A stretch of DNA of 64,000 nucleotides, taken from positions 1,532 to 65,531 of the forward strand of contig CAWBBW010000046.1 of the NCBI GenBank assembly GCA_963787135.1. Direction: 5' to 3'. Source of the DNA: an uncultured Alphaproteobacteria bacterium. Its GTDB lineage: Bacteria > Pseudomonadota > Alphaproteobacteria > Rhizobiales > Beijerinckiaceae. A program made the translations under genes and the position numbers. Shown one piece after another: positions 1 to 64,000 of this stretch (positions within the stretch are counted from its first letter, which is position 1; each line of letters opens with the position of its first letter). Below the pieces are notes generated by a model. It made no database searches and was not told where the DNA came from. It saw nothing but the letters and a program-made list of their open reading frames with translations.

Positions 1-133
1 GCCGTTTTCGTGTCGAGGCGGGAGCAACCGCGCCAGGGCGCCAACCTATCGCGGCGCTAGATTGGCGCGCCGGTCTCCAATCGCGATAGCGCATCTGAAA
101 GGGCGCGCCGATCCGGCTCGTTCGTAGGCCGTC

Positions 134-370
134 CTAGCTTCGCGTGGGCGTTGATCGCGCGCGTACCTTCGGCCGGACCGACGCGCTTTTCGGTCTTGCA
201 AGCGACAGACGTGCTATGCGGATCCATTGTTCGGACATCCGCGCGCGGCTAGCTTCGCCCTCTCCTCGGCGCGCCATCGCGTAGCCCTGCTGACCACTAT
301 CGCGAACCAGCGTATCCGCTTCCGCTGCGATCTGTCTCGCCCTCTCCCGGCGTCCCAACCATGAAAGCAT
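134..370 (-). CDS. Small hypothetical protein (MLSWLGRRERARQIAAEAD...)
   Basis: ATG at 370 inside the 134..442 ORF; helical sequence; a degraded paralogue lies immediately upstream. Confidence 0.45.
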   Translation of the reverse strand: MLSWLGRRERARQIAAEADTLVRDSGQQGYAMARRGEGEASRARMSEQWIRIARLSLARPKSASVRPKVRARSTPTRS

Positions 371-438
371 GGAAATGCCCCCGTGCCCGTCCCGGGTGAT
401 CCCGGCACACATGACCGTCGTGCGCAACCTTTTGAGTG

Positions 439-715
439 TCACAAAGCGTGTCGCGAGCTAAAAACAAGACTACAAATTATCGCGTTTCCTAGTCTCCGGC
501 TGAAGGCAGGGAAGGCCTCGGACCGCGCCCGTCGAGCGTCTGTGACGTTTGCATCGCGGTCGACCTTGTGTCTGGCGCGCTCAGACGCGATCAGCGCGAC
601 ACGGTTCCAGACCCGCGCCATCATAAGAGTATCTGTCTGGCGTTCCCGTCGCTGCGCTTCCACATAACCTCCCGCCGGGAACGCGGATAAGCGCGTCCGC
701 CTCAGCCTCTATTTG
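439..715 (-). pseudogene. Frameshifted, 5'-truncated paralogue of the 134-370 protein
   Basis: QIEAEADALIRVPGG in one frame continues as GYVEAQRRERQTDTLMMARVWNRVAL in another; aligns with QIAAEADTLVRDSGQQGYAMARRGEGE...QWIRIA; in-frame stop upstream and no start codon. Confidence 0.4.
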
Positions 716-1158
716 TTGAAATCCAGTTGCGTCGCGTCAGAGGCAGACCGGTTCTCCGCTTTCTCCGCTTCCGTAGCGAAAGATTCTGAGGCGGAAGCTT
801 GTCTGACGCTTGCGCAAGCGCTGCTGGTCTCGGCCCGCCTGCGCGTGGCGTCGATGGAGGCCCGTCGATAGGTAGGTCGAAGCGAGCGGGCGCGTGCGAT
901 AGGAGGCTTCGAGGAGTGAGGCGCGCAATGCCGTATGAGATTCCCGACAGGGACGCCGCAGCCGCGCCGAAGCGCCTGCCGCACGAGGCGGCGGATCTGG
1001 GCTCCTCCAGCCGAACCATGAACGGCGCGGTCCGGACGTTATGCCACATGGCGAGGAGCGCGAACTCGGCCTACCGTTAACTAAACAAGGGCTCGCAGTT
1101 CTCCGCGTACTGAAAATTTCGCGCGTTGGCCGCCCATTAATCAAGTGTCGGGGCAATC

Positions 1159-1386
1159 ATGACAAGGCGTTTGGACCCACGCGCCATCGAACACGCCACC
1201 GTGGGCGAAACCTCACTGCTCAACGAGATCAAACTGAAATTGGGCCACGCACGAGATTTAGCCGTCGCAGCGGGTGGCTTCGCGATGTTTTACTTTATTG
1301 AGATGGCCCTTCTAGAGGCGGAGGAACTGTCGAACAACAAGAAAGCCGCCGCAGAGAAAGCTCTCGCCACGGCGAGGGGCGCGTAG
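1159..1386 (+). CDS. Small hypothetical protein
   Basis: 75-aa ORF; DLAVAAGGFAMFYFIEMALLEA resembles AMAIAARLDLLAYFLGMAKAEG in the 24535-24873 protein. Confidence 0.5.
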   Translation: MTRRLDPRAIEHATVGETSLLNEIKLKLGHARDLAVAAGGFAMFYFIEMALLEAEELSNNKKAAAEKALATARGA

Positions 1387-1400
1387 GCGCCTTCCCGCAT

Positions 1401-1706
1401 TCAGTCGATCCGCTCGCTTGTCATAGGCTCGCCCTCCCGTGAACGCACCCCGCTCGCAAGGAGGGCGAGGGACATCGGGATGGACCCCTTGCTGGTCTGG
1501 TGGGGGACGCCACAGACAGCGGTCAGCATTCCGCACTCCAACGATAGAGAACAGGCCCGCCCGAACGCGCCCTCTCTCGGTGAGGCGCGATACCCCGCAT
1601 AGCCGAGGCTCGCGAAGCCGAGCAGCATCATCGCCCAGGTCGAGGATTCGGGCACGCCGCTAACCGCGGCGCGTTCGAGCGCGCGTTGGTCGAAATGGCG
1701 TGTCAT
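1401..1706 (-). pseudogene. Chimeric remnant containing a PEP-CTERM sorting tail
   Basis: Contains GVPESSTWAMMLLGFASLGYAGYR, nearly identical to the tail of 14555-15154; the N-terminal 15 aa resemble the N-terminus of 1159-1386; no signal peptide or passenger domain. Confidence 0.45.
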
Positions 1707-2347
1707 CGGTTGTCCCCGCGCGCTCCATAAAGACGCGAGGAAGCTCCCAGCCCCCGCGCCGTTCTGGCGATACGTCGATGGTGTCCATCAAGATCGCCCA
1801 GCAAAATCGTAATAAAAGACGCGCGGGTCGGCGCGCAGTGAGCGGGATCACGCCTTACTTACCGCTTCGGATCGGTCTAACTCTATGCTTGATGCCGCGA
1901 ACCCGGGGCGAGCAGGCGTGGGCGCCCTATTTGGCGGTGCTTCAAGTCGGACGCGGACTCGGCCCGCTAGACCACGGGGCGGATGATTTCCGCCACAATT
2001 CGCCGATAGGCGTCAGAATGGAAGCGCATTTGGGCTTGTCCCCGGCCCGCACTTCCTATCGGCGGCAGGTCCTTATTAGGCCCCCCGAGGACCTGCCGCT
2101 ATGGCCGGCTTCATTGCGATTTGGGGGGTTAACATTTTACTGGACACCTCCCCGAAAATTGTTCGAATCAGAGACGCTGCGGGGTGGGCGACCCTCAGGT
2201 TAAAATCGCAGTACGGTGGACCTGTCTTCACTGGGCGGCTCAGGCAAGCCGTAGCCTGAGCCGCGCTGGTGTTCGTTGCGGAGAGGCCGCCGATCAATGG
2301 CGCGCGTCAAGCCCGTCAGCGCCGCGCTTTCGCCCCGTGCATAGGCC

Positions 2348-2578
2348 TCAGAGTGTCGAGGTCGACGCAAAAGGCTTTGTCTCGCCCCGCCCTGCCCGCG
2401 GGAGATCATGCACTATGATTTCCGCATTGTCCGGGCCGCCCGCCTTCGCTTGAAGCTCCAGCGCATAGGTGTCGGCCTCTTCACGCGTGCGGAACATCCT
2501 GGTTCGCCCAGTCCCCAAATTTTTAGTGACCGAGAATTGACCCTTCGAATGGCAAATTATGGCGATTGTGACCATCAC
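2348..2578 (-). CDS. Small hypothetical protein
   Basis: 76-aa ORF with natural-looking composition; no motif recognised. Confidence 0.35.
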   Translation of the reverse strand: MMVTIAIICHSKGQFSVTKNLGTGRTRMFRTREEADTYALELQAKAGGPDNAEIIVHDLPRAGRGETKPFASTSTL

Positions 2579-2740
2579 ACCCTCCGCGTCGTCGAGGTTT
2601 CATCTCGCACGGCGGTCTTAAGGCGCGCCTAAAGCCGCAGGAGCAAATCTCCGGATGCTCCTTGATTACCCGAACAGACTTCCCCCCGCGCGCCGTCACC
2701 GTGCGTGCTCGACGTCGACGGGCGCGAGTTCATTCCGAGG

Positions 2741-2980
2741 TCAAAGGTTTCGCCATTGGGCTAGGGCTTGGAGGCCGACGGCGAGCGCTGTCGCTAACGC
2801 GGCCCAACGGTTAAGCCGGGCAACCTTCTCGAGGGCGGCGCTCATTTCCTCAAGACCACTGACCTTCCCGCCCCAGCCCGTTCCGAGGTTGGTAGGGATC
2901 ACGATCCGAGACGCCCAGAACCACAAACCCGCCGCAACCGCTCCGACGACTATCGACGAGTAGGAAAAGAAGCTGTGCAT
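2741..2980 (-). CDS. Small two-helix membrane protein, hypothetical
   Basis: 79 aa with hydrophobic segments at both ends. Confidence 0.5.
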   Translation of the reverse strand: MHSFFSYSSIVVGAVAAGLWFWASRIVIPTNLGTGWGGKVSGLEEMSAALEKVARLNRWAALATALAVGLQALAQWRNL

Positions 2981-3145
2981 CGTTCATCACCTGGCCGAGC
3001 CATGAGCGGGGCCACCCCGGAAGGTAGGAACCAAAACAGTCCGAAACCGTCCGGCGCAATCCGCGTCGAATTTAGGCGTTCTAATGTGCGTAGGAGACCA
3101 GGCTCGCCTAAAAAGCGAACATAAACAAGCACTTAAAGGCGGTGT

Positions 3146-3159
3146 TGGCGGAGACGGAG
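3146..3159 (+). repeat. att core repeat (distal end of the tRNA-Ser island)
   Basis: TGGCGGAGACGGAG is identical to 18374-18387, the last 14 nt of tRNA-Ser; lies 153 bp upstream of the integrase. Confidence 0.9.
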
Positions 3160-3280
3160 ACCGCCTAACCCCTGTCCAGCATTGTGTACCGCTGTCTTGT
3201 AAGACACTGTAAATACAGGCGTTTAATCCACCACTTGTCCACAGCAGTCTATTGACGTCGCCCCGCAGCCATGATTTAAG

Positions 3281-3300
3281 TTGGGGCAGAAGTTAGGGCA
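3281..3300 (+). promoter_or_regulatory. Paired integrase arm-type sites
   Basis: TTGGGGCA (3281) and TTAGGGCA (3293) 12 bp apart; the same pair occurs at 18299/18311 and, inverted, at 9418/9430. Confidence 0.65.
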
Positions 3301-3312
3301 AAGGCGGCGATC

Positions 3313-4533
3313 ATGGCTATCCGGCAACGCAAGCAGAACCTACTGACAGCGCGCGAACTCGCGAGCGCGAAGAAGCCGGGGCGCTATTCCGACGGGAACG
3401 GCCTCTATCTCGTGGTTCGACCGGGCGGCTCAAAGCAGTGGGCCTTCATCTACCGGCGCGGGGGCAAGCTGCGCGAAATGGGCTTGGGCTCGACGCTGAA
3501 AGGCGTGACGCTGGCAAAGGCGCGCGAACTACGGGACGAGGCGCGGGCGGCGCTAGCGTACGGCTCCGACCCGCTCGATACTCGACGCGAAGCCGAGACG
3601 ACCATCCCGACGTTCGGCGCCTACGCGCTCGCGCTCGTCGATCGCATCGAGGAGGGCTTTTCCAATCCGAAGCATCGCCAGCAGTGGCGCAATACCCTCA
3701 CGGAGTACGCAGCGCGGATTTGGAGCAAGCAGATCGACCAAGTGGACACAGCCTGCGTCTTGGCCTGTCTCGCACCGATTTGGCAGACGAAGCCCGAAAC
3801 CGCGTCACGTGTGCGCGGCCGGATCGAGCGCGTGCTCAATTCCGCGAAGGCAGAGGGCTATCGAACTGGTGAGAACCCGGCCGCATGGCGCGGGCATCTG
3901 GATGCGACGCTACCGAAGCCGAGGAAGCTCACCAGGGGCCATCATGCCGCCCTGCCCTACGACGACATGCCCGCGTTCATGGCCGAGCTTCGCCGCCGCC
4001 CGGCGCTTGCAGCGCTCGCGCTCGAACTGACGGTTCTGACAGCGACGCGCACGAGCGAAGTGCTGAATGCCGAGTGGCCCGAGTTCGACCTCGACGCGGG
4101 CTTGTGGACGATCCCGGCCGCGAGGATGAAGGCCCGCAAGGAGCACCGCGTCGCTCTGTCCGCTCGCGCGCTCGCCATCGTCAAGGAGATCGCCGCCGCT
4201 CGAACCTCGAAATTCGTGTTTCCCGGCCAGAAGCCCGGCAAGCCGCTTTCCAACATGTCGATGCTGATGTTGCTTGAGCGCATGGGTCGCGGGGCGCTGA
4301 CCGCTCACGGTTTCCGATCGTCATTCTCAGATTGGGCCTCCGAAGTCAGCCCGTTCCCGTCCGAGCTTCGCGAGAGCGTTCTCGCCCACACGATCGGCAA
4401 CAAAGCCGAAGCCGCCTACCGTCGCGGCGATGCGCTCGAAAAGCGCCGGGCGATGATGGAGGCATGGTCGCAATGGTGCGAGCCACGCGCGCCTGCCGAC
4501 AACGTGACGGTGTTCCGCACCTTGAGCGCATAG
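3313..4533 (+). CDS. Tyrosine integrase, P4/IntS-like with N-terminal arm-binding domain
   Basis: 406 aa; N-terminal YSDGNGLYLVV; catalytic R (ATRTSE), HGFR, LAH and AAYRR tyrosine. Confidence 0.96.
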   Translation: MAIRQRKQNLLTARELASAKKPGRYSDGNGLYLVVRPGGSKQWAFIYRRGGKLREMGLGSTLKGVTLAKARELRDEARAALAYGSDPLDTRREAETTIPTFGAYALALVDRIEEGFSNPKHRQQWRNTLTEYAARIWSKQIDQVDTACVLACLAPIWQTKPETASRVRGRIERVLNSAKAEGYRTGENPAAWRGHLDATLPKPRKLTRGHHAALPYDDMPAFMAELRRRPALAALALELTVLTATRTSEVLNAEWPEFDLDAGLWTIPAARMKARKEHRVALSARALAIVKEIAAARTSKFVFPGQKPGKPLSNMSMLMLLERMGRGALTAHGFRSSFSDWASEVSPFPSELRESVLAHTIGNKAEAAYRRGDALEKRRAMMEAWSQWCEPRAPADNVTVFRTLSA

Positions 4534-4634
4534 ACGACGCAGAGACGGGCGGGGATAGGCCGGCCAGCCGACAAGCCGAGACGCACCCTCGGCTTCCCCG
4601 CTCTCCTTTCGGTGCAAACGCAGGTGCGCGCGAC

Positions 4635-5234
4635 ATGGAAAGCCTTCCCTACATCACCGTCTATGAGGCGGTACGGCTCATCGTTGCAATGTTGCCGGGC
4701 GGCGAGCCGTTCCCGCCGACCCTGACGGACGAATGGATCAGGGGCGGATATGCGATGGAGGAGCCCGAAGGATCAAAACTTGTCGCGATCTATCGCGAGG
4801 CCGTCGACCTATTGAAACGCGCCGTCAGATCGCCGGACGTGCGGATCACTGGCGTATCGGCCAGCAGACGCGCTGACGGGCGCCGGGAGATCAGGGACGA
4901 GGAGCGGGGATTGAGGCTCGAAATGCGGTGGGGCCTATTCAGAGGAGACGCGACCATCGCCCCCGCGTTCCTCGACCCGCTCATATGCGCGGACGCCCTG
5001 AAGCGAGAGATTACGGACCTTCTCGACCCGCCGCGCTTTGGTAGCAATGCGTACAAGCAGCGGGCCGTTGATCAGCAACTCACCCGATATGCAGCGGCGC
5101 TGGACGACATGGGACCCGAGGAAGCGGTCCGCGTCATCACCAAGCGCGTCGCCCGCGAACACAAGGGCTTGTCCGTTGGCCGATCAATGATCATCGAGCG
5201 CCTCGCTGATCTCAAAAAGCGGAGCGCTGACTAG
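4635..5234 (+). CDS. Hypothetical protein
   Basis: ATG at 4635 in the 4332..5234 frame; 199 aa between integrase and xis-like gene. Confidence 0.6.
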   Translation: MESLPYITVYEAVRLIVAMLPGGEPFPPTLTDEWIRGGYAMEEPEGSKLVAIYREAVDLLKRAVRSPDVRITGVSASRRADGRREIRDEERGLRLEMRWGLFRGDATIAPAFLDPLICADALKREITDLLDPPRFGSNAYKQRAVDQQLTRYAAALDDMGPEEAVRVITKRVAREHKGLSVGRSMIIERLADLKKRSAD

Positions 5235-5244
5235 CCGCGCAAAC

Positions 5245-5269
5245 TCGGCAAAAGTCGGCAAAAGTCGGC
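5245..5269 (+). repeat. 10-bp tandem repeat (TCGGCAAAAG x2.5)
   Basis: tcggcaaaag tcggcaaaag tcggc in the intergenic region upstream of the xis-like gene. Confidence 0.8.
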
Positions 5270-5329
5270 TGAGACAGGCGGCGAAAACTGTACTTATTAG
5301 GAGACCTTCTCGAAGCAGGAAGGTCACCA

Positions 5330-5518
5330 GTGCAGCCCCAAGTCAATCCCCCGAAAGCGCGTCGCGTTTTAGACGCCTGCGCCGCGATCGGCATTTCCCG
5401 AGCGAAACTCTACCGCCTCCACCAGCACGGCAAGGTCAAATTCACCAAAATCGGCGGAAGGACGCTGATTTCCGAAGCTGAACTCGATCGCCTAGTGCGC
5501 GAGGGCGAGGAGGCGTGA
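5330..5518 (+). CDS. Excisionase/AlpA-like helix-turn-helix protein
   Basis: 62 aa; DACAAIGISRAKLYRL...KIGGRTLI pattern; AGGAAG ribosome-binding site. Confidence 0.85.
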   Translation: MQPQVNPPKARRVLDACAAIGISRAKLYRLHQHGKVKFTKIGGRTLISEAELDRLVREGEEA

Positions 5519-6456
5519 CACCCGAGGGGGCGTCCGGAGCCGCGCTTGATTGCGAGCGCGACCCCGGAGCTTCTGATCATCGGTCGGGCGGCCGGTGCGA
5601 AGCTACGCCTACAGCAGCCATAGCGCGACAGCACCGCACCATGTGTGACTGCGCGCTCGCCTATGCCCGGCTCGGCATGGCCGTCTTTCCCGTCTGGCCC
5701 GGCGAGAGCAAAAATCCACTCACCGCTCACGGTTTCAAGAACGCGTCGACTGACGAAGCGACCATCCGCGCGTGGTGGAAGCGATGGCCCTTTGCCGAGA
5801 TCGCATGGGCCGTGTCGCATGAGTTCGTTGTCGTCGACCTTGACGAAAAGCACGGCCACCACGGCCTCGACGATTTCCTCGTGCGCGAGGGCGTCCATCC
5901 CTTCGACGTCGACACGCCCATTGCCACCAGCCCGAGCGGCGGCGCGCATCTGTACTTCGCGACCTGCGGCGAGAAGTTCCAGAACAAGACCAACATCGCG
6001 GGGACGGGGATCGACCTTCGCACGATCGGCGGCTACGTCGTCACGCCCGCGTCGAACAACGGCCGCAAGTGGCTGAAGACCCTCGAATGGCCGGTTCTCC
6101 CGGTTCCCGCATGGGTTCCGCGCGCGTCGGTTTCCGAGCCCCATGAGGTCGGGGAAGCCTCCGAGTTCAAGGGCACCACGTCCTACTCGACGGCGGCGCT
6201 CCGGATGGCGGTGCGATCCATCCGCTCAGCCCCCTGCGGGTCGCAGGAAGCCACGCTGAACCGCGAATGCTTCTGCATCGGATCGCTCGTCGGGGCAGGG
6301 CAACTCGACGCCGAAACGGCGCTCAAGGCCCTCCTGTCCGCCGCGGAGGCAATGGTCGCCCATACCTCACCTTGGGGAGACCTTACACCGAAAGTCGCCC
6401 GTATTTTCAAGCAGGGCAGGGCGAAGCCGCGCAAGCTCAAGGAACAGCAGTCGTGA
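5515..6456 (+). CDS. Bifunctional DNA primase/polymerase (Prim-Pol)
   Basis: LAYARLGMAVFP, VVDLDEK, SPSGGAHLYF, GIDLRTIGGYVV motifs; GTGA overlap with upstream gene (start could instead be 5641). Confidence 0.9.
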   Translation: MTPEGASGAALDCERDPGASDHRSGGRCEATPTAAIARQHRTMCDCALAYARLGMAVFPVWPGESKNPLTAHGFKNASTDEATIRAWWKRWPFAEIAWAVSHEFVVVDLDEKHGHHGLDDFLVREGVHPFDVDTPIATSPSGGAHLYFATCGEKFQNKTNIAGTGIDLRTIGGYVVTPASNNGRKWLKTLEWPVLPVPAWVPRASVSEPHEVGEASEFKGTTSYSTAALRMAVRSIRSAPCGSQEATLNRECFCIGSLVGAGQLDAETALKALLSAAEAMVAHTSPWGDLTPKVARIFKQGRAKPRKLKEQQS

Positions 6457-7964
6457 ACGCCATGTCTTCTGCCCCAAAGGTTCTGTACCCGCATCAGCAG
6501 CGCGCGCTCGACGAGATCAAGCAAGCAATCGCGGACGGCAAGAAACGGATCATAGTTCAGGCACCGACCGGCTTCGGCAAGACGCTGACCGCTGCGTGGT
6601 TGATCCGCGAATACATCGAAACAGGCGGCCGTATCATTTTCACGGTGCCGTTTCTGTCGCTGATCAAGCAGACCGTAGAGGCGCTATGGGCGGAAGGGTT
6701 TCGAGGCTGCGTCGGCGTGATCCAGGGGAAACACCGTCTCACCAACCCCATGATGCCGATACAGGTTTGCTCTGTGGAGACGCTTCGGCGACGGGACATC
6801 CCCCGCGCCGCGCTTGTCGTCGTCGACGAGGCGCACCGTCAGTTCGAGTTCGTGCAAGACGAGTGGATGGCCGATCCGGAGTGGGCGAACACGCCGTTCA
6901 TCGGGTTGTCGGCGACGCCGTGGAGCGTCGGGCTCGGGAAACACTGGAAAGACTTGATCATCGCCTCGACGACGCGGGAGTTAATCGACCTCAAGTTTCT
7001 GTCGGATTTCGTCGTCTATGCGCCAAGTCAGCCCGACCTGACCGGCATCAAGACCATCGCCGGAGACTACCACGAGGGCCAACTCGCCAAGAGGATCGAC
7101 CAGCCGAAGCTAGTCGGCGACGTGATCGAGACATGGATCAAGCGCGGCGAGAACCGCCCGACGCTCTGCTACGGCATCAACCGCGCCCACGCGGAACACC
7201 TTCAACAAAGGTTCGTCGAGCGCGGTATCGCCGCCGAATACATGGACGGCTTCACCGAGCGTGATGATCGTGAACGCACATTCGACAGGTTTCGATCCGG
7301 CGAAACGAAGATCATCTGCAACGTAGGCGTGCTTACGACTGGCGTAGACCTGCCGTTGACCTCATGCATTATTGACGCAAGGCCGACGAAATCGGAAAGG
7401 CTCTATGTCCAGACGATTGGGCGTGGCTTGAGGACTTCGCCGGGCAAAGATAAGTGCATCGTCCTCGATCACGGCGGAAACGCCTTACGCCTCGGGCTGG
7501 TAACCGATATCCACTACGACAAGCTGGACGACGGGAAACACGGCGCCGCCGGGGATGCGCCTGAGCCTCCGGAGCGAGGCATCCCGTTGCCTCGTGCTTG
7601 CGAGAAATGCGCGGCCGTCCTGCCGGCGAAGTCGATCACGTGCACCGAATGCGGACATGTCAGGGAGGCGAAATCACAGGTCGTCCACGCGGACGGCGAA
7701 CTCGTCGAATACGGATCGGGCGAGCATGAGGCATGGGTTGCGACCATCGCCGACCAGACCGCCTTCTATTGCGAGTTGATGTGGATCGTCGGCGATCGTG
7801 GACACAAGGAGGGATGGGCGGCTCACAAGTTCAAGGAGCGGTTCGGCCATTTCCCCCCGTGGGGCTGGCGCAGCCTTCCGTCCCGCGAGCCGAGCCTTGC
7901 CACGAAGAACTGGATCAGGTCGCGCAATATCGCCTGGGTAAAGGGGAGGGCGGCTCGTGGCTAA
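6453..7964 (+). CDS. Superfamily 2 DEAD/DEAH-type helicase with C-terminal zinc ribbon
   Basis: APTGFGKT, VDEAH, GLSATP, QTIGRGLR; CEKC...CTEC; GTGA coupling at 6453. Confidence 0.92.
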   Translation: MNAMSSAPKVLYPHQQRALDEIKQAIADGKKRIIVQAPTGFGKTLTAAWLIREYIETGGRIIFTVPFLSLIKQTVEALWAEGFRGCVGVIQGKHRLTNPMMPIQVCSVETLRRRDIPRAALVVVDEAHRQFEFVQDEWMADPEWANTPFIGLSATPWSVGLGKHWKDLIIASTTRELIDLKFLSDFVVYAPSQPDLTGIKTIAGDYHEGQLAKRIDQPKLVGDVIETWIKRGENRPTLCYGINRAHAEHLQQRFVERGIAAEYMDGFTERDDRERTFDRFRSGETKIICNVGVLTTGVDLPLTSCIIDARPTKSERLYVQTIGRGLRTSPGKDKCIVLDHGGNALRLGLVTDIHYDKLDDGKHGAAGDAPEPPERGIPLPRACEKCAAVLPAKSITCTECGHVREAKSQVVHADGELVEYGSGEHEAWVATIADQTAFYCELMWIVGDRGHKEGWAAHKFKERFGHFPPWGWRSLPSREPSLATKNWIRSRNIAWVKGRAARG

Positions 7965-8397
7965 GGGCATGAACGGCGGGACAGACCGCTTCTTCAAGCT
8001 GCACCACTACATGCTCAAGAGCGAGGAGTGGCAGGCGATGTCCGCCGGCGCGAGCCGTGTCTACATCCAACTTGGTTCTCGCTACAACGGGAGCAACAAC
8101 GGGACGCTGGCGATGTCCGCGCGGGACGCCGCTAAAGAGTGCCGGCTCAACAAGGACACGGCGGCGAACGCCTTCAAGGAGCTTATCGAGCGCGGTTTCA
8201 TCGTGGAGACGCGCCACGGGAGCCTGAGCCGCAAGACCCGCATCGCCAGCGAGTGGAGGCTGACAGCATTTCAGTGCGACCTGACCGGCGCACCCGCGTC
8301 GAACCTGTTCATGGAGCGGGGCGCACAAGCGCGTGACAGCCGCATGGCGCGAGCCCGGCCGCAGGCAAAGCTGCACGTGGTTCAGGCAGCCGAATAA
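7957..8397 (+). CDS. Winged-helix protein, putative replication initiator
   Basis: SARDAAKECRLNKDTAANAFKELIERGFI helix-turn-helix; directly followed by iteron-like repeats. Confidence 0.7.
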   Translation: MAKGMNGGTDRFFKLHHYMLKSEEWQAMSAGASRVYIQLGSRYNGSNNGTLAMSARDAAKECRLNKDTAANAFKELIERGFIVETRHGSLSRKTRIASEWRLTAFQCDLTGAPASNLFMERGAQARDSRMARARPQAKLHVVQAAE

Positions 8398-8425
8398 CAC
8401 AAATTAGTGGCGTCAAATTCCTGGG

Positions 8426-8547
8426 CCTGTCCGAAACGAAGGACAGTCCTGTCCGAAACGAGGGACAGTCCTGTCCGGTTTTAGGGGACAGCCTGTCCTA
8501 AACGAGGGACAGTCGAGGGGGTTCGCCTGTCCGGTTTTAGGGGACAC
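8426..8547 (+). repeat. Five 22-bp iteron-like repeats (putative origin)
   Basis: Units at 8426, 8448, 8470, 8492 and 8526, each CCTGTCC-N8/9-GGACA(G). Confidence 0.9.
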
Positions 8548-8949
8548 ATATAGATGTCTACCATCTCCCCCCAAGGGAGAGGGGTCTATTCTTAACCCCG
8601 CCGAGCCCAGCCAGCCGACGCCGGACCCGGACGAACCGAAGCCCAGCGGAGCCCAGGGCGATGGTCGCTCTTGACGACGTCGCCGTCGCACTGACCGGCG
8701 AGCCGTCGTGCTGATAGGACGTTGCAGGCCAGCGCGGTATCTTGATACCACACGCGCACGCGCGAGCGCCCTGGGCTGACAGGGAACACGTGTCCTATCC
8801 GCGCGCCGTCCGGCCTCCGAACATTTCGCGCGGCGCTGTCAGATCGCCGCGGTCAGCGATTTCCTGGCAGCGCTGCCCCCGTTGACGTGTGGTAGACTTC
8901 CGGTGCGAAAGTTCTGCCGATCAGACCTTGACCTCTTTGGGGCTCCGTC

Positions 8950-9240
8950 ATGAAGGCGATGATGGCTGCGGCGGTTGGTCTGTTGCTCGCTGCGACGCCT
9001 GCGGGTGCCATGACCGGGCAAGAGTTCCTACAAGTGTACGACGACAGTCCCCTGGTGGAGGAGCCTGCCGTTATGAAGCCACTCGTGCGCCAGTTTGTCA
9101 GCGAGGGCTACCATAACGTTCCCGGCTGGGCTTACCTTGGCGAAATGACGCACGCGCTGATCCTCGAAAAGGGTTACCGCGACAAAGACATTGCCGAGAT
9201 CGCGAGGGAGGCGGCGATCGCAAATGGCATGTCCAAATGA
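8950..9240 (+). CDS. Secreted hypothetical protein
   Basis: 96 aa; signal peptide MKAMMAAAVGLLLAATPAGA. Confidence 0.65.
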   Translation: MKAMMAAAVGLLLAATPAGAMTGQEFLQVYDDSPLVEEPAVMKPLVRQFVSEGYHNVPGWAYLGEMTHALILEKGYRDKDIAEIAREAAIANGMSK

Positions 9241-9348
9241 GGATGACCTTGGCGTCTGTGTCGTCGACCGTCACATCGCGATCATCTTGGCGATGGCCGG
9301 TAGCTGCAAGGCCGGCTGCTGGCTGCCGGCTCGCATAGGCGTGGCGGA

Positions 9349-9437
9349 CACCGCCTCCGCCGACACATATGCCTAACATATTGAAATAACTGGACTACGC
9401 GTGCAAAAACAGCGACTTGCCCCAACGTTTGCCCCAA
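9349..9437 (-). repeat. Inverted internal copy of the tRNA-proximal att arm (arm sites, IHF-like site, degenerate core)
   Basis: Reverse complement aligns without gaps to 18299-18387: 24/28 identity over the arm repeats, IHF-like site at the same offset, 11/14 core match. Confidence 0.75.
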
Positions 9438-9885
9438 TCAGAAGGCGATGATCGCCTCGACATGCCGCTCCGACGCCCGCCCAGATGACCAGGGGAACGC
9501 CGCGAAGATGGTCGCCTCGATATGCTGGCCGCTCGTCACCCTCCGTGCTCGCCGGCCCTCCCCGCCGCCAGCCGCCACGCCCCGATCGCAGAAATCGCAC
9601 CCTCCCACCGGCCTTCAATCGGCAGCTATAACGACCAGCGGGAGTAAAATTGAAGGTCTGGCGCGGCCCTCGTCCTCTGCCCGCGAGCTAGACCACTTCC
9701 AAACACCCCCCTGTCAGATTTTTTCATCAGCCTCAGAAACCTTTCGTACAATGCTGTCGGAATAAAATGGCCGCTAGGCGTGTTCACAATTGGGTGCAGA
9801 GCTTCGCCCGCGCTTGGCGGCCCCTCGGCGGCCCGGATTTCGGCATTTCCATCCGGGCCGCCTTGCGCGCGTTGCGCGCTGAAAC

Positions 9886-9903
9886 TTCAGTCACAGGACT
9901 GAA
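9886..9903. promoter_or_regulatory. Palindrome, possible operator
   Basis: TTCAGTC-ACAG-GACTGAA in the non-coding region upstream of the second module. Confidence 0.35.
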
Positions 9904-10082
9904 AAGTTCGGCGGGTGAGCGTCTGCTCCTCCGCCCTCTCCGCCCCGATCCTTTTACGTGTCCCGCCGGTGCGTTGGCGGCCCCTAGCTTTGCCTGCATG
10001 TGTGCAACGCACCGACCTACGGAGCCTGCTTTTGCCTCGTTTGCGTCCCCGTCCTGAGCCGTCCGACCACCCGACGAATAGT

Positions 10083-10730
10083 ATGGGTGCGGTGGAGCTT
10101 GTGAAGCGCGCGAAATCGCGTGGTCGTGATCCGGTCGACACTGAGGGGATGATCCCGTTCACGCGGCGCTATGTGGACGGGCCCCGCGAGATTTCGCGTC
10201 GTCAGGCTGCGGCTATCCGTCTCGCCGTATGGGGCGGGTTCGTTGACGTGCTCGATCCTGTCCCGCTGGCGGACGCCTGCCAGCGCGTAGGGCTCCAAAG
10301 GCGATCGGCGAAGCGCTTGCTTCAATCCTCGGTCTTTGTCGCCGCGCTTGCGGAGGCCCAAGCCGAGCGCCTTGCCCAAGAGGCCGCCCGCGCTCCGTCC
10401 TTGCCTCTCGCGGTCAACCCCCCTGTCATCACCCCGCCGCCTGCCGGCGAGGCTCCTGAGCCCGCCCCCGCCGGCTCCGAGCGCGACCCGGCTGAGACAT
10501 TCCCGATGGTCCGGCTCCCTGCGACCGATGAGCGCCACGGCAGCCTTGCCCGCCCGCCCGCCGGCTATGTCGCGCCGGCCGCCCCCGTCGACGGCAAAAT
10601 TCTCAAGAGCGGCGTCGTCGAGTTCGATCTTCGCAAGCATCGCGAGCGCTACCCGTTCGCCGGCGACGTCGCCACCCAGCGTTCAACCATCATCCCGCGT
10701 TCCCCCCGCCGTTCACTGAGGAAGGTCTGA
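10083..10730 (+). CDS. HTH protein, terminase-small-subunit-like (paralogue of 11965-12483)
   Basis: ATG at 10083; PVPLADACQRVGLQRRSAKRLLQSSVFVAAL aligns with PMTLAQAARLLGVPLRKARELADSPIFAAEL. Confidence 0.5.
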   Translation: MGAVELVKRAKSRGRDPVDTEGMIPFTRRYVDGPREISRRQAAAIRLAVWGGFVDVLDPVPLADACQRVGLQRRSAKRLLQSSVFVAALAEAQAERLAQEAARAPSLPLAVNPPVITPPPAGEAPEPAPAGSERDPAETFPMVRLPATDERHGSLARPPAGYVAPAAPVDGKILKSGVVEFDLRKHRERYPFAGDVATQRSTIIPRSPRRSLRKV

Positions 10731-10732
10731 CA

Positions 10733-11047
10733 ATGGCAAAAGTTCTCCACACCGACGAAGCCGCCATCAACCGCGCCTCCCTCGCAAGGTGGGACGAGGT
10801 TTACGCCCTGCTCGTCGACTATCAAGGCCGTGCGCAGTGGGCGGTGGCGCACCTGAACCCCGAGGTCACCCCGCGTCGCCTGCGCCGCTTCCGCCTGCTC
10901 GATCGCCTTCAAGGCAAGTGGACCGATTTGGACGGCAACGCATCTGGCCCCGATGTCATTTCGCTCGTGGCGTTCTTGGCCGACGTCGATCGCCTGACCG
11001 CGACCGCCTTTCTCGCCGAGCTCGTCGCCGAAAGGGCCGCCGCGTGA
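10733..11047 (+). CDS. Hypothetical protein resembling the N-terminal domain of phage primases
   Basis: GKWTDLDGNASGPDVISLVAFL recalls the W-x-D...G-x-D-x-I-x-L pattern of primase-associated domains. Confidence 0.45.
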   Translation: MAKVLHTDEAAINRASLARWDEVYALLVDYQGRAQWAVAHLNPEVTPRRLRRFRLLDRLQGKWTDLDGNASGPDVISLVAFLADVDRLTATAFLAELVAERAAA

Positions 11048-11367
11048 AGCCCGCCGCGCACATGCCCGGCGACTTCGCTCACACGCCCGCCTATCTCGCC
11101 AAGAAAGTCGAGGTCCGCGCCGACGCGCAAGCGGCTTTACTTCGCCCAATCCGGTCCTACGATGAATTGCGCCGCGCCATCGACGCGCGGCGTAAGATGT
11201 TGGGCCTCACGATGCTCGAACTCGACGAAAAGTCCGGCTGTCAGCAAGGCTATTCAGCCAAGTTGATAGCAGGCGTAAAGCACTTTGGTCCCGGTTCTCT
11301 GGAATGGATAACTGGAGCCTTAGGTATAGACCTTATAATCATCGAACGCAGATCAACAGGAGACTAA
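11044..11367 (+). CDS. XRE-like helix-turn-helix protein
   Basis: GTGA overlap; RRKMLGLTMLELDEKSGCQQGYSAKL HTH pattern. Confidence 0.7.
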   Translation: MKPAAHMPGDFAHTPAYLAKKVEVRADAQAALLRPIRSYDELRRAIDARRKMLGLTMLELDEKSGCQQGYSAKLIAGVKHFGPGSLEWITGALGIDLIIIERRSTGD

Positions 11368-11369
11368 CA

Positions 11370-11543
11370 GTGAACAAGAAATCAAACGTTCCCGGCAACG
11401 AACCGACGCACGGCGGCTCCAAGCTCATCGCGGGGACCCTCCGCCTCAAAATGAAGAAGGACGACGCGAGTGTGGTTATTCCGCACGGCAAAGCCTCGAC
11501 CCAGGCGTCCGGCGCGCAGAAAGCCCGCCCCGTCAATAAGTAG
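11370..11543 (+). CDS. Small basic hypothetical protein
   Basis: GTG start with AGGAG ribosome-binding site; 57 aa. Confidence 0.5.
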   Translation: MNKKSNVPGNEPTHGGSKLIAGTLRLKMKKDDASVVIPHGKASTQASGAQKARPVNK

Positions 11544-11598
11544 CCCGGCCGGCGTCTCTGACGGGCGCCGCAACCGATAAACCGCAAGGGAACAGATC

Positions 11599-11814
11599 AT
11601 GGCAGCCGGCAGTCTCAGCGTCACCATCACCCTCCCCTCCTTGAACGGAGCGGGAGGGACCCCAGCCAACACGCTGGGCGCGTCCGCGGCGATCGCCCGC
11701 GAGTTACTTCAACAGGTCGGCCAAGCAATCCACTCGGCCCACACAGCGGCCGGGACGGTTTACTTCCCAGCCGGGACGTCCGTGGGAACGTGGACCTTCA
11801 CGGCGGCAACTTGA
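11599..11814 (+). CDS. Small Gly/Ala/Thr-rich protein, possibly structural
   Basis: 71 aa with AAGGGA ribosome-binding site; beta-rich termini. Confidence 0.6.
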   Translation: MAAGSLSVTITLPSLNGAGGTPANTLGASAAIARELLQQVGQAIHSAHTAAGTVYFPAGTSVGTWTFTAAT

Positions 11815-11815
11815 A

Positions 11816-11968
11816 ATGATCCTGAACGCCCCGGCCATCCCTTCCTATGTGCGGCTCCTGCCGCCGCCGCCGCCGCCGTTGCTGTTCGAGATCGTGCGGC
11901 CGCGCAAGACGCGAACCGGCAATCTGATCGGCATCGTGAAGGCTCCCATGACAGGGGACCGCCGGTGA
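11816..11968 (+). CDS. 50-aa proline-rich protein (not in the supplied ORF track)
   Basis: MILNAPAIPSYVRLLPPPPPPLLFEIVRPRK...; starts 2 nt after the previous stop and overlaps the next start (GTGA). Confidence 0.5.
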   Translation: MILNAPAIPSYVRLLPPPPPPLLFEIVRPRKTRTGNLIGIVKAPMTGDRR

Positions 11969-12483
11969 CAGCGCTCGACGCCAAGGCGCTCGAAATGGCC
12001 CGCCTTATGGCCGAAGGCTCGGAGTTCGACGAAACTGTTGACGGGAAGCCCGTTGCGGCGGGCTGGCCGATGACGCTGGCGCAAGCGGCTCGGCTTCTCG
12101 GCGTGCCGCTGCGCAAGGCCCGCGAGTTGGCCGATAGCCCGATCTTTGCGGCCGAATTGGACCGGCTGCTCAAGGCTCGCCGCGCGAGCGAGAAGGCGCG
12201 CAACTTGAACGTCGCGATCGAGATCAGGGACGATCGGGGCGAGGGCCTCGCGGCCGACCGCACCGTGCGGCTCAAGGCAATCTCCACGATCGAAGGCGTC
12301 GAGAACAAGGGCGTAACCGTCAACGTCAACTCGAACAACCAAACGCTGAACGTCCAGCCGGGATACATCATCCGGTTGCCAGCAAAGCGCGACGCCGCGC
12401 TCGAGGCTCCCCCCATGCGCACGATCGACCATGAGGCCGCTGACATGGTGGCCGTGTCAGCCCGTGACAGCGGGGAAATCTGA
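11965..12483 (+). CDS. Terminase-small-subunit-like protein
   Basis: HTH-like N-terminus, helical middle and C-terminal VTVNVNSNNQ strand, the general layout of TerS proteins. Confidence 0.5.
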   Translation: MTALDAKALEMARLMAEGSEFDETVDGKPVAAGWPMTLAQAARLLGVPLRKARELADSPIFAAELDRLLKARRASEKARNLNVAIEIRDDRGEGLAADRTVRLKAISTIEGVENKGVTVNVNSNNQTLNVQPGYIIRLPAKRDAALEAPPMRTIDHEAADMVAVSARDSGEI

Positions 12484-12485
12484 CA

Positions 12486-12995
12486 GTGGCTCCCGCGAAG
12501 CTTCCCACCTGCCCGCAATGCGGCAAGCGGTTCGCGCCGTGGCGCGCAAAAGCGTACTGCTCTGAGCCCTGTCGAAAGAAGGCCCAGAACGTCCGTCTTG
12601 GATACGTTAGGCGGGATGAGGCTACCCATGTAGCCGCCTCGCCAAATCCTGAAACTTTAGCCCAGCAAAACCGGGCGTCTCCGAGGACGTTTAGGCGGGA
12701 TGAGGGGTTCGAGTGGACGGCCTGCAACGAGGTCACGCGAAAACTCACGCGCGCCGGATCTCCGAACGCGGTCGGCTGGGCGATGCTCATCGATGGTCAC
12801 GGATGGTTCGGGCGCATCGGGAGGGACTTCTCATTCGGCCCGGCGACGCAGTCTCGCGCCAAGTCGGCTGTCGAGGCGCGCTTGCTGGGCGAGCCGTTCG
12901 ACAAGGTCGACGATGAGCGCTCATGGTCGGGAACGTGCTGGCGCCTGCTATCCGGGTCCGAGCCACACACTGACGCCGTCCGCGAGGCGGCCTAA
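12486..12995 (+). CDS. Zinc-finger hypothetical protein
   Basis: CPQCGKRF...YCSEPCRKKA four-cysteine motif. Confidence 0.7.
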   Translation: MAPAKLPTCPQCGKRFAPWRAKAYCSEPCRKKAQNVRLGYVRRDEATHVAASPNPETLAQQNRASPRTFRRDEGFEWTACNEVTRKLTRAGSPNAVGWAMLIDGHGWFGRIGRDFSFGPATQSRAKSAVEARLLGEPFDKVDDERSWSGTCWRLLSGSEPHTDAVREAA

Positions 12996-13015
12996 CCCAC
13001 GGAGTACCTGCCCCG

Positions 13016-13309
13016 ATGACTGACCAGCCCGACTACACGGCGACCCTTCCCGCAGAATTTGCGCATCTGAAAATCGACGAGAAAGACCCCCGCTATGTCG
13101 CCGCGAAGGAGTTCGCCCGCGCCAACAATTTCACGCAGGAAACCTTCACACAGCTTCTCGGCGTCGAGGCCCGTGGGATGTTGGCGAAGCAAGCCCCAGC
13201 GGCTCCCGCAGCGCCGCCCCGGCCGGCTGTCCCCACGAAGCCGTACAGCCAACTTTCTTTCGCGGAGAAGCTCGCGATCGGCGAGGCGCGCAAGAGCGGC
13301 GGCCGGTAG
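13016..13309 (+). CDS. Hypothetical protein, capsid-scaffold-like
   Basis: DYTATLPAEF...IDEKDP...FARANNFTQETFTQLL, Pro/Ala linker and short charged C-terminal helix. Confidence 0.45.
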   Translation: MTDQPDYTATLPAEFAHLKIDEKDPRYVAAKEFARANNFTQETFTQLLGVEARGMLAKQAPAAPAAPPRPAVPTKPYSQLSFAEKLAIGEARKSGGR

Positions 13310-13366
13310 CACCGGATCGGTGCCCGAGAGAGCCGATAAGGGCTTTCTCTTTTTTCGAAAATCAGA

Positions 13367-14215
13367 CTATGCATGGCATTCGTCGTCTATGCAGTTTCCC
13401 TCACGATGGTGAGTGGAACCGAAGTGAAGCACTCCCGGGGTTGGGGGAGAGCCTTGGGTGTTCGGGATGAAGCCATAGGGGTCGCCCGTGATGTGGATGA
13501 CCCAGCAGAATTTAGTAATATGCTTCTTAGTCCTTGGGAAAACGTCATTGTATTCGACCCATCCCCACAGATAAATGAACCGTCGGCCGTTTTGGCACTC
13601 CACGATATCTTGGGGAGAGATAAAGCGACCAAGTGGCGCAAGCCCTCCTTGGAGTTCAAATTTGGGGGGAATAGTTCCAGTGATTACGTTGGCCTCTACT
13701 GCGGTGAAATCGAACCCATCCGGAAGTCGGCTGTCGAGGATTTCGCAATTAACGTAGGTCCTCATTCCTCTTGTTGGGGTGTCTCCACTATTGCGCAGCA
13801 CGGGTCTGAACTGCCAAGCATACACACCGGTGATTTCGTCCTTGGTCCAAGTCTGGTTGAAGGTTGTAACGAAAACAAAGGCTTTCTTGTCAGCTATCAG
13901 CGCTTCCCGGGTGAGTTGAGCTTGACGACTTGTTGCCATCCACAATGTTCCGGTGAATGCGGCGATGAGGAGTGTAGCGATGGCGGTGATGGCCGCATTC
14001 TCACGACGTATGTATCTAGCGGTGCACCGGGAAGCGATGACGCGGCGGACGATGAATTGGGACAGACGTTCCGGATGCTCTGGGGCGCTTGTTTCTGCAT
14101 ATTGTTTGGCTTGGCACTCTTGAAATTTAGATGAAAATTCTCTGGCCCCAATCAATAGCGTTGTCGCCACGACAAATAGCGCAAACGCTATCAGAACTTC
14201 ATATTTGTTCAGCAT
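13367..14215 (-). CDS. Membrane-anchored hypothetical cargo protein
   Basis: ATG at 14215; two hydrophobic segments followed by a soluble domain; more AT-rich than flanks. Confidence 0.7.
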   Translation of the reverse strand: MLNKYEVLIAFALFVVATTLLIGAREFSSKFQECQAKQYAETSAPEHPERLSQFIVRRVIASRCTARYIRRENAAITAIATLLIAAFTGTLWMATSRQAQLTREALIADKKAFVFVTTFNQTWTKDEITGVYAWQFRPVLRNSGDTPTRGMRTYVNCEILDSRLPDGFDFTAVEANVITGTIPPKFELQGGLAPLGRFISPQDIVECQNGRRFIYLWGWVEYNDVFPRTKKHITKFCWVIHITGDPYGFIPNTQGSPPTPGVLHFGSTHHREGNCIDDECHA

Positions 14216-14554
14216 CCTTTGATCGCCGTCCCAAAGATATCTGCGTTCTCGCGGGTTGTTGTAGCGGAATTGGAACTCAGCGACCATCCGCCTATCGTAG
14301 GAAGCCCCTGTGGTCAGCCACTCGACCAGGGCGCGGCGGATGACACGCGCGCGATAGTCCCTCCGGGTCGCAGCCGCGTCGATCGCAGCCGTCGGGTCAG
14401 GCGGCTGCGCGTCATAGTATATCAGACAGCGCCGCTCTGGCATCCCTCGCCACCAGCCAGTCTGTCACGCTCAGCCGCTCGGACACGGCGGATCAGGATT
14501 GCGAGAGCCACAAAAATGGGCCAATCTACACCCGGTTCCGGATAAGGGGGTTCT

Positions 14555-15154
14555 ATGATGAAGCGCATTCTGGCGGGCGCGACAGCGCTTGCGTTCGTCC
14601 TCGGTGCGTCGGCGGTCGAGGCCAGCGTGGTTCCCGGCTCGATCTTCGGCGGACCAGCGACAGACTTCGAGGGGTCCGACGCCTATGGCAATGAGTGGAA
14701 TTGGGAGGTTCGGGCGATTTTGCCCGGTATGCCGGCCTTCTGGGTGGACGGGACAGAAACAGTGGGCTTCCCCTACACGGGGAGCCCCAACGCGACAGAT
14801 TTCGAGATCGTGTTCCCGGGTCTGGCCGTCGTCGGAAGCGCGATCCAAGCTGGGTCATTCTGCGCAGAAGTGAATGTCACCCCGTTCGGCGCCGACTGCG
14901 ATTATTGGAACTCCTCGATCTCGGGCGACCAAGTTACTTTCACGGCGCCGGCCGGAACGTCGCTGACTTCCGGACAGCCTTACGCCATCGAGATCGTGTT
15001 CACAAACCAATACGCCGCGGGCTCGGGCTTCCATGCGTATTTCACATCCGGCGTGCCGGAGCCGTCGACCTGGGCAATGATGGCGCTTGGCTTCGCGAGC
15101 CTCGGCTACGCGGGGTATCGCCGGGCAAAGGGGAACGCCGCCCTCGTAGCCTGA
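14555..15154 (+). CDS. PEP-CTERM sorting-domain surface protein
   Basis: Signal peptide plus C-terminal VPEPSTWAMMALGFASLGYAGYRR. Confidence 0.9.
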   Translation: MMKRILAGATALAFVLGASAVEASVVPGSIFGGPATDFEGSDAYGNEWNWEVRAILPGMPAFWVDGTETVGFPYTGSPNATDFEIVFPGLAVVGSAIQAGSFCAEVNVTPFGADCDYWNSSISGDQVTFTAPAGTSLTSGQPYAIEIVFTNQYAAGSGFHAYFTSGVPEPSTWAMMALGFASLGYAGYRRAKGNAALVA

Positions 15155-15180
15155 CAGCGCGACTAGCCCGAACGACGTGA

Positions 15181-15213
15181 AGCCCGTCGTCATAGCGGCG
15201 GGGTTTTTCTTTT
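15181..15213 (+). terminator. Rho-independent terminator
   Basis: CCCGTCGT-CATA-GCGGCGGG stem-loop followed by GTTTTTCTTTT. Confidence 0.7.
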
Positions 15214-15246
15214 GCCCCGCGCCCAAGGCCGCGATGTGTGGGCGTT

Positions 15247-15498
15247 CTAATGGAGCGGGAAAAGCCAAGCGAGAACCGTGACGACGACGGCGATGATGGC
15301 CGCGATAGCGGCGATCCAAGCGGCCATTTGTGTGTTGGCTTGGGCAGCTTTGTTGCGCAAGCGCTCTGCGTCGTCCAGTTCAGCCAACCACTGAGCGGCG
15401 GCGGGGACGAGATTTGACGGCAAGTTGCCCGGGTAGAGAATGCGAACCTTCCCGGCCCCTATCTCCTCTAGACGCCGCCGTGCTTCTTCTGGGTCCAT
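15247..15498 (-). CDS. Small protein with C-terminal transmembrane helix
   Basis: 83 aa; WIAAIAAIIAVVVTVLAWLF. Confidence 0.6.
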   Translation of the reverse strand: MDPEEARRRLEEIGAGKVRILYPGNLPSNLVPAAAQWLAELDDAERLRNKAAQANTQMAAWIAAIAAIIAVVVTVLAWLFPLH

Positions 15499-15557
15499 CG
15501 TGTCCCTCTCAGCCCACCCACCGGGACCATATGCTCATCGTCGCTGCGGTGCAGGGA

Positions 15558-16028
15558 TCATTGATAAGACGGGCTCGTGCAGTGCCAAACAGCCCCGTCG
15601 TGGTCGGAAACGCCATAAGGGGCCCCCGTCACCGAGGGAAGGTATAATTGCCCAAGGCGGGCATCAGAATAATCGCCCGAATACTCGGTCTTAGACCATC
15701 GTATCATGCCAACCTCCACTTCAATACCGGGGTTGCCGAACTGATCAGTGCTTTGCTGTTGGTCTACGTAGTAACTCAAAATCTTGTGCGCGACGGGAGC
15801 GCTACCGGGAATTTCAATTGTCACTGTTCCAGCATCAACATCTACGCTTTCCCTGTCGATCACGCGGGTTGTTCGGTTCTCACATTCAACTGAAAAGCTA
15901 TCAGCGGCCTTTAGGGTATTAGTTCGCTGCTGCCGTGGACTGTCGTATCGGAAGAATTTTGCCTGAGCGGCGCTCGAAAGCAATTGGAGCAACGCGAAAG
16001 CCACTAGCAGTTTCATTATTCCTGTCAT
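15558..16028 (-). CDS. Secreted hypothetical protein
   Basis: Signal peptide MKLLVAFALLQLLSSAAQA; AT-richer cargo. Confidence 0.65.
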   Translation of the reverse strand: MTGIMKLLVAFALLQLLSSAAQAKFFRYDSPRQQRTNTLKAADSFSVECENRTTRVIDRESVDVDAGTVTIEIPGSAPVAHKILSYYVDQQQSTDQFGNPGIEVEVGMIRWSKTEYSGDYSDARLGQLYLPSVTGAPYGVSDHDGAVWHCTSPSYQ

Positions 16029-16139
16029 TGTCTCAAAGCCTTCAGGACACCTGTCGCGCCGGCAAAGGGCTAATCTTATATCACGAAAAGCGCGCGTGCG
16101 AAACTCTCGGGTTAGCCCACCAAACGCCGCCACCACGGC

Positions 16140-16360
16140 CTAGCGCGCTCTGGCCGTCTCGATCTCGACGAGCCGCAGGATCGCGTCGCTGTAGCTCTCG
16201 CCGGGGCACGCATGGTCGCGAGCCGATCGACCATCGCATCCTCAAGCCAAATCCAGCGTTCGCCCTTCGTGTCGACCTCTGGCTCGAAGCCCACCGAACC
16301 AAGCGGGAGCGTGGCGGAGATCGCATCGAACGCGGCGGTCGTGATCGAGATGCGGATCAT
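16140..16360 (-). pseudogene. Small protein with C-terminal ribbon-helix-helix-like segment, 1-bp deletion
   Basis: Adding one base near 16207 converts MRAPARAT into MRGPGESYSDAILRLVEIE, ending at TAG 16140. Confidence 0.55.
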
Positions 16361-16389
16361 GGAGCGCTGAAATAGGAACCGCTCAAGGC

Positions 16390-17049
16390 TCACCGTTCCA
16401 ACTTTATCGCGGCGTCGATGATCGGATTGAGATGCCGGAGAGCGTTTTCGGCAAGCTCCCGCATAAGCCTCAACTGGCCCTCAATGTTATCGTAAAAGAT
16501 CGCCATTTCCCCCTTGCGGAACTCTTTCCTTGCGTACTGTACCGCTTTCTGGTCGAGGAAAGCGTCGAAGTACCTCGTGTGGAAGTCGAGTTGAGCAACA
16601 TCTCCCGACCCCGCATACAGGTAGTGCAAATCAGACAGCACGCTTTTGATGTCGGCAACTACGTAGAGCTTCAATTGCTCGGTAAGGTCCCGGTTTGGCG
16701 GTGGCATCGTCGGTTGGTTGTGCTTACGCAGGTGGTCGAACAGTTCCGACGTTGCCTGAACCCGTGCCTTAACCTCGGCCAGCCAGCCCGATAGCCTCAA
16801 AGCGACAACCTCCGCGCGGTTGGCCCGATCGCGCTCTCTCTGCTCGTCTGCCTTTCGTTCCGATTTCTGCGCGGCTTCGATTTCGCGGTCAGCTGATCTG
16901 ATCGTCACCCCGATTGTTCCCAGCGCCGCCAGCACCGCGAGGACACCCGCAATTAGGGTCTGCCAGTCATAGAGAAACTGATCCACTCTCGAGTGCCCTA
17001 TCCAGACCTCCATCGGCATGGCTAGCCACTCCCCAGCGGCGGCCACCAC
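16390..17049 (-). CDS. Membrane-anchored hypothetical cargo protein
   Basis: 219-aa ORF; WQTLIAGVLAVLAALGTIGV transmembrane segment; start uncertain. Confidence 0.65.
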   Translation of the reverse strand: MVAAAGEWLAMPMEVWIGHSRVDQFLYDWQTLIAGVLAVLAALGTIGVTIRSADREIEAAQKSERKADEQRERDRANRAEVVALRLSGWLAEVKARVQATSELFDHLRKHNQPTMPPPNRDLTEQLKLYVVADIKSVLSDLHYLYAGSGDVAQLDFHTRYFDAFLDQKAVQYARKEFRKGEMAIFYDNIEGQLRLMRELAENALRHLNPIIDAAIKLER

Positions 17050-17108
17050 GGCACCTTGGCTGTTTCCGCGGGGCGCTTCTCGCCTTTAGGTCCGGTGGGC
17101 ATAGCACG

Positions 17109-17342
17109 CTAATCCTTGCAGTCGGCCGACGTGACACGAACCAGCGGCTGCGAGCCTTTTCGATCGACTTCTCCTTGGTCATACTTCCGCGATGCAGCAT
17201 CCCAAATTGCAGCCCACCCACAATCCCGAATTGCTTCGTGTGACGCGGACACTGTCACGCGCTCATCTCCGGTACCCGTAGCGAGGACGTTCTGTCCGGT
17301 TAGATTATCCAAAGGCTCTTGCCCTGCGTTGTTTAACGGCAT
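17109..17342 (-). CDS. Small hypothetical protein
   Basis: ATG at 17342; 77 aa of natural-looking composition. Confidence 0.45.
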   Translation of the reverse strand: MPLNNAGQEPLDNLTGQNVLATGTGDERVTVSASHEAIRDCGWAAIWDAASRKYDQGEVDRKGSQPLVRVTSADCKD

Positions 17343-17650
17343 TGTCCAAAGCCTCCTGCTTCCCGGTAAGCATACCACGGGACGTCCGGGCGCCGCGAGG
17401 CGCGTGAGCCGGTCTGGCGATCTTCGCCAATGCACAAGAAAAAAGCGCGCGGGGATGTTTGGGATGGAAAATCGCGTGGGAGCAAGGCGGCCCAGACGCG
17501 GGTGTGTCTGGACCGCCAAGGGGCACTCGACCCACGGATTGGCTGTTCGCTAACCCGCCGTGGGGCCCGGCCCGCCTTATGCTTAATTCGCCAACAAAAG
17601 TTCTGTCATGAAAAATCGCGCGTGAAAGTGTGAGGGAGGGATGTTAGAAA

Positions 17651-17935
17651 TCAATCTTGGATTTTTGCTATTTCTTGGTCGGCCGTTCTGCGAGAAACCC
17701 ATGCGCAGACGAGCGCCAAGCCGATAATCCACAGAGGGAGGACAGCTTCCACTACTTCTAGGGAGCTTGGCCGAGACCCACCGGCTAGCCAAACATCGAT
17801 GGGGTGAAAATATTCCGTCGCCTTAGGTAGGGACCAGAGCGGGACAAGAACCCCAGTCAAGCTGAGGCCGACGGAAAGATTGTTAAACCAGAGCGCCCGG
17901 AGCTTGATACGTTCGTTGACAGCCGCTTTGCCCAT
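17651..17935 (-). CDS. Small two-TM membrane protein
   Basis: GAGGAGGG ribosome-binding site before ATG 17935; two hydrophobic segments. Confidence 0.6.
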   Translation of the reverse strand: MGKAAVNERIKLRALWFNNLSVGLSLTGVLVPLWSLPKATEYFHPIDVWLAGGSRPSSLEVVEAVLPLWIIGLALVCAWVSRRTADQEIAKIQD

Positions 17936-18298
17936 TGGCCCCTCCTCGCCGCGCAGGCCGACGACAGGCCCAAATTTCAGAAGGGTCAACAAAATATTGG
18001 TGAACATCGCACGGAGGCCGTCAAGATCGTCGGCCCGGCCCGGCGCGCTTTCGCTGCCTCACGCGGACCCGAAGTGCGCGCAGGAATTGCGCCGCCCCTA
18101 CCAGGAGGGCCGCCAAGTCCCTCATCAAGTCGCCAAGCGTGTGCCAATCCATCTCAACCTCCAGTTGGTTGGGGATGGAAGCTTAAGATCGGAGCATTAA
18201 CGAAAAATTATCTTATTTGTGGTTGAGCCCAAAAATCTCGAACGAAAAAATCGCGCCTGAGGTTGTGGAGAGATCGCGGCCTCGCTAGCGCGCTCAAA

Positions 18299-18362
18299 TT
18301 AGGGCAAATGTTGGGGCAAGCCGTTGCCTGTCTAGAATTAGCGGTGCAATATCAATCACTTA
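18299..18362 (+). promoter_or_regulatory. Integrase arm sites and IHF-type site at the tRNA-proximal end
   Basis: TTAGGGCA 18299, TTGGGGCA 18311; TATCAATCACTTA 18350-18362 matches the IHF consensus WATCAANNNNTTR. Confidence 0.65.
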
Positions 18363-18373
18363 TGTGCTGGCGC

Positions 18374-18467
18374 TGGCGGAGACGGAGGGATTCGAACCCT
18401 CGATAGGGCTTTACAACCCTATAACGGTTTAGCAAACCGCCGCCTTCAGCCTCTCGGCCACGTCTCC
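18374..18467 (-). tRNA. tRNA-Ser (anticodon GCT)
   Basis: GGAGACG/CGTCTCC acceptor stem, GCGGT-TTGCTAA-ACCGT anticodon arm, long variable arm, GGTTCGAATCC T-arm, encoded CCA. Confidence 0.97.
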
Positions 18468-18534
18468 GGCTGCGCAGGGCGCGGCCGAGATATGCCCGAC
18501 GGCCCCGCCTATTGCAAGCGCTCCTCCCGAAAGC

Positions 18535-19242
18535 TCAACGGGCGCGCTGACCGAATAGGATCTTGCGAGCCTCCTCGTCTTTCGCGAGGTCGCGCTGCTG
18601 CCGGCCAGGGATATCGAGCGCGAGCCCCCGCTGAACCGCCGGCCGCGCGAGCAGCGTATCGAGCCAGCGCGCAAGATGTGGGAAGTCGGTGATCTCCTGT
18701 CCGTAGCGCTTCCAGCCCCTGGTCCACCCGACGCAGGCCATATCGGCAATCGAATAGGGACCGGCCAAATACTCGTGATCGACGAGGCGATGGTTCATCA
18801 CGCCGAAGAGCCGATTCACCTCATTGGTGTAGCGGTCGATCGCATAAGGTATCTTCTCGCTCGCGTAGATGCGGAAATGATTCGCCTGACCCGCCATCGG
18901 GCCCAGACCGCCCATCTGCCAGAACAGCCACTCGCTGACCGCCACTTGTTCCCGCGGCGTCTCGCCGCCGAAACGCCCCGTCTTGTTCGCGAGATACTGC
19001 AGGATTGCGCCTGACTCAAACACTGAAATAGGCTTGCCGTCCGGCCCGTCCGGATCGACGATCGCCGGCATGCGGTTGTTGGGTGAGATTGCGAGAAAGG
19101 CCGGTTCGAACTGCTGGCCTGCGCTGATATCGACGCCGCGCACTGAGTAAGGCAGGCCGCACTCTTCCAGCATGATGGATATTTTCCATCCGTTGGGAGT
19201 GGGCCAATAATAAAGGTCAATGGAGTTGTCGGACTGGGTCAT
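18535..19242 (-). CDS. Glutathione S-transferase family, YfcG-like
   Basis: LYYWPTPNGWKISIMLEE, ISPNNRMPAIVD, FESGAIL, QMGGLGPM. Confidence 0.92.
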   Translation of the reverse strand: MTQSDNSIDLYYWPTPNGWKISIMLEECGLPYSVRGVDISAGQQFEPAFLAISPNNRMPAIVDPDGPDGKPISVFESGAILQYLANKTGRFGGETPREQVAVSEWLFWQMGGLGPMAGQANHFRIYASEKIPYAIDRYTNEVNRLFGVMNHRLVDHEYLAGPYSIADMACVGWTRGWKRYGQEITDFPHLARWLDTLLARPAVQRGLALDIPGRQQRDLAKDEEARKILFGQRAR

Positions 19243-19538
19243 GCGCCGCTCGCTTCGCCGGCGGCGTCGCCGTTTGATCCAAGATCGATCCTCAACGACA
19301 GCGCCAGACGCTGTGATCAAAGGATGCGCCCAAGCGCAGCGTCTTGGCAAGCGGACCTCGGCAGGGCACGCGCACACGCACCGACCTCAGCCGCTGCGCG
19401 ACCCCTCCCGGTAAGTCATCATTCACTGCTGCGGCGCTCTTACAGGAAACGCAACAGCTACGGGTGCAACGGCCGATCAGGCTCGGTTCGTCCGCCGGAG
19501 CCGAGCCTGATCAACCGGTGCGCAAGCGCGCAAAACGA

Positions 19539-19817
19539 TCACATCTGCGGCGGCATCTCGGAGGACGGCGGGGGAGCCGGAGCCTTCTTGCGCTTAGCAG
19601 GAGCACGCTTGGCGGCAGATTTTTTCGCGCCGGCTTTCTTCTTCGCTGCGGACTTCTTTCCGGCGGACTTCTTCGCAGCGCCCTTCTTTACCGCGCCTTT
19701 GCGCACAGCCTTCTTCGCGACAACCTTACGCGCACTCTTCTTCGCAGCAACCTTTTTTGCGGGCTTTTTCTTGGCGGCGGATTTCTTCGCCGTCTTCTTA
19801 GCAGCAGCTTTCGCCAT
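19539..19817 (-). CDS. Lys/Ala-rich histone-H1-like protein
   Basis: MAKAAAKKTAKKSAAKKK... repeated AAKK motifs. Confidence 0.8.
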   Translation of the reverse strand: MAKAAAKKTAKKSAAKKKPAKKVAAKKSARKVVAKKAVRKGAVKKGAAKKSAGKKSAAKKKAGAKKSAAKRAPAKRKKAPAPPPSSEMPPQM

Positions 19818-20373
19818 GTGTTGCGTCCCTCTCATTCGCCTGCTTTGCGCGCGAATTCTTCGCGCGTTGCAGCAGCGCGAGTGAAGGTACATTCGTTTTG
19901 ATTCCGCGCAAGAGTTCGTCGTCCGCAAAACAGCTCCGCGACAAGATGACTATCGAATTATCGCGCGCGCGTCGGCATCGCTGCGCGGTCTTCCGGCAAA
20001 GCAAGCCAACGCCGCGAGCGTAGTACGACGTCGTCACTCACTCCTATCGCCGACGCCTCTGCGCGTTGCTTTGACGAGGTTGCGCCTTCTCTAAGTCGCC
20101 TTGATTTTCAGGCATCTCCGAGGATCGAAGCGTATTGAGCGAAAGCATGGCAGCACGCCTCGGAGTCGGCGCGCGACGAGCGAATCTTCACAGAGTCGCC
20201 CAATCATGCGAACGCACGGACGTGTCAAATCGAAACGGCGCGCGAGCGGATCGCAATCGAATTTTTCTTGGGACAAGTCGTCGCATTTTCGTTGCGACAC
20301 CGCGAATCTGCAACGACTCACCCGCACAAGGCCTTGCGAATCAGCTGATTCGCCAACAGCGAATCAGTGAGAC

Positions 20374-21861
20374 TCAAATGCCGAGCCTTCGCTTCAGCAC
20401 GTCGCTGACGGCCTGAGGATTGGCCTTGCCGCCCGTAGACTTCATCACCTGACCGACGAACCAGCCTAACATCCCGGGCTTCGATTTCGCCTGTTCGGCC
20501 TTGTCGGTGTTGGCTGCGATAACGGCGTCGACGGCGCGGTCGATCACGCCGATGTCAGTCATCTGCTCAAGACCGCGGTCCCGAACGAGGGTCCGCAGAT
20601 CGACAGTCCCTACTTCGGCGATACGGATCGTCAAGACGTCCTTGGCGATCTTGCCCGAGATCGTACCGTCGCTGATCAGGTCGACAAGTTCTGCAACATT
20701 GGCCGAGCTTATGTTCGCGCGACTGATGGGAACGTTCTGGGCGTTCGCGTGAGCCGAAACATCGCCCATAATCCAGTTCGCCACCGCCTTCGCGTCCCGC
20801 TTCCCGGCGCGGTGATTGACCGCAGTCTCGAAAAAGTCGGCCGTCTCGCGTTCCGCGACCAGGATCGAGGCGTCATAGGGGGAGAGGCTGTAATCGGCCA
20901 TAAAGCGCGCCTTCTTGACGTCCGGCAACTCTGGCAAAGCCGCGGCGAGCGCGTCGACGTACTCCGGATCGAGCTCAAGCGGCAGCAGATCGGGATCGGG
21001 AAAATAGCGGTAGTCATGCGCTTCCTCCTTGGAGCGCATCGAGCGGGTTTCGCCGCGCGCGGGGTCGAACAGCCGCGTCTCCTGCTCGATCGTTCCACCG
21101 TCCTCGATGATCGCGATTTGCCGGCGCGCCTCCGTCTCTATGGCCTGACCGATGAAACGAATCGAATTGACGTTCTTGATTTCGCACCGCGTGCCGAGCG
21201 CAGTTCCCGGGCGGCGGACGGAGACGTTGACGTCCGCCCGCAAGTTGCCCTTTTCCATGTCGCCGTCGCACGAGCCGATGTAACGCAGGATCGTGCGCAG
21301 CTTGCTGACGTAGGCTTTGGCCTCGTCGGCCGACCGCATGTCGGGTTTGGAGACGATTTCCATCAGCGCGACGCCGGATCGGTTGAGGTCGACGAAGCTC
21401 ATCGTCGGGGACTGGTCATGCAGCGACTTTCCAGCGTCCTGCTCGAGATGGAGCCTCTCGATGCCGACCCTGATGGAATGCTCGGGCGTCAGATCGACCT
21501 GAATCTCGCCCTCGCCCACTATCGGGCTCTTGTATTGCGAGATTTGATAGCCCTGCGGCAGATCAGGATAGAAGTAGTTCTTACGGTCGAACACCGAGCG
21601 ACGATTGATCTTCGCTTTGAGTCCGAGGCCGGTTCGAACCGCCTGCGCCACGCATTCGCGATTGATGACCGGGAGCATCCCCGGCATCGCCGCATCAACC
21701 AGCGAGACATGCGAGTTGGGCTCGCCGCCGAAGACCGTCGAGGCTCCGGAAAACAGCTTCGCTCGCGACGTCACCTGAGCGTGAACCTCAAGTCCGACGA
21801 CCACTTCCCAATCGCCCGTCGCGCCCTTTACGAGTTTTGCCTTCGCCGGATCTATCGTCAT
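20374..21861 (-). CDS. gatB: Asp/Glu-tRNA amidotransferase subunit B
   Basis: [45 protein letters not shown]. Confidence 0.98.
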
Positions 21862-21894
21862 GTCGGTGCCCTCGGTATTCGAGAAACGTGGTGC

Positions 21895-23415
21895 TCAGTG
21901 CCACCACGGCTCGGGCAAGGACGTTCGTCCAGCAGATCGCTCGAGCGCTTCACCCAGCGTGAACAGCGTCTCTTCGTCGAACGGCCGCCCGATCAACTGC
22001 AGTCCCAGCGGCAGACCCTCGCTCGAAAGCCCAGCAGGCGCGACGAGACCCGGGAGACCCGCCATGTTGACCGTCACCGTGAAGACGTCGTTCAGATACA
22101 TCTCCACCGGATCCTCGGACCCTTTCTCGCCGATGCCGAACGCCGCCGAAGGCGTTGCAGGCGTCAGGATCGCATCGACGCCATCGGAAAAGACACGCTC
22201 GAAGTCGCGCTTAATCAGCGTCCGGATCTTCTGTGCGCGCACATAGTAGGCGTCGTAGTAGCCGGCCGAAAGCACATAGGCGCCAATCAGCAGACGGCGC
22301 CGGACCTCGCCGCCAAAGCCTCTGGCGCGGGTCTTCTCGTAGAGGTCCAGGATGTCGGCCGCGGGCTCGCGCAAGCCGTAGCGAACGCCGTCGTATCGCG
22401 CCAAATTGCTCGAAGCCTCGGCTGGAGCGACAATATAATAAGCCGGCAGTGCGTGTCGCGTATTGGGCAGGCTCACGTCCACCACCTTTGCGCCGGCCGC
22501 CCGCAGCCACTCGGCGCCGCGCGCCCACAGGGCTTCAATTTCGGCGTTCATGCCTTCGAGCCGATATTCCTTCGGCACCCCGATCGTCAGGCCTCGAACC
22601 GATCGGCCGATGGCGTCTTCGTAATTCGGAACAGCACCCGGTGAGCAGGTCGAGTCTTTTGGATCGGGTCCCGCCATCGAACGCAGCATGATGGCCGCGT
22701 CGCGCACGGTGCGAGCAAGAGGTCCCGCCTGATCGAGCGACGATGCGAAGGCCACCATCCCCCATCGCGAACAACGCCCATAGGTCGGCTTGATCCCGAC
22801 GATGCCGGTAAAGGCAGCTGGCTGACGAATGGAGCCGCCGGTATCGCTGGCGGTCGCCGCGAGGCAAAGTCTCGCCGCCACCGCTGCGGCAGAGCCGCCA
22901 GAGGAGCCGCCTGGCGTCAGCAGACCTTGCTTGCCGCGCGCAAGAGCGGTACGCGCCTGGTCGCGACCCCAGTTGGGCGGCAGCCACGGCGACGCGACAG
23001 GCCCATAGTAGGACGTCTCGTTCGACGAGCCCATGGCGAACTCGTCCATATTCAGCTTGCCGAGCATCACGGCGCCATCGCGCCACAAATTGGAAGTGAC
23101 GGTCAACTCGTAGGTTGGCCTGAAGCCGTCGAGGATGTGGCTGCACGCCTGCGTATGCACGCCCTCGGTGGCGTAGAGATCCTTGATCCCGATCGGCAGT
23201 CCCTCCAGGGGGCCGCCCTCTCCCTTGGCGAGACGCGCGTCGCTGGCTTCGGCCATGCGCAGCGCCTTGTCCACCGTCGTCACTATATAAGCGTTGAGCC
23301 CTTTGGCCCGCTCTATCGCTTCGAGATGGGCCGCGGTGATCTCGAGGCTCGAAATCGCTCGGGACTTGAGCTGATCGCGCGCCTCCGCAAGCGTCAGAGA
23401 TGTGAGGTCGGTCAA
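21895..23415 (-). CDS. gatA: Asp/Glu-tRNA amidotransferase subunit A
   Basis: [49 protein letters not shown]. Confidence 0.98.
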
Positions 23416-23452
23416 GTGTCTACCTTGGAGAAACGCCGTGCCGGCAAGCTCT

Positions 23453-23740
23453 TCACTCGATTACTTTTGGCACGACAAAGAAGCCGTCCTCGGTCAAGGG
23501 CGCGTTGGCCAGCACGTCATCCGCGATCCCGCCGTCGGTAACCACATCGTCCCGCATCGGCAGGCGCATCGGAATCACCGACGTCATCGGCTCGACCCCC
23601 TCGACGTCAACTTGCTCCAAAGCCTCGACAAACTTCAGAATCGCATTGATTTCGTCTTGAAGGTGCGGGATCTCCGCCTCGCTCACCCCGATGCGCGCCA
23701 AGTGCGCGATGCGGCGAACAGTGCTGAGATCGACAGACAT
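23453..23740 (-). CDS. gatC: Asp/Glu-tRNA amidotransferase subunit C
   Basis: [10 protein letters not shown]...MRDDVV...LANAP...FFVVPKVIE; first gene of gatCAB. Confidence 0.97.
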
Positions 23741-23850
23741 CGAACACTCCTCAAGGCCCTTGGATCAAGGGCCGCGGCCCCTATACATCGCCGTCATTTG
23801 GCGTGCAAACGCGCCTTACGCGTATTCGCGCCCCGTGCTAGCCGCGGCCC

Positions 23851-24342
23851 ATGAACCGTCCGATCGATCTCGAAGATCTGGCCTCGCGTCTTCCTGCTAA
23901 GGCCCGCCTGATTGGCCTCGATCTCGGAACGAAGACGATCGGGCTGGCGATCTCCGACGTCGAGCGCCGCCTTGCGTCGCCCTTGAAAACGCTGGCGCGG
24001 GGCGCGTTTCAAAGGGACGCCGATGCATTGATCTCGATCTTCGCGGAATTCGAGATCGTCGGCGTGATTCTTGGGCTGCCGCTCGATTTGGAAGGGCGGG
24101 AAGGTCCGCGCGCGCAATCAACGCGCGCCTTCGCCCGGAACCTGTCGATGCGCACGGATCTTCCGATTGCGTATTGGGATGAACGATTTTCGACTGCCGC
24201 CGTTACACGATCCCTGATCGCCAACGATGTGTCGCGCGCCCGCCGAGCCGCGGTCGTCGACAAGATGGCGGCCGCTTACATCTTGCAGGGCGCGCTGGAC
24301 CGGCTCGCCCGCCTGACGCGAAATCCCGGTAACGTATCGTAA
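23851..24342 (+). CDS. ruvX: YqgF/RuvX family nuclease
   Basis: LIGLDLGTKTIGLAISD, WDERFST, VDKMAAAYILQ. Confidence 0.95.
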   Translation: MNRPIDLEDLASRLPAKARLIGLDLGTKTIGLAISDVERRLASPLKTLARGAFQRDADALISIFAEFEIVGVILGLPLDLEGREGPRAQSTRAFARNLSMRTDLPIAYWDERFSTAAVTRSLIANDVSRARRAAVVDKMAAAYILQGALDRLARLTRNPGNVS

Positions 24343-24534
24343 CTCTTCGATTGGGTGACGTTTCGTAACTCTTTCATAATGTTATTGCGGTCGACTTATG
24401 TTTTTGAGATGAAGGTCCGGCGTTGACATCGCTCATGCCCGGATCGAGTTTGCAAAGCGCTCAAAGCACTCGTTTGAGCGGCGGGATTGGCCTAAGAACC
24501 AATCTCGTTTCTGTCCTACGGATTGTGTTGTCGC

Positions 24535-24873
24535 ATGGCCGGCGAAAGTGGGTTCCCGAGACGAAAGCGCGCAGGCCGTGGGCGAGACGCCGGCGACCCG
24601 CAGCCCGTGGGAACAAGGCGAGCGGAGATTCCGTCCCGCGTCGCGCCAAGAGAAGCGTTCGACGTCGCCCGCTACGTGACCGACATGGCCGCCCAGCTGG
24701 AGGCGATGGCGATCGCAGCGCGTCTCGATCTTCTGGCCTATTTCCTCGGGATGGCCAAGGCCGAGGGCGACTTGTTCCTTCGGACGCACGCCGGGGCTGA
24801 CGGCGCGGGCGGTGACTCCGGGGAGCCCGGAACCGCAGATCCAATCCCCGACAACGACCACGCTCTCGACTGA
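24535..24873 (+). CDS. Hypothetical protein
   Basis: ARYVTDMAAQLEAMAIAARLDLLAYFLGMAKAEG helical core. Confidence 0.65.
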   Translation: MAGESGFPRRKRAGRGRDAGDPQPVGTRRAEIPSRVAPREAFDVARYVTDMAAQLEAMAIAARLDLLAYFLGMAKAEGDLFLRTHAGADGAGGDSGEPGTADPIPDNDHALD

Positions 24874-24885
24874 CCCCGCGTGGAC

Positions 24886-26109
24886 TCATGCGGTCTGGGT
24901 CCGCAGTGCGACCCGATTGCCGCCAGAAAACTCGACCCGTCCGGCCAATTCGAGCTCGATCAGGGCGACCCGCACCTCGCGGGTCGGGGCTTCCGCCGCC
25001 CGCGCGAGTTCATCGAGCGAGATCGGGGAGGGACCAAGGAGCGCGACGATCCGGTCGCGCGCGCCGCCCCGCCCGTCCGCGTGCTGGCGGGCGCCGCCCG
25101 GGGCGTCGATCTCTTCGACCGGACGCGTGCGGGGAGTCGCCTCAGGTTCGACGCCGAAAAGCGACTGCTCGCCCCACAGCGGCTCGCCGTCTCCGCCCTC
25201 CTCCAAGGACGCCAAAACGTCGCGCGAGAGCGTCGGGGCGAGCGCGTTCAGCACATCGTCCACGTTCGTGCAGATCGTTGCGCCCTGCTTGAGAAGATCG
25301 TTCGTCCCTTCGGCGCGAGGATCGAGGGGCGAGCCCGGCACCGCGAAGACCTGACGGTTCTGTTCGAGCGCAAATTTCGCGGTGATGAGCGACCCCGAGC
25401 CGCGCGCCGCCTCGACGACCACAGTGCCCAGCGCGAGGCCAGAGACGATGCGATTGCGCCGCGGAAAGTCCCGGCCGCGCGGCTCCCACTCGATCGGCAT
25501 TTCAGAGACGACCGCGCCGAATTCGACCATCCGCGCGATTAGCGGGACAGCTTCGCCGGGATAGGGTTTCGCATGGCCGCCGGCGAGCACCCCGAGGGCG
25601 CCGGTCTCCAAAGTCGCGACATGCACGCGCTGGTCGATGCCCCGGGCAAGCCCCGAGACGACGACATACCCGGCCTGGCCCAGCCCGCGGGCGAGCCGGT
25701 CGGCGAAAGTGAGACCGGCGGCCGAGGCGTTGCGCGATCCGACGATCGCCACCGCTGGCTGCTGCAGCGTCTCTTCCCGGCCGGCGAGCGCGAGGACCGG
25801 CGGAGCCGAATCGATCTCACGCAGGATCGGCGGGTAGTCCGGTTCGCCGAAGGCGACAAATCGCACGCCGAGCTTCCGCGCCGCGTCGAGCTCCCGCTCG
25901 ATCTCCTCGACCGAGGCCACGCGGATCGGGCGCGCCGCCCCGCCGCGCCGGGCGAGTTCGGGCAGCGCGTCGAGGGCGGCCCGGGCGCCGCCGCAATTGC
26001 TGAGAAGCGCACGAAAGGTGCGCGGCCCAACGTTTTCCGAACGGATGAGCCGCAGCCAGTCGAAGCGTTGTTGGTCGGAGAGTTTTGGGTCTTTTGGCGT
26101 CTTCGCCAT
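24886..26109 (-). CDS. dprA: DNA-processing protein DprA
   Basis: LRLIRSENVGPRTF, AIVGSRNAS, VSGLARGID, FPRRNRIVSG, VPGSPLDPR. Confidence 0.96.
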   Translation of the reverse strand: MAKTPKDPKLSDQQRFDWLRLIRSENVGPRTFRALLSNCGGARAALDALPELARRGGAARPIRVASVEEIERELDAARKLGVRFVAFGEPDYPPILREIDSAPPVLALAGREETLQQPAVAIVGSRNASAAGLTFADRLARGLGQAGYVVVSGLARGIDQRVHVATLETGALGVLAGGHAKPYPGEAVPLIARMVEFGAVVSEMPIEWEPRGRDFPRRNRIVSGLALGTVVVEAARGSGSLITAKFALEQNRQVFAVPGSPLDPRAEGTNDLLKQGATICTNVDDVLNALAPTLSRDVLASLEEGGDGEPLWGEQSLFGVEPEATPRTRPVEEIDAPGGARQHADGRGGARDRIVALLGPSPISLDELARAAEAPTREVRVALIELELAGRVEFSGGNRVALRTQTA

Positions 26110-26112
26110 CGG

Positions 26113-26709
26113 CTACCCCCGCCCGATCTTCGGCTCCGAGCCCGTGAGGAGCCGTCCGATGTTGGCGCTGTGCTTGAACCAGACGAGGGCCGCCAGGGTC
26201 CAGAAAACAAGGGCTGCCTCTCCGAGACCGATCGCGAGTGCGACCAGGGGCGAGACAGCCGTCGCCGCAAGCGCGGCGGCTGAGGAATATCGCGTGACGG
26301 CGACGACCGCGAGCCAGACGAGCGCGAAGGCGATCGCCGCGGGCCAGGCGATCCCGATCAGACCGCCGAGAAATGTCGCGACGCCCTTGCCGCCCCGAAA
26401 GCGCAGCCACACCGGATAGAGGTGGCCCAGGATCGCGCCGGCCGCCGCAGCAAGCGCGGCTTCGGGACCAAACGCCCAGGCTGCGAGCACCACGGCGAAC
26501 GTCGCCTTGAGGGCGTCGAGCACAAGCGTCGCTGCGGCCAGGCCCTTCCGCCCGGTCCTCAGCACATTGGTCGCGCCGATATTGCCCGAGCCGATGGTCC
26601 TAAGATCGCCGGCGCCGGCGAGGCGCGTCAGAATGAGACCGAACGGGATCGAGCCGAGCAGATAGCCGAGCGCCAGACCCAAGGCCGCGCCGTAGGAAAT
26701 CCCGACCAT
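26113..26709 (-). CDS. plsY: Glycerol-3-phosphate acyltransferase
   Basis: [39 protein letters not shown]. Confidence 0.96.
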
Positions 26710-26744
26710 CCGCTCAAAGCTCCGGCGCAGACATTGGCCGAAGC

Positions 26745-28037
26745 CTATTCGTGGGCGACCCGCCCGGCAACCAGCGTCAGCTTCACCCGACCCTCGAGTC
26801 GGGCCTCGTCGAAGGGCGTGTTGCGGCAGCGCGAGTGAAGCTCGGCCGGATCGAGCACATACGGCTCCTCAGGATCGAAGCGGATCACGTCGGCCGGCGC
26901 GCCGACCGCAAGCCTCCCGAGCGGAAGCTTGAGGATTTCCGCGGGGCGCAGCGTCATGGCGCGGATCAGGCGCGGCAGGCTCAGATGGCCTCCGGCGACC
27001 AGGCGCAGGCTTGCCGACAACATCGTCTCGACGCCGATCGCGCCGGCGGCGGCTTCCGCGAAGGGAAGCCTCTTCGTCTCCACGTCCTGCGGATCGTGGT
27101 CGGAGGAGATGACGTCGACGAGCCCCGAGTTGAGAGCTTCGACCAGAGCGACGCGCTCGTCTTCAGAGCGCAGCGGGGGGTTAAGCTTGAGGAAGGTCCG
27201 ATAATCGCCGACGTCGAGTTCGTTGAGGGTGAGGCTGTTGATCGAAACTCCGCAGCTGACCTGAAGCCCCTCGTCTCGCGCCCGCGCCATCGCGGCGAGA
27301 GAGAGCCGGTTCGAGAGGAGCGCGGCGTGGTAGCGGGCGCCGGTGAGGCCGACGAGCCTGAGGTCGCGCTCGAGTGCGATCGTCTCGGCCTCGCGCGGAA
27401 TGCCGGGGAGCCCGAGCCAGCTCGCGCGCAGGCCCTCGGCCGCCACCCCCTCGCCGCGGAGCGAGCGATCCTCGCAGACCGGGGCGATGAGCGCGTCGCG
27501 GTCGCGGGCATAGGTCATGGCGCGGCGCATGGTCAGCGCGTCGGCGACCGAGTTCGGCCCGTCGTTGAAAGCGATGGCGCCGGCTTCAGCCAGGAGACCG
27601 ATCTCCGCGATCTCGTGGCCGAGGAGCCCCTTGGTCAGCGCGGCCGAGGGGAAAATGCGGACCTTTGCGTCGTCGCGCGCGCGTCGCAGGATGAAGTCGA
27701 CGACCGCAGGATCGTCGACGGGAGGGTTGGTGTCAGGGCGCATCACGAGGGAGGTCACGCCGCCCGCCGCGGCGGCCGCGCTGGCGCTGGCGATGGTCTC
27801 ACGATGCTCGGCGCCCGGCTCGCCGACGAAGCAGCGCATGTCGATCAGGCCCGGCGCGACGACGTCGCCCGCGCAGTCGACGATGCGGGCCTCGGCGGGA
27901 ATGGAATCCCACGTAACCGCGGCGCCGACCCCGGCGATCAGCCCGTCGATGACAACAAGCCCGCCCCGGGTCTCGGTCTCGCGCTCGGGGTCGACGAGCC
28001 GGGCGTTGAGGAGAGCGATGGGCTGGGGCGAGGACAC
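26745..28037 (-). CDS. pyrC: Dihydroorotase-like protein; N-terminal metal-binding His-x-His replaced (DMRCF)
   Basis: [35 protein letters not shown]; probably the non-catalytic ATCase-associated type. Confidence 0.85.
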
Positions 28038-28520
28038 GGGGAAGAGCGCTTAGAGAGCGGCGCCGGCGATTGCAAGCGGTTGGCCCATTCAGGTCTGGGA
28101 GAGAGCGGGTACGGACGCCTGCACTTTTGGCAGCGACGAAGCGTTTTCAGAGGTTTAGGCGCCTTTTTCTGTCGCTTTTGCAGGCATCGCACGGGCTATT
28201 TGTCAGAATAGATATGTGCGTTCTAGGTTACGGTGTTCGGGGCGCGCTCCGCTGGCACTTGGCCGGGGGAGAAAATGGACGGGACCAATCGAGGAACGAC
28301 TTTGCTTTCAATTCATTAGAGAAAAAATTTAATCAAAAGCATCATGCTCCTCTGAACATTCCAGCGCTCTGATAAGTAAACCACAGATCGGCTTGTTTGG
28401 CAAGAAAATTGCGGTTTTTTCGAATATGGCCTGGCCCTCGTCCGGCGGCGTTGAAGCGCCGCCACCTTCTGCCGTGAACGGGAGAAGGGCGCGCGCCTCG
28501 AGCTGCCCATCTCAGCAGGC

Positions 28521-28784
28521 TCAGCAGGCGCTGCAGATGCTGTTCTGGGTACGGTCGTCCTGCTGCTCTATGGAGCGGTCCAGCGGCGTCTCGCCCGACC
28601 ACTGAGGGAGCCCGGGGCGGGGGACGGTCTCGCCGGTCGAGGTCAGATAGTTCTCATGCAGAGGATGGACCGGCGGGGGCTGGCTGAGACCCGGGGCGAC
28701 GGCGCCGCCGTCGTTCTGGGCATTGGCCGCAAAGCCCGTCAGCAGCGCGGTCAGGATGATGGGGATGAGCGCAAATCTTGACAT
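28521..28784 (-). CDS. Small secreted hypothetical protein
   Basis: GAGGA ribosome-binding site; signal peptide; C-terminal ICSAC. Confidence 0.7.
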   Translation of the reverse strand: MSRFALIPIILTALLTGFAANAQNDGGAVAPGLSQPPPVHPLHENYLTSTGETVPRPGLPQWSGETPLDRSIEQQDDRTQNSICSAC

Positions 28785-29053
28785 CGCATCCTCCTGCTCA
28801 TTTGGGAGCGGCTCGGATCTTGGGACCTACCCGCAGCGCACATGCCCGCGCTTGCGGCCAGCAGGCCCGCCCTGCCGCCATCTGGAGGAAGTCGCGCCGG
28901 CCGAAGTTGGAGGTTCGGGACTTATCGAGGGCATCGCTCTGCTCCTCCTGCCAGCCGCGGGATCAACGCCATCCTTTCGCGCGTGTTCCCTTCGTCACGG
29001 ACTTGTGCCCGGAATTGCGGGGTTGCGGGCGCAGGCGATTCTGATTGCTGAGG

Positions 29054-29329
29054 GAATAGCGTGCCGGGACGCGAGCCCCGGGCAATTTGCGCTTGCCCGG
29101 GGCCGTGAAAACCGCTATTCGCCCGCGACACTTCTCGCGCGCTCTTTCGACGTCGGCGAGAACCCGATGCGCGCCCGTAGCTCAGCTGGAGAATAGCGCG
29201 CCGGGACGCGAGCCCCGGGCGAATTTGTGCTTGCCCGGGGCCGTGAAAACCGCTATTCGCCCGCGACGCTTCTCGCGCGCGCATTCGATCGCCGGCGAGA
29301 ACCCGATGCGCGCCCGTAGCTCAGCTGGA
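29054..29329 (+). repeat. Tandem duplication (137/139 bp) of the tRNA-Arg upstream region plus the first 20 nt of the tRNA
   Basis: 29054-29190 and 29191-29329; both end in GCGCCCGTAGCTCAGCTGGA and both contain TTGCCC-17bp-TATTCG. Confidence 0.9.
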
Positions 29330-29386
29330 TAGAGCACCAGACTACGAATCTGGGGGTCGGGAGTTCGAATCTCTCCGGGCGCGCCA
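29310..29386 (+). tRNA. tRNA-Arg (anticodon ACG)
   Basis: 77 nt; GCGCCCG/CGGGCGC stem, CCAGA-CTACGAA-TCTGG anticodon arm, GTTCGAAT T-loop, CCA. Confidence 0.97.
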
Positions 29387-29459
29387 GTGATTTCAAGCGG
29401 TTATGCGGAACTGGTTTCAGCCGAACATTTTGCTAGCTACCGTCTAGCAACCACTTTGA

Positions 29460-31391
29460 CTGATCTTTTACAATTGCGGCGGCCGGGCGCGTGCAAGTTA
29501 TTGATATTATTGAGGGCGATGAGCAGAAATCGCGATATTGTAGTGCCACGTTTTGAGCTGATTTATATTGATTGTGTTGGAATCGACGGCGATACTGTGC
29601 GCACCACGATTGAGTCGGCTCTCGGTTCCCCGCCATGTATTTTCGCAGGAAGACCTCGGCAGGCCGCGCCTATCTGCAAATCGTCGAAAGCCGACGCGAA
29701 GGCGCAGCGGTGCGCCAGCAGGTGATCGCGACGTTGGGGCGGATTGAGGATCTGCAGGAGAGCGGGCAGTTGGAGCGGCTGTTGCGCTCGGGGGCGCGCT
29801 TTGCCGACAAGGCGATTGTGCTCGACGCGCTCGACCGCGGCGAGGCGACGGTTGTCTCGACCCGGCGCATCGGGCCGGCGCTCGCCTTCGAGCGGGTGTG
29901 GGAGGAGACGGGCTGCCGGGGCGTGATCGAGCGCCTGGCGAGCAAACGCGGGCATGAGTTCTCGCTGGAGCGCGCGGCGTTTCTAACCGTGCTGCATCGT
30001 TTGTTCGGCGGCGGGTCGGATCGCGCTGCGGACCGCTGGCGCGAGGATTATCGCATCGACGGCGTTGAAGGTCTCGAACTGCATCATCTCTATCGGGCCA
30101 TGGCTTGGCTCGGCGAGGAGTTGCCGGAGAACGAGCAGGACGGCGCGACGCCGTTCGCGCGGCGCTGCGTGAAGGACGTTCTGGAGGAGGAGTTGTTCGC
30201 CTGTCGGCGCGACCTGCTGACCACGCTCGACGTCGTGTTCATGGATACGACGAGCCTCTATTTCGAGGGCGCGGGCGGTCAGACGCTTGGACAGCGCGGG
30301 TTCTCCAAAGACCACCGACCGGACTTGAACCAGATGATCCTGGCCGTGCTCCTCGACGGCGACGGACGGCCGGTGTGTACGCAGATGTGGCCGGGCAACA
30401 CCGCCGATGTCGGCAGCCTCATCCCGACGATCGATCGCTTGCAGCGGCGCTTTCGCATCAACCGCGTCTGCGTCGTCGCCGATCGTGGCATGATCAGCGC
30501 CGAGACGATCGCCGAACTCGAAGCGCGAAGGCTGCTCTATGTGCTGGGTGTGCGCGAGCGCACCGACAAGCTGGTGCGCGAACTCGCGCTCGACGACCCC
30601 GCCCCATTCGTTCCCTACGTTCTCATGAAGCGCGGCGACGAGGTCGACTACGAGGCCAAGGCGGTCGCGCTCGCCGGCCGGCGCTACATCGTCTGCCGCA
30701 ATCTCAATCAGATGAAGAAAGACGCAGCCGACCGCGCCGCGATCGTCGCCGCGCTGGAGCGGCAGTTGCAGAACGGCGTGAAAAGCCTGGTCGGCAACAA
30801 GGGTTTTCGCCGCTTCCTCGCCAACCTACATGGCGATGGTTTTTCCATCGATCGCGCCAAGGTCGTGGAGGACGCCAAATTCGACGGCGTGTTCGTGCTG
30901 CGGACCAACGCCTCGCTGTCGCCGATCGAAGCGATGCTCGTCTACAAACAATTGTGGACCGTGGAGCGGGCGTTCCGAACCACGAAAAGTCTGTTCGAGA
31001 CGCGGCCGATCTATCACAAGCTCGACGAGACGATCCGCGGCCATGTCGCCTGCAGCTTCCTGGCGCTGGTGGTGAAGAAGGAGTTGGAAGACCGCCTCGC
31101 CGCCGCGAACAATGGCGCTCGCGCGTCGTGGCCCGACGTCATCGCCGATCTCGACTCGCTCACTGAGACCGAGGTCGAGCAGGACGCCAAGCGCTTCCTG
31201 CTGCGCTCCGCTCCGCGCCTGGCCGCAAGCCTCGCGCTTTCCGCCCTCGGCGTCGCCCTGCCGCCGACGCTGCGCCAGATCACAGGCGCCTGACCCACAG
31301 CCGAAACCAGTAATGTAGTGCCACGCCATCACCGCGACGCGCTTTTGTGTTTGCGGTCAATGACTTGGCTTTTCGCACTGTCGAAGATCAG
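29460..31391 (+). mobile_element. IS1634-family insertion sequence
   Basis: Terminal inverted CTGATCTT...AAGATCAG; 5-bp target duplication TTTGA at 29455-29459 and 31392-31396. Confidence 0.85.
29635..31293 (+). CDS. IS1634-family DDE transposase
   Basis: 552 aa; YLQIVESRREG, FMDTTSLYFEG, VVADRGM, VERAFRTTK, IRGHVACSFLAL. Confidence 0.92.
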   Translation: MYFRRKTSAGRAYLQIVESRREGAAVRQQVIATLGRIEDLQESGQLERLLRSGARFADKAIVLDALDRGEATVVSTRRIGPALAFERVWEETGCRGVIERLASKRGHEFSLERAAFLTVLHRLFGGGSDRAADRWREDYRIDGVEGLELHHLYRAMAWLGEELPENEQDGATPFARRCVKDVLEEELFACRRDLLTTLDVVFMDTTSLYFEGAGGQTLGQRGFSKDHRPDLNQMILAVLLDGDGRPVCTQMWPGNTADVGSLIPTIDRLQRRFRINRVCVVADRGMISAETIAELEARRLLYVLGVRERTDKLVRELALDDPAPFVPYVLMKRGDEVDYEAKAVALAGRRYIVCRNLNQMKKDAADRAAIVAALERQLQNGVKSLVGNKGFRRFLANLHGDGFSIDRAKVVEDAKFDGVFVLRTNASLSPIEAMLVYKQLWTVERAFRTTKSLFETRPIYHKLDETIRGHVACSFLALVVKKELEDRLAAANNGARASWPDVIADLDSLTETEVEQDAKRFLLRSAPRLAASLALSALGVALPPTLRQITGA

Positions 31392-31455
31392 TTTGACGGC
31401 CTTCCCCGAAGTCAGCGCGGAGCCCTTTGGCGAGAGGTGGGCAAAGCAACTTGAT

Positions 31456-31824
31456 CTACAGCTTATTAGCAGCGTCACCGAATATAAAATTGCCAGTCGT
31501 CCCGTCGTTGAGAGTAAAGGTTCCACCGCCGCTCATCCCGCCGTAGTCCCGAGTAGCAATCAGTATGCCCTTGCGCCCATCATTGCACAACACCGGAACC
31601 GAGAAAGTTGGCAATAAATGACCTAAGCTGTAGGTTCCAGCACAAGACAGCGCGCCGCTGGAAACATTGAAATAGCCTAAGCCTTCGGAAACTGAAACTG
31701 TGATTGTACCGCGCATGATTCCCTGTGGTACACCTTTACTAACCACAGCCACCGGAACATCAAGCGGACCGGCACATGACGCTAGCGGCAGCCCCGCAAT
31801 CGCAATGAGAGCCGCCCGCCTCAC
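31456..31824 (-). CDS. Lipoprotein, hypothetical
   Basis: Lipobox LASC at residue 17; GAGG ribosome-binding site. Confidence 0.75.
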   Translation of the reverse strand: MRRAALIAIAGLPLASCAGPLDVPVAVVSKGVPQGIMRGTITVSVSEGLGYFNVSSGALSCAGTYSLGHLLPTFSVPVLCNDGRKGILIATRDYGGMSGGGTFTLNDGTTGNFIFGDAANKL

Positions 31825-32079
31825 TGAAACCTCTTGACATAAAAACGCGCCGTCTTAGCGTCCATCTTATTATTGACGCCGGTTTGCTCTTTGACAAGCA
31901 GGAGAATTCCGGAAATTTCTCACTTCGCTTATCGGGGATGTCTGGGCCGCGCTGGCAAGCGAGTTTTTGCCCCCGGCGGGTGCGGGGCGGGTCAAGCTTA
32001 GGCGCGCCACGGCCCGGCGGAGGTACCTAGGGACCGGCGGGAAGGGAAAGCTTTTCCGTCGGTTTCCCCCCTATCTACT

Positions 32080-32835
32080 TTAGCGCGATCTCGATCCGGC
32101 CTGCAGTTCGAGAAGCAATTTCTGCGCGACCTCTTCAACCGTCAGGAAGTCCTGTAACAACTGAAAATGAAATATGACTGGCGGTTTGTTATCGTCGAGC
32201 GTGTGTTTCATCACTGGATGAAATTCCTCAAGTCTTCGCTGCTTGGCGCATAGCCGGTCGTATTCGTCGGTGTCCTTGGTCTCACGCTTTCGAGCTTCGA
32301 GCGCTTCATACTCGGCATCGTGTTCTTGCGACACGATGTATGGCGGAATGTAGAGCGGTATCCTGTGCGCAAGGGCGTCTCTGAAATCGATGATGTGAGC
32401 GAACCACGCGTCCAAGCCGATCAGAGAGTCGCGCATATCTGGAGAGAACGAGCCGCGGACGACCTCGCATTTGGGTCCAAGTCCGATCTCCCTCTTGCCG
32501 ACTTTCAGCGGTTTCTCGCTGACCCAAATCCAGGCGAGGTTATCTAGCGCGCCAAAGATGTTCATTACGAAGGACTGGATGAAGACTGTAGCGCCGAACA
32601 AAATGCGGTCGGACGGTCGTTCGTCCTGTTCCGGCGGAAGAATCTCGAACACCCGCTCGATGCAGTGATGCATCGTGTGGAACCGGCGCAGGAAGCCTTG
32701 GGTCGAGTAGTTTTTCCCGGCTTGGCTTTTGTACGGGAAAAACGCGTAAGCTTCCGCCAGCGAGTTGAGACGCCCCTGAAGCGTAGCGTAGCTGTCGGCG
32801 AGGGCTTGCAGATCGCGTGGGCTAAAGCGTGCCAT
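32080..32835 (-). CDS. HEPN-motif protein (Cthe_2314-like, inferred)
   Basis: 251 aa, helical; GALDNLAW followed by RDALAH (RxxxxH). Confidence 0.7.
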   Translation of the reverse strand: MARFSPRDLQALADSYATLQGRLNSLAEAYAFFPYKSQAGKNYSTQGFLRRFHTMHHCIERVFEILPPEQDERPSDRILFGATVFIQSFVMNIFGALDNLAWIWVSEKPLKVGKREIGLGPKCEVVRGSFSPDMRDSLIGLDAWFAHIIDFRDALAHRIPLYIPPYIVSQEHDAEYEALEARKRETKDTDEYDRLCAKQRRLEEFHPVMKHTLDDNKPPVIFHFQLLQDFLTVEEVAQKLLLELQAGSRSR

Positions 32836-34276
32836 GTTTCTGATCTGTCGCGGGTGCGACCGATGGGACCGGCTCTTTCAAGGGCCTCATTGGAATGCCC
32901 GGCGACGCATAGTCGAGATAGAAATCTGCGGCTCCCGTTATGCCGAGGAGCATGCGATGGAAGAGAACCATCAGCAGCTTCATGTCGCGGATCGCTTCGA
33001 GTTCCTCGCCTTCTGGTATCGGAATTCCGTGGGCTGATTTGTTTCTTCGCCGCCATGCTGCATCTTCGTCTGGCCCGATCTCGATTTTAATCATCTCGGT
33101 CAGCGCTTTGAGCAGATCGCGCTGCGGTGCAGAATTCGCGTTGCTCTTAATTTTTTCGCTTACAGCCGCCTTGTCCTCCTCCGAGATTGAGGCTTTCGCG
33201 ACGACGGCGGTGATGGTGTCCAGCAGTTCATCCCATTGGGCGTCAGGCAATATCCTGGTTCGAAACTTCCCGGGATTCAGCTTGCCGTAGGATCGTTGCA
33301 GGGCCTCTATGGCAGACCCAAAATGCGCTGGGCCGATATGGGGCGGCGCTGTACGGGCGTGCCAATACGCCCAGCTCAAATTACCGAGGTCTAGGTCATC
33401 GTACATCGAAAAAAAACGCTCGACCATTCGCGTAAGTTTTGTGCGACTGATGTCGTGCTGGAAGTTGCGGTCGGTGAGCCAAACGAGTGGGTGCAGGGGT
33501 AGATCGGACGCTCGGTTTCCCAAACTGTAAGCGGTCCTCGCCGTAGCCGCGACTACCTGCCAGTCTTTATCGAAAATCGTGTGGCCGATTTCGACGAGAT
33601 AGACGCCAAGAGCAAACGAGAGCGCGGTCCGAAACTTCTTTCTGGTGTTGTCGTCCGGCAGGCCGTCGTAGACGATGTAGCCAGACCTCGGCGTCACGCT
33701 CTCCTCTACCGGATCAGGTGCGCAGATATAAAGTTTATGACCGCCTATGGTGAGAACCGCCGTCTGTCCTGATCCGCCTCCATCGTTGGAATGAGAAATG
33801 GTGAAGCCGTCCTCGCCGAACGAGATACTGGTCTTACTGTCCGTGACCCTCCTGACTCTGTCTGGCCACATGTGATGGGACGGCAAGTTCTCCAGCCATT
33901 CGATTGTGTAAGCGGCTGGTCCAGCATTCGGGAGCGTTACGGTGAGTTCATGGATCCTCGCGGTTTCCAGGACAGGGTCCGCGTCCGGGTGTAACCTCGT
34001 CGTGTTCAGACCGGACAAGGTCGCCTTGGTACCGTACCGGTGCGTCAGCTCTACCTTGTCTGTATTGATGCGCACGGTTCCGGGTGGGATCTCGCGCGCT
34101 GTTGATTTCGCGCCCTTCGCTGCTTCTATGTCGATGAAAAGCGCGAACCTCTCATCGCGACGAACCCTGAAGCTAAGAATCGGATGGCGCAACGGTCCCG
34201 GATCGGCAACGCCAAAACCAGGCTCGTTGAGTATCTCGATGGCTTGATTTTGCCAGTTCAGCGCGGCGGTTGTCAA
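32822..34276 (-). CDS. Large protein with C-terminal HEPN motif (ApeA-like architecture, inferred)
   Basis: 484 aa; AIEALQR then RRNKSAHG near the C-terminus; overlaps the downstream gene by 14 bp. Confidence 0.7.
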   Translation of the reverse strand: MTTAALNWQNQAIEILNEPGFGVADPGPLRHPILSFRVRRDERFALFIDIEAAKGAKSTAREIPPGTVRINTDKVELTHRYGTKATLSGLNTTRLHPDADPVLETARIHELTVTLPNAGPAAYTIEWLENLPSHHMWPDRVRRVTDSKTSISFGEDGFTISHSNDGGGSGQTAVLTIGGHKLYICAPDPVEESVTPRSGYIVYDGLPDDNTRKKFRTALSFALGVYLVEIGHTIFDKDWQVVAATARTAYSLGNRASDLPLHPLVWLTDRNFQHDISRTKLTRMVERFFSMYDDLDLGNLSWAYWHARTAPPHIGPAHFGSAIEALQRSYGKLNPGKFRTRILPDAQWDELLDTITAVVAKASISEEDKAAVSEKIKSNANSAPQRDLLKALTEMIKIEIGPDEDAAWRRRNKSAHGIPIPEGEELEAIRDMKLLMVLFHRMLLGITGAADFYLDYASPGIPMRPLKEPVPSVAPATDQKHGTL

Positions 34277-34309
34277 CGAATTGATTCGACGTTCAAGGTT
34301 TCAGGTGCA

Positions 34310-35107
34310 TCAACCGCCTGCGGGCCTGCTATGAGGTGCGCGCTGTCGTGCCAGCAGAATGCGAAGTAGGCGCGTTCCGGAATCGATCGCTCTCGTGATT
34401 TCGGTCTCCTCCGCATCGCGCCCGTGCACGATCTGATTTCGAACTTGATTAAACAGGCCAAGTGCAGCCGCATCCTCGCGCGTGAGCTGTTCAGCCTCCA
34501 CCAGTTGCCGGATCAACATACTGAGCGACAAATTAGTGCGTGAAACACCCACGGCGTAGTCCGACGCCAACTCGCGGGCTGCTCGCTCCATCTTCGCGGA
34601 CAGCAGCATGAGACCGAGACGCGGCGAACGGCTGGCTTCACGGAGCACCTCTTCGATTTCTGTATCTGCTGTTGTGAATCCCGTGCTTCCTTCGGCCTCG
34701 ACATGACCACTCACTGCGGACACTGACCCGGCTCCTGTCGCCAAACCAGCCCCCGAGATAGTGACAGCCACGGTCTCAGTTACCTCCGCCGCTTCAGTCT
34801 TCGCCTGCAGCTCGTCCAGTTCAAACTCCTGTCCGAGAAGCTTTCCCTTCCTGATCCTCGACAGGACGGCGCGAATCTCTGGCCTGAACCACCCTACAAG
34901 TGTGAGCACAGCGACCGGCCACATCAGAGCCGCGAATGCTGAGATCAGGTCCGCCAATTCCTTGGCGGTCGATACCAAGCGAATTGCCAGAACGGCGATA
35001 ACGAGGACGACGAACGGCCAGACCACGGCAAGGATCAAGTTATATCTGCGCTGTGGCGTCCACAGCCAAGTCAGGCGAGATCGCATGGCTTCCCACTGAT
35101 CCAACAT
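34310..35107 (-). CDS. Two-TM membrane protein with C-terminal HEPN-like motif
   Basis: Two N-terminal hydrophobic helices; C-terminal FNQVRNQIVHG (RxxxxH). Confidence 0.7.
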   Translation of the reverse strand: MLDQWEAMRSRLTWLWTPQRRYNLILAVVWPFVVLVIAVLAIRLVSTAKELADLISAFAALMWPVAVLTLVGWFRPEIRAVLSRIRKGKLLGQEFELDELQAKTEAAEVTETVAVTISGAGLATGAGSVSAVSGHVEAEGSTGFTTADTEIEEVLREASRSPRLGLMLLSAKMERAARELASDYAVGVSRTNLSLSMLIRQLVEAEQLTREDAAALGLFNQVRNQIVHGRDAEETEITRAIDSGTRLLRILLARQRAPHSRPAGG

Positions 35108-35280
35108 TGGCGCAACCTCGGCCCTCGCCCAACTCGCTGCGTCGTCTGCGAGACCGTCGGATCGGGATCAAACAACGCCAGCGGCGGTTAGTCACTGCGC
35201 GCGATTCTCATTGGTTCATAATGCCCGGTTAGTCGCAATTCCCGCCGCTAAGCCATTGTTCTAGCTATAACAATATCAGC

Positions 35281-35325
35281 CTATGAATCTGGGGGTCAGG
35301 AGTTCGAATGTCTTAGGGCGCGCCA
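35281..35325 (+). repeat. Degenerate tRNA-Arg 3'-half duplication (att remnant)
   Basis: 40/45 identity to 29342-29386. Confidence 0.85.
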
Positions 35326-35484
35326 ACACAGCTGCGATGCAGAAGGAAACCGGCCTGCTGCGCCTAGTCGGGTACGTCCCCTCTGAGGGCGGGAAGCAAG
35401 CGGGAATTGCGGCGCCTCCGCCGACCATCTGCTCGACGCAAAGCGGAGTTTCGGGGACCGACCGGTTATACATTGGCTCTCAAG

Positions 35485-36438
35485 CTAGTGGGCAAAGCCA
35501 AGGGGAGCGAACTCCGCCAAACCGTACATCCACACGATGAGCGTGGCGACAGAACACAGCGTCGTCATTGAGACAGTCGCGGCGACAAGCGGCTCCTCAC
35601 AGCGATATTCCCCCGCGAGAATATAGACCGTCTTGGCCGTCGGCACTCCGGCGCAGATGACGGCTGCGGCGGTATAGAGCGGGTCAAGTTGAACTCCGAC
35701 AGACAGACCGAGGACGACGAGCGGCATAATCAAGAGCTTGACAATCGTCAGCGAGGCCGAGCGACCGAAATTGGCAAGCAGTCCGTCGATCGAGAGGCCG
35801 AGCCCTATCGCGAAGAGAGCGCAGGCTGTCAGCGCGTCGGCGAGAATGCGGAGGTATGCGCTGACGGGCCCTGGCATCGGAGCGCGCAACGCGGACCAAG
35901 CGACGCCGATCAAGGTGGAAAGGACCATGGGATTTAGGATGACGCGCCGCGCCAGCTTGGCCGGCCCGACGCGCAAACCGCGGGCGTTGTTTGGATCGAG
36001 CTCCTGCAGAACCACTGCGGCGGGAAACATCACAACTGCGACAAAGACCGTTGCGATCGCTGCCGGCAGCACCGCCCGCGGTCCATAGGTCGCCTGCAAA
36101 ATCGGCAGCGCGACGAAGCCCGTGTTTGTCATTGAGGCGGCCCAGCCCTGCATTGATGGCCCGGCCACGCCATTATCGCCCAGGATGCGCACCGCGAGGA
36201 ATACCAGAGCAAAGCAAATCAGCGAACCTCCGCCGAACGCAATCAGGAATCGCCACGCCAGCAGAGCGCGCGCGGGCTCTTGCGCAATCGTGAGCACCAG
36301 CAGCGCCGGCATCGCGATGTTGTAGGCGAAATGAATCAACCCGTCCGACAAGTCGCGCGATACATAGCCTGCAAAGCCGGCGGCCCAGCCAGTGACTATC
36401 ACCGCGAACACCGGCAAGATGAGACCCGCGACTTCCAT
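35485..36438 (-). CDS. AEC-family membrane transporter
   Basis: ILPVFAVIVTGW, IAMPALL, NTGFVALPI, NPMVLST, VKLLIMP. Confidence 0.9.
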   Translation of the reverse strand: MEVAGLILPVFAVIVTGWAAGFAGYVSRDLSDGLIHFAYNIAMPALLVLTIAQEPARALLAWRFLIAFGGGSLICFALVFLAVRILGDNGVAGPSMQGWAASMTNTGFVALPILQATYGPRAVLPAAIATVFVAVVMFPAAVVLQELDPNNARGLRVGPAKLARRVILNPMVLSTLIGVAWSALRAPMPGPVSAYLRILADALTACALFAIGLGLSIDGLLANFGRSASLTIVKLLIMPLVVLGLSVGVQLDPLYTAAAVICAGVPTAKTVYILAGEYRCEEPLVAATVSMTTLCSVATLIVWMYGLAEFAPLGFAH

Positions 36439-36576
36439 TCCCGCCTCTATGTGCCGAGCATGCCAACTTCGGACATGGTTTCAGACAATGTCCATCGTGA
36501 AAGCGACCTGTGCACGTTTGTTCGATTGCGTGACGGACGCCAAGCGTTCTCGTTCGCGAAGCGCGTGAATGCCGCA

Positions 36577-36858
36577 TCATGCCGCCGAGAGCCGCACGCG
36601 GAACTTGCTGCCGGTCGCCTCGGCATAGCGCAAAAGCGTCTTTGTGCTCGGGAGTGTTTGACCGCTTTCGAGTCGGGCGATCGTGGACTGGCTGGTTCCC
36701 ATCCGCTGAGCGAGTTGGGCTTGCGAAAGACCTGCCCTCTGGCGAGCCCTGAGCATCTCGCCGGCAATCTCGAACTCCGGAGCGAGCGCTTCATACTCGG
36801 CCTTGACCTTGGGATTGGCCAGCAAACGAGCCTTCAGCTTTTCGAACGGGATGCTCAT
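36577..36858 (-). CDS. higA: HigA-like XRE antitoxin
   Basis: RARQRAGLSQAQLAQRMGTSQSTIARLESG; ATGA overlap with the toxin remnant. Confidence 0.8.
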   Translation of the reverse strand: MSIPFEKLKARLLANPKVKAEYEALAPEFEIAGEMLRARQRAGLSQAQLAQRMGTSQSTIARLESGQTLPSTKTLLRYAEATGSKFRVRLSAA

Positions 36859-37128
36859 GTGATCTCCTTTGCCCGCCCCAGCGCGAGCTCGATTTCTGTT
36901 CGCGGGGTCTTTTGCGTCTTCTTCACGAACGCCCGGACCACGACGACCCTGCGGCCGATTGCCGTGACGTAAAGCACGCGGGCAATTCCATCGCGGCCTG
37001 TCAGTCGCAATTCCCACAACTTGCCCTCAAGATGCGGCCAGTCGAAGAAACCGGGCCTGCATGTCGGCCGGGAGGGCCGCGATCTCGGCGACGACGATCT
37101 CGTTCAGGATTTCGACGCGCCAAGACAT
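36855..37128 (-). pseudogene. higB: HigB/RelE-like toxin with internal deletion and frameshift
   Basis: MSWRVEILNE...QARFLRLA joins out of frame to HLEGKLWELRL...FVKKTQKTP; 274 bp. Confidence 0.75.
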
Positions 37129-37261
37129 ACCCATTCGTATCTCAATTTTAAGATAAATGGAAGAACGGATGCGCAGTAAATTCGGCGGCCCCTTCGTACG
37201 CGGCGCCTCCCGCGCACCGGGGCGCCAGTAAGCAGTCGGCGCCGTGATGGCGCCCGGACTG

Positions 37262-37840
37262 CTAGAGCGGCATGCGAGGTGAAGCCTCGGATTGGGTGAG
37301 CGGCTCTGCCGGCCTCAGCGACGCCAGGCAGCGGCGAGCCAATTCCTGGTATTTCCTCGTGCCCTCGATTTTCAGCGCGAGCTCATCCGCCGAAAGCTCC
37401 CGCATAACGCGTGCGGGCACGCCGGCCGCCAGATGCCGGGCGGGAATTTCCGCCCCCGCCTTGACGAAGCTCATCGCCCCGATCATCGCCGAGTCCCCGA
37501 TCTTCGCATGATCCATGACGACGGCGTTCATTCCGACAAGGACATTGGACCCGAGCTCTGCGCTGTGAACGATCGCGCCGTGCCCGATATGGCCATCCGC
37601 CCCGATGATCGAACTGAAGCCGGGCAGGCTGTGGAGCGTGCAATTGTCCTGCACGTTGGACCCCCGCCGCACGATGATCCGGCCGAAATCGCCGCGAAGC
37701 GATGCGCAGGGCCCGACATAGCAGCCTTCCTCGACAATGACGTCGCCGATCAGAACCGCCTCGGGATGGACGAAAGCGCCGGGATGGATGACTGGCGTCA
37801 CACCGTCGATCGAATAGACTTTCGGGTGGGCATTCTGCAT
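37262..37840 (-). CDS. PaaY/CaiE-like gamma-carbonic-anhydrase family protein
   Basis: Hexapeptide repeats; LRGDFG, NVQDNCTLH, HIGHGAIVH. Confidence 0.88.
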   Translation of the reverse strand: MQNAHPKVYSIDGVTPVIHPGAFVHPEAVLIGDVIVEEGCYVGPCASLRGDFGRIIVRRGSNVQDNCTLHSLPGFSSIIGADGHIGHGAIVHSAELGSNVLVGMNAVVMDHAKIGDSAMIGAMSFVKAGAEIPARHLAAGVPARVMRELSADELALKIEGTRKYQELARRCLASLRPAEPLTQSEASPRMPL

Positions 37841-38023
37841 GACGTCGTTCCTAAGAGGGCGGCGAGCGGACGCCTGCGCCGGTGGCTCGCGAGTTGCGTC
37901 GAGGCGGAACCTGGCCTCGGCTCCTCGAGTCGACGGCGGTCAGGGGAGGCAATGCCGGATCGCTCGGCCGGCCCAATCCGGGGGAGGCGGCGCGAGATCC
38001 GCCGTTGCGGACGGAGCCCCGGC

Positions 38024-38269
38024 TCAGGAATGAAGCTGTTGGTATTTTTCCTCTAGTTCCTCGCGCGTTTCCGGCCAATCCGGATTGGCGACGATGCACT
38101 GCGCCGGACAGACGAGCTTGCATTGCGGCTCATCGTTCGCCCCGACGCATTCGGTGCAGCGCAAAGCATCGATGACGAAAAGGGACTCGCCCGCCGAGAT
38201 CGCCTCGTTCGGACACACCGGGCGGCACGCGTCGCATGCGGTGCAATCTTCATTGATCATGAGGGCCAT
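38024..38269 (-). CDS. 2[4Fe-4S] ferredoxin (YfhL type), likely electron donor to BCR
   Basis: CTACDACRPVCP and CTECVG...CKLVCP. Confidence 0.93.
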   Translation of the reverse strand: MALMINEDCTACDACRPVCPNEAISAGESLFVIDALRCTECVGANDEPQCKLVCPAQCIVANPDWPETREELEEKYQQLHS

Positions 38270-38294
38270 ATCGAGGTCTCCTGTTTCTCACGCC

Positions 38295-39137
38295 TCAAGC
38301 TGCATCGGCCTGCTCGGCGAGGCGCGCGAGCTTTTCGTGCCGGAACGCGCCCCACAGGGCTGCGCCGATGGCGCCGGCGAAAATTGCGTCGGCATGGGTC
38401 TCGATCGGCGCGGCGACCTTTTCGCGAACCATCGCCTCCTTCATCGCCTCGACAAGACCGGTGTCGAGCGCGAGGCCGCCGGTCATCTGGATGACGCCTT
38501 CGAGTCCTCCAATCGACTTCAACAGCTTGGCCAGCCGATCGGCCATCGAGTCGTGAATGCCCTTGAGAATATTTGGCGCCGTAATGCCGCGCGAAACCAT
38601 GTTGATCACGTCGGTTTCGGCCAGCACGGCGCAGATGCCCGAGACCTTCTCCGGATTGTCGGCCTGCTTCGACAGGACGCCGATCTCGTCCTGGGCGATG
38701 CCCAGATAGCGCGCGATGTTTTCCAGGAATTGGCCAGACCCGGACGCGCACTGGCTCGTCATCTTGTAGTTGAGCACCTTGCCGCGTCCATCCATGCGAA
38801 TGGCGCGGCCATGCAGCGCCCCGGTGTCGAGCGCAGCCCGGCAATCCGGGCGCAGGTAGATCGCTCCGCGGGCATGGGTCGTCATCGAATAGAAATGGCC
38901 GGTGTGGAAATGAAGCGCCTCGCCCTCGCCTGTGGTCGCGCAGTAGGCGATGTCGCCGCGCGAAAGGCCGGCCGACGCCAACACTTCATCGTAGATCTCT
39001 GTCGCCAGGGTTAACGGATCGCGCTGACGCAAGCGATCGACGCGCTTGGCCAGGCAAGTTTCCTCGCCGCCCTCGACGTTGAACACAACGACCTTGACGG
39101 CCCCGGTTCCGACATCAATCCCTGCTGTGATCGGCAT
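38295..39137 (-). CDS. bcrD: Benzoyl-CoA reductase subunit D (ATPase module)
   Basis: GIDVGTGAVK, TTHARGA, MTSQCASGSGQFLEN, ICAVLAETDVIN. Confidence 0.93.
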   Translation of the reverse strand: MPITAGIDVGTGAVKVVVFNVEGGEETCLAKRVDRLRQRDPLTLATEIYDEVLASAGLSRGDIAYCATTGEGEALHFHTGHFYSMTTHARGAIYLRPDCRAALDTGALHGRAIRMDGRGKVLNYKMTSQCASGSGQFLENIARYLGIAQDEIGVLSKQADNPEKVSGICAVLAETDVINMVSRGITAPNILKGIHDSMADRLAKLLKSIGGLEGVIQMTGGLALDTGLVEAMKEAMVREKVAAPIETHADAIFAGAIGAALWGAFRHEKLARLAEQADAA

Positions 39138-39151
39138 GAAAGTCTCCTCGT

Positions 39152-40465
39152 TCAGGAAGCGACGGCGCGGCGGGCGAATTCGGACGCGCCGAGGGCGCCG
39201 GTATAGATGGAGTCCGGATTGATGTTGATCGTGACATCGCCGTAGTTATCCTTGATCAGTTTGCGCAGCTCGCGAACCGCCGCCTCATTCTTGGCGACGC
39301 CGCCGGTGAACGTGAACTCGTCCGTTACGCCGCCCGAGCGGGAGATGATCGAGATCGCACGCAGAATGATCGCCCGGTGAAGACCGGCAAGAATGTCCTC
39401 GCGCTTTTCTCCCAGCGACAGTCGATCGCGCAATTCAGCGCCCGCAAAGACGGTGCAGGTCGAATTGATGCGCGCCGGCCGGTTCGATTTCATCGCCAGC
39501 GGGCCGAGTTCGTGCAACCCCATATTCATCTCGTCGGCGATATAGCCGAGATAGCGTCCACAACCCGCCGCACAGCGATCGTTCATCTGGAAGTTCTCGA
39601 CGATGCCGGCGTCGTCGATCTGGATGCCTTTGGTGTCCTGCCCGCCGATATCGAGCACCGTGCGGGTTTTCGGATACATCATATGCGCGCCGAGCCCGTG
39701 GCAGAGAATCTCCGAGCGGATATGCTCCTTCGAGAAGGGCAGCGTGACCCGCCCATACCCCGTGCCGACGAGATAGGTTTCCTCAAGCTCGATGCCGAGC
39801 GCATCCTCGATCGTGCCGGGAACGTTATTCGACCCGTCGATGAGATGGGGATCAATTTCGAGGACGCGGGCCATGGCGCGACGGAACTTGTCGCTCATGT
39901 CGCCCGCCGGCGGCCGGTTCTCGACGTCTATGATCGACTTGTCATAGGCGTTCAGGAGAATGTCATGCGGGACGTTCGCCTCGCGGGCGACCGCTTCCGC
40001 ATGAACGTGAAAGCGGGAGCCGGCGATGTCGCGAAAGAAGTCCGACTTGCGTTTCGCTCCCGGCGCGAAGAGTTCCGGCGCTTCGGCCTTGAGGCGGTTG
40101 AACACTTCCGTCAGCGCCTCGCCCATCTTCGCGGCCACCTTCGCAAACCTTTCGGTCCGCAATTGTCCGATGCAGGTCTCTTCGAGATCGCTCAGCTGTT
40201 CGAGGAACTGGACGAGGCGAAAATTTCGTTCGAGCGCGCCCAGGAATTCCTGGACGCGTTCGCCGTTCGCCTCACCCGAACTCAACGCCCGGCGAAAGAG
40301 AGTGAAGCGACCGTCGATGCGCGCCTCCTCGCTCGCGACGCGCGCGGCAGTGCCGTAGTTTGAACGTGAATTGGTGATTCCGCGTCCGATGACGTCCTGG
40401 TTGTCGTCGAGCAGCACCGCTTTCGTGGTGGTCGAGCCGAGGTCGATGCCGATGAAAGTGCGCAT
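39152..40465 (-). CDS. bcrA: Benzoyl-CoA reductase subunit A (ATPase module)
   Basis: [40 protein letters not shown]. Confidence 0.95.
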
Positions 40466-40474
40466 GGTTTCTCC

Positions 40475-41785
40475 TTAGGCGGCGCCGCGCAGGCCGGCGC
40501 GCTTCTGCTCGATCATCTGAAAATAGCTTTCGAGGCGGTTCTTGATGTTGGCGGCCGAGAAATACCGCGGATCGACGAGATCGGTCTCGATGAAAGCCGC
40601 TGGCTTGCCCGTGCGCTTTTCGACTTCGCGCATGATCAGCAACTGGCCGGCCGAGAAGCTGTTGCAACTCTTGATCGAATTGATCAGAAGCCCATCCGCC
40701 TCATATTCGTTGACATAATTCTCCAGCATGTCGACCCGCATCGGCAGGTTTCGGTTCGTGTAGACTGTCAGGCAATACTCAGCGAGCGATTCAAGCGGAT
40801 TTTGGGGGTCGTGCCGGAATCCGAAATCATAGCAGCCGCCGACCTTGGTGTAGCTCGAGGCGACGATTACGGCGCCCTCGTCGTAGAACATCTTCCAGAA
40901 CTGGCGGAAATGGGTGTAGTTCGGCGGTCCTTCGACGACCAGGCGATAGCGCTCTTTTCCCATGTCGCCGTCCGGCGTCACCGGCCCTTTGCCTTGCGCT
41001 ATGCGTTCCTCGACTTCCTCGCGCAGAAAGCGGTAGTAGTCGACCGCGTCGTCGGTGCCGCGGAAGGCGCCGAAAATCGGCCCGATGTAATAGATGCCGC
41101 CGAAATAGGCGTCGATCGGCGCGGGCTTGGTTTTGGCGCTTTGCAGCACCCAGACGAGATCGTCCTCGGCCTTGGCTGATTTGCGCAGGTATTCGCGCAG
41201 ACGGTCGATATCGAATTTGACGCCCGACACCTTCTCAAGCTTCGGGATGACATCCTGCTTGAGCTGCTTCACCATGTAATGGACCATGTCCTTGGTAATC
41301 TTTCCGTCCGCCATATAGGGCGTATGGAACATGATCGTTTCGCAATTGTATTGCTGGCGCAGCAGCTCAAACCATTTCATGAAGGTGAAGCAGCCGGTAT
41401 AGGACAGCAGCAGCACGTCCGGGTCGGGCAGCTTTCGCCCATTGGGTCCGATATTGCCCTTGGCCATCATGCCGAGGTCGGATTTCACATACGTGCATAC
41501 GTCCTCGGAATGGCCGAGTTTTTCGGCTTCCATGACGTAGCTCCCGCTGACCTTGCGCAGCCCGTTCTGGATTGCGTTGACCTCCGGGAGATTGTTGACG
41601 AAGTTGAAGCACATCAACAATTCGTTGAGATTGCCGGGAACGAAGGTCGCGGCGACTTTCTCACCCCGCTCCGGCGCATCGGACAGGCGGTCGTAGTGCC
41701 AACTCATCATCTCCTTCTGTTTGGTCATCGAGGCGTCTTTGACGACGTCGGCAGGCTTCGTCTTGGGTCCGGTGAAAATGGTCAT
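40475..41785 (-). CDS. bcrB: Benzoyl-CoA reductase subunit B (in frame with upstream bcrC as sequenced)
   Basis: GHSEDVCTYVK, SIKSCNSFSAGQ, ETDLVDPRYFS. Confidence 0.92.
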   Translation of the reverse strand: MTIFTGPKTKPADVVKDASMTKQKEMMSWHYDRLSDAPERGEKVAATFVPGNLNELLMCFNFVNNLPEVNAIQNGLRKVSGSYVMEAEKLGHSEDVCTYVKSDLGMMAKGNIGPNGRKLPDPDVLLLSYTGCFTFMKWFELLRQQYNCETIMFHTPYMADGKITKDMVHYMVKQLKQDVIPKLEKVSGVKFDIDRLREYLRKSAKAEDDLVWVLQSAKTKPAPIDAYFGGIYYIGPIFGAFRGTDDAVDYYRFLREEVEERIAQGKGPVTPDGDMGKERYRLVVEGPPNYTHFRQFWKMFYDEGAVIVASSYTKVGGCYDFGFRHDPQNPLESLAEYCLTVYTNRNLPMRVDMLENYVNEYEADGLLINSIKSCNSFSAGQLLIMREVEKRTGKPAAFIETDLVDPRYFSAANIKNRLESYFQMIEQKRAGLRGAA

Positions 41786-42967
41786 GCTCCGCTCCATAGT
41801 TTGATCGAGTTCGGCGAAGGTTCCGGCTTGCTCACGGATCGGTTGCATCTGGCCGGAATTCTCGGCGTATTTGAAAGCGATCTGGGGCACGCCATGCTGT
41901 TTCAGCACGCTCTGCAGCATCGGCCGCTCGAGCAGGGCCGGATCGCAGAAGCTCGGCATCGCGAAGATCACGCCTTCCGCGTGGTTCTGGCGAACGCTTT
42001 CGACGAGATACATGCCCTTCCTCGACTGATCCGGCTCGTATTTCGGCGACGTCGAATAGGAATCGTGCAGGTAGGAATGCGCGAGATTGGCGACGGGATC
42101 GCCCTCCGTCGCAACGTCCGATTTTTCCCAGCGCGTGACGAGCATGAAGTCGTCGTCCACGATGTAGCAGCCCGAAAGCTCGATTGACTTGATCAGGTTG
42201 AGCGGCGGCTGCTCGCAGAAGACGCCGGACAGGACGACGCGCGAATTGTCCTTGATCGGTCTCTGCTGCTGGCGCACGGACTGAAGATAGTCGCGGACCA
42301 ACTGGCTGTGATCCTCCACCGGCAGGACAAGGCCCGCGCGCAAGAGGAGATAGAGCTCGAAGGACGGAATGTTCCACGGCTCTTTCGCCCGCAGCGCATA
42401 GGCCTCGCGAACAAGCCGCCGGTTCTCATTGAAAAGCGCGATCGAGGCGCGGATGGATTCGTCGGCGACCGGCTTTCCCGTGATCTGGGCGAGCCACTCG
42501 CGAATCTCGTTCAGCTCGCTCCGGTAAAACTCGCCGCCGACTTCGTCATCGAAATTCTGCGGCAGGTCGAGATAACGCGCTCCCTGCTTCGGAAACATCA
42601 ATTTCCACATTCCCGACAGATTGCGAATGACGTCGCAGATCGAAGGGAAGAGCATGCCGTCGACAAAATCGAGACGGCCAGAGACGCCCAGTTCGATGGT
42701 CGAGCGCGGAATGCGGCAGATATAGGACTGGTAATAGGCGTCGCCGTGAATGACTTCGAGCTGATCGCCGCCGCCGAGAATCCCGAGCGGCAACGCGCCC
42801 GCGGCGTGAATGATCTCGCGCGGCACATAGTAGGGCATGTAGCCGACCACCTTGCGCCCCGGCTGCGCCGCCTTCCAGGCCCGGGCCGACTGGAAAGTCA
42901 GATCGTGGAAAAGATCCTCGCAACGCTGGACGATTGCGGAGGTCGCGGATTTTGGCACATCGAGCAT
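41782..42967 (-). CDS. bcrC: Benzoyl-CoA reductase subunit C; an extra base at 41810-41811 bypasses its stop and fuses it to bcrB
   Basis: YICRIPRSTIELG, PSICDVIRNL, FCDPALLE; deleting one base gives GTFADSIKLWSGA* with ATGA overlap. Confidence 0.9.
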
Positions 42968-42968
42968 G

Positions 42969-43736
42969 TCAGAGATCCTTCCAACGAGCGGGGCGTTTTT
43001 CGATGAATGCGGAAAGGCCCTCAACGGCGTCCTGGGTCGCCATCAATTCTTGCAAGTACATCGTCTCGATGGCGGCGAGCTTGGCCGAAACTTTTTCGAT
43101 CGTTCCCTGCCGGACGGCGCGTGTGGCGAAGCGCAGCGAACTTGCGCTCTTCGGCGCCAGATGCCGATCGAAGTAGCCGAGCGCGGCTGCTTCAGGATCG
43201 TCGGCGATTTCCGTCACCAGGCCCATTGCGCAAGCGTCGTCAGCGCCAATCGAACGTCCGGAAAGCAGGAGGTCTTCGGCCGCCGCGAGCCCGATGCGTT
43301 CCGGCAGCAAACAGGAGGCCGCCGGCGCGAACACGCCGATCTGGATCTCCGGCTGGCCGAATTTTGCGTCCGGCGCAGCGAACAGGAGATGACCGGCGCT
43401 CGCGAGTTCGAGACCGCCGCCGAGGCATTGGCCGCGGACCGCGACCAGGACCGGAACAGGCGAAGCGAACAGTCGGAGGACCAGTCGGTGAAAGCCCGCG
43501 AGCATTGCGGCGCATCGCTCCGGAAGGTGCTCCTCGATCGAGGCGCCGAAGCTGAAATGTGCGCCGCTGGCGTCGATCAGGACGCCGCGCAATTCTGCAG
43601 CGCCCCCTTGCTGGACGAAGGCCCCTTCGAGCGCGCCGACGAGCGCCGCATCGAGAATATTCGCCTTGGGACGATCGAGCCGCAAGCGAAGCAGGCGTCC
43701 GCTGCGATCAATCCAGACTTTCAGCGGGCCGCTCAC
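42969..43736 (-). CDS. dch: Cyclohexa-1,5-diene-1-carbonyl-CoA hydratase
   Basis: Crotonase fold (HFSFGASIEEH, LGGGLEL, QPEIQIGVFAP); position next to bcr. Confidence 0.88.
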   Translation of the reverse strand: MSGPLKVWIDRSGRLLRLRLDRPKANILDAALVGALEGAFVQQGGAAELRGVLIDASGAHFSFGASIEEHLPERCAAMLAGFHRLVLRLFASPVPVLVAVRGQCLGGGLELASAGHLLFAAPDAKFGQPEIQIGVFAPAASCLLPERIGLAAAEDLLLSGRSIGADDACAMGLVTEIADDPEAAALGYFDRHLAPKSASSLRFATRAVRQGTIEKVSAKLAAIETMYLQELMATQDAVEGLSAFIEKRPARWKDL

Positions 43737-44854
43737 GCCTTGCGTCCCCCCGCCTTCGGGATCAATTCCTCGATCATCGCCTCGCTCCACGGCTCGCCCC
43801 CGGCAAGTCGCTGGCGAAGTGCGACAAAATCAATCTCGCGATCGTGCTTCGGGCCCTCGTTGAAGGCGCGGAACCCCGTGCGCGCCTCGGCCAGCATATT
43901 GAGGGCGAGCCAGGCTCTGCTGTTTTCCCTGTTGCGATTCCAGGCGTCGATTTTCGGCTTGCGCAGCTCCTCGAAGCTCTTGGTCAGGCACTCGGGGAAG
44001 GTGGCCATCAGCTTGGCGCACAGTCCTTCGACCTTGGCGTCAAGCAACGACAGATCGACGACGCCGCGCGCCATCAGCGCCTTGCCCGCCGCCAAGGGGG
44101 CGCCGGTCAGGGGTTCGCCGTGCACGATGCGGCCGAATTCGTCGAGATAGCGTTGCGTCTCCACCAGAGGGTTGGGAACGAAGGCGCCGTCGACCTTCAA
44201 TCCCGGGACGATGTCGAGAACGACGCCGAGACGATAGGCCTTGTGCGCCGACCACGGCTCGCACAGGGTTCCGGACTCCATCGCACGTTCAGCGCCCACC
44301 ATCAGCGGAAGGAAGTCCGTCGCCCCGCCGATGGCGGCCGAGCCATGCTTGGGGCCCGCCTGGCCGAAGCGCGCGAGGTCTTGGGCGATGGTGAAATCGC
44401 AGGCCATGCCGATTTCCTGCCCGCCGCCAATGCGCATGCCGTTGACGCGCGCGATCACCGGCTTGTCGCAGCCGAGGATCGCCGACACCATATCGTTGAA
44501 CAGGCGCATGTACTGCCGGTATTCCTGCGGATTGCCGGCGTAATATTCAGCATATTCCCTGGTGTTTCCGCCGGTGCAGAACGCCTTGTCGCCCACGCCG
44601 GTAAAGACCACCGCGACCACGTCGCGCGCATTCGAGGCGGCGCGGAATGCGCGAATGACGCCCTTGACCATATCTGTCGTGTACGAATTGAACTGGCTGG
44701 GATTGTCAAGCCAGATCCAGGCGTTGAACAGCCCCGAAACGGGCTGGCCGTCGAGGCCGCGCGCTGGGCGCTTTTCGTAAATGACCCCGGCGACGGGCTC
44801 GAATGCGACGATATCGTGATCGACAAGAGCGGACATCCGAAGACCTCCCGTCAC
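43733..44854 (-). CDS. oah: 6-oxocyclohex-1-ene-1-carbonyl-CoA hydrolase
   Basis: [43 protein letters not shown]. Confidence 0.93.
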
Positions 44855-45927
44855 TGTTGGGGAATGAGAATGGCGCGGCGGGCGAGCTTGTGCGCATGCG
44901 CCTGCTCGAAGACCGCGTTAATGTCGTCGAGCGGTCGCTGCTCTACGAAAGCTCGAAGATTGATCTTGCCGTCGAGAACGAGTGCGAGCGCGGCCGGATA
45001 GAGTTCCGGCGGGCAACCCCAATTTCCAAGCGCGCGCGCATCGAAAGCCATGAGATTGGACAGGCGAAGCTCGACGCGCTCCATCGTGAAGCCGACGACG
45101 CAGAGCGTTGCGCCATAGGTCAGAAGTCCGAACGCGGCGGTCTGGCCGGCCGCCGAGCCGGAACATTCAAAGATCGTCCATTCGGTCAAGGGCAGACCGC
45201 TCGCTTTGCAAAATTCGCTGATCCTGGCTTTCAGGCTCTTGAGGTCGTGCTCGCGGGCGTTCAGCGTCAGGCCGGCCCCATGCTCGCCGATGGCGGCGAG
45301 CTTGGCCGGATCGACGTCGATGGCGATGACCGTGGCGCCGAAAGCCTTCGCGATCTGCGCCGAATATCCACCGACGCCGCCGACGCCGACGACGATCGCA
45401 ACCGATCCTGGCGTCACCCCTGCGCGAACCACAGCCTGATACGGCGTCGTCACCGCGTCGGCGACGACGCTCACATCGGCGAGCGACAGACCGCGCAAGG
45501 CGAGCCGCTCCACATCCACAGGGCAGAGACCACGCGCCGGTACGACGATGTGCGAGGCGAAGCCCCCGTGAATGTCGTTGCCGGGCATCTTCTGCTTGCG
45601 GCAGATATTCGGCCGTCCCCGCTTGCATGCGTCGCATTCGCCGCAGGGCAGGACGGCGGGGACGATCACTGCTCGACCGAGCCAGGCGTCCGCGCCCTGG
45701 CCCGCGGCGACGACCCGCCCGGAAATCTCGTGGCCAAGGGTCAGCGCCAGAGGATGATTGGTGCGCACGCCGTCGAAGACATAGCCGAGATCGGTATGGC
45801 AGACCCCGCAACCGGCGACCGCGATCACGACCTCGCCATCAGCTGGCGCCATGTCGATTGCTTCGCAAATCATCGGTTGATTTGGCGCTGTCATCACCCA
45901 TCGATGCGCCGCGACGCCCTTCGCCAT
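44851..45927 (-). CDS. had: 6-hydroxycyclohex-1-ene-1-carbonyl-CoA dehydrogenase (Zn-ADH family)
   Basis: CGVCHTD, GHEISG, CGECDAC, GNWGCPP. Confidence 0.9.
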
Positions 45928-46061
45928 TCGCGTTCCCTCTTTTTGCTGCGGCAGCATGCCGCCCGGTTGCCTCGTTGCTTCTAGAGTGGTAAACTAGTAT
46001 GAGAATACCGAATAAGCAAGCCTGATTCACCGGAGGACGCGCAGATGCAAGGACGACGGAC

Positions 46062-47792
46062 ATGACGACACCACTCTCTTCGACCTCACTTTCGATCGCG
46101 CTGACCGGATCGGGCGGCGCCGGCGTGATGACCGCCGGGCAGACCCTGCTCGATGCAGCCACGAATTGCGGGCTCTACGGCCTGATGACGCGCTCGACCG
46201 GTCCGCAGATTCGCGGCGGAGAGGCGGCGGCGATGATCCGCCTGTCCTCGAAACCCGTGCAGTCGCCTGGCGACCGGTTCGACATCCTGCTCGCGCTGGA
46301 CTTTGAAAACGTTCAGCGTTTCGCCGCCGAACTGCCTTTGGACGGCGCCAGCCTGATTATCGCCGATCCGGCCGCGGGCGAAATGCCGGCCTTTCTAAAG
46401 GAGTGTGGCGCGACGGTCGCTCTTGTGCCGCTGGCGAAGCTTGCCAGGAGCGTCGCCGGCGGGCGCATTTCGATGGTCGCGCTCGGAGTGCTGGCCCAAC
46501 TCATCGGCCTGCCCGAGGCCGCAATCATCGCGGCAGTGGCTGCGTCAATTGGCCGCAAGAAACCCGAGGCGCTGGAAGCCAGCGACAAAGCGGTTCTGAT
46601 CGGCGCCGGAGCGGCGCCAGAGGTGGCCATTCCTAGACTTGCTCTGCCGAGTGAGCCGCCGCAGCGCCGTTGGTCGATGACAGGCAACGAGGCGACCGGA
46701 TTCGGCGCATTGAAGGGCGGCGTCAAATTCGTCGGCGGGTATCCGATCACGCCGGCGACGGAAATCCTTGAATGGATGGCGCATGCTTTGCCGCAATGCG
46801 GCGGCGTGCTGATGCAGGCCGAAGACGAACTCGCCTCGATCAACATGATCATCGGCGCAAGCTACGGCGGCAAGCCGTCTCTGACCGCGACGGCGGGCCC
46901 CGGCCTGTCCCTGATGATTGAATCCCTCGGCCTCGCTGTCGCCTCCGAAATTCCCCTTGTCGTTGTCGACGTCATGCGCTCGGGGCCTTCGACCGGAATT
47001 GCGACGAAGTCCGAGCAGAGCGATCTCAACATCGCGGTCTATGGCCTGCACGGCGATGCGCCGCACATCGTGACCGCGCCCCTCTCGGTGGCCGATTGTC
47101 TCTTGACCGCGCAATGGTCGGTGCATCTGGCGGAGACGCTGCAGACGCCGGTCATCATGCTGTCCGACCAGTCGCTCGGGCAGGCCAGGGTCGTCGTCGA
47201 CCGGCCGGCCGATGTCGTTTTTGCAACCAAACGCCTGGTGCTCGATGGGCCGGCCGAAGGCTACGAGCGCTACATCCCGACCAAATCCGGCGTTTCGCCG
47301 ATGGCAATTCCGGGCTGTCCCGGCGGCCAATACACGGCGGACGGCTTGACGCACAATGCGCGCGGTACGCCTTCGAGCCAGGCCAAGGATCATGTCGGCC
47401 AACTGGACAAGCGCCAGCGCAAGCTGGACGCGTTCGACTTCGGCGAGCACTGGGCGGAGATTGACGGCGAAGGCGAACTCGCTGTGGTGACCTGGGGCTC
47501 GTCGAGCGAACCGTTGCGCGAAGCCGTCGCAGACGCCCGCGCCGGCGGCCTCAGGGTGAAATTGATCGCGCTGCGGCTGATTGCGCCGGCGCAGCCTGCA
47601 CGGCTAGCGGCGGCGCTCGAAGGCGTCAAACGGGTTCTCGTGGTCGAACAGAACCACGCCGGACAGTTCTGGCGTTTTCTGCGCGCTCATTATGACCTGC
47701 CCGACGACGTCGTGCCGATCCATTCTCCCGGCCCGCTGCCGATCCGGCCAGGCGAGGCCTTTGCCCACATTCAGAAAGGGGCGCACGCATGA
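46062..47792 (+). CDS. korA: 2-oxoacid:ferredoxin oxidoreductase alpha subunit
   Basis: GSGGAGV, YPITPATE, QAEDELAS, RSGPSTGI; divergent from had-oah-dch-bcr. Confidence 0.88.
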   Translation: MTTPLSSTSLSIALTGSGGAGVMTAGQTLLDAATNCGLYGLMTRSTGPQIRGGEAAAMIRLSSKPVQSPGDRFDILLALDFENVQRFAAELPLDGASLIIADPAAGEMPAFLKECGATVALVPLAKLARSVAGGRISMVALGVLAQLIGLPEAAIIAAVAASIGRKKPEALEASDKAVLIGAGAAPEVAIPRLALPSEPPQRRWSMTGNEATGFGALKGGVKFVGGYPITPATEILEWMAHALPQCGGVLMQAEDELASINMIIGASYGGKPSLTATAGPGLSLMIESLGLAVASEIPLVVVDVMRSGPSTGIATKSEQSDLNIAVYGLHGDAPHIVTAPLSVADCLLTAQWSVHLAETLQTPVIMLSDQSLGQARVVVDRPADVVFATKRLVLDGPAEGYERYIPTKSGVSPMAIPGCPGGQYTADGLTHNARGTPSSQAKDHVGQLDKRQRKLDAFDFGEHWAEIDGEGELAVVTWGSSSEPLREAVADARAGGLRVKLIALRLIAPAQPARLAAALEGVKRVLVVEQNHAGQFWRFLRAHYDLPDDVVPIHSPGPLPIRPGEAFAHIQKGAHA

Positions 47793-48628
47793 ACATGATC
47801 CCCGCAGACCCGAAGCAATTTAAACCCGCAGATTACAAATCCTCGGTCAAACCCGTCTGGTGCCCCGGTTGCGGCGACCATTCCGTGCTGCTCGCCTTCC
47901 AGCGGGCGCTGGCTGAACTCGCTCTGCCGCCCGAACAGGTCGCGGTGGTGTCGGGGATAGGCTGCTCGTCGCGCATTCCGGCCTACACCAACTGTTACGG
48001 ATTTCACGGCGTCCACGGCCGCTCGCTGGCCCTGGCTTCCGGCTTGAAAGTGGCCCGTCCCGATCTGACAGTCCTCGTGGCCAGCGGGGACGGCGACGGG
48101 TTTTCGATCGGCGGCAACCACTTCCTGCACGCCTGCCGGCGCAATATCGATCTGACCTATATTGTCATGGACAACCGCATCTACGGCATGACGAAGGGTC
48201 AGCCGTCGCCGACGACAGAGCCGGACTGGGACACGGCGATCGCGCCGGGCGGCACCGGACTGAGCCCTTTCCACCCGCTTGTGATTGCGCTGGCTTCGGG
48301 CGCGAATTTTATCGCGCGCGGCTTTTCCGGCGACATCGGCGGCTGCGCGAAACTGGTCGTCGAGGCGGTTCGAACTCCGGGCTTCTCCTTCGTGCAGATC
48401 CTGAGCCCGTGCGTCACCTTCCGGGAAGACCAGCAGAAGGGCTGGAAAAATCTGGTGCATAACGCAGTCGTGCCGGAAACGGATGATCCCGCCCGCGCCG
48501 CGCGCCGCCTCATGACCGATGACGGGTTCAACGTCGGCGTTCTTTATCGCGGCAAGCGCCAACCGTATCAGCCCGAACCCCTGGCTGACCTGGACCCCTC
48601 CCATCTCGAAAGCGAGTTCGCGATATGA
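47789..48628 (+). CDS. korB: 2-oxoacid:ferredoxin oxidoreductase beta subunit
   Basis: WCPGCGD, SGIGCSSR, GDGDGFSIGGN, ILSPCVTF. Confidence 0.9.
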   Translation: MNMIPADPKQFKPADYKSSVKPVWCPGCGDHSVLLAFQRALAELALPPEQVAVVSGIGCSSRIPAYTNCYGFHGVHGRSLALASGLKVARPDLTVLVASGDGDGFSIGGNHFLHACRRNIDLTYIVMDNRIYGMTKGQPSPTTEPDWDTAIAPGGTGLSPFHPLVIALASGANFIARGFSGDIGGCAKLVVEAVRTPGFSFVQILSPCVTFREDQQKGWKNLVHNAVVPETDDPARAARRLMTDDGFNVGVLYRGKRQPYQPEPLADLDPSHLESEFAI

Positions 48629-49161
48629 CCAACGCTCCGCCGCCGGTTGAGCCTCCGAAATTCGACAGCGTTTCCGAATTTTTCGCGCAAGCGCTCGCCA
48701 TCGAGGTGGAAGCCGCCGAGCGCTACACCCTTCTTGCCGATCAGATGGAGGTGCACAACAACAAGGAGATCGCCGCGATCTTCCGGAAGATGGCGTCGAT
48801 CGAAGCCGAGCATCGCGACGAGATTGCGCGCCGCGCAGGAGACGCGCTGGTCGCGGGCCGGCCGGCGACATTCAGCTGGACCGGCCCCGACGGCCCGGAA
48901 GCAACCGACTTCCAGCGCCTCCACTATCTCATGACCCCGCGCCAGGCGCTTGGGCTGGCGCGCTTCAACGAGGAGCGCGCGAAGACGTACTACGAAGCCA
49001 TCGCCGAAGCCGCGACCGATCCCGCAATCGCGGCCTTTGCCAGGGAAATGGCCGTCGACGAGCGCGATCACGTGGCGTGGGTGGATCAATGGCTGGCGAA
49101 ATTCGCTGCCGACGACCCAGGCTGGAACGAGGATCCCGATCCCCCCGTCAATTCCGAGTGA
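48625..49161 (+). CDS. Ferritin-like/rubrerythrin family protein
   Basis: Paired E...EXXH motifs (EAEH, ERDH). Confidence 0.85.
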   Translation: MTNAPPPVEPPKFDSVSEFFAQALAIEVEAAERYTLLADQMEVHNNKEIAAIFRKMASIEAEHRDEIARRAGDALVAGRPATFSWTGPDGPEATDFQRLHYLMTPRQALGLARFNEERAKTYYEAIAEAATDPAIAAFAREMAVDERDHVAWVDQWLAKFAADDPGWNEDPDPPVNSE

Positions 49162-49367
49162 CGCGAACTTCATCGCGCTTATCAGGGAGATAACAGGTGG
49201 GGGACAGGGAGCTCCGCCAAGGAGCAAAAGCCGCCCTCGGTCCAGCCGATGGGCGGAATTCGGGCTTGGCGCTATGCATATGGAGCATGCCTTCACAGGG
49301 ACGCGCCGTCGTCTGATAGAGACGCTTACAGACGCTGGCGGCCTGCTCCGCCCGATCGAGCCGGCGT

Positions 49368-51528
49368 CTACCGCTTCGAAAGAATAATCCTCGCGTCGAC
49401 CGCCACGCACAGATCGTCCAGCGCCAGGCAGGGGTTCAGATCCACCTGATCGATCTGCGACTGTTCCACGAGGAGGCGGCCGACGGAGACGAGCGTCCCC
49501 GCAATGGCGTCGACGTTCATTGCGTTCCTGCCGCGCGCCCCGGCGATCAATGGAGCGGGAAGCGTGTCGTAAATCAACTTCCGCGCCTGTTCGAGTCCAA
49601 ACGGCGCCAGCAGGAATCCGACGCGTTTGAGAACTTCGACGTAAATCCCCCCGAGGCCGAACATGACCACTGGGCCGAAAAGCCTGTCCCGGATCGCTCC
49701 CAGTACGAGCTCCGTCGTCGGGGGCATCATCTTCTGGACGAGCACGCTCGGGTTGTGAATGCCCGGCGCCGCCTTCCTGACGTTCTCAATAAGCCGCGCA
49801 TAGGACTGTTTCACGGCGTCCTCGGAGCTGACGCCGAGCATCACGCCGCCGATGTCCGATTTGTGCAGGATCTGCGCCGACACCACTTTGAGCACGACCG
49901 GATACCCGATCCGGTTTGCCGCCTCAATCGCATCTTCGAGCGTCTCGACCGGTTTGAAAGGCGGCACGCGGATGTCGTATTGGCGGCAGATCGCGTAGGC
50001 CTCAGGTTCGAGTAGACTGACGCGGCCCTCCTCGGCCGCGCGCAGGATCAATTGCGCGGCAGGCCCTTCGGCGCCGCCCGACCGGGCGATGTCGGGCGCC
50101 TTCGCAGCCGTCGCCCGCATGGCTGCGTAAGACGCGAGATTCGCCGCGCCGCGGGCGACCGTATCCGGATAGTCAAAGGTCGGCAGGCTCGCGTCCTCCA
50201 GGCCCCGCCGCAACTCATCGGCGAAATCGCCGAACATCAGGACGTTGAGCAGCGGCTTCTTGACGCCGCCTTGCGAAATGATAGGCGCGCGCAACCTCCT
50301 CGGCGAGCCGCGGCTGATCATGGAACAGGCTGGGACCCAGGATCTGGATGACCGCATCGACGTTCGGGTCCTTGAACAGAAGCGTCAGCACCTGATTGTG
50401 CAGAACCTCGGAATTTGTCGCGGTCATGTCGATATAGCCGGGCGGATGGCCGATATTGGCGGCCGAAGGCAGCACGCCCCTCAATCCTGCTTCCGTTTCG
50501 CGGGTGAACGGCGCCATCTTGAGATTGGAGAACGTCGAGAGCCCGTCGATGCACATCGTGCCGGGTCCGCCCATGTGGGTCAGCACAGCCACGCGGTTTC
50601 CGGCCGGGACCGGCTGTTTCGAGAACATTCTCAGCGTTTCGTAGAACTCCGCGACGCTCCCGGCGCGCATCAGTCCGAACTGCCGGAACGCGCCGTCGTA
50701 GATGGCGTCAGCGCCGGCGATCGCGCCCGTGTGAGAGAGCGCGGCGGTCGAACCAAGCTCGCTTCGGCCGCTCTTCAGAACCACGATCGGCTTCAGCGCG
50801 GCGACGTCGCGGGCGGCCTCGAAGAAGCCGCGCGGATCAGCCAGGCCTTCCAGATAGATGCCGATGACCCGGGTGGTCTCGTCGTCCTTGAGGAACCTCA
50901 AGAGCTCGGCGATCTGCACATCGGCCATATTTCCAACGGAGACAAACTTGTTCAATCCGGCGCGGCCGCTGGCGCCGGAGGCGAACAAGAAGGCGTTGCC
51001 GAAGGCGCCGCTCTGGGTGATGATGCTGATGCCGCCGCTCGGATAGGCGCCGATATCGAAGTTGGTGTTGAACCGGCTGACTGTGTTCATGACGCCGACG
51101 CAATTCGGGCCGACCATGCGGACGCCGGCGGAACGCAGCGTTTCGACCAGATCCCGTTCCCGCTTGGTCCCCTCGGGCGAGTTGAGCTCGCCGAAACCGG
51201 CCGACATGCACACCACCGCAGCGACATCGTTGAAGCGGCGTTTTCTCTCGGCCAGCTCTTTCGCGACCTTCAGGGCCAGATCGGACGAAACCATCAAGAG
51301 GCACGTTTCGACCGGCTCGGGGATGTCGAGGACGTTCTTGTAGCAAGGCAGCCCGAGGATGGCCGGCTCGCGCGGATTGACGGGGAAGATCCTCCCCTTG
51401 TAGCCCATGGCGATCATGTTGCGCAGCGCAGTATGTCCGGGCTTTTTGGGATCCGAGGACGCGCCAACGACTGCGACGCTTCTTGGACTGAAGAACGCGT
51501 TCAAAGCTGAAACCTCTTGCGCCATCAT
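49368..51528 (-). pseudogene. NDP-forming acyl-CoA synthetase (fused alpha/beta), split by a +1 frameshift at 50276-50278
   Basis: SVAVVGAS, GPNCVG, ASHTG-type His motif (SHTG), ATP-grasp GYPVVLKV...HKSD...GGV, DLNP; removing one base gives a 719-aa ORF. Confidence 0.85.
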
Positions 51529-51562
51529 GACCGTTTCCGCCCAATTGTTTTGTTCGCCGATC

Positions 51563-52528
51563 TCAGTTCAGGGGGAGCCGGAGGGCGAGACGACGATGCG
51601 GACGGAACCCCATCCGATCGAGGAAGCCGAGCAGGCCGAACCTGTTCCAGTCGACCTCGGTGCGCAGCAATTCGGCGCGCAGCGCCCCGAGGTTGGCCGA
51701 GAGCTGCGACATGAGCGCCGTCGCCACGCCTTCGCGGTCGTGCCGCGGATCGACGCCAATCGTGTCCATCACCGCTTCGGGCTCGGTGGCGCCAAACTCG
51801 CCGAAATCCACGCGCGCCATGATGAAGCCGGCTGGATGCTGGTCGATCTCGGCCACCAACGACATCCGCACTGCGGATTCGGTGAAAACCTCGTCCATCT
51901 TGCGGGCGTAATAGGCGGGGCGGTCATGCCCCGTGATGCGCCGGTCGATCGCCACCAGCGCCGGCAGATCGTCCGGCTTCATCGATCGCACCCACAGGCG
52001 GTCGCGTGGGAGCGACTCGAGTCCGTCGTCCCCTGCGGGCTCCTCCTCCGCTTTGCGCTCCAGAACGACGCGGGGCGCAAGGACGAAACCGATGCGGGAG
52101 AAAAAGCCGATCAGGCGGTGGTCCGTCCAATCGACCTGGGTCGCAAGTTCGCCAATCCCGCGCGCCCGCAATTCCGTGGTCAAGCGGTCGAGCAAGGCGC
52201 GGCCCAAGCCGTGCCTGCCGGCGAACGCAGGGTCGACAGCGATTGCATCGAGCGAGGCCTCGAGCGCGGTCGCGCCAAACTCCCCTTCCTGGATGCGGGC
52301 GAAGACGAAGCCGGCGAAACGGCCGTCGCGCTCCGCTGCAAGTCCGACGAAGGCGGCCGGGTCGCGTCTTGCGTGATCGAGACGGCGGGCGAAAAAGCCC
52401 CTTCGGCCGCGCCCCGACACATTCTGGTCGACCGCGACCACGGCGTCGAGGTCGTCGCGTTGAAGCGGACGGATGCGCACCGAGTCCGTCTGCGCGGCGA
52501 CATCGCCCACTGTTAGGATACCAGCCAT
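51563..52528 (-). CDS. Tandem-GNAT acetyltransferase-like protein
   Basis: Two repeats, each with a GF..AR...GEFG motif and an acetyl-CoA loop (VDPAFAGRHGLG; VDPRHDREGVA). Confidence 0.85.
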   Translation of the reverse strand: MAGILTVGDVAAQTDSVRIRPLQRDDLDAVVAVDQNVSGRGRRGFFARRLDHARRDPAAFVGLAAERDGRFAGFVFARIQEGEFGATALEASLDAIAVDPAFAGRHGLGRALLDRLTTELRARGIGELATQVDWTDHRLIGFFSRIGFVLAPRVVLERKAEEEPAGDDGLESLPRDRLWVRSMKPDDLPALVAIDRRITGHDRPAYYARKMDEVFTESAVRMSLVAEIDQHPAGFIMARVDFGEFGATEPEAVMDTIGVDPRHDREGVATALMSQLSANLGALRAELLRTEVDWNRFGLLGFLDRMGFRPHRRLALRLPLN

Positions 52529-52687
52529 CTCACCTCCCCTTTCCTGTCGTCGGGGTCTCGCGCTCAGCGCAGCGCAGCGTATTCCACGGCGAACCTGCCG
52601 TCCGTCGCCGCGTCGAGCGCAGCGTAGAGCGCCTCACGCCGTGGTCATGCGGCGCGCCGGACGCAGCGCCGTCGCCGCAGCCCGCCG

Positions 52688-53662
52688 TCATCCGCCCTCC
52701 CACAGCGTATCCACGAGCCGCCGGGCCAAGCCCTGCATCGCCCGTCGGCGGTAGATCGCGCCGACCACCGTGGTGAGCAGCACGTTGGCCCGCTTGCGCA
52801 GGTTCTTCGCAAGGAGTGTAGCGGCGTCGCTATCCCAGGCGCGCCCGATGAGGTCGCCGGTGGAAACATCCAGCGGCGCGGAATTTGTGCCGGTGATCGC
52901 CACCCTGAGTTCGGCGATGACGTTCCGTTCACGCCTGAGCGCCACCGCGACCCCGGCCAGCGGAAAGTCGATGGCATCGCGAATGCGCGCCTTGGCGTAG
53001 GCGGCGCGGCGCCCTCCCTGCGGCGGCAACACCACCGCCGCGAGCGCCTCGTTGGCGGCCAGATTCACATGCGCGCCGCCGTCCTCGCGGTAGAAGGCGG
53101 TCATTTTGGCGCGGCGGACGCTGTCCGGACCGGCCACAACCGCGTCGCCGTCCAACACCATCAGCACCGGCGCGACGTCGCCATGATAGGTGGCGTAGCA
53201 ACGGTCGCTCTTGGGCACGACATGGCATTTGTCGCCATTGTGCTTGAGACAATAGCCGTTGGCCGCGCGCCACCATTCGCTCTGGTTATAGAAGATGCAG
53301 CGGGTGTCCTGGCAGAGATTGCCGCCCAGGGTCGCCGCCGCCTGGTGAGTGGGACCGGCCACTGAAAGCGCCGCCTCGGCCAGCGCCGGGTAGAGGGCGA
53401 GGACTTCGGGATGGCGGGCGAGTTCGGCCAGAGTCACTCCCGCGCCCAGCCACAGCGAATCCCCCTCCCGACGGATGTCCGCCAGACCGGCGACAGCCGT
53501 CAGGTCGATGAGGTCAGACGGCTCGCCCAGGCCACGCCGGAGATTGACCAGAAGATCGGTGCCGCCGGCCACGAAGCGCGCCGCCGCGGAGCCGGCCTTG
53601 AGCTGCACCGCCTCCTCGAGGGTAGCTGGACGGTGATAGCGAAAATCCGGCAGGAGGTTCAT
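52688..53662 (-). CDS. hcrB: 4-hydroxybenzoyl-CoA reductase beta (FAD/Fe-S) subunit
   Basis: [19 protein letters not shown] with additional Cys cluster motif; 324 aa. Confidence 0.92.
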
Positions 53663-55977
53663 GACCCAACTCCCCCCCTGGCGTCCAGCAACTCTGCGAC
53701 ACGTTCCGGGGTCAGCGGCAGGGCGTAGGGGCGAATCCCCGCAGCCTCGTGGAGCGCATCCATCACCGCCGGCAGGAAGCCGGCGAGCATGCCTTCGCTG
53801 GCCTCTTTCGCGCCGAACGGTCCGTTGGGGTCGATGCTCTCAACGATGAAAACCTCAATATCCGGACTTTCCGCCATCGTTGGAACGCGGTAATCCAGAA
53901 TATTGGCGTGCATCATGCGGCCTTGGTCGAAGCGGGTTTCCTCCGACATCGCCTGGCCCATGCCCATCCACACCCCGCCCTGGATCTGGCCTTCGACCGC
54001 CAGGGGATTGATGGCGCGCCCGACGTCCACCGCCACCCACACCTTGTGCGCGGTGACCTTGCCGGTCACTTCATCGACCGAGCATTCGACGACCTGCGCG
54101 GCGTAGCAGAAGCCCATGGTGGCCCCGATGGCGCTCCCCCGGACTTTCCTGTCGCCCATGAATTCCGCAGGACTTGTGAAGGCCCCCTGGACGGTGATCG
54201 GGCCGGTGTCGACCAGCGCCGCCTTGACCACTTCGGAGAAGGACAGGCCCGGGTCCTGGCCGGCGACGCGAAAGATTTCGCCATCGCAGTCGACGTTCTC
54301 GGGGTTGGCGTCGAGCTTCCGGGCCGCCGCTGCAATCAGGATGGTCTTCAATTTCGTTGCGGCCTCGATCGCAGCGTTGCCGACCATGAACGTGACCCGT
54401 GAGGAATAGGAGCCGTTGTCCTTGGGGGTGAGCGCGCTGTCGGCGGAAATGACCCGGAGCCGGCTCCAGTTCACCCCCATGACCTGGGCCACCATCTGCG
54501 CCACCATGGTGTTGGACCCCTGGCCGATGTCGGCCGCGCCGGTCAGCACAGTGACGCCGCCGTCGAAATCCACTCGGAGGTTGACGATGGCGTGCGGCTC
54601 GCCTGTCCAGTGCTTGGGCGTTGTGGTTCCGGAGACGAAGTGCGAGCACGCGAGGCCCAGCCCGCGACCCTTCGGCATGTTGCCGCGCCGCTCGGCCCAG
54701 CCCGAGGCCTTCATCACCGCGTCCAGACACTCGGGCAGCCCGTAACTCATCACCCTCTGGGCGTAGGCCGTCGTGTAGGGGACGGCGGGCAGCAGATTGA
54801 TCCGCCGGACGGCGAACGGGTCGAGGCCGAGTTCGGCGGCCATCTCGTTCATCAGCGCCTCGAACGCGGCGCGCGGGTCGACGGTGCCGTGGCCACGTTG
54901 CGCGCCGCAGGGCGGAGTATTGGTGTAAACTCGCCAGCCGTCGTGCTTGATCGCCGGGATGTCGTAGATCCCGTGCAGCAGGGCCCCGGTGTAGAGGATG
55001 GATATGACGCCGTAACTCGCATAAGCCCCGCCGCGCTGCGTGGCCTGAAGGTGGCAGGCGGTCAGCTTTCCGTCCCTGGTCATGCCCAGCTTCACCGTCA
55101 CGTCGGTTTCCGGGCGGCCTCGATGGGCGATGAAGGTTTCTTCCCGGGTCTGCAGAAGGCGCACGGCGCCGCGCGCCTTGCGGGCCAGCAAAGCGGCGAT
55201 GATCTCAAAGTGCAGGCACTCCGTCCGGGCGCCAAAGCCGCCGCCCACGAAGGGTTTGATCACCCGGACCTGCGCCTCCTCGATCTCGAGGCATTTCGCC
55301 ACATTGAGGAGGACGTAATAGGGGACCTGAGTCGTTGTGTGGACGGTCAGGCGGTCCCGTTCGGCATCGTATTCGGCCAGGGTGGCGTTGGGCTCGATAT
55401 GGACGTGGTTGACCTCGGCGAAATGATAGGTTCTCTCCCGCACCAGATCGGCCGCGCGGAACCCGGCCTCGGCATCGCCAAACTCGCTGTGGACCTCGCG
55501 GAGAATGTTGTTGGGCTTTTCTCCATGGATGGGTTCGGCGCCGGGCGCCATCGCTTTGCGGGCGTCGAAATAGGCCGGCAGCTTTTCGTATTCGACGCGG
55601 ATCAGCTTGATCGCCGCCGCGGCGGTGGCCTCGTCGATCGCCGCCACGGCCGCCACCGGGTCGCCGCGATAACGAACCTTTTCGCGGGCCAACGGGAATT
55701 CGTTCTCGGTGATCGGCAGCACGCCGAACCGGACCTTGCAGTCGGCCCCCGTACACACCGCCGCAACTCCCTCAAGCGCCTCGGCCGCCGAGGTATCGAT
55801 GGACACGATGCGGGCATGAGGCACGGGTGAGCGCAACACCCGGCCGCAGAGCGCGCCGGGCGCGGGCAGATCGGCGGTGAATCGCGCCTTGCCGGTGACT
55901 TTTTCAACGCCGTCGATCAGCGGGGTGCGCACGCCGACCGAGCCGATGCGGTTCTTCTTCAGCATCTGGACGCTCAT
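53659..55977 (-). CDS. hcrA: 4-hydroxybenzoyl-CoA reductase alpha (molybdopterin) subunit
   Basis: [38 protein letters not shown]. Confidence 0.92.
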
Positions 55978-56444
55978 CGCGTCGCCTCCAGAGCCGCGGC
56001 TTCGACCGAATCGATGATCTTCACATAGCCGGTGCAACGGCAGAGATTGCCGGCCAGCGCCGCCTTGATCCGATCGCGGCTGGGATTGGGATCGCGGCGC
56101 AGCAGCGCTTCGGCCGCCATGATCATGCCCGGGGTGCAAAAGCCGCACTGGGCGCCAAGCTTCTCATGGAACTGCTGTTGCAGCCGGCTCAGGCGGCCGC
56201 CCTTCGCCAGGCCCTCGATGGTCTCGACCCGCCGGCCGTGCATTTGCACCGCCAGGGTGGAACAGGCGAGGCGCGGCTGATCGTCCACCAGCACAGTGCA
56301 GGCGCCGCATTCTCCGCCGTCACAGCCCTGTTTGGAGCCGGTCAGCCCCAGCTTCTCGCGTAGGAAGTCCAGCAGCAGCATGCCATCGGGAACCATCTCC
56401 TCTCGCGCACGCCCATTGACGGTCAAGGTCAGTATCGATTTCAT
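55974..56444 (-). CDS. hcrC: 4-hydroxybenzoyl-CoA reductase gamma (2x[2Fe-2S]) subunit
   Basis: [27 protein letters not shown]. Confidence 0.93.
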
Positions 56445-58088
56445 CAGGCGCCTCCCGCATGATTTTCATATCGACCCGGCGCCGACGGCCGCTTGGCGCC
56501 GGACGCCTGCTCGAGCTGCTGGCGCAAGGCGAACCGCTGGATTTTGCCCGTCGCGGTTTTTGGCAATTCCGACACGAAGCGCACCCAGCGCGGATACTTG
56601 TAAGGGGCCAGCAGCGCCTTGCAGTGGCGTACCAGATCCGCCTCGATCCCGTCGGGAACTTCGCGCTCGGCCTGCTTGGGCACGATCCAAGCCTCCGGCT
56701 TGACCAGACCGTCCGCGTCCTCGCGCCCGACCACCGCGGCTTCCAGCACGTATGGATGTTGGATCAGCGCCGCCTCGATCTCGATCGGCGAACACCAGAT
56801 GCCGCCGACCTTCAGCATGTCGCTGCTGCGGCCGGAATAGGAGTACGCGCCGTCAGCTTTGATGCAGTAGATATCGCCAGTGTCAAACCAGCCATCGACA
56901 ACGATCGGCTTCGGGTTGCGCCAATACGACTTGGCGATCAACTCGCCGCGGAGGAACAGACGTCCGGGCGCGCCGTTCGGCAGTTCGGCGCCTTCGTCAT
57001 CCACAACCTTCGCCTGATAGCCCGATACGGGTCTGCCGCTGGCTCCTGGCGTCACATCGCCCGGGCGGTTTGCGATGTAGATGTGGCCCGCCTCGGTCGA
57101 GCCGACGCCGTCGAGGATGTCGATCCCGGTGAGTTGACGCCAGGTTTCGAGAATGCGCGCAGGCAGCGCTTCGCCGGCCGAAACGCAGGCGCGCACCGAA
57201 GACAGATTCGGACGCCATTGCGGCAGTTCGGCGAGCTGGCGAGCAAAGAGAGTCGGCACGCCGAAGAACAAAGTTGGCCGGAAGCGTTCGATAGCGGCGA
57301 AGGTGCTTTCCGGCGTCGGCCGATCCGGCATCAATATCGAAGTTCCGCCTGTCCACAGCGGGAAGCTCATCGCATTGCCCAAGCCGTAGGAGAAGAACAA
57401 CTTCGCCGCCGAGAAAAATACGTCATCGGCCGCGGCGCCAAGGGTCTCCACGGCGTAATGCTGGCCCGTCAGCGCCAGGGTGCGGTGCGAGTGCACCACG
57501 CCCTTCGGCCGGCCAGTCGAGCCGGACGAATAGAGCCAATAGCAATCGTCCTCCGATCCCGCCGCCGCCGGTTCGAGCTCGGAAGCCGCCGCGCCCATGA
57601 CCGCCGACAATGAAGGCCCCTCACCCGATGTGCGGAGCACGACATGCGGGCGGTGGCGCGCCCCGCCGAGCGCAGCCTCGATCTCGACCGCCAGCTCGGG
57701 AGAGAAGGCAATGCCCGCACACTCCGAATCCTCGATGAAGTAGGCATAGTCGGCGGCGCGAAGCAGCGTATTGAGGGGCACGGGGACGATCCCGGCTTTG
57801 ATAGCGCCCCAGAACAGATAGAAGAATGCGGGCCCGTCGAGCGTGGCCATCAGGAGCCGGCTCCCGCGCGGCATGCCGAGGCCGAGCAGCGCGTTGCCGC
57901 ATCTCGCGACGCGTTCGGCCAGGGCAGAGTAGCTTACGTCCTCCTCGACGGTCCGGATAGCGATCTTCGCGCTGCGCCCCTCGGCCAGGTGACGATCGAT
58001 AAAGGCCGCGGCGGAGTTGAATCGGGGTGCGAAACGCAGGCGGCTGCCGGCCCGACCCGAACTCGATGGCGATTGAGTTATCCCTCAT
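56444..58088 (-). pseudogene. Benzoate/4-hydroxybenzoate-CoA ligase with a +1 frameshift near the 5' end (about 58060)
   Basis: YSSGSTGRPKG, GVGSTE, PKTATGKIQR; RFNSAAAFIDRH lies upstream of the listed ORF start but is cut off from ATG 58088. Confidence 0.85.
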
Positions 58089-58275
58089 CACGTCCCCGTT
58101 CCGGTCTATGGGGCGCGAGCGCAGCGTGGGTCTGGGCATCGGCGCAAAATGGTGATCTAATGCCGGATTGGGATGTCGAAGCCGCCGGATGCTGCGTTGA
58201 AGTCCGCTCCCGCGTTTGAACGCCAGCCCGCCGCGGCGGCGCCAAATTCCGACGGAACGCGGCGCGGGGTTGCGA

Positions 58276-58758
58276 ATGGTGAACCGAATGACAAAGTCCA
58301 ACCGGACGGGCCCAAACGAGCTCCTGCCGATTCGGCCCGCCACCTTGGCCGACGTGCCAGGGGTGATCGCGCTCGACAAGGAGGTTACCGGCTTGCTCAA
58401 GCCCGGCTACTGGCATGACATGTTCGAGCGCTATGGAGCGCGGCCGGGCGACTCGAGGATATTCCTGGTCGCGGAGAATGCCGGCCGCATCGGCGGTTTC
58501 ATCATTGGCGAGGTGCGCGCCTGGGAGTTTGGCTCCTCGCCCAGCGGCTGGATCTTTGCCGTTCAGGTTCAAGCCCGGCAACGCCTGCATGGTCTCGGCT
58601 CGCGTCTCTTCAACGCGGTCTGCGACAGCTTCCGCGCGGCTGGCGTGGACCGCGTTCGCACGATGGTGGCGCCCGACAACACCCTGATCCACTCCTTCTT
58701 TCGGAGCCAGGGAATGATGGCCGGCCCTTTCATCGAATTGGAGATGCGTCTTGACTGA
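58276..58758 (+). CDS. GNAT acetyltransferase, BadL-like
   Basis: GFIIGEVRAWEFG, RLHGLGSRL; upstream of an Rrf2 regulator as in badLM; start uncertain. Confidence 0.8.
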   Translation: MVNRMTKSNRTGPNELLPIRPATLADVPGVIALDKEVTGLLKPGYWHDMFERYGARPGDSRIFLVAENAGRIGGFIIGEVRAWEFGSSPSGWIFAVQVQARQRLHGLGSRLFNAVCDSFRAAGVDRVRTMVAPDNTLIHSFFRSQGMMAGPFIELEMRLD

Positions 58759-58797
58759 CTCCCCCACGCCCGTTCTCGGGCGCACGAGACCGACCGC

Positions 58798-59265
58798 ATG
58801 AGGCTGCAGAAGGCTACCGCCATCGCGCTCTATGCGGTGCTGGAACTCGCGCTTGATCCCACGCGCCAACTGACGGCCGTCGAGATCGCCGAAAAATATG
58901 GGGTTTCCGCCCATCACCTGGCCAAGGTGCTGCGCGACCTCAGACGTGGCGGATTGGTCGATTCGGTGCGCGGCGCCGGGGGCGGCTTTCGCTTCGCCGG
59001 CGACGCCAAACGGCTGACCTTGATGGACGTAATACAGCTCTTCGAAGATGTCGGCGCCGATGCCGACGAACTGCCGCCGCAGGCTGCGGGCCGGGAAATC
59101 GCGCAGGGAGTGCGGTTCGTGTTGACCGAACTCGACACGCAGTCGGCGGCGACGCTGCGGTCGATCACCATCTCGACCATGCTGAAGCTGGTCGCGCGGC
59201 GTCCCTGGACCAACGCCGCGACCGAGACAAAGCCGAGACGGCGGACAGCTGGGCGTGCGCAATAA
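58798..59265 (+). CDS. Rrf2-family transcriptional regulator, BadM-like
   Basis: IAEKYGVSAHHLAKVL...LVDSVRGAGGGF; no Cys triad. Confidence 0.88.
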   Translation: MRLQKATAIALYAVLELALDPTRQLTAVEIAEKYGVSAHHLAKVLRDLRRGGLVDSVRGAGGGFRFAGDAKRLTLMDVIQLFEDVGADADELPPQAAGREIAQGVRFVLTELDTQSAATLRSITISTMLKLVARRPWTNAATETKPRRRTAGRAQ

Positions 59266-59375
59266 GCCATCTCCCGTTTGACTGGCGCGCCGCCGCGCAA
59301 CGGGCCGCGCCGAGGCATGAGGACCGCTTTGCGTCCGTCGCCTCAGGCTCCAGCGGGATGACCGTTCCTTTGCCA

Positions 59376-60156
59376 TCAGGCGCCACTGATCTGGAGCATG
59401 TGGCCGCCGTCGACGACAAAGGTCGCACCGGTAATATAGGCGCCCGCCCTGGGAGCAGCGAGCAGCAACAGGACGCCGTCGAGGTCGCCCTCCTGCCCAA
59501 AGCGGCGCATCGGCACGTGGTTCGCCAAGCTCGCGCCCTCGCCCGTCAGCCAGCTGTCGTTCAGTTCGGTGACGAAATATCCGGGCGCAATCGCATTTGC
59601 GCGGATGTGATGCCTGGCGAACTCGAATGCCATAACCTTGGTGAGTTGCATGACGGCCGCCTTTGACACGGCGTAACTGGCGATGCTCCGTCCGACGCCG
59701 AATGAGGCGATCGAGGCAATATTCACGATTGCGCCGCGCCTACCGGCTGCAGCCATTCCCTGCGCGGCGAGCACGCCGACTGATCGGACGGCATCGAGAT
59801 TGACGGCCATAGTTTCAGACCACGCTGTCTTGTCTCCGTCGATGAGGCGCCCTGGTCGCGAAATGCCCGCGTTGTTGACGCAGATCGTCACGGTGCCGAA
59901 GCGATCCGCGGCCGCGTCGAAGGCGTGGCGCATCTCGGTTTCGTTGGTGACGTCGGCTTCGAACCCTTCCGAACTCGCCGCCGGCCGCCGCGATCTCGGC
60001 GGCGATTGCGGCGAGGCGCTTCTTCCGCCTGGCGACAAGGACGACCTTCGCGCCGTTGGCCGCGAGGACGCGGGCGAAGCGTTCGCCGAATCCGGACGAG
60101 GCGCCGGTGACGAGCGCGACTTCGCCGCTCAGGTCGAACAGATTGGCAGCCTTCAT
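59376..60156 (-). pseudogene. Short-chain dehydrogenase split by a +1 frameshift near 59970
   Basis: TGASSGFG in one frame; NNAG, YAVSK, IAPG in the next. Confidence 0.85.
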
Positions 60157-60195
60157 CGCGGACTGATCAGTCAAACTCGCTCCTCCTCGGTGCGT

Positions 60196-61377
60196 TCAGG
60201 TCTGGGCGTCTGCAAGAACACGGGTCGCAATGATCATTTTTTGGACTTCGCTCGCGCCCTCATAGATCCGCAGCGCCCGGATCTCCCGGTAAAGTCTCTC
60301 GGCGATATGGCCGCGCGTGACGCCCAGGCCGCCGAAAATCTGCACAGCGGAATCGATCGCCTTCTGCGCCTCCTCGGTCGCGAAGAGTTTCGCCATGCTC
60401 GATTCGCGGCTGATACGGGCGCCTGTGACGTCCTTGGTCCAGGCGGCGCGGTAGATCAGCAGAGCCGCAGCGTCGATGGCGAGCGCCATGTCGGCGAGCT
60501 TGGCGCGGGTGAGCTGGAGATCGGACAGCGGCTGACCGAACAGCTTGCGCGTCCGGGCGTGTCGCACTGCCTCGTCAAGCGCGCGACGCGCGAAGCCGAG
60601 GGCGGCCGCGCCGACGGTCGGGCGGAAGACATCGAGCGTGGCCATGGCGATACGGAAGCCGTCGCCCGGCGCGCCGAGCATATCGGCGCGGGAGACTTTC
60701 ACGCCGTCGAAGGCGAGCGCGCCGATCGGGTGCGGCGCGATCAGGTCGATCACTTTCGAGACCGAGAACCCTGGCGTATCGGCTTCCACGATGAAGGCCG
60801 AAAGGCCCTTGGCGCCCGGGTCTTCGCCCGTGCGCGCGAAGACGACGTATAGCTTGGCGATGCCGGCATTCGATATCCATGTCTTCGCTCCATCGAGGCG
60901 CCACTGGGCGCCGTCCGGCTTAGCCCGCATTGCGAGCGCGGAAACGTCGGAGCCTGCCTCAGCCTCCGACAGGGCGAAGGCCGAGATCACGTTTCCCTGC
61001 GCGACCCCGGGCAGCCAGCGCGCCTTCTGCTCGTCGGTGCCGAACAGGCTGATCGGACCGCTGCCGAGGCCCTGCATGGCGAAGCTGAAGTCGGCCAAAC
61101 CCGCGTGGCGCGCCAGCACCTCCCGGCAAATGCAGAGGCTGCGCGCGTCCAGCGGCCCGTGCAGCGCGCCATCGCGGCCGCCGACGGCTGTAGCGAGAAG
61201 GCCCGCCTGCCCCATGGCCGCGACCAGGCGACGAACGATCCCCGCGGCGCCGGCGCCAGACTCGTCGGCGCCGTCCAAGGCCGCCAAGCTGGCGCCAGCC
61301 CAGGCGTCGACGCGATCGTACAGGTCCCGATGCTGCGGCTCCAGGAACGGCCAGGAGAGGAAGGTGCGGTCGGCCAT
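60196..61377 (-). CDS. Acyl-CoA dehydrogenase
   Basis: [37 protein letters not shown]. Confidence 0.92.
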
Positions 61378-62207
61378 CAATTTCCCTCGAAGACCGGCTT
61401 CACCTTGGCGACGAAAGCGCGATACGCGCGGCCGTAGTCTTTGGTCTGCATGCAGATCGCCTGCGCTTGCGCCTCGGCTTCGATCGCGGAATCGACGTCC
61501 AGCGCCCATTCCTGATGGAGGCACGTCTTGGTCATCGCGTGGCCGAAGGTCGGTCCGTCGGCGAGCTCTTTCGCCAGCGCCTGGGCGTCCGCCAGCACCT
61601 GCTCCGGCGTTGTGAGGCGGTTGAAGAAGCCCCATTTGTCCGCCTCCTCCGCGGTCATTGTGCGTCCAGTGTAAAGCAGCTCGGAGGCGCGGCCCTGGCC
61701 GATGAGGCGCGGCAGAATCGCGCAGGCGCCCATGTCAGCGCCCGCAAGGCCCACGCGCACAAACAGAAAGGCTGTCTTGGCGCGCGGCGTGCCGATCCGC
61801 ATGTCGGAGGCCATCGCGACGATGGCGCCCGCGCCGGCGCAAATTCCGTCAACCGCCGCGATGATCGGCTGCGGGCAATGCCGCATCGCCTTGACCAGGT
61901 CGCCGGTCATGCGCGTGAAGGCGAGAAGCCCCTGCATGTCGCCGGCCTCCTGCATCCGCACCAGCGGTCCGATGATTTCGTGCACATCGCCTCCGGAACA
62001 GAAATTCCCGCCGGCGCCGGTAACGACAATGGCTTTCACATCGCCGGCGAAGACAAGGCTTCGAAACAGATCGCGGAGTTCCGCGTAGCTCTCAAAGGTC
62101 AGCGGATTCTTCCGTTCCGGGCGGTTCAGCGTGATCGTTCCGACCTTGCCGGAAACCTCCCACTGAAAATGCGTCGCCCCATATGCGGCAGCCTTGAACC
62201 TCTGCAC
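61377..62207 (-). CDS. Enoyl-CoA hydratase/isomerase family protein
   Basis: [21 protein letters not shown]; GTG start with GAGGAG site. Confidence 0.9.
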
Positions 62208-62233
62208 GTTCGTCTCCTCATGTTTATTTCGGT

Positions 62234-62974
62234 TCAAACCATGGACAAGCCGCCAGACACGCTCAGCGTCTGGCCAGTGATGTAATTCGAGTGGTCGCTG
62301 GCGAAGAACAAGATTGCGCTGGCGATCTCGGCTGGTTGTGCGAATCGTCGGAGTGGAATTGCGCGCCGGAACGCTTCGAGATGGTTCTCCGGCAGCGCCA
62401 TCAGCATCGGCGTTTCCGTTGGCCCGGGACATACGCAATTCACATTGATGGAATAACGGGCCATCTCGCGCGCCAGCCCCTTACTGAAGGCGATGAGGCC
62501 GCCCTTCGCGCCTGAATAGACTGTCTCGCCGGAACTGCCGACGCGACCGGCGTCGCTCGCCACATTGACGATCTTGCCCGCCTTTCGCTCGATCATCGGT
62601 CCCAAGAGCGCCCGCGTGAGTTTGATCGGCCCCATCAGATTGATGTCGACCACGCGCTCCCAGAACTCCGGATCGTTGTCGACGAACGCCTGTCCCTTTC
62701 CGTAGCCGGCGACGTTGGCCAGCACATGAACCTCGCCCCGGCTCAGCACTGTCTTCGCAAATTCGGCGATAGCGTGATCCGAGCTGACGTCGATCCAGGC
62801 AAACGTGGCCTTCAGCTCAGCGTCGCGCAGTCGCCTGGCTTCCTCCTCCCCCTTCTCCGCTGAAAGGTCGGCGAGGACGACGCTGGCGCCCGCACGCGCC
62901 AGCATCTCCGCCGTCGCACGCCCGATCCCGGACGCTGCTCCGGTCACGACCACGGTCTTCCCTTCGAGTCTCAT
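62234..62974 (-). CDS. SDR, BadH-like hydroxyacyl-CoA dehydrogenase
   Basis: [38 protein letters not shown]. Confidence 0.85.
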
Positions 62975-62984
62975 GTGGCAATCC

Positions 62985-63761
62985 TCACCTGTCGAGAAAC
63001 TCCCTCACCCGCTTTCGAGTGTCGGCGGCGTTGAACAGTTTGTGGGTTTCCAGGAGCTCGATGAGCATGCCCTTGCCCAGGTCGGCGTCGGCCGCGCTGA
63101 AACAATGCTTGCACGCGGCCAACGCCGCCGGCGACAGAGCCGCGATGCGCACAACGACACTCTCGGCAAATGCGCTCAATTGGTCGGCCGGCACAGCCCA
63201 TTGAACCAGTCCCAGGTCGCGCGCCTGTACGCCGGTGACGACCTCGGCCGTCAGGATCAGGCGGCGCGCAACGCCGGGACCAGCGAGCCGCGACAGCCGT
63301 TGGGTGCCGCCTGCGCCGGGCAGGAGACCGAGACGGGCCTCTGGCAGCCCTAGCCGAGCGTCGTCGGCTGCAATCCGCAAATCGCAGGCGAGCGCCAGTT
63401 CGAACCCCCCGCCCTGCGCCGCGCCGGCGATCTCCGCGACGACCACCTGGGAAAGGGACTCAATCCGATCGTAAAGGCGCTGCATGAGGCGGACCGTTTC
63501 GATCATGCGATCGGGTCCGTCCTCGGTCGAAAAGCAATCCCGCATCAGCTTGAGGTCCGCGCCGGCGGAAAAAATTCGCTCCGAGGAGCGGATCAGCAGC
63601 ACGGCGATGTCTGGCTGCCCGGCCAGGTCGTCGAGGATGCCCTCGAAGCCGTCGATCCAGTCGCGGTTTATGGCGTTCACGGGCGCCCGCGCCATTGTGA
63701 GCTCCAACGCCGCGCCGGTGAAGCGGGTCTTGAACATGGGGGACATTGAATGACGGTTCAT
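62985..63761 (-). CDS. Enoyl-CoA hydratase/isomerase family protein
   Basis: FSAGADL, GGGFELALACD, PEARLGLLPGAGGTQRL. Confidence 0.9.
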   Translation of the reverse strand: MNRHSMSPMFKTRFTGAALELTMARAPVNAINRDWIDGFEGILDDLAGQPDIAVLLIRSSERIFSAGADLKLMRDCFSTEDGPDRMIETVRLMQRLYDRIESLSQVVVAEIAGAAQGGGFELALACDLRIAADDARLGLPEARLGLLPGAGGTQRLSRLAGPGVARRLILTAEVVTGVQARDLGLVQWAVPADQLSAFAESVVVRIAALSPAALAACKHCFSAADADLGKGMLIELLETHKLFNAADTRKRVREFLDR

Positions 63762-64000
63762 TCAGTTCAACAGATATCAGACCGGGGCCGCCGTCAAGGT
63801 TCCGATCCGCGGCGATCTGTCGCGCCGCTCCGTCGATGGCGCGGCCTGTGCGTCCGCATCTCTGTCGGCCACATCTTTCGTCGTGAGATCGGCGGCTCGC
63901 TTTGACCCCGGCCTCGACGCCCAGGAACCTGGCCATCTGCGTTGCGGGCCGCACGACAATTATTTGCCGGCCCTGCCCGCCTTTCGCTTCCCCTTGAGCC

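What the first reader, a model, noticed from the sequence alone, without database searches (positions are those of the whole stretch)
3146..18387. Candidate new family of alphaproteobacterial phage satellite
Seen: 15.2 kb bounded by att repeats, with the order integrase - xis-like - Prim-Pol - SF2 helicase - wHTH - iterons - tightly coupled operon of small genes - unrelated cargo. No terminase large subunit, portal, major capsid, tail, lysis or conjugation gene is recognisable. Established: PICIs and P4-like satellites have this size and logic. Inference: a helper-dependent satellite. Its replication module is atypical (Prim-Pol plus an SF2 DEAH helicase with Zn ribbon, rather than the SF3/D5 or DnaB-type helicases usual in PICI/P4), and most described satellites come from Gammaproteobacteria and Bacillota.
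Basis: partly seen in the sequence, partly recalled or inferred. Interest (0 to 1): 0.72.

Follow-up and report, generated by a model that had tools for sequence, protein, structure and literature searches.

The report
Phage satellite with terminase and mini-scaffold
A 15.2-kb mobile island at a serine-tRNA gene can integrate and copy itself but builds no virus particle. It carries a small-terminase gene and a cut-down copy of a phage head-scaffolding gene, so it is most likely a parasite of a helper phage, of a known general kind (PICI-like) but from an undescribed family.

Summary
A 14-nt copy of the tRNA-Ser(GCT) 3' end (3146-3159 and 18374-18387) bounds a 15.24-kb element. A same-species contig (L006) is 100% and 99.4% identical in the flanks, and identity collapses at the left repeat.

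The gene order is as reported, with one extra gene after the integrase. No large terminase, portal, capsid, tail, lysis or conjugation gene was found.

The small-gene operon is a phage-hijack kit:
- **11965-12483** belongs to an unnamed small-terminase (TerS) family. In real phages its homologue sits before TerL-portal-scaffold-capsid. In nine genomic contexts fetched it sits in small elements (five with an integrase in view) that lack those genes.
- **13016-13309** is a mini-scaffold. It keeps the central domain and C-terminal tail of the T7-type scaffolding protein of those phages (hhalign 97.9%).

Both genes are under purifying selection. Replication modules are swapped freely among relatives, so the Prim-Pol plus SF2 helicase pair does not define the family.

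A third, inverted integrase-binding site upstream of the operon is conserved and unexplained.

Verdict: a PICI-like satellite, a new variant of a known kind. No helper phage is present in this assembly, and nothing has been shown experimentally.

The parts
3146..3159 (+). Integrase-proximal att core, a duplicated 14 nt of the tRNA-Ser 3' end
   Evidence: Identity to L006 collapses just inside it.
3281..3300 (+). Paired arm-type sites TTGGGGCA-N4-TTAGGGCA (P arm), 134 nt from the core
   Evidence: 3 matches in 64 kb against 0 expected. The same site is present in L006.
3313..4533 (+). Tyrosine integrase (DUF4102 / P4-type arm-binding N-terminus)
   Evidence: three Pfam domains; phrog_1, 2.7e-46. 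dN/dS against L006 is 0.18.
4548..4614 (+). Marginal match to the Rfam int-alpA RNA (RF02996)
   Evidence: 35.5 bits against a gathering score of 35.8. Not found in L006, L010, L011 or L025. Weak.
4635..5234 (+). Conserved post-integrase protein of unknown function (199 aa)
   Evidence: Homologues in the same slot in L030 (51%), L031 (65%) and L010 (27%). No match in any family library.
5330..5518 (+). AlpA / excisionase-like HTH_17 regulator
   Evidence: PF12728, 3e-8; phrog_66.
5641..6456 (+). Prim-Pol primase-polymerase
   Evidence: PF09250, 4.6e-29.
6462..7964 (+). SF2 DEAD/ResIII helicase with a C-terminal CxxC...CxxC
   Evidence: (phrog_16, 3.7e-85). Only 43% identical in L006, so this module has been swapped.
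7957..8397 (+). wHTH putative replication initiator
   Evidence: HTH_36; phrog_186/270/345, DnaD-like and O-like initiators. Replaced in L006 together with the iterons.
8426..8546 (.). Five 22-nt dyad iterons (CCTGTCC-N7/8-GGACAG), the putative origin
   Evidence: families D2 and D10. L006 has different repeats at this position.
8605..9493 (+). Highly conserved block, with identical stretches within about 9150-9365 versus L006. It includes a small ORF (about 9010-9240) with weak coding signal.
   Evidence: dN/dS of the ORF is 0.84.
9343..9437 (-). Mid-site: an inverted paralogue of the P' arm. It has paired TTGGGGCA sites, an IHF-like site and a core-like GGCGGAGGCGG at the same 76-nt spacing as the tRNA-proximal end.
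   Evidence: Conserved in L006 and L031. An analogous inverted pair with a different motif is present in L011.
10083..10730 (+). s1: protein whose N-terminal HTH resembles the TerS-family N-domain, followed by a Pro/Ala-rich linker and a C-terminal domain
   Evidence: hhalign 69%, E 4.6e-5. Homologues in L031 (81%) and L025.
10733..11047 (+). s2: conserved small protein of unknown function
   Evidence: Homologues in L006, L007, L030 and L031. dN/dS 0.51.
Homologues lie upstream of TerS in L012-type phages.
   Evidence: L012, L027-L029. dN/dS 0.23. No Pfam or PHROGs match.
11304..11543 (+). s4: small conserved ORF; the true start is probably later
   Evidence: Homologues in L006 (82%) and L031 (74%).
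11599..11814 (+). s5: conserved 71-aa protein of unknown function
   Evidence: Homologues in L006, L025 and L031. dN/dS 0.18.
11965..12483 (+). s7: small terminase (TerS) homologue of an unnamed family
   Evidence: dN/dS 0.29.
12486..12995 (+). s8: Zn-ribbon protein in a variable slot. L006 has a NUMOD3 protein here; L031 has an 86% homologue.
   Evidence: (the N-terminus resembles part of phrog_1271, an HNH family).
13016..13309 (+). s9: mini-scaffold, made of the central domain plus C-terminal tail of a T7-type (PF05396) phage scaffolding protein joined by a Pro/Ala-rich linker
   Evidence: (97.9%, E 4.2e-13). dN/dS 0.32.
13367..18007 (.). Variable low-GC cargo: a 358-aa membrane protein (-), a PEP-CTERM protein at 14555-15154 (+), and four unknown minus-strand genes
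   Evidence: Only the PEP-CTERM gene is shared with L006.
18299..18387 (+). tRNA-proximal att arm: paired arm-type sites at 18299-18318, IHF consensus TATCAATCACTTA at 18350-18362, core at 18374-18387
18374..18467 (-). tRNA-Ser(GCT), the integration target

Best explanation
The stretch 3146-18387 is an integrated, helper-dependent phage satellite of the PICI type.

**Shown**
- It sits in the 3' end of tRNA-Ser(GCT), between 14-nt direct repeats.
- It carries an intact tyrosine integrase whose paired arm-type sites and IHF-like site flank both ends.
- It has an AlpA-like regulator.
- It has its own replicon: Prim-Pol, an SF2 helicase, a wHTH initiator and five iterons.
- It has no virion, lysis or conjugation genes.
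- Its operon encodes a small-terminase (TerS) homologue and a truncated scaffolding-protein homologue. The full-length relatives of both lie in the head-gene cluster of L012-type temperate phages (TerS-TerL-portal-T7-type scaffold-capsid).

**Inferred**
- On infection or induction of such a helper, AlpA and integrase excise the element.
- The initiator fires the iteron origin and the element replicates on its own.
- Its TerS recruits the helper's large terminase to a pac site on the satellite.
- The mini-scaffold keeps the scaffold's C-terminal tail, which in other scaffolds is the part that binds coat protein. It would compete with the helper scaffold, as CpmB of SaPI1 does. Heads would then be built too small for the roughly 46-kb helper but large enough for 15 kb.
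- The other conserved small proteins (s1 with a TerS-like HTH, s2, s3, s5) probably tune helper late-gene expression or packaging.
For: **Ends and mobility**
- Ends and boundaries.
- The chromosomal flanks are 99.4-100% identical to L006, while the element interior is only 79-92% identical or replaced. The element therefore turns over faster than its host.

**Integration, regulation and replication genes**
-.

**No virion or transfer genes**
-.

**TerS**
- Weak PHROGs match to phrog_5334.
- A family of more than 120 unnamed proteins.
- The AF2 N-terminal 110 residues match 2ao9 and the NV1 small terminase, and BFVD proteins named 'terminase small subunit'.
- In the phages L012 and L027-L029 the homologue lies upstream of TerL-portal-scaffold-capsid: just before TerL in L027-L029, about 1.5 kb upstream in L012. 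L013 carries the homologue with portal, scaffold and capsid.
- In L004, L006, L007, L009, L010, L011, L025, L026 and L031 the homologue lies in elements without those genes.

**Mini-scaffold**
- BLASTP match to the L012 scaffold.
- That scaffold is Pfam PF05396.
- Profile-profile comparison gives 97.9%, E 4.2e-13, for the central domain, and 89.5%, E 2e-6, for the C-terminal tail.
- An HMM search of 1.84 billion proteins returned 58 mini clusters (140 aa or less) and 57 clusters of 180-345 aa, many of these long ones matched in two stretches.

**Selection**
- Purifying selection on s3, s5, s7 and s9, with dN/dS of 0.18-0.32.

**Size and precedent**
- 15.2 kb against the 46.3-kb L012 contig is a ratio of 0.33.
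- CpmB precedent: PMC5644958.
- PICI core list: PMC10085698.
Against: - No helper has been identified. The window's own assembly (96% complete) has no L012-type TerL, portal, scaffold or capsid.
- Its only prophage-like region, on contig C21, is of another type and looks frameshifted.
- The concatenated operon proteins found nothing in 50,697 deposited phage genomes.
- No relative of s9 or of the helicase was found in IMG/VR, so there is no sign of packaged copies.
- The tool for searching sequencing runs was closed, so excision circles could not be sought.
- The Foldseek E-values for TerS are weak (0.03 and worse). The C-terminal third of the model is unconfident.
- The s9 model gave no fold match.
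- The order s3, then TerS, then scaffold fragment mirrors the phage gene order. Descent from a prophage by deletion is therefore real history, and present-day activity is not proven.
- The pac site, the induction signal and the capsid-size effect are all inference.
Confidence: 0.78

Rival explanations
1. It is a decayed prophage: a remnant of an L012-type temperate phage that lost TerL, portal, most of the scaffold gene, the capsid gene, tails and lysis genes by deletion, and is now inert cargo at the tRNA.
For: The order s3-like regulator, then TerS, then scaffold fragment matches the phage order. No helper is present in the genome. Sister elements carry frameshifts in s1 (L006) and in TerS (L031).
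Against: - The same reduced gene set recurs in diverged elements at three different tRNA targets. These have different integrases, different replication modules and different gene orders (L007, L025, L030, L031).
- The mini-scaffold is a discrete family of 58 clusters. They share a start, a linker and a tail, which is not the pattern of random truncations.
- dN/dS is 0.18-0.32.
- The integrase, att sites, origin and replicon are intact.
- The replicon is not that of the phage.
Confidence: 0.1
2. It is a self-replicating integrative island (an integrative plasmid-like element or IME) that moves by conjugation, mobilisation or vesicles. Its TerS-like and scaffold-like proteins would serve as anti-phage decoys, giving abortive interference with packaging and assembly, rather than as means of transfer.
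For: It has an autonomous replicon with iterons. Relatives carry defence-type cargo: MmeI restriction-modification and T5orf172 in L004, SocA_Panacea in L031. Satellite interference and defence overlap in known systems (PMC9618062).
Against: No relaxase, coupling protein or oriT-associated gene was found in any library. No PADLOC hit was found for any gene of this element. A TerS plus a coat-binding mini-scaffold plus a genome about one third of the helper's size is the classic piracy kit.
Confidence: 0.1
3. It exploits a gene transfer agent rather than a phage.
For: The host is an alphaproteobacterium, a class in which gene transfer agents are common. The C21 region has a TerL with an ILAGRGAGKTRAGAE motif, which I recall as Terminase_6-like (not run against Pfam), and an HK97-type portal.
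Against: No PF05065 capsid was found in the genome, although the control genomes did give hits. The relatives of the hijack genes are in T7-scaffold-type phages, not in clusters resembling a gene transfer agent.
Confidence: 0.02

Closest known systems
PICIs of Gram-negative bacteria (EcCICFT073 type), as modelled in SatelliteFinder (de Sousa et al. 2023, PMC10085698)
   Same: It shares all of the following: about 15 kb at a fixed chromosomal site; integrase followed by an AlpA-type regulator; a primase-helicase replicon with an iteron origin; a TerS-type packaging gene; a capsid-morphogenesis gene; variable accessory cargo; no virion or lysis genes. From my memory of the Gram-negative PICI literature, its single gene orientation also matches; I did not check this in a paper.
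   Different: - The TerS and capsid-morphogenesis genes belong to families that no Pfam, PHROGs or NCBIfam model names.
- The replicon is Prim-Pol plus an SF2 helicase plus a separate wHTH initiator.
- The host is a soil or peat-type member of the Hyphomicrobiales.
- The putative helper has T7-type head-scaffold genes.
- There is an extra inverted integrase-binding site in mid-element.
- It has not been shown to be phage-inducible.
SaPI1 CpmB, the competing internal scaffold (Dearborn et al. 2017, PMC5644958)
   Same: It is a small helical satellite protein that shares the helper scaffold's C-terminal end. In SaPI1 this redirects assembly to small capsids that fit a genome about one third the size of the helper's.
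   Different: CpmB shares only a short RIIK motif with the 80alpha scaffold. Here the mini-protein is a clear homologue of two separate segments of the scaffold, the central domain and the tail, joined by a Pro/Ala-rich linker. The scaffold is of the T7 gp9 (PF05396) type. No CpmA equivalent was recognised.
Marine VEIMEs (virion-encapsidated integrative mobile elements; Eppley et al. 2022, PMC9618062)
   Same: These are small tyrosine-integrase elements in Alphaproteobacteria, among other groups. They carry AlpA, primase-helicases and TerS homologues that are closest to those of co-occurring phages.
   Different: VEIMEs were defined by being found inside virus particles. This element is known only as an integrated copy. 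No sequence relationship to VEIMEs was tested.
P4-like satellites
   Same: It has a P4-type (DUF4102) integrase at a tRNA gene, an AlpA/Vis-type regulator and an autonomous replicon. Its size is about one third of the helper's.
   Different: None of the library scans run here gave a match that I would assign to Psu, Delta, Sid, epsilon or the alpha primase-helicase. No P4-specific models were run. Capsid redirection would be by an internal rather than an external scaffold, and P4 has no TerS.

Membership tests
PICI (five core components of de Sousa et al. 2023, plus classical criteria) | Integrase at a specific attachment site | tested here: met
   The same tRNA-Ser site is occupied by variants in L006 and L030.
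PICI | Regulator homologous to AlpA, MerR or Stl | tested here: met
   HTH_17 (PF12728, 3e-8) and phrog_66 at 5330-5518.
PICI | Primase-replicase module with its own origin | tested here: met
   Prim-Pol, SF2 helicase, wHTH initiator-like protein and five iterons. The gene families differ from the canonical Pri-Rep. Relative L030 has Prim-Pol plus a D5_N/DUF5906 helicase.
PICI | Small terminase subunit (or the Rpp/Ppi type of packaging redirection) | tested here: met
   s7 belongs to a family that lies upstream of TerL in L012 and L027-L029 (just before it in L027-L029, about 1.5 kb upstream in L012). It also has fold matches to small terminases. No curated TerS profile reaches significance; only phrog_5334 at E 0.003.
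PICI | Capsid-morphogenesis gene | tested here: inconclusive
   s9 is a truncated homologue of the putative helper's scaffolding protein. It is not homologous to the known Cpm, Ccm or Rcm genes, and its effect on capsids is untested.
PICI | No genes for capsid, portal, tail or lysis | tested here: met
PICI | Excision, replication and packaging induced by a helper phage | not testable with these tools
No helper is present in the assembly.
Capsid-forming PICI (cf-PICI) | Own capsid, portal, protease and head-tail connector genes | tested here: not met
   None were found.
P4-like satellite | psu-delta-sid operon, epsilon and the alpha primase-helicase | tested here: inconclusive
   The Pfam, PHROGs and NCBIfam scans gave no match that I would assign to any of these. 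No P4-specific profiles were run. Only the integrase type and the AlpA-like regulator are shared.
IME / ICE (integrative mobilizable or conjugative element) | Relaxase with or without a coupling protein or type IV secretion genes | tested here: not met
   No such domain was found in any ORF of 90 aa or more.
Small terminase (TerS), applied to s7 | N-terminal HTH plus a helical oligomerisation core, encoded next to TerL in phages | tested here: met
   The AF2 model has an HTH and a long helical hairpin (pLDDT above 80 for residues 10-110) and matches 2ao9 and 7joq. Position in phages. Ring assembly and DNA binding were not tested.
T7-type scaffolding protein (PF05396), applied to s9 | Match to the family profile over its length | tested here: not met
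   s9 relatives P0122 and P0127 gave no PF05396 hit. s9 aligns only to residues 92-150 and to the last roughly 20 residues of the full-length family. It is therefore a derived fragment, not a full member.

The most novel reading that the evidence does not exclude
The mid-element site at 9343-9437 carries paired integrase arm sites, an IHF site and a core-like sequence. It is an inverted paralogue of the P' arm and lies upstream of the hijack operon. It is conserved in L006 and L031, and an analogous inverted pair with a different motif is present in L011.

The most novel reading is that this site is a working integrase/IHF-operated switch. It could act as an operator that ties expression of the packaging operon to the excision state. 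It could instead be a second recombination site that rearranges the element. On this reading, the mini-scaffold family (58 clusters) marks a broad, unrecognised clade of satellites of phages with T7-type scaffolds.
Probability: 0.2. Interest if true: 0.75.

Novelty: new variant of a known kind. Interest (0 to 1): 0.58.

Why it matters
- It adds a soil or peat-type alphaproteobacterial lineage to the phage satellites. Its two hijack genes are invisible to current satellite-finding profiles, so such elements are probably being missed.
- The mini-scaffold is an unusually clear case of how a capsid-redirecting protein can arise. A helper scaffolding gene lost its N-terminus and one internal domain but kept its C-terminal tail, presumed to bind coat protein. 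That gives a directly testable parallel to CpmB in a T7-type head system.
- Comparison of sister elements at one chromosomal site shows module-by-module replacement, covering the helicase-initiator-origin unit, the gene next to TerS, and the cargo. This is a compact natural example of satellite mosaicism.
- The conserved third integrase-binding site is a new feature that merits a bench test.

Tried and rejected
- **Deposited phages.** tblastn of the concatenated operon proteins against 50,697 phage genomes found nothing.
- **Solved structures by sequence.** A profile search of the PDB with the TerS alignment gave only noise.
- **Mini-scaffold fold.** The AF2 model of s9 (pLDDT 68) searched with Foldseek against the PDB gave no meaningful match.
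- **Viral contigs.** IMG/VR scans with the s9 profile and with the helicase gave no relatives.
- **Genome-contig scan.** The TerS profile gave only two loci, because the search pattern was strict.
- **Empty site.** The joined flanks were searched across 60 genomes of the genus. Only the tRNA side is conserved, so no empty site could be shown. The L006 comparison was used instead.
- **Helper in this genome.** No PF05065 capsid and no L012-type head genes were found. The C21 prophage-like region is of another type and is frameshifted.
- **Cargo function.** PADLOC and NCBIfam gave no hits for the cargo or the unknown operon proteins.
- **int-alpA RNA.** The Rfam match is sub-threshold and absent from relatives, so it is not relied on.
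- **Integrase-mediated inversion.** I considered whether recombination between the mid-site and an att end explains the inverted alpA-replication module of L031. I rejected this because the post-integrase gene keeps its orientation there.

Full report

Yes. ARAGORN finds tRNA-Ser(GCT) on the minus strand at 18374-18467. Its last 14 nt, read on the plus strand as TGGCGGAGACGGAG, occur exactly twice in the 64-kb window, at 3146-3159 and 18374-18387. About 0.1 matches are expected by chance.

Independent support comes from contig L006, from the same species. Its chromosomal flanks are 100% identical to the window on the left (2374 to about 3170) and 99.4% identical on the right (18274-23488). Identity falls to 0.69 immediately inside the left repeat. 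The interior is a mosaic of segments that are 79-92% identical or unrelated. The element is therefore 15.24 kb and evolves separately from its host.

**2. Anatomy**

Pfam and PHROGs give the following:
- A tyrosine integrase with an Arm-DNA-bind_3 N-terminus, 3313-4533.
- An HTH_17 / AlpA-excisionase-like protein, 5330-5518.
- Prim-Pol, 5641-6456.
- An SF2 helicase, 6462-7964 (phrog_16, 3.7e-85).
- A wHTH protein matching DnaD-like and O-like initiator PHROGs, 7957-8397.

Five 22-nt dyad iterons follow at 8426-8546.

It is conserved in the same slot in relatives L030, L031 and L010 but has no known domain.

From 10083 to 13309 nine tightly packed plus-strand ORFs follow. After them comes low-GC cargo (GC 0.54-0.59 against about 0.63 elsewhere), including a PEP-CTERM protein. 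No library reports a large terminase, portal, capsid, tail, lysis or relaxase gene. The element is single-copy in its genome.

**3. The operon is a hijack module**

*The TerS homologue, s7 (11965-12483).*
- It matches a small-terminase PHROG weakly (E 0.003).
- It has more than 120 unnamed homologues in metagenomes.
- An AlphaFold model built on 40 of them is confident for residues 10-110, showing an HTH plus a long helical hairpin.
- Its best PDB matches are 2ao9 and the NV1 small terminase 7joq. From memory, 2ao9 (a phBC6A51 prophage protein) is regarded as a small terminase.
- Most named BFVD matches are 'terminase small subunit'. The E-values are weak.

Gene context settles the assignment. 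In phage L012 the homologue lies about 1.5 kb upstream of TerL (phrog_2), which is followed by the portal (phrog_332), the scaffold and the major head protein (phrog_212). L012 is a 46-kb IMG/VR contig whose scaffold protein (P0129) a source names as from Rhizobiales bacterium GAS113. In the three prophages of genome G439 (L027-L029) the homologue lies immediately before TerL. L013 carries the homologue together with portal, scaffold and capsid.

In the nine other genomic contexts fetched, the homologue lies in a small element without those genes. These are L004, L006, L007/8, L009, L010, L011, L025, L026 and L031. Six of them show an integrase within the fetched DNA, and all carry AlpA-type and/or replication genes except L026, which I did not annotate beyond its integrase.

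*The mini-scaffold, s9 (13016-13309).*
- It matches the L012 scaffold by BLASTP.
- That scaffold is Pfam PF05396, the T7 capsid assembly protein.
- Profile-profile comparison of the s9 family with the scaffold family gives 97.9% probability, E 4.2e-13, for s9 residues 6-61 against scaffold residues 92-150.
- The C-terminal tails also correspond, for example IPGYSSMSFSQRWVAGE in a mini version against IEGYEKMSFAQRWVAGE in a full-length one. hhalign gives 89.5%, E 2e-6, over 17 columns.
- An exhaustive HMM search returned two populations: 58 clusters of 140 aa or less that match the whole profile, and 57 clusters of 180-345 aa. Many of the long ones match in two stretches, centre and tail.
- Four of ten long hits tested show PF05396 as their only Pfam hit, though below threshold.

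So s9 is a scaffold that has lost its first roughly 90-120 residues and one internal domain of about 85 residues. A Pro/Ala-rich linker replaces that internal domain, and the tail is kept.

*Other operon genes.*
- s3 has homologues upstream of TerS in the same phages.
- The N-terminus of s1 resembles the TerS N-domain (hhalign 69%).
- s2 and s5 are conserved among relatives.
- dN/dS against L006 is 0.18-0.32 for s3, s5, s7 and s9, so these are working genes.

**4. A family with interchangeable parts**

Relatives sit at tRNA-Ser(GCT) (window, L006, and L030, which is 10.5 kb between the same kind of 14-nt repeat), at tRNA-Arg(ACG) (L007) and at tRNA-Ser(GGA) (L010).

In the replication slot they carry:
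- Prim-Pol plus an SF2 helicase (window, L006).
- Prim-Pol plus a D5_N/DUF5906 helicase (L030).
- Toprim_3 plus AAA_25 (L007).
- AAA_25 fused to an HTH (L004).
- An SF2 helicase alone (L010).
- PolA (L011).

Between the window and L006, the helicase, initiator and iterons were replaced as a unit (helicase 43% identical; different repeats). The gene next to TerS was also replaced, with a NUMOD3 protein in L006. L030 has the mini-scaffold but no TerS. L025 and L007 have different gene orders. The hijack genes are what recur.

The TerS family is rare in reference genomes: 2 of 60 others in the genus and 3 of 400 others in the order.

**5. How it most likely works**

The shown and inferred steps are listed under Best explanation. 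In brief, the model is AlpA- and integrase-mediated excision, iteron-driven self-replication, redirection of the helper's large terminase by TerS, and competition by the mini-scaffold for the helper's coat protein.

The precedent for that last step is CpmB of SaPI1. CpmB shares the C-terminal coat-binding motif of the 80alpha scaffold and drives formation of small capsids (PMC5644958).

The size ratio of 15.2 to 46.3 kb, 0.33, fits the usual satellite-to-helper ratio, about 0.35 for P4/P2 and SaPI1/80alpha from my own knowledge. The 46.3 kb is a predicted prophage contig, so the ratio is approximate.

**6. Unexplained feature**

The pattern TTRGGGCA-N4-TTRGGGCA occurs three times in 64 kb, against 0 expected. 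The three places are next to the integrase start (3281-3300, plus strand), near the tRNA end (18299-18318, plus strand), and in mid-element in inverted orientation (9418-9437, minus strand).

The mid-site aligns without gaps to the tRNA-proximal arm. The alignment includes an IHF-consensus site and a core-like GGCGGAGGCGG at the same 76-nt spacing.

The mid-site is conserved in L006 and L031. L011 has an integrase only 49% identical and different arm motifs. It too has one pair next to its integrase and an inverted pair between its replication and packaging modules.

The surrounding block, 8605-9493, is the best-conserved part of the element relative to L006, with long identical stretches. I cannot tell whether this is an integrase/IHF operator for the operon, a secondary recombination site, or part of a pac region.

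**7. Comparison with known systems**

The element has all five PICI core components listed by de Sousa et al. 2023 (PMC10085698). Its TerS and capsid-morphogenesis genes belong to unnamed families.

It lacks the defining genes of cf-PICIs and of conjugative or mobilisable elements. I saw none of the P4 hijack genes, though no P4-specific models were run.

Integrase-AlpA-primase-TerS satellites have already been seen in marine Alphaproteobacteria (PMC9618062). Earlier notes of this scan describe several satellite candidates with scaffold pieces in other phyla. A literature search found no paper linking PICIs with Hyphomicrobiales genera.

I therefore rate it a new variant of a known kind.

**8. 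Weak points**

- No helper is present in the assembly, and there is no evidence of packaging.
- Structural E-values for TerS are weak.
- Some sister elements carry frameshifts, which may be assembly errors, since this and related assemblies show indel-type frameshifts elsewhere.

Noticed in passing
window 29310-35325: tRNA-Arg(ACG) at 29310-29386 is followed, 5.9 kb downstream, by a 49-nt partial copy of its 3' part (35277-35325, 90% identical). The same tRNA-Arg site is occupied in L007 by a roughly 14-kb satellite of the TerS family studied here.
   Followed up: partly
window 4548-4614 (+): Sub-threshold match to the Rfam int-alpA RNA (RF02996, 35.5 bits against a gathering score of 35.8), lying between the integrase stop and the next gene. 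It was not detected in four related elements.
   Followed up: partly
own genome, contig C21, about 50-75 kb: A prophage-like region with a TerL I take to be Terminase_6-like (from a recalled motif, not scanned), an HK97-type portal (PF04860) and tail-like genes. Many ORFs drift into Arg-rich frames, which suggests either decay or indel errors in the assembly. It is unrelated to the L012-type phages.
   Followed up: partly
L031 323-4718 versus 6429-9756: In this close relative the alpA-Prim-Pol-helicase module lies on the strand opposite to the hijack operon. The two are therefore transcribed divergently from the region holding the mid-site. In the window all these genes are co-directional.
   Followed up: no
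L030 2484-12939: A 10.5-kb variant at the same tRNA-Ser site. It has Prim-Pol plus a D5_N/DUF5906 helicase and the mini-scaffold, but no TerS, s1 or s8 homologue.
   Followed up: partly
window 14555-15154; L006 12785-13411; L004 10022-11624: PEP-CTERM secreted proteins recur as cargo immediately after the hijack genes in three elements. The host genome carries dozens of PEP-CTERM genes.
   Followed up: no
L011 382-903: A Sf6-type small terminase gene (PF20901, 2e-21) lies just outside the integrase end of another family member. It may belong to a neighbouring element.
   Followed up: no
G439 (L027, L028, L029): One genome of the order carries three copies of an L012-type prophage head module, two of them on one contig.
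   Followed up: no
window about 9150-9365: Long stretches fully identical to L006, although neighbouring modules are diverged or replaced. The region contains several GC-rich palindromes (GCCGGC, GGCCGG). It could be a pac or regulatory region, or the product of recent recombination.
   Followed up: no

What the first reader, a model, noticed from the sequence alone, without database searches (positions are those of the whole stretch)
9349..9437. A second, inverted attachment arm hidden in the middle of the tRNA-Ser island
Seen: the reverse complement of 9349-9437 aligns without gaps to the tRNA-proximal end 18299-18387. The paired TT(G/A)GGGCA sites match at 24/28 positions and lie 75 and 63 bp from the core in both copies. 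An IHF-type site (TATCAATCACTTA vs TTTCAATATGTTA) sits at the same offset. The core matches 11/14 (CGGCGGAGGCGGTG vs TGGCGGAGACGGAG) and shares an intact 7-mer, GGCGGAG. The site lies at the boundary between the integrase/replication module and the TerS/scaffold/cargo module. Established: tyrosine integrases use arm sites, IHF bending and a roughly 7-bp overlap, and inverted sites give inversion rather than excision. Inference: the integrase may flip 3160-9348 or 9363-18373, giving a recombination switch in a satellite; alternatively this is the scar of a composite of two related elements.
Basis: partly seen in the sequence, partly recalled or inferred. Interest (0 to 1): 0.82.

Follow-up and report, generated by a model that had tools for sequence, protein, structure and literature searches.

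The report
Conserved spare integrase site inside island
A 15-kb mobile island at a serine tRNA gene keeps in its middle a complete extra docking site for its own integrase; evolution has preserved the site, but it does not behave like a flip-switch and may instead help the excised, replicating island return to single copies.

Summary
The double arm motif occurs only three times in the 5.8-Mb genome.

Comparison with 17 arms of the same integrase family shows a full site. It has two arm-type sites, an IHF-like site at offset 51, and a complete core dyad cGGCGGA|GGCGGTG|TCCGCCA.

The shared GGCGGA is the family-wide core half-site, not the crossover region. The central 7 bp differ from the island's own (GACGGAG) at 2 of 7 positions.

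Three assemblies of the island and one diverged relative (L060) all show the same orientation. In L060 the core (21/21) and the arm dimer (20/20) are invariant while the spacer is 65% identical and both flanks are unalignable. The site is therefore under selection and is not a scar.

It lies 0.4-0.8 kb from the putative replication origin in both elements. Relatives with other integrases carry a serine resolvase gene in that gap.

Best reading (about 0.35): an insulated, one-armed resolution-type site acting on copies of itself. A flip switch with the island ends: about 0.07.

The parts
3146..3166 (+). attL core: half-site TGGCGGA, central GACGGAG, half-site ACCGCCT. 3146-3159 is the 14-bp direct repeat of the tRNA end.
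   Evidence: The homology of contig L052 starts exactly at 3146.
3167..3312 (+). Integrase-proximal (Y) arm. It holds TGTCCA-type repeats and a putative int promoter (TTGACG 3252-3257, 17 nt, TTTAAG 3275-3280), followed directly by the arm dimer at 3281-3300.
   Evidence: Sequence. The hexamers and the dimer are conserved in the Y arms of G022 and G003. The promoter is inferred, by analogy with KplE1 intS (PMC2951348).
3313..4533 (+). Heterobivalent tyrosine integrase, 406 aa.
   Evidence: Pfam Arm-DNA-bind_3, Phage_int_M and Phage_integrase.
5330..5518 (+). AlpA/Xis-like HTH_17 protein, 62 aa.
   Evidence: Gene calls with PF12728 on identical contigs.
5515..8397 (+). Replication module: Prim-Pol (5515-6456), SF2 helicase (6453-7964), HTH_36 protein (7957-8397).
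   Evidence: Pfam; gene calls.
8426..8547 (.). 22-bp dyad iterons; putative origin of replication.
9323..9493 (-). Conserved orphan-site block, 81% identical to L060 5411-5580, with unalignable DNA on both sides.
9342..9362 (-). Complete core dyad. Read on the minus strand it is cGGCGGA | GGCGGTG | TCCGCCA. It is the best match to the family dyad in the window.
   Evidence: 21/21 identical in L060.
9374..9386 (-). IHF-like site TTTCAATATGTTA at offset 51 from the dimer.
   Evidence: In L060 it reads TATCAATCGTTTA, a perfect WATCAANNNNTTR, at the same place.
9418..9437 (-). Arm-type dimer TTGGGGCAAACGTTGGGGCA.
   Evidence: 20/20 identical in L060.
9438..9493 (.). Conserved flank beyond the dimer (46/56 identical in L060). 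It includes GGCGATGATCGCCTCGACATGCCG, which is repeated at 9506-9527. Its role is unknown.
10083..13309 (+). Conserved downstream operon (232/215-aa, 104, 107, 57, 71, 50, 172, 169 and 97-aa genes). It is shared with other integrase-primase-helicase elements.
18299..18387 (+). tRNA-proximal (X) arm: dimer 18299-18318, IHF-like site 18350-18362, core 18374-18387.
18374..18467 (-). tRNA-Ser(GCT), the integration target. It is the only gene for this anticodon in the genome.

Best explanation
What it is (about 0.8 sure). 9323-9493 is a selectively maintained orphan recombination-type site for the island's own heterobivalent tyrosine integrase. It has a perfect core dyad with its own 7-bp central region. 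On one side only it has an accessory arm made of an IHF-type bend site and two directly repeated arm-type integrase sites. The geometry is the same as in every functional tRNA-proximal arm of the family.

How it works (about 0.35 sure; inferred, not shown). The site's partner is another copy of itself, not the island's ends.

- After excision the island replicates as a circle, using Prim-Pol, the helicase and the iterons.
- In dimers or concatemers two copies of the orphan site lie in direct repeat with identical crossover regions.
- Integrase bound to arm and core sites across the IHF bend would then resolve these multimers to monomers.
- The one-sided accessory arm would give resolution selectivity, as in Tn4430 IRS or cer/psi.
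- The different central heptamer insulates the site from attP, attL and attR.
- The inverted orientation means that any rare cross-reaction with the ends inverts DNA instead of deleting half the element.
For: - Family architecture is kept exactly. In 17 arms the dimer is at 0, the IHF-like site at 50-52 and GGCGGA at 75-77. The internal site and its L060 counterpart fit this.
- The dyad is complete, TGGCGGA-N7-TCCGCCA with 1 mismatch, better than attL.
- The same dyad occurs with five different central heptamers at attP-like joints. The centre is therefore the specificity or crossover region, and the internal one is private to this site.
- There is purifying selection. Against L060 the core is 21/21 and the dimer 20/20, and the IHF consensus is kept through changes in its N positions. 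The spacer is 36/55 and the flanks cannot be aligned.
- The functional right-end dimer of the same two elements differs at 5/20.
- The block goes with the integrase family. L063 has another integrase, shares 9507-9615 and the operon, and lacks the block.
- The site lies 0.8 kb (window) and 0.4 kb (L060) from iteron-type origins, although the iterons and replication modules differ.
- Relatives with other integrases carry a serine Resolvase gene in the same gap between the replication module and the operon (L047, L061/L062).
- One-sided recombinase-binding direct repeats next to a core dyad are the documented design of a tyrosine-recombinase resolution site (TnpI/IRS, PMC2847244).
Against: - There is no direct evidence of any strand exchange at this site.
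- Sibling islands with 71-81% identical integrases lack it, although they also carry replication genes.
- I know of no heterobivalent lambda/P4-type integrase shown to use a one-armed site for resolution.
- The resolvase-in-the-same-gap argument rests on three contigs representing two relative lineages (L047, L061/L062), and L063 has neither feature.
- Conservation of the 7 central bases is only weakly significant (0.65^7, about 0.05) and does not show that crossover matters.
- Only one diverged relative carries the homologous block, so the selection argument rests on a single pairwise comparison.
Confidence: 0.35

Rival explanations
1. Non-recombining integrase-IHF complex. Two Int protomers bridge the dimer and the two core half-sites across the IHF bend, forming a closed attL-like intasome. 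This stable complex would act as an operator or roadblock between the replication genes and the downstream operon, or as a sink that buffers free integrase and so tunes excision.
For: - Arm-type sites are known to double as operators for integrase genes (KplE1 IntS, PMC2951348).
- The island's own Y arm has a conserved TTGACG-17-TTTAAG immediately before its dimer.
- The site lies in a 0.7-0.9 kb non-coding gap upstream of the operon.
- A conserved 56-bp flank beyond the dimer suggests further protein binding.
Against: - No sigma-70-like promoter or terminator was found in 8900-10000.
- The distance to the operon start is not conserved (646 against 904 nt), and L060 has an opposite-strand gene in between.
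- An operator needs only arm sites, yet the whole 21-bp catalytic-type dyad is invariant.
Confidence: 0.2
2. One reading: Int recombines the internal site with attL or attR and flips 3160-9348 or 9363-18373.
For: - The sites are inverted and each has an Int-binding core. The internal site and attR both carry the same kind of arm.
- Lambda Int can recombine two attL-type sites in vitro (own knowledge).
- Earlier unchecked notes of this scan describe serine-integrase elements with an internal inverted attP.
Against: - The central heptamers differ at 2/7 (GGCGGTG against GACGGAG). Tyrosine recombinases need matching overlaps.
- Exchange with attR would alter the acceptor end of the only tRNA-Ser(GCT).
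- The orientation is identical in G000, in the ERZ25039484 contig, in the SRR28061500 contig, and, for the right segment, in diverged L060.
- Every contig on record that encodes the 92-aa or 96-aa neighbour gene is colinear.
- No promoter or split gene is positioned to be toggled.
Confidence: 0.07
3. Inert scar. The site is a leftover end of a sibling element that once inserted, or recombined, at a secondary site during assembly of a mosaic island.
For: - The island is a mosaic. Its Int and arms belong to one family whose siblings have DUF927 replicases. Its Prim-Pol/helicase/HTH_36 module belongs to elements with other integrases.
- 4.1 kb (8364-12500) separates two segments that are contiguous in relative L049.
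- The dimer sequence equals that of a functional arm in G025.
- The site is absent from sibling islands.
Against: - The functional sub-elements are invariant across about 20-35% background divergence and are better kept than the working terminal arm.
- Gene order and orientation around it are canonical for this class of element, so no inverted sibling fragment surrounds it.
- The homologue of the 104-aa gene is co-oriented with int in siblings, as it is here.
Confidence: 0.12
4. Trans site. The orphan is a docking or cointegration site for another replicon that carries a matching core, such as a helper phage or another island, using the island's integrase.
For: - Orphan att sites of this family exist on other replicons. 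A complete 60.5-kb phage with terminal repeats carries an alpA-like gene, an X dimer, a dyad core and a Y dimer, but no tyrosine or serine recombinase.
- A third orphan (L064) has yet another central heptamer.
- G000 shows accretion of a second island at the same tRNA.
Against: - No partner with the heptamer GGCGGTG/CACCGCC next to arms was found in viral, JGI metagenome or GTDB collections.
- The six other genomic copies of the 13-mer are what chance gives in this G+C-rich genome.
- An attB-type docking site needs no arm.
Confidence: 0.1

Closest known systems
Lambda-type (heterobivalent) integrase attachment sites, in particular the attL half (core, IHF H' site, P' arm sites)
   Same: There are two kinds of integrase sites: arm-type direct repeats, and an inverted pair flanking a 7-bp centre. 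They are separated by about 55 bp with an IHF-consensus site between them. The integrase has the Arm-DNA-bind_3 N-terminal domain.
   Different: The site is not at an element-chromosome junction. Both core half-sites are of the high-quality attP kind. It has only one arm. Its central 7 bp match no partner in the genome.
Tn4430 TnpI internal resolution site (IRS), and functionally XerCD cer/psi
   Same: A tyrosine-recombinase core dyad with recombinase-binding direct repeats (DR1-DR2 in the IRS) or accessory-protein sites on one side only. It lies inside the element and acts on directly repeated copies of itself (PMC2847244; cer/psi from own knowledge).
   Different: The enzyme here is an integrase that also performs tRNA integration and excision. 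The accessory sites are bound by a separate arm-binding domain and need an IHF bend. Resolution activity is untested here.
KplE1 IntS / PAI-536 integrase promoter control
   Same: Arm-type and IHF sites overlapping a promoter repress transcription (PMC2951348; PMC7286903 by title and abstract). This fits the island's int-proximal arm.
   Different: No promoter could be found at the internal site, and a catalytic-type core is conserved there.
Site-specific inversion systems (fim switch FimB/FimE, shufflon Rci, yeast 2-micron FLP/FRT)
   Same: Inverted sites for a tyrosine recombinase. As in the 2-micron plasmid, one site lies close to the origin (own knowledge).
   Different: Those systems have identical crossover regions in both sites, and both orientations coexist in populations. 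Here the centres differ at 2/7 and only one orientation is seen.
Tandem accretion of integrative elements and CIME-type integrase-less elements (ICESt1/CIME)
   Same: The genome shows accretion at this tRNA (a second island with a 49%-identical integrase), and att-bearing DNA without an integrase exists in this family.
   Different: Accretion leaves internal sites in direct orientation at element boundaries. This site is inverted, lies inside a canonical gene order, and moves with the island as one unit.
Serine-integrase tRNA elements with an internal inverted attP
   Same: A three-site layout: attL, an intact inverted internal site, and attR, with the recombinase gene between attL and the internal site.
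   Different: They use a different recombinase superfamily and have no arms or IHF site. In those notes the internal site is reported as an intact spare copy of the element's own attachment site; here the crossover region is different. None of this was tested here.

Membership tests
Heterobivalent tyrosine-integrase attachment site (lambda/P4 type) | Arm-type sites identical in motif to those at the element's working ends | tested here: met
   The TTRGGGCA-N4-TTRGGGCA dimer occurs only at 3281, 9418 and 18299 in 5.8 Mb. The motif is specific to this integrase family in about 500 genomes, against 5 hits in all for the reversed control.
Heterobivalent tyrosine-integrase attachment site (lambda/P4 type) | Core of two inverted integrase half-sites flanking a 6-8 bp crossover region | tested here: met
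   cGGCGGA-GGCGGTG-TCCGCCA. This is the best dyad in the window. The same dyad occurs with other centres at four other attP-like joints.
Heterobivalent tyrosine-integrase attachment site (lambda/P4 type) | IHF-type bend site at a fixed position between arm and core | tested here: met
   The site is at offset 51 of 76: one mismatch to WATCAANNNNTTR in the window, a perfect match in L060. It sits at offset 50-52 in most arms of the family. Binding was not tested.
Heterobivalent tyrosine-integrase attachment site (lambda/P4 type) | Two arms (P and P') as in a complete attP | tested here: not met
   There is no dimer or Y-arm motif on the other side. The next TTRGGGCA to the left is a single copy 2.9 kb away.
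Heterobivalent tyrosine-integrase attachment site (lambda/P4 type) | Integrase binding and strand exchange at the site | not testable with these tools
   Needs EMSA, footprinting or ChIP, and recombination assays.
Site-specific DNA inversion switch | Two inverted sites with identical crossover regions | tested here: not met
   GGCGGTG against GACGGAG, 5/7.
Site-specific DNA inversion switch | Both orientations present in populations or relatives | tested here: not met
   G000, L052, L058 and L060 are all colinear across the site.
Site-specific DNA inversion switch | A promoter or coding segment placed so that inversion changes expression | tested here: inconclusive
   No promoter-like or terminator-like site was found in 8900-10000. 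The scan covers only sigma-70 consensus.
Internal resolution site of a tyrosine recombinase (TnpI/IRS; cer/psi type) | Core dyad plus accessory binding sites on one side only | tested here: met
   The core is at 9342-9362. The IHF-like site and the dimer are all on the 9363-9437 side.
Internal resolution site of a tyrosine recombinase (TnpI/IRS; cer/psi type) | Belongs to a replicon that can form multimers, and lies near its origin | tested here: met
   A Prim-Pol, helicase and iteron module is present. The site is 0.8 kb from the iterons here and 0.4 kb in L060. The origin function itself is inferred.
Internal resolution site of a tyrosine recombinase (TnpI/IRS; cer/psi type) | Deletion between directly repeated copies; multimers accumulate without it | not testable with these tools
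   Needs a two-site plasmid assay and analysis of the excised form.
Scar of tandem accretion or composite element | The site evolves without constraint or is decayed | tested here: not met
   Core 21/21 and dimer 20/20 against spacer 36/55. The terminal arm dimer is 15/20.
Scar of tandem accretion or composite element | Internal site in direct orientation at a boundary between two complete or decayed elements | tested here: not met
   The site is inverted. The flanking gene order is the canonical one of related single elements.

The most novel reading that the evidence does not exclude
Heterobivalent integrases of this family run a second recombination channel, insulated from integration and excision, on orphan att sites that have private crossover sequences. 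Two forms of this reading remain open.

- The island's internal site is a working site that, together with attP in the excised circle, drives 2-micron-like inversion and concatemer formation next to the origin.
- Alternatively, it pairs with orphan sites on other replicons, giving satellite-phage cointegrates. The 60.5-kb phage that carries a full attP and an alpA-like gene but no recombinase would then be a phage that borrows an island's integrase.
Probability: 0.12. Interest if true: 0.85.

Novelty: new variant of a known kind. Interest (0 to 1): 0.55.

Why it matters
Integrases of tRNA-borne islands and satellites are thought to act only at the element's ends. This island carries a third, conserved, catalytic-type site with its own crossover sequence, placed beside the origin. 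That would mean the same enzyme is reused for another task: multimer resolution, control, or exchange with other replicons.

It would also give a sequence signature for finding such sites elsewhere: a one-sided arm plus a dyad with a private centre.

The family data add two further points. Insertion orientation at a tRNA can be reversed simply by flipping the central 7 bp of a symmetric core. And a complete phage can carry an attP without any recombinase. Both bear on how islands, satellites and phages share integration machinery.

Tried and rejected
- **An alternative tRNA target for the internal core.** None of the 53 tRNA genes of the genome ends with it; the best have 3 mismatches.
- **A partner site with the same centre.**
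  - The six other genomic 13-mer matches lack any dimer or second core half-site in the flanks printed, and their number is what chance gives in this G+C-rich genome.
  - The 19-mer hits in viral contigs have no arms, and no RNA gene is found there.
- **Homologues of ORF 9915-10730 in 300 family genomes.** None found.
- **Helicase relatives by pattern scan in genome contigs.** None found.
- **Nested inverted sibling element.** Rejected because the 104-aa gene and the whole operon are co-oriented with int, as in relatives.
- **'4.1-kb insertion' into an HTH_36-zinc-ribbon gene (from L049).** The segments are real, but only 3 of 120 HTH_36 homologues carry the zinc ribbon. The direction of the event is open, and the internal site is not at its edges.
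- **Analogous internal copies of their own att arms in L061/L063.** Repeat search gave only G+C-rich chance pairs.
- **Second core copy at the inversion breakpoint of L060.** None found.
- **Arm motif of the second island of G000.** Too unspecific to analyse, with 27 genomic hits.
- **RNA element.** Rfam finds nothing at the site.
- **A lone inverted TTGGGGCA in G031 (L025 10227).** It is a single 8-mer with no dimer, treated as chance.
- **Literature search for natural internal or spare attP sites.** It returned only engineering papers.

Full report
**Setting**

The window holds a 15.2-kb island (3160-18373) inserted at the 3' end of tRNA-Ser(GCT) (18374-18467, minus strand). It is bounded by the 14-bp repeat TGGCGGAGACGGAG at 3146-3159 and 18374-18387.

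Gene order from the tRNA-distal end:

- a 406-aa integrase with Arm-DNA-bind_3, Phage_int_M and catalytic domains (3313-4533)
- a 253-aa ORF
- an AlpA-like HTH_17 protein (5330-5518)
- Prim-Pol, an SF2 helicase and an HTH_36 protein
- 22-bp iterons (8426-8547)
- a 92-aa ORF
- a 0.7-0.9-kb gap that contains the finding
- a nine-gene operon (10083-13309)
- lower-G+C cargo

**The observation**

- rc(9349-9437) aligns without gaps to 18299-18387 at 55/89. The next best 89-mer anywhere in the window scores 43; the background is 22.6 ± 4.1.
- The dimer TTRGGGCA-N4-TTRGGGCA occurs three times in the window, against 0.04 expected. It also occurs only three times in the whole genome: upstream of int, at the tRNA-proximal end, and, inverted, at 9418-9437.

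**What the arm looks like in the family**

Integrases 71-81% identical occur in other genomes of the genus. I collected 17 arms: 12 tRNA-proximal arms, two arm-core joints followed by non-tRNA DNA (L036, L039), and the three orphan-type sites described below.

- All 17 have the dimer at 0. GGCGGA lies at 75-77 in 15 of them (73 in L043, 89 in L036).
- About ten have a (W)ATCAA-N4-TTR site at 50-52.
- The rest of the spacer is not conserved.

The internal site obeys all three rules. It is as similar to the working arm of its own island as working arms of different islands are to each other.

**The core**

Where the sequence after the core belongs to the element rather than to a tRNA, it reads (A/T)CCGCC(A/T). 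This holds for win_left, G022, G003 and L039. The core is therefore a dyad, TGGCGGA-N7-TCCGCCA.

The central heptamer differs between elements that use different serine tRNAs, and between orphan sites: GACGGAG, GGGGGCG, CTCCTCC, AGCCCGC and GGCGGTG. This is the signature of a crossover region between two integrase half-sites.

- The internal site is cGGCGGA|GGCGGTG|TCCGCCA, the best dyad in the window.
- The real centre differs from the island's own at positions 2 and 6.
- No tRNA of the genome ends with the internal core.

**Is it a switch?**

- The same island, 99.98% identical, lies on an independent 32-kb metagenome contig. That contig is colinear from 3146 to 22482 (L052).
- A contig from a third sample is colinear over 6193-10433 (L058).
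- Every indexed contig that encodes the flanking 92-aa or 96-aa ORF has this arrangement.
- Exchange with attR would replace the acceptor end of the only tRNA-Ser(GCT).
- Among about 500 genomes of the genus and family, 31 carry the dimer. Where two lie on one contig they are on the same strand; only this genome has an inverted third.

I therefore put a switch with the island's own ends at about 0.07.

**Is it a scar?**

The decisive comparison came from the operon. Its first protein has few relatives. One of them, contig L060 (ERZ25039465), is a different element: its operon is 76-80% identical at the nucleotide level, it has other cargo, and it has another replication module in the opposite orientation. 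It still keeps the same right-end arm and the internal site.

Window 9323-9493 aligns to L060 5411-5580 at 81%, with unalignable DNA on both sides:

| Segment | Identity with L060 |
|---|---|
| Core | 21/21 |
| Arm dimer | 20/20 |
| Spacer | 36/55 |
| Left flank | 17/20 |
| Right flank | 46/56 |

- The IHF-like site changes from TTTCAATATGTTA to TATCAATCGTTTA, that is, in its N positions and towards the consensus.
- At the spacer's 65% identity, 21 and 20 invariant bases have probabilities of about 1e-4 each.
- The working terminal dimer of the same two elements differs at 5 of 20 positions.
- L063 has another integrase, shares the adjacent 9507-9615 and the operon, and lacks the block.

The block is thus under selection and tied to this integrase family. 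An inert relic gets about 0.12.

The island is nevertheless a mosaic.

- Siblings with this integrase use DUF927 replicases.
- The Prim-Pol/helicase/HTH_36 module occurs with other integrases.
- The operon is shared with elements carrying DUF5906 or DUF3987 replicases.

**Mechanism**

The features to explain are:

- a catalytic-type dyad
- accessory sites on one side only
- a private centre
- constant orientation
- conservation
- position

The position is informative. The block lies 0.8 kb from the iterons here. In L060 it lies 0.4 kb from inverted ATAACCGCA arrays around an A+T-rich stretch, although the origins are unrelated. In relatives with other integrases a serine resolvase gene sits in the same gap (L047, L061/L062).

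A core dyad with recombinase-binding direct repeats on one side is the design of the Tn4430 TnpI resolution site, where the repeats impose resolution selectivity (PMC2847244). cer and psi are likewise one-sided (own knowledge).

I therefore favour, at about 0.35, an internal resolution-type site. Its partner would be another copy of itself in multimers of the excised, replicating island. This removes the overlap problem. It explains why the centre differs from attP (insulation) and why inverted orientation is harmless. All steps after 'Int and IHF bind here' are inference.

The rivals are:

- A non-recombining Int-IHF complex acting as operator, roadblock or integrase sink (0.2). The precedent for arm sites as operators is KplE1 IntS, PMC2951348. 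The island's own Y arm has a conserved TTGACG-17-TTTAAG abutting its dimer. However, no promoter was found at the internal site, and its distance to the operon is not conserved.
- A site for exchange with another replicon (0.1).
- The switch (0.07).
- The scar (0.12).

**Orphan sites elsewhere**

A pattern for 'dyad + inverted arm' found nothing in 185,579 species genomes. It did find two metagenomic cases.

- L064 (1.5 kb) has an ORF ending 97 nt before a TGGCGGA|GGAGGAG|TCCGCCA core with the inverted arm. The layout matches the window, where the gap is 102 nt.
- The second is a complete 60.5-kb phage with terminal repeats. It carries, in order, an alpA-like gene (39% identical to the island's), the X dimer, a dyad core, the Y dimer and a 95-aa ORF. 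It has no tyrosine or serine recombinase anywhere.

Integrase-less att sites are thus a recurring feature of this family. This keeps the trans reading alive.

Earlier unchecked notes of this scan describe serine-integrase tRNA elements with an internal inverted attP. The parallel is suggestive, but I did not test it.

**Novelty**

Every component is known. What I found no description of is the combination: a conserved, one-armed, catalytic-type integrase site with a private crossover sequence, inside a tRNA-borne replicative island. I rate it a new variant of a known kind, with interest 0.55.

Noticed in passing
window 1-3145; genome contig C32:105190-107779: In the metagenome contig L052 the island's left flank is a DUF1254/DUF1214 gene. 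In this genome that flank (98.9% identical) lies on contig C32. There it is followed by the core variant TGGCGGAGACGAAG and a second integrase only 49% identical. The window's own left flank is other DNA with an IHF-like AACAAGCACTTAA just before the core. This probably reflects tandem accretion of a second, large island at the same tRNA-Ser. The join between C32 and C46 is inferred, not shown.
   Followed up: partly
L065/L066 (IMGVR_UViG_3300021478_000004 = G568), phage coordinates 35491-35915: A complete 60.5-kb phage (terminal repeats, CheckV 100%) carries an alpA-like gene, then a full attP of this integrase family: X dimer, core TGGCGGA|AGCCCGC|TCCGCCA, TGTCCA-type repeats and Y dimer. 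A 95-aa ORF sits where int would be. No PF00589 or PF00239 recombinase, and no homologue of the island's integrase, occurs anywhere in the genome.
   Followed up: partly
L027 (G016:C30) 3674-3960 compared with L042/L044: A sibling integrase (71% identical) sits directly next to tRNA-Ser(GGA), with its Y arm abutting the tRNA 3' end. Other siblings target the same tRNA with the X arm abutting it. Because the core half-sites are symmetric, the two types differ by the polarity of the central heptamer (CGCCCCC against GGGGGCG) relative to the arms. Flipping 7 bp would thus reverse insertion orientation.
   Followed up: partly
window 8426-8547: Four to five 22-bp dyad units CCTGTCC...GGACAG lie directly after the HTH_36 gene and are the putative origin. 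Assemblies of other samples break here: contig L051 ends at 8499.
   Followed up: partly
window 5240-5275; L060 4771-4806: Three GTCGGCAAAA repeats lie upstream of the alpA-like gene. They are 94% identical between the two elements although the whole alpA-Prim-Pol module is inverted in L060. They are likely an operator of the replication operon.
   Followed up: no
window 4548-4614: A match to the Rfam int-alpA RNA motif (RF02996) lies just after the integrase stop codon. It scores 35.5 bits against a gathering score of 35.8. It overlaps the 5' part of the 253-aa ORF, whose 3' part is conserved as protein in L060.
   Followed up: no
window 7984-8367 and 12492-12626; L049 11517-12491: In relative L049 the HTH_36 domain and a CPQCG...C zinc ribbon are one 324-aa protein. 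In the window the two parts are 4.1 kb apart: HTH_36 gene and the N-terminus of the 169-aa gene, the latter 83% identical at the DNA level. Only 3 of 120 HTH_36 homologues carry the ribbon, so the direction of the event is open.
   Followed up: partly
L060 206-4806: In L060 the alpA-Prim-Pol-DUF3987 replication module is inverted relative to the 253-aa gene and to the operon. The breakpoints (about 200 and about 4806) are not at the orphan core, and no inverted repeats were found at them.
   Followed up: partly
L064 (Ga0307468_100138416) 393-520: A third orphan 'dyad + inverted arm' site, with centre GGAGGAG, lies between two co-oriented ORFs of unknown function. The contig is too short to tell what element it belongs to.
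   Followed up: no
L024 (G022:C3) 4973-5095: A sibling island carries a second copy of the last about 43 codons of its integrase gene, 1.5 kb downstream of the intact gene. This is a trace of an earlier rearrangement or accretion.
   Followed up: no
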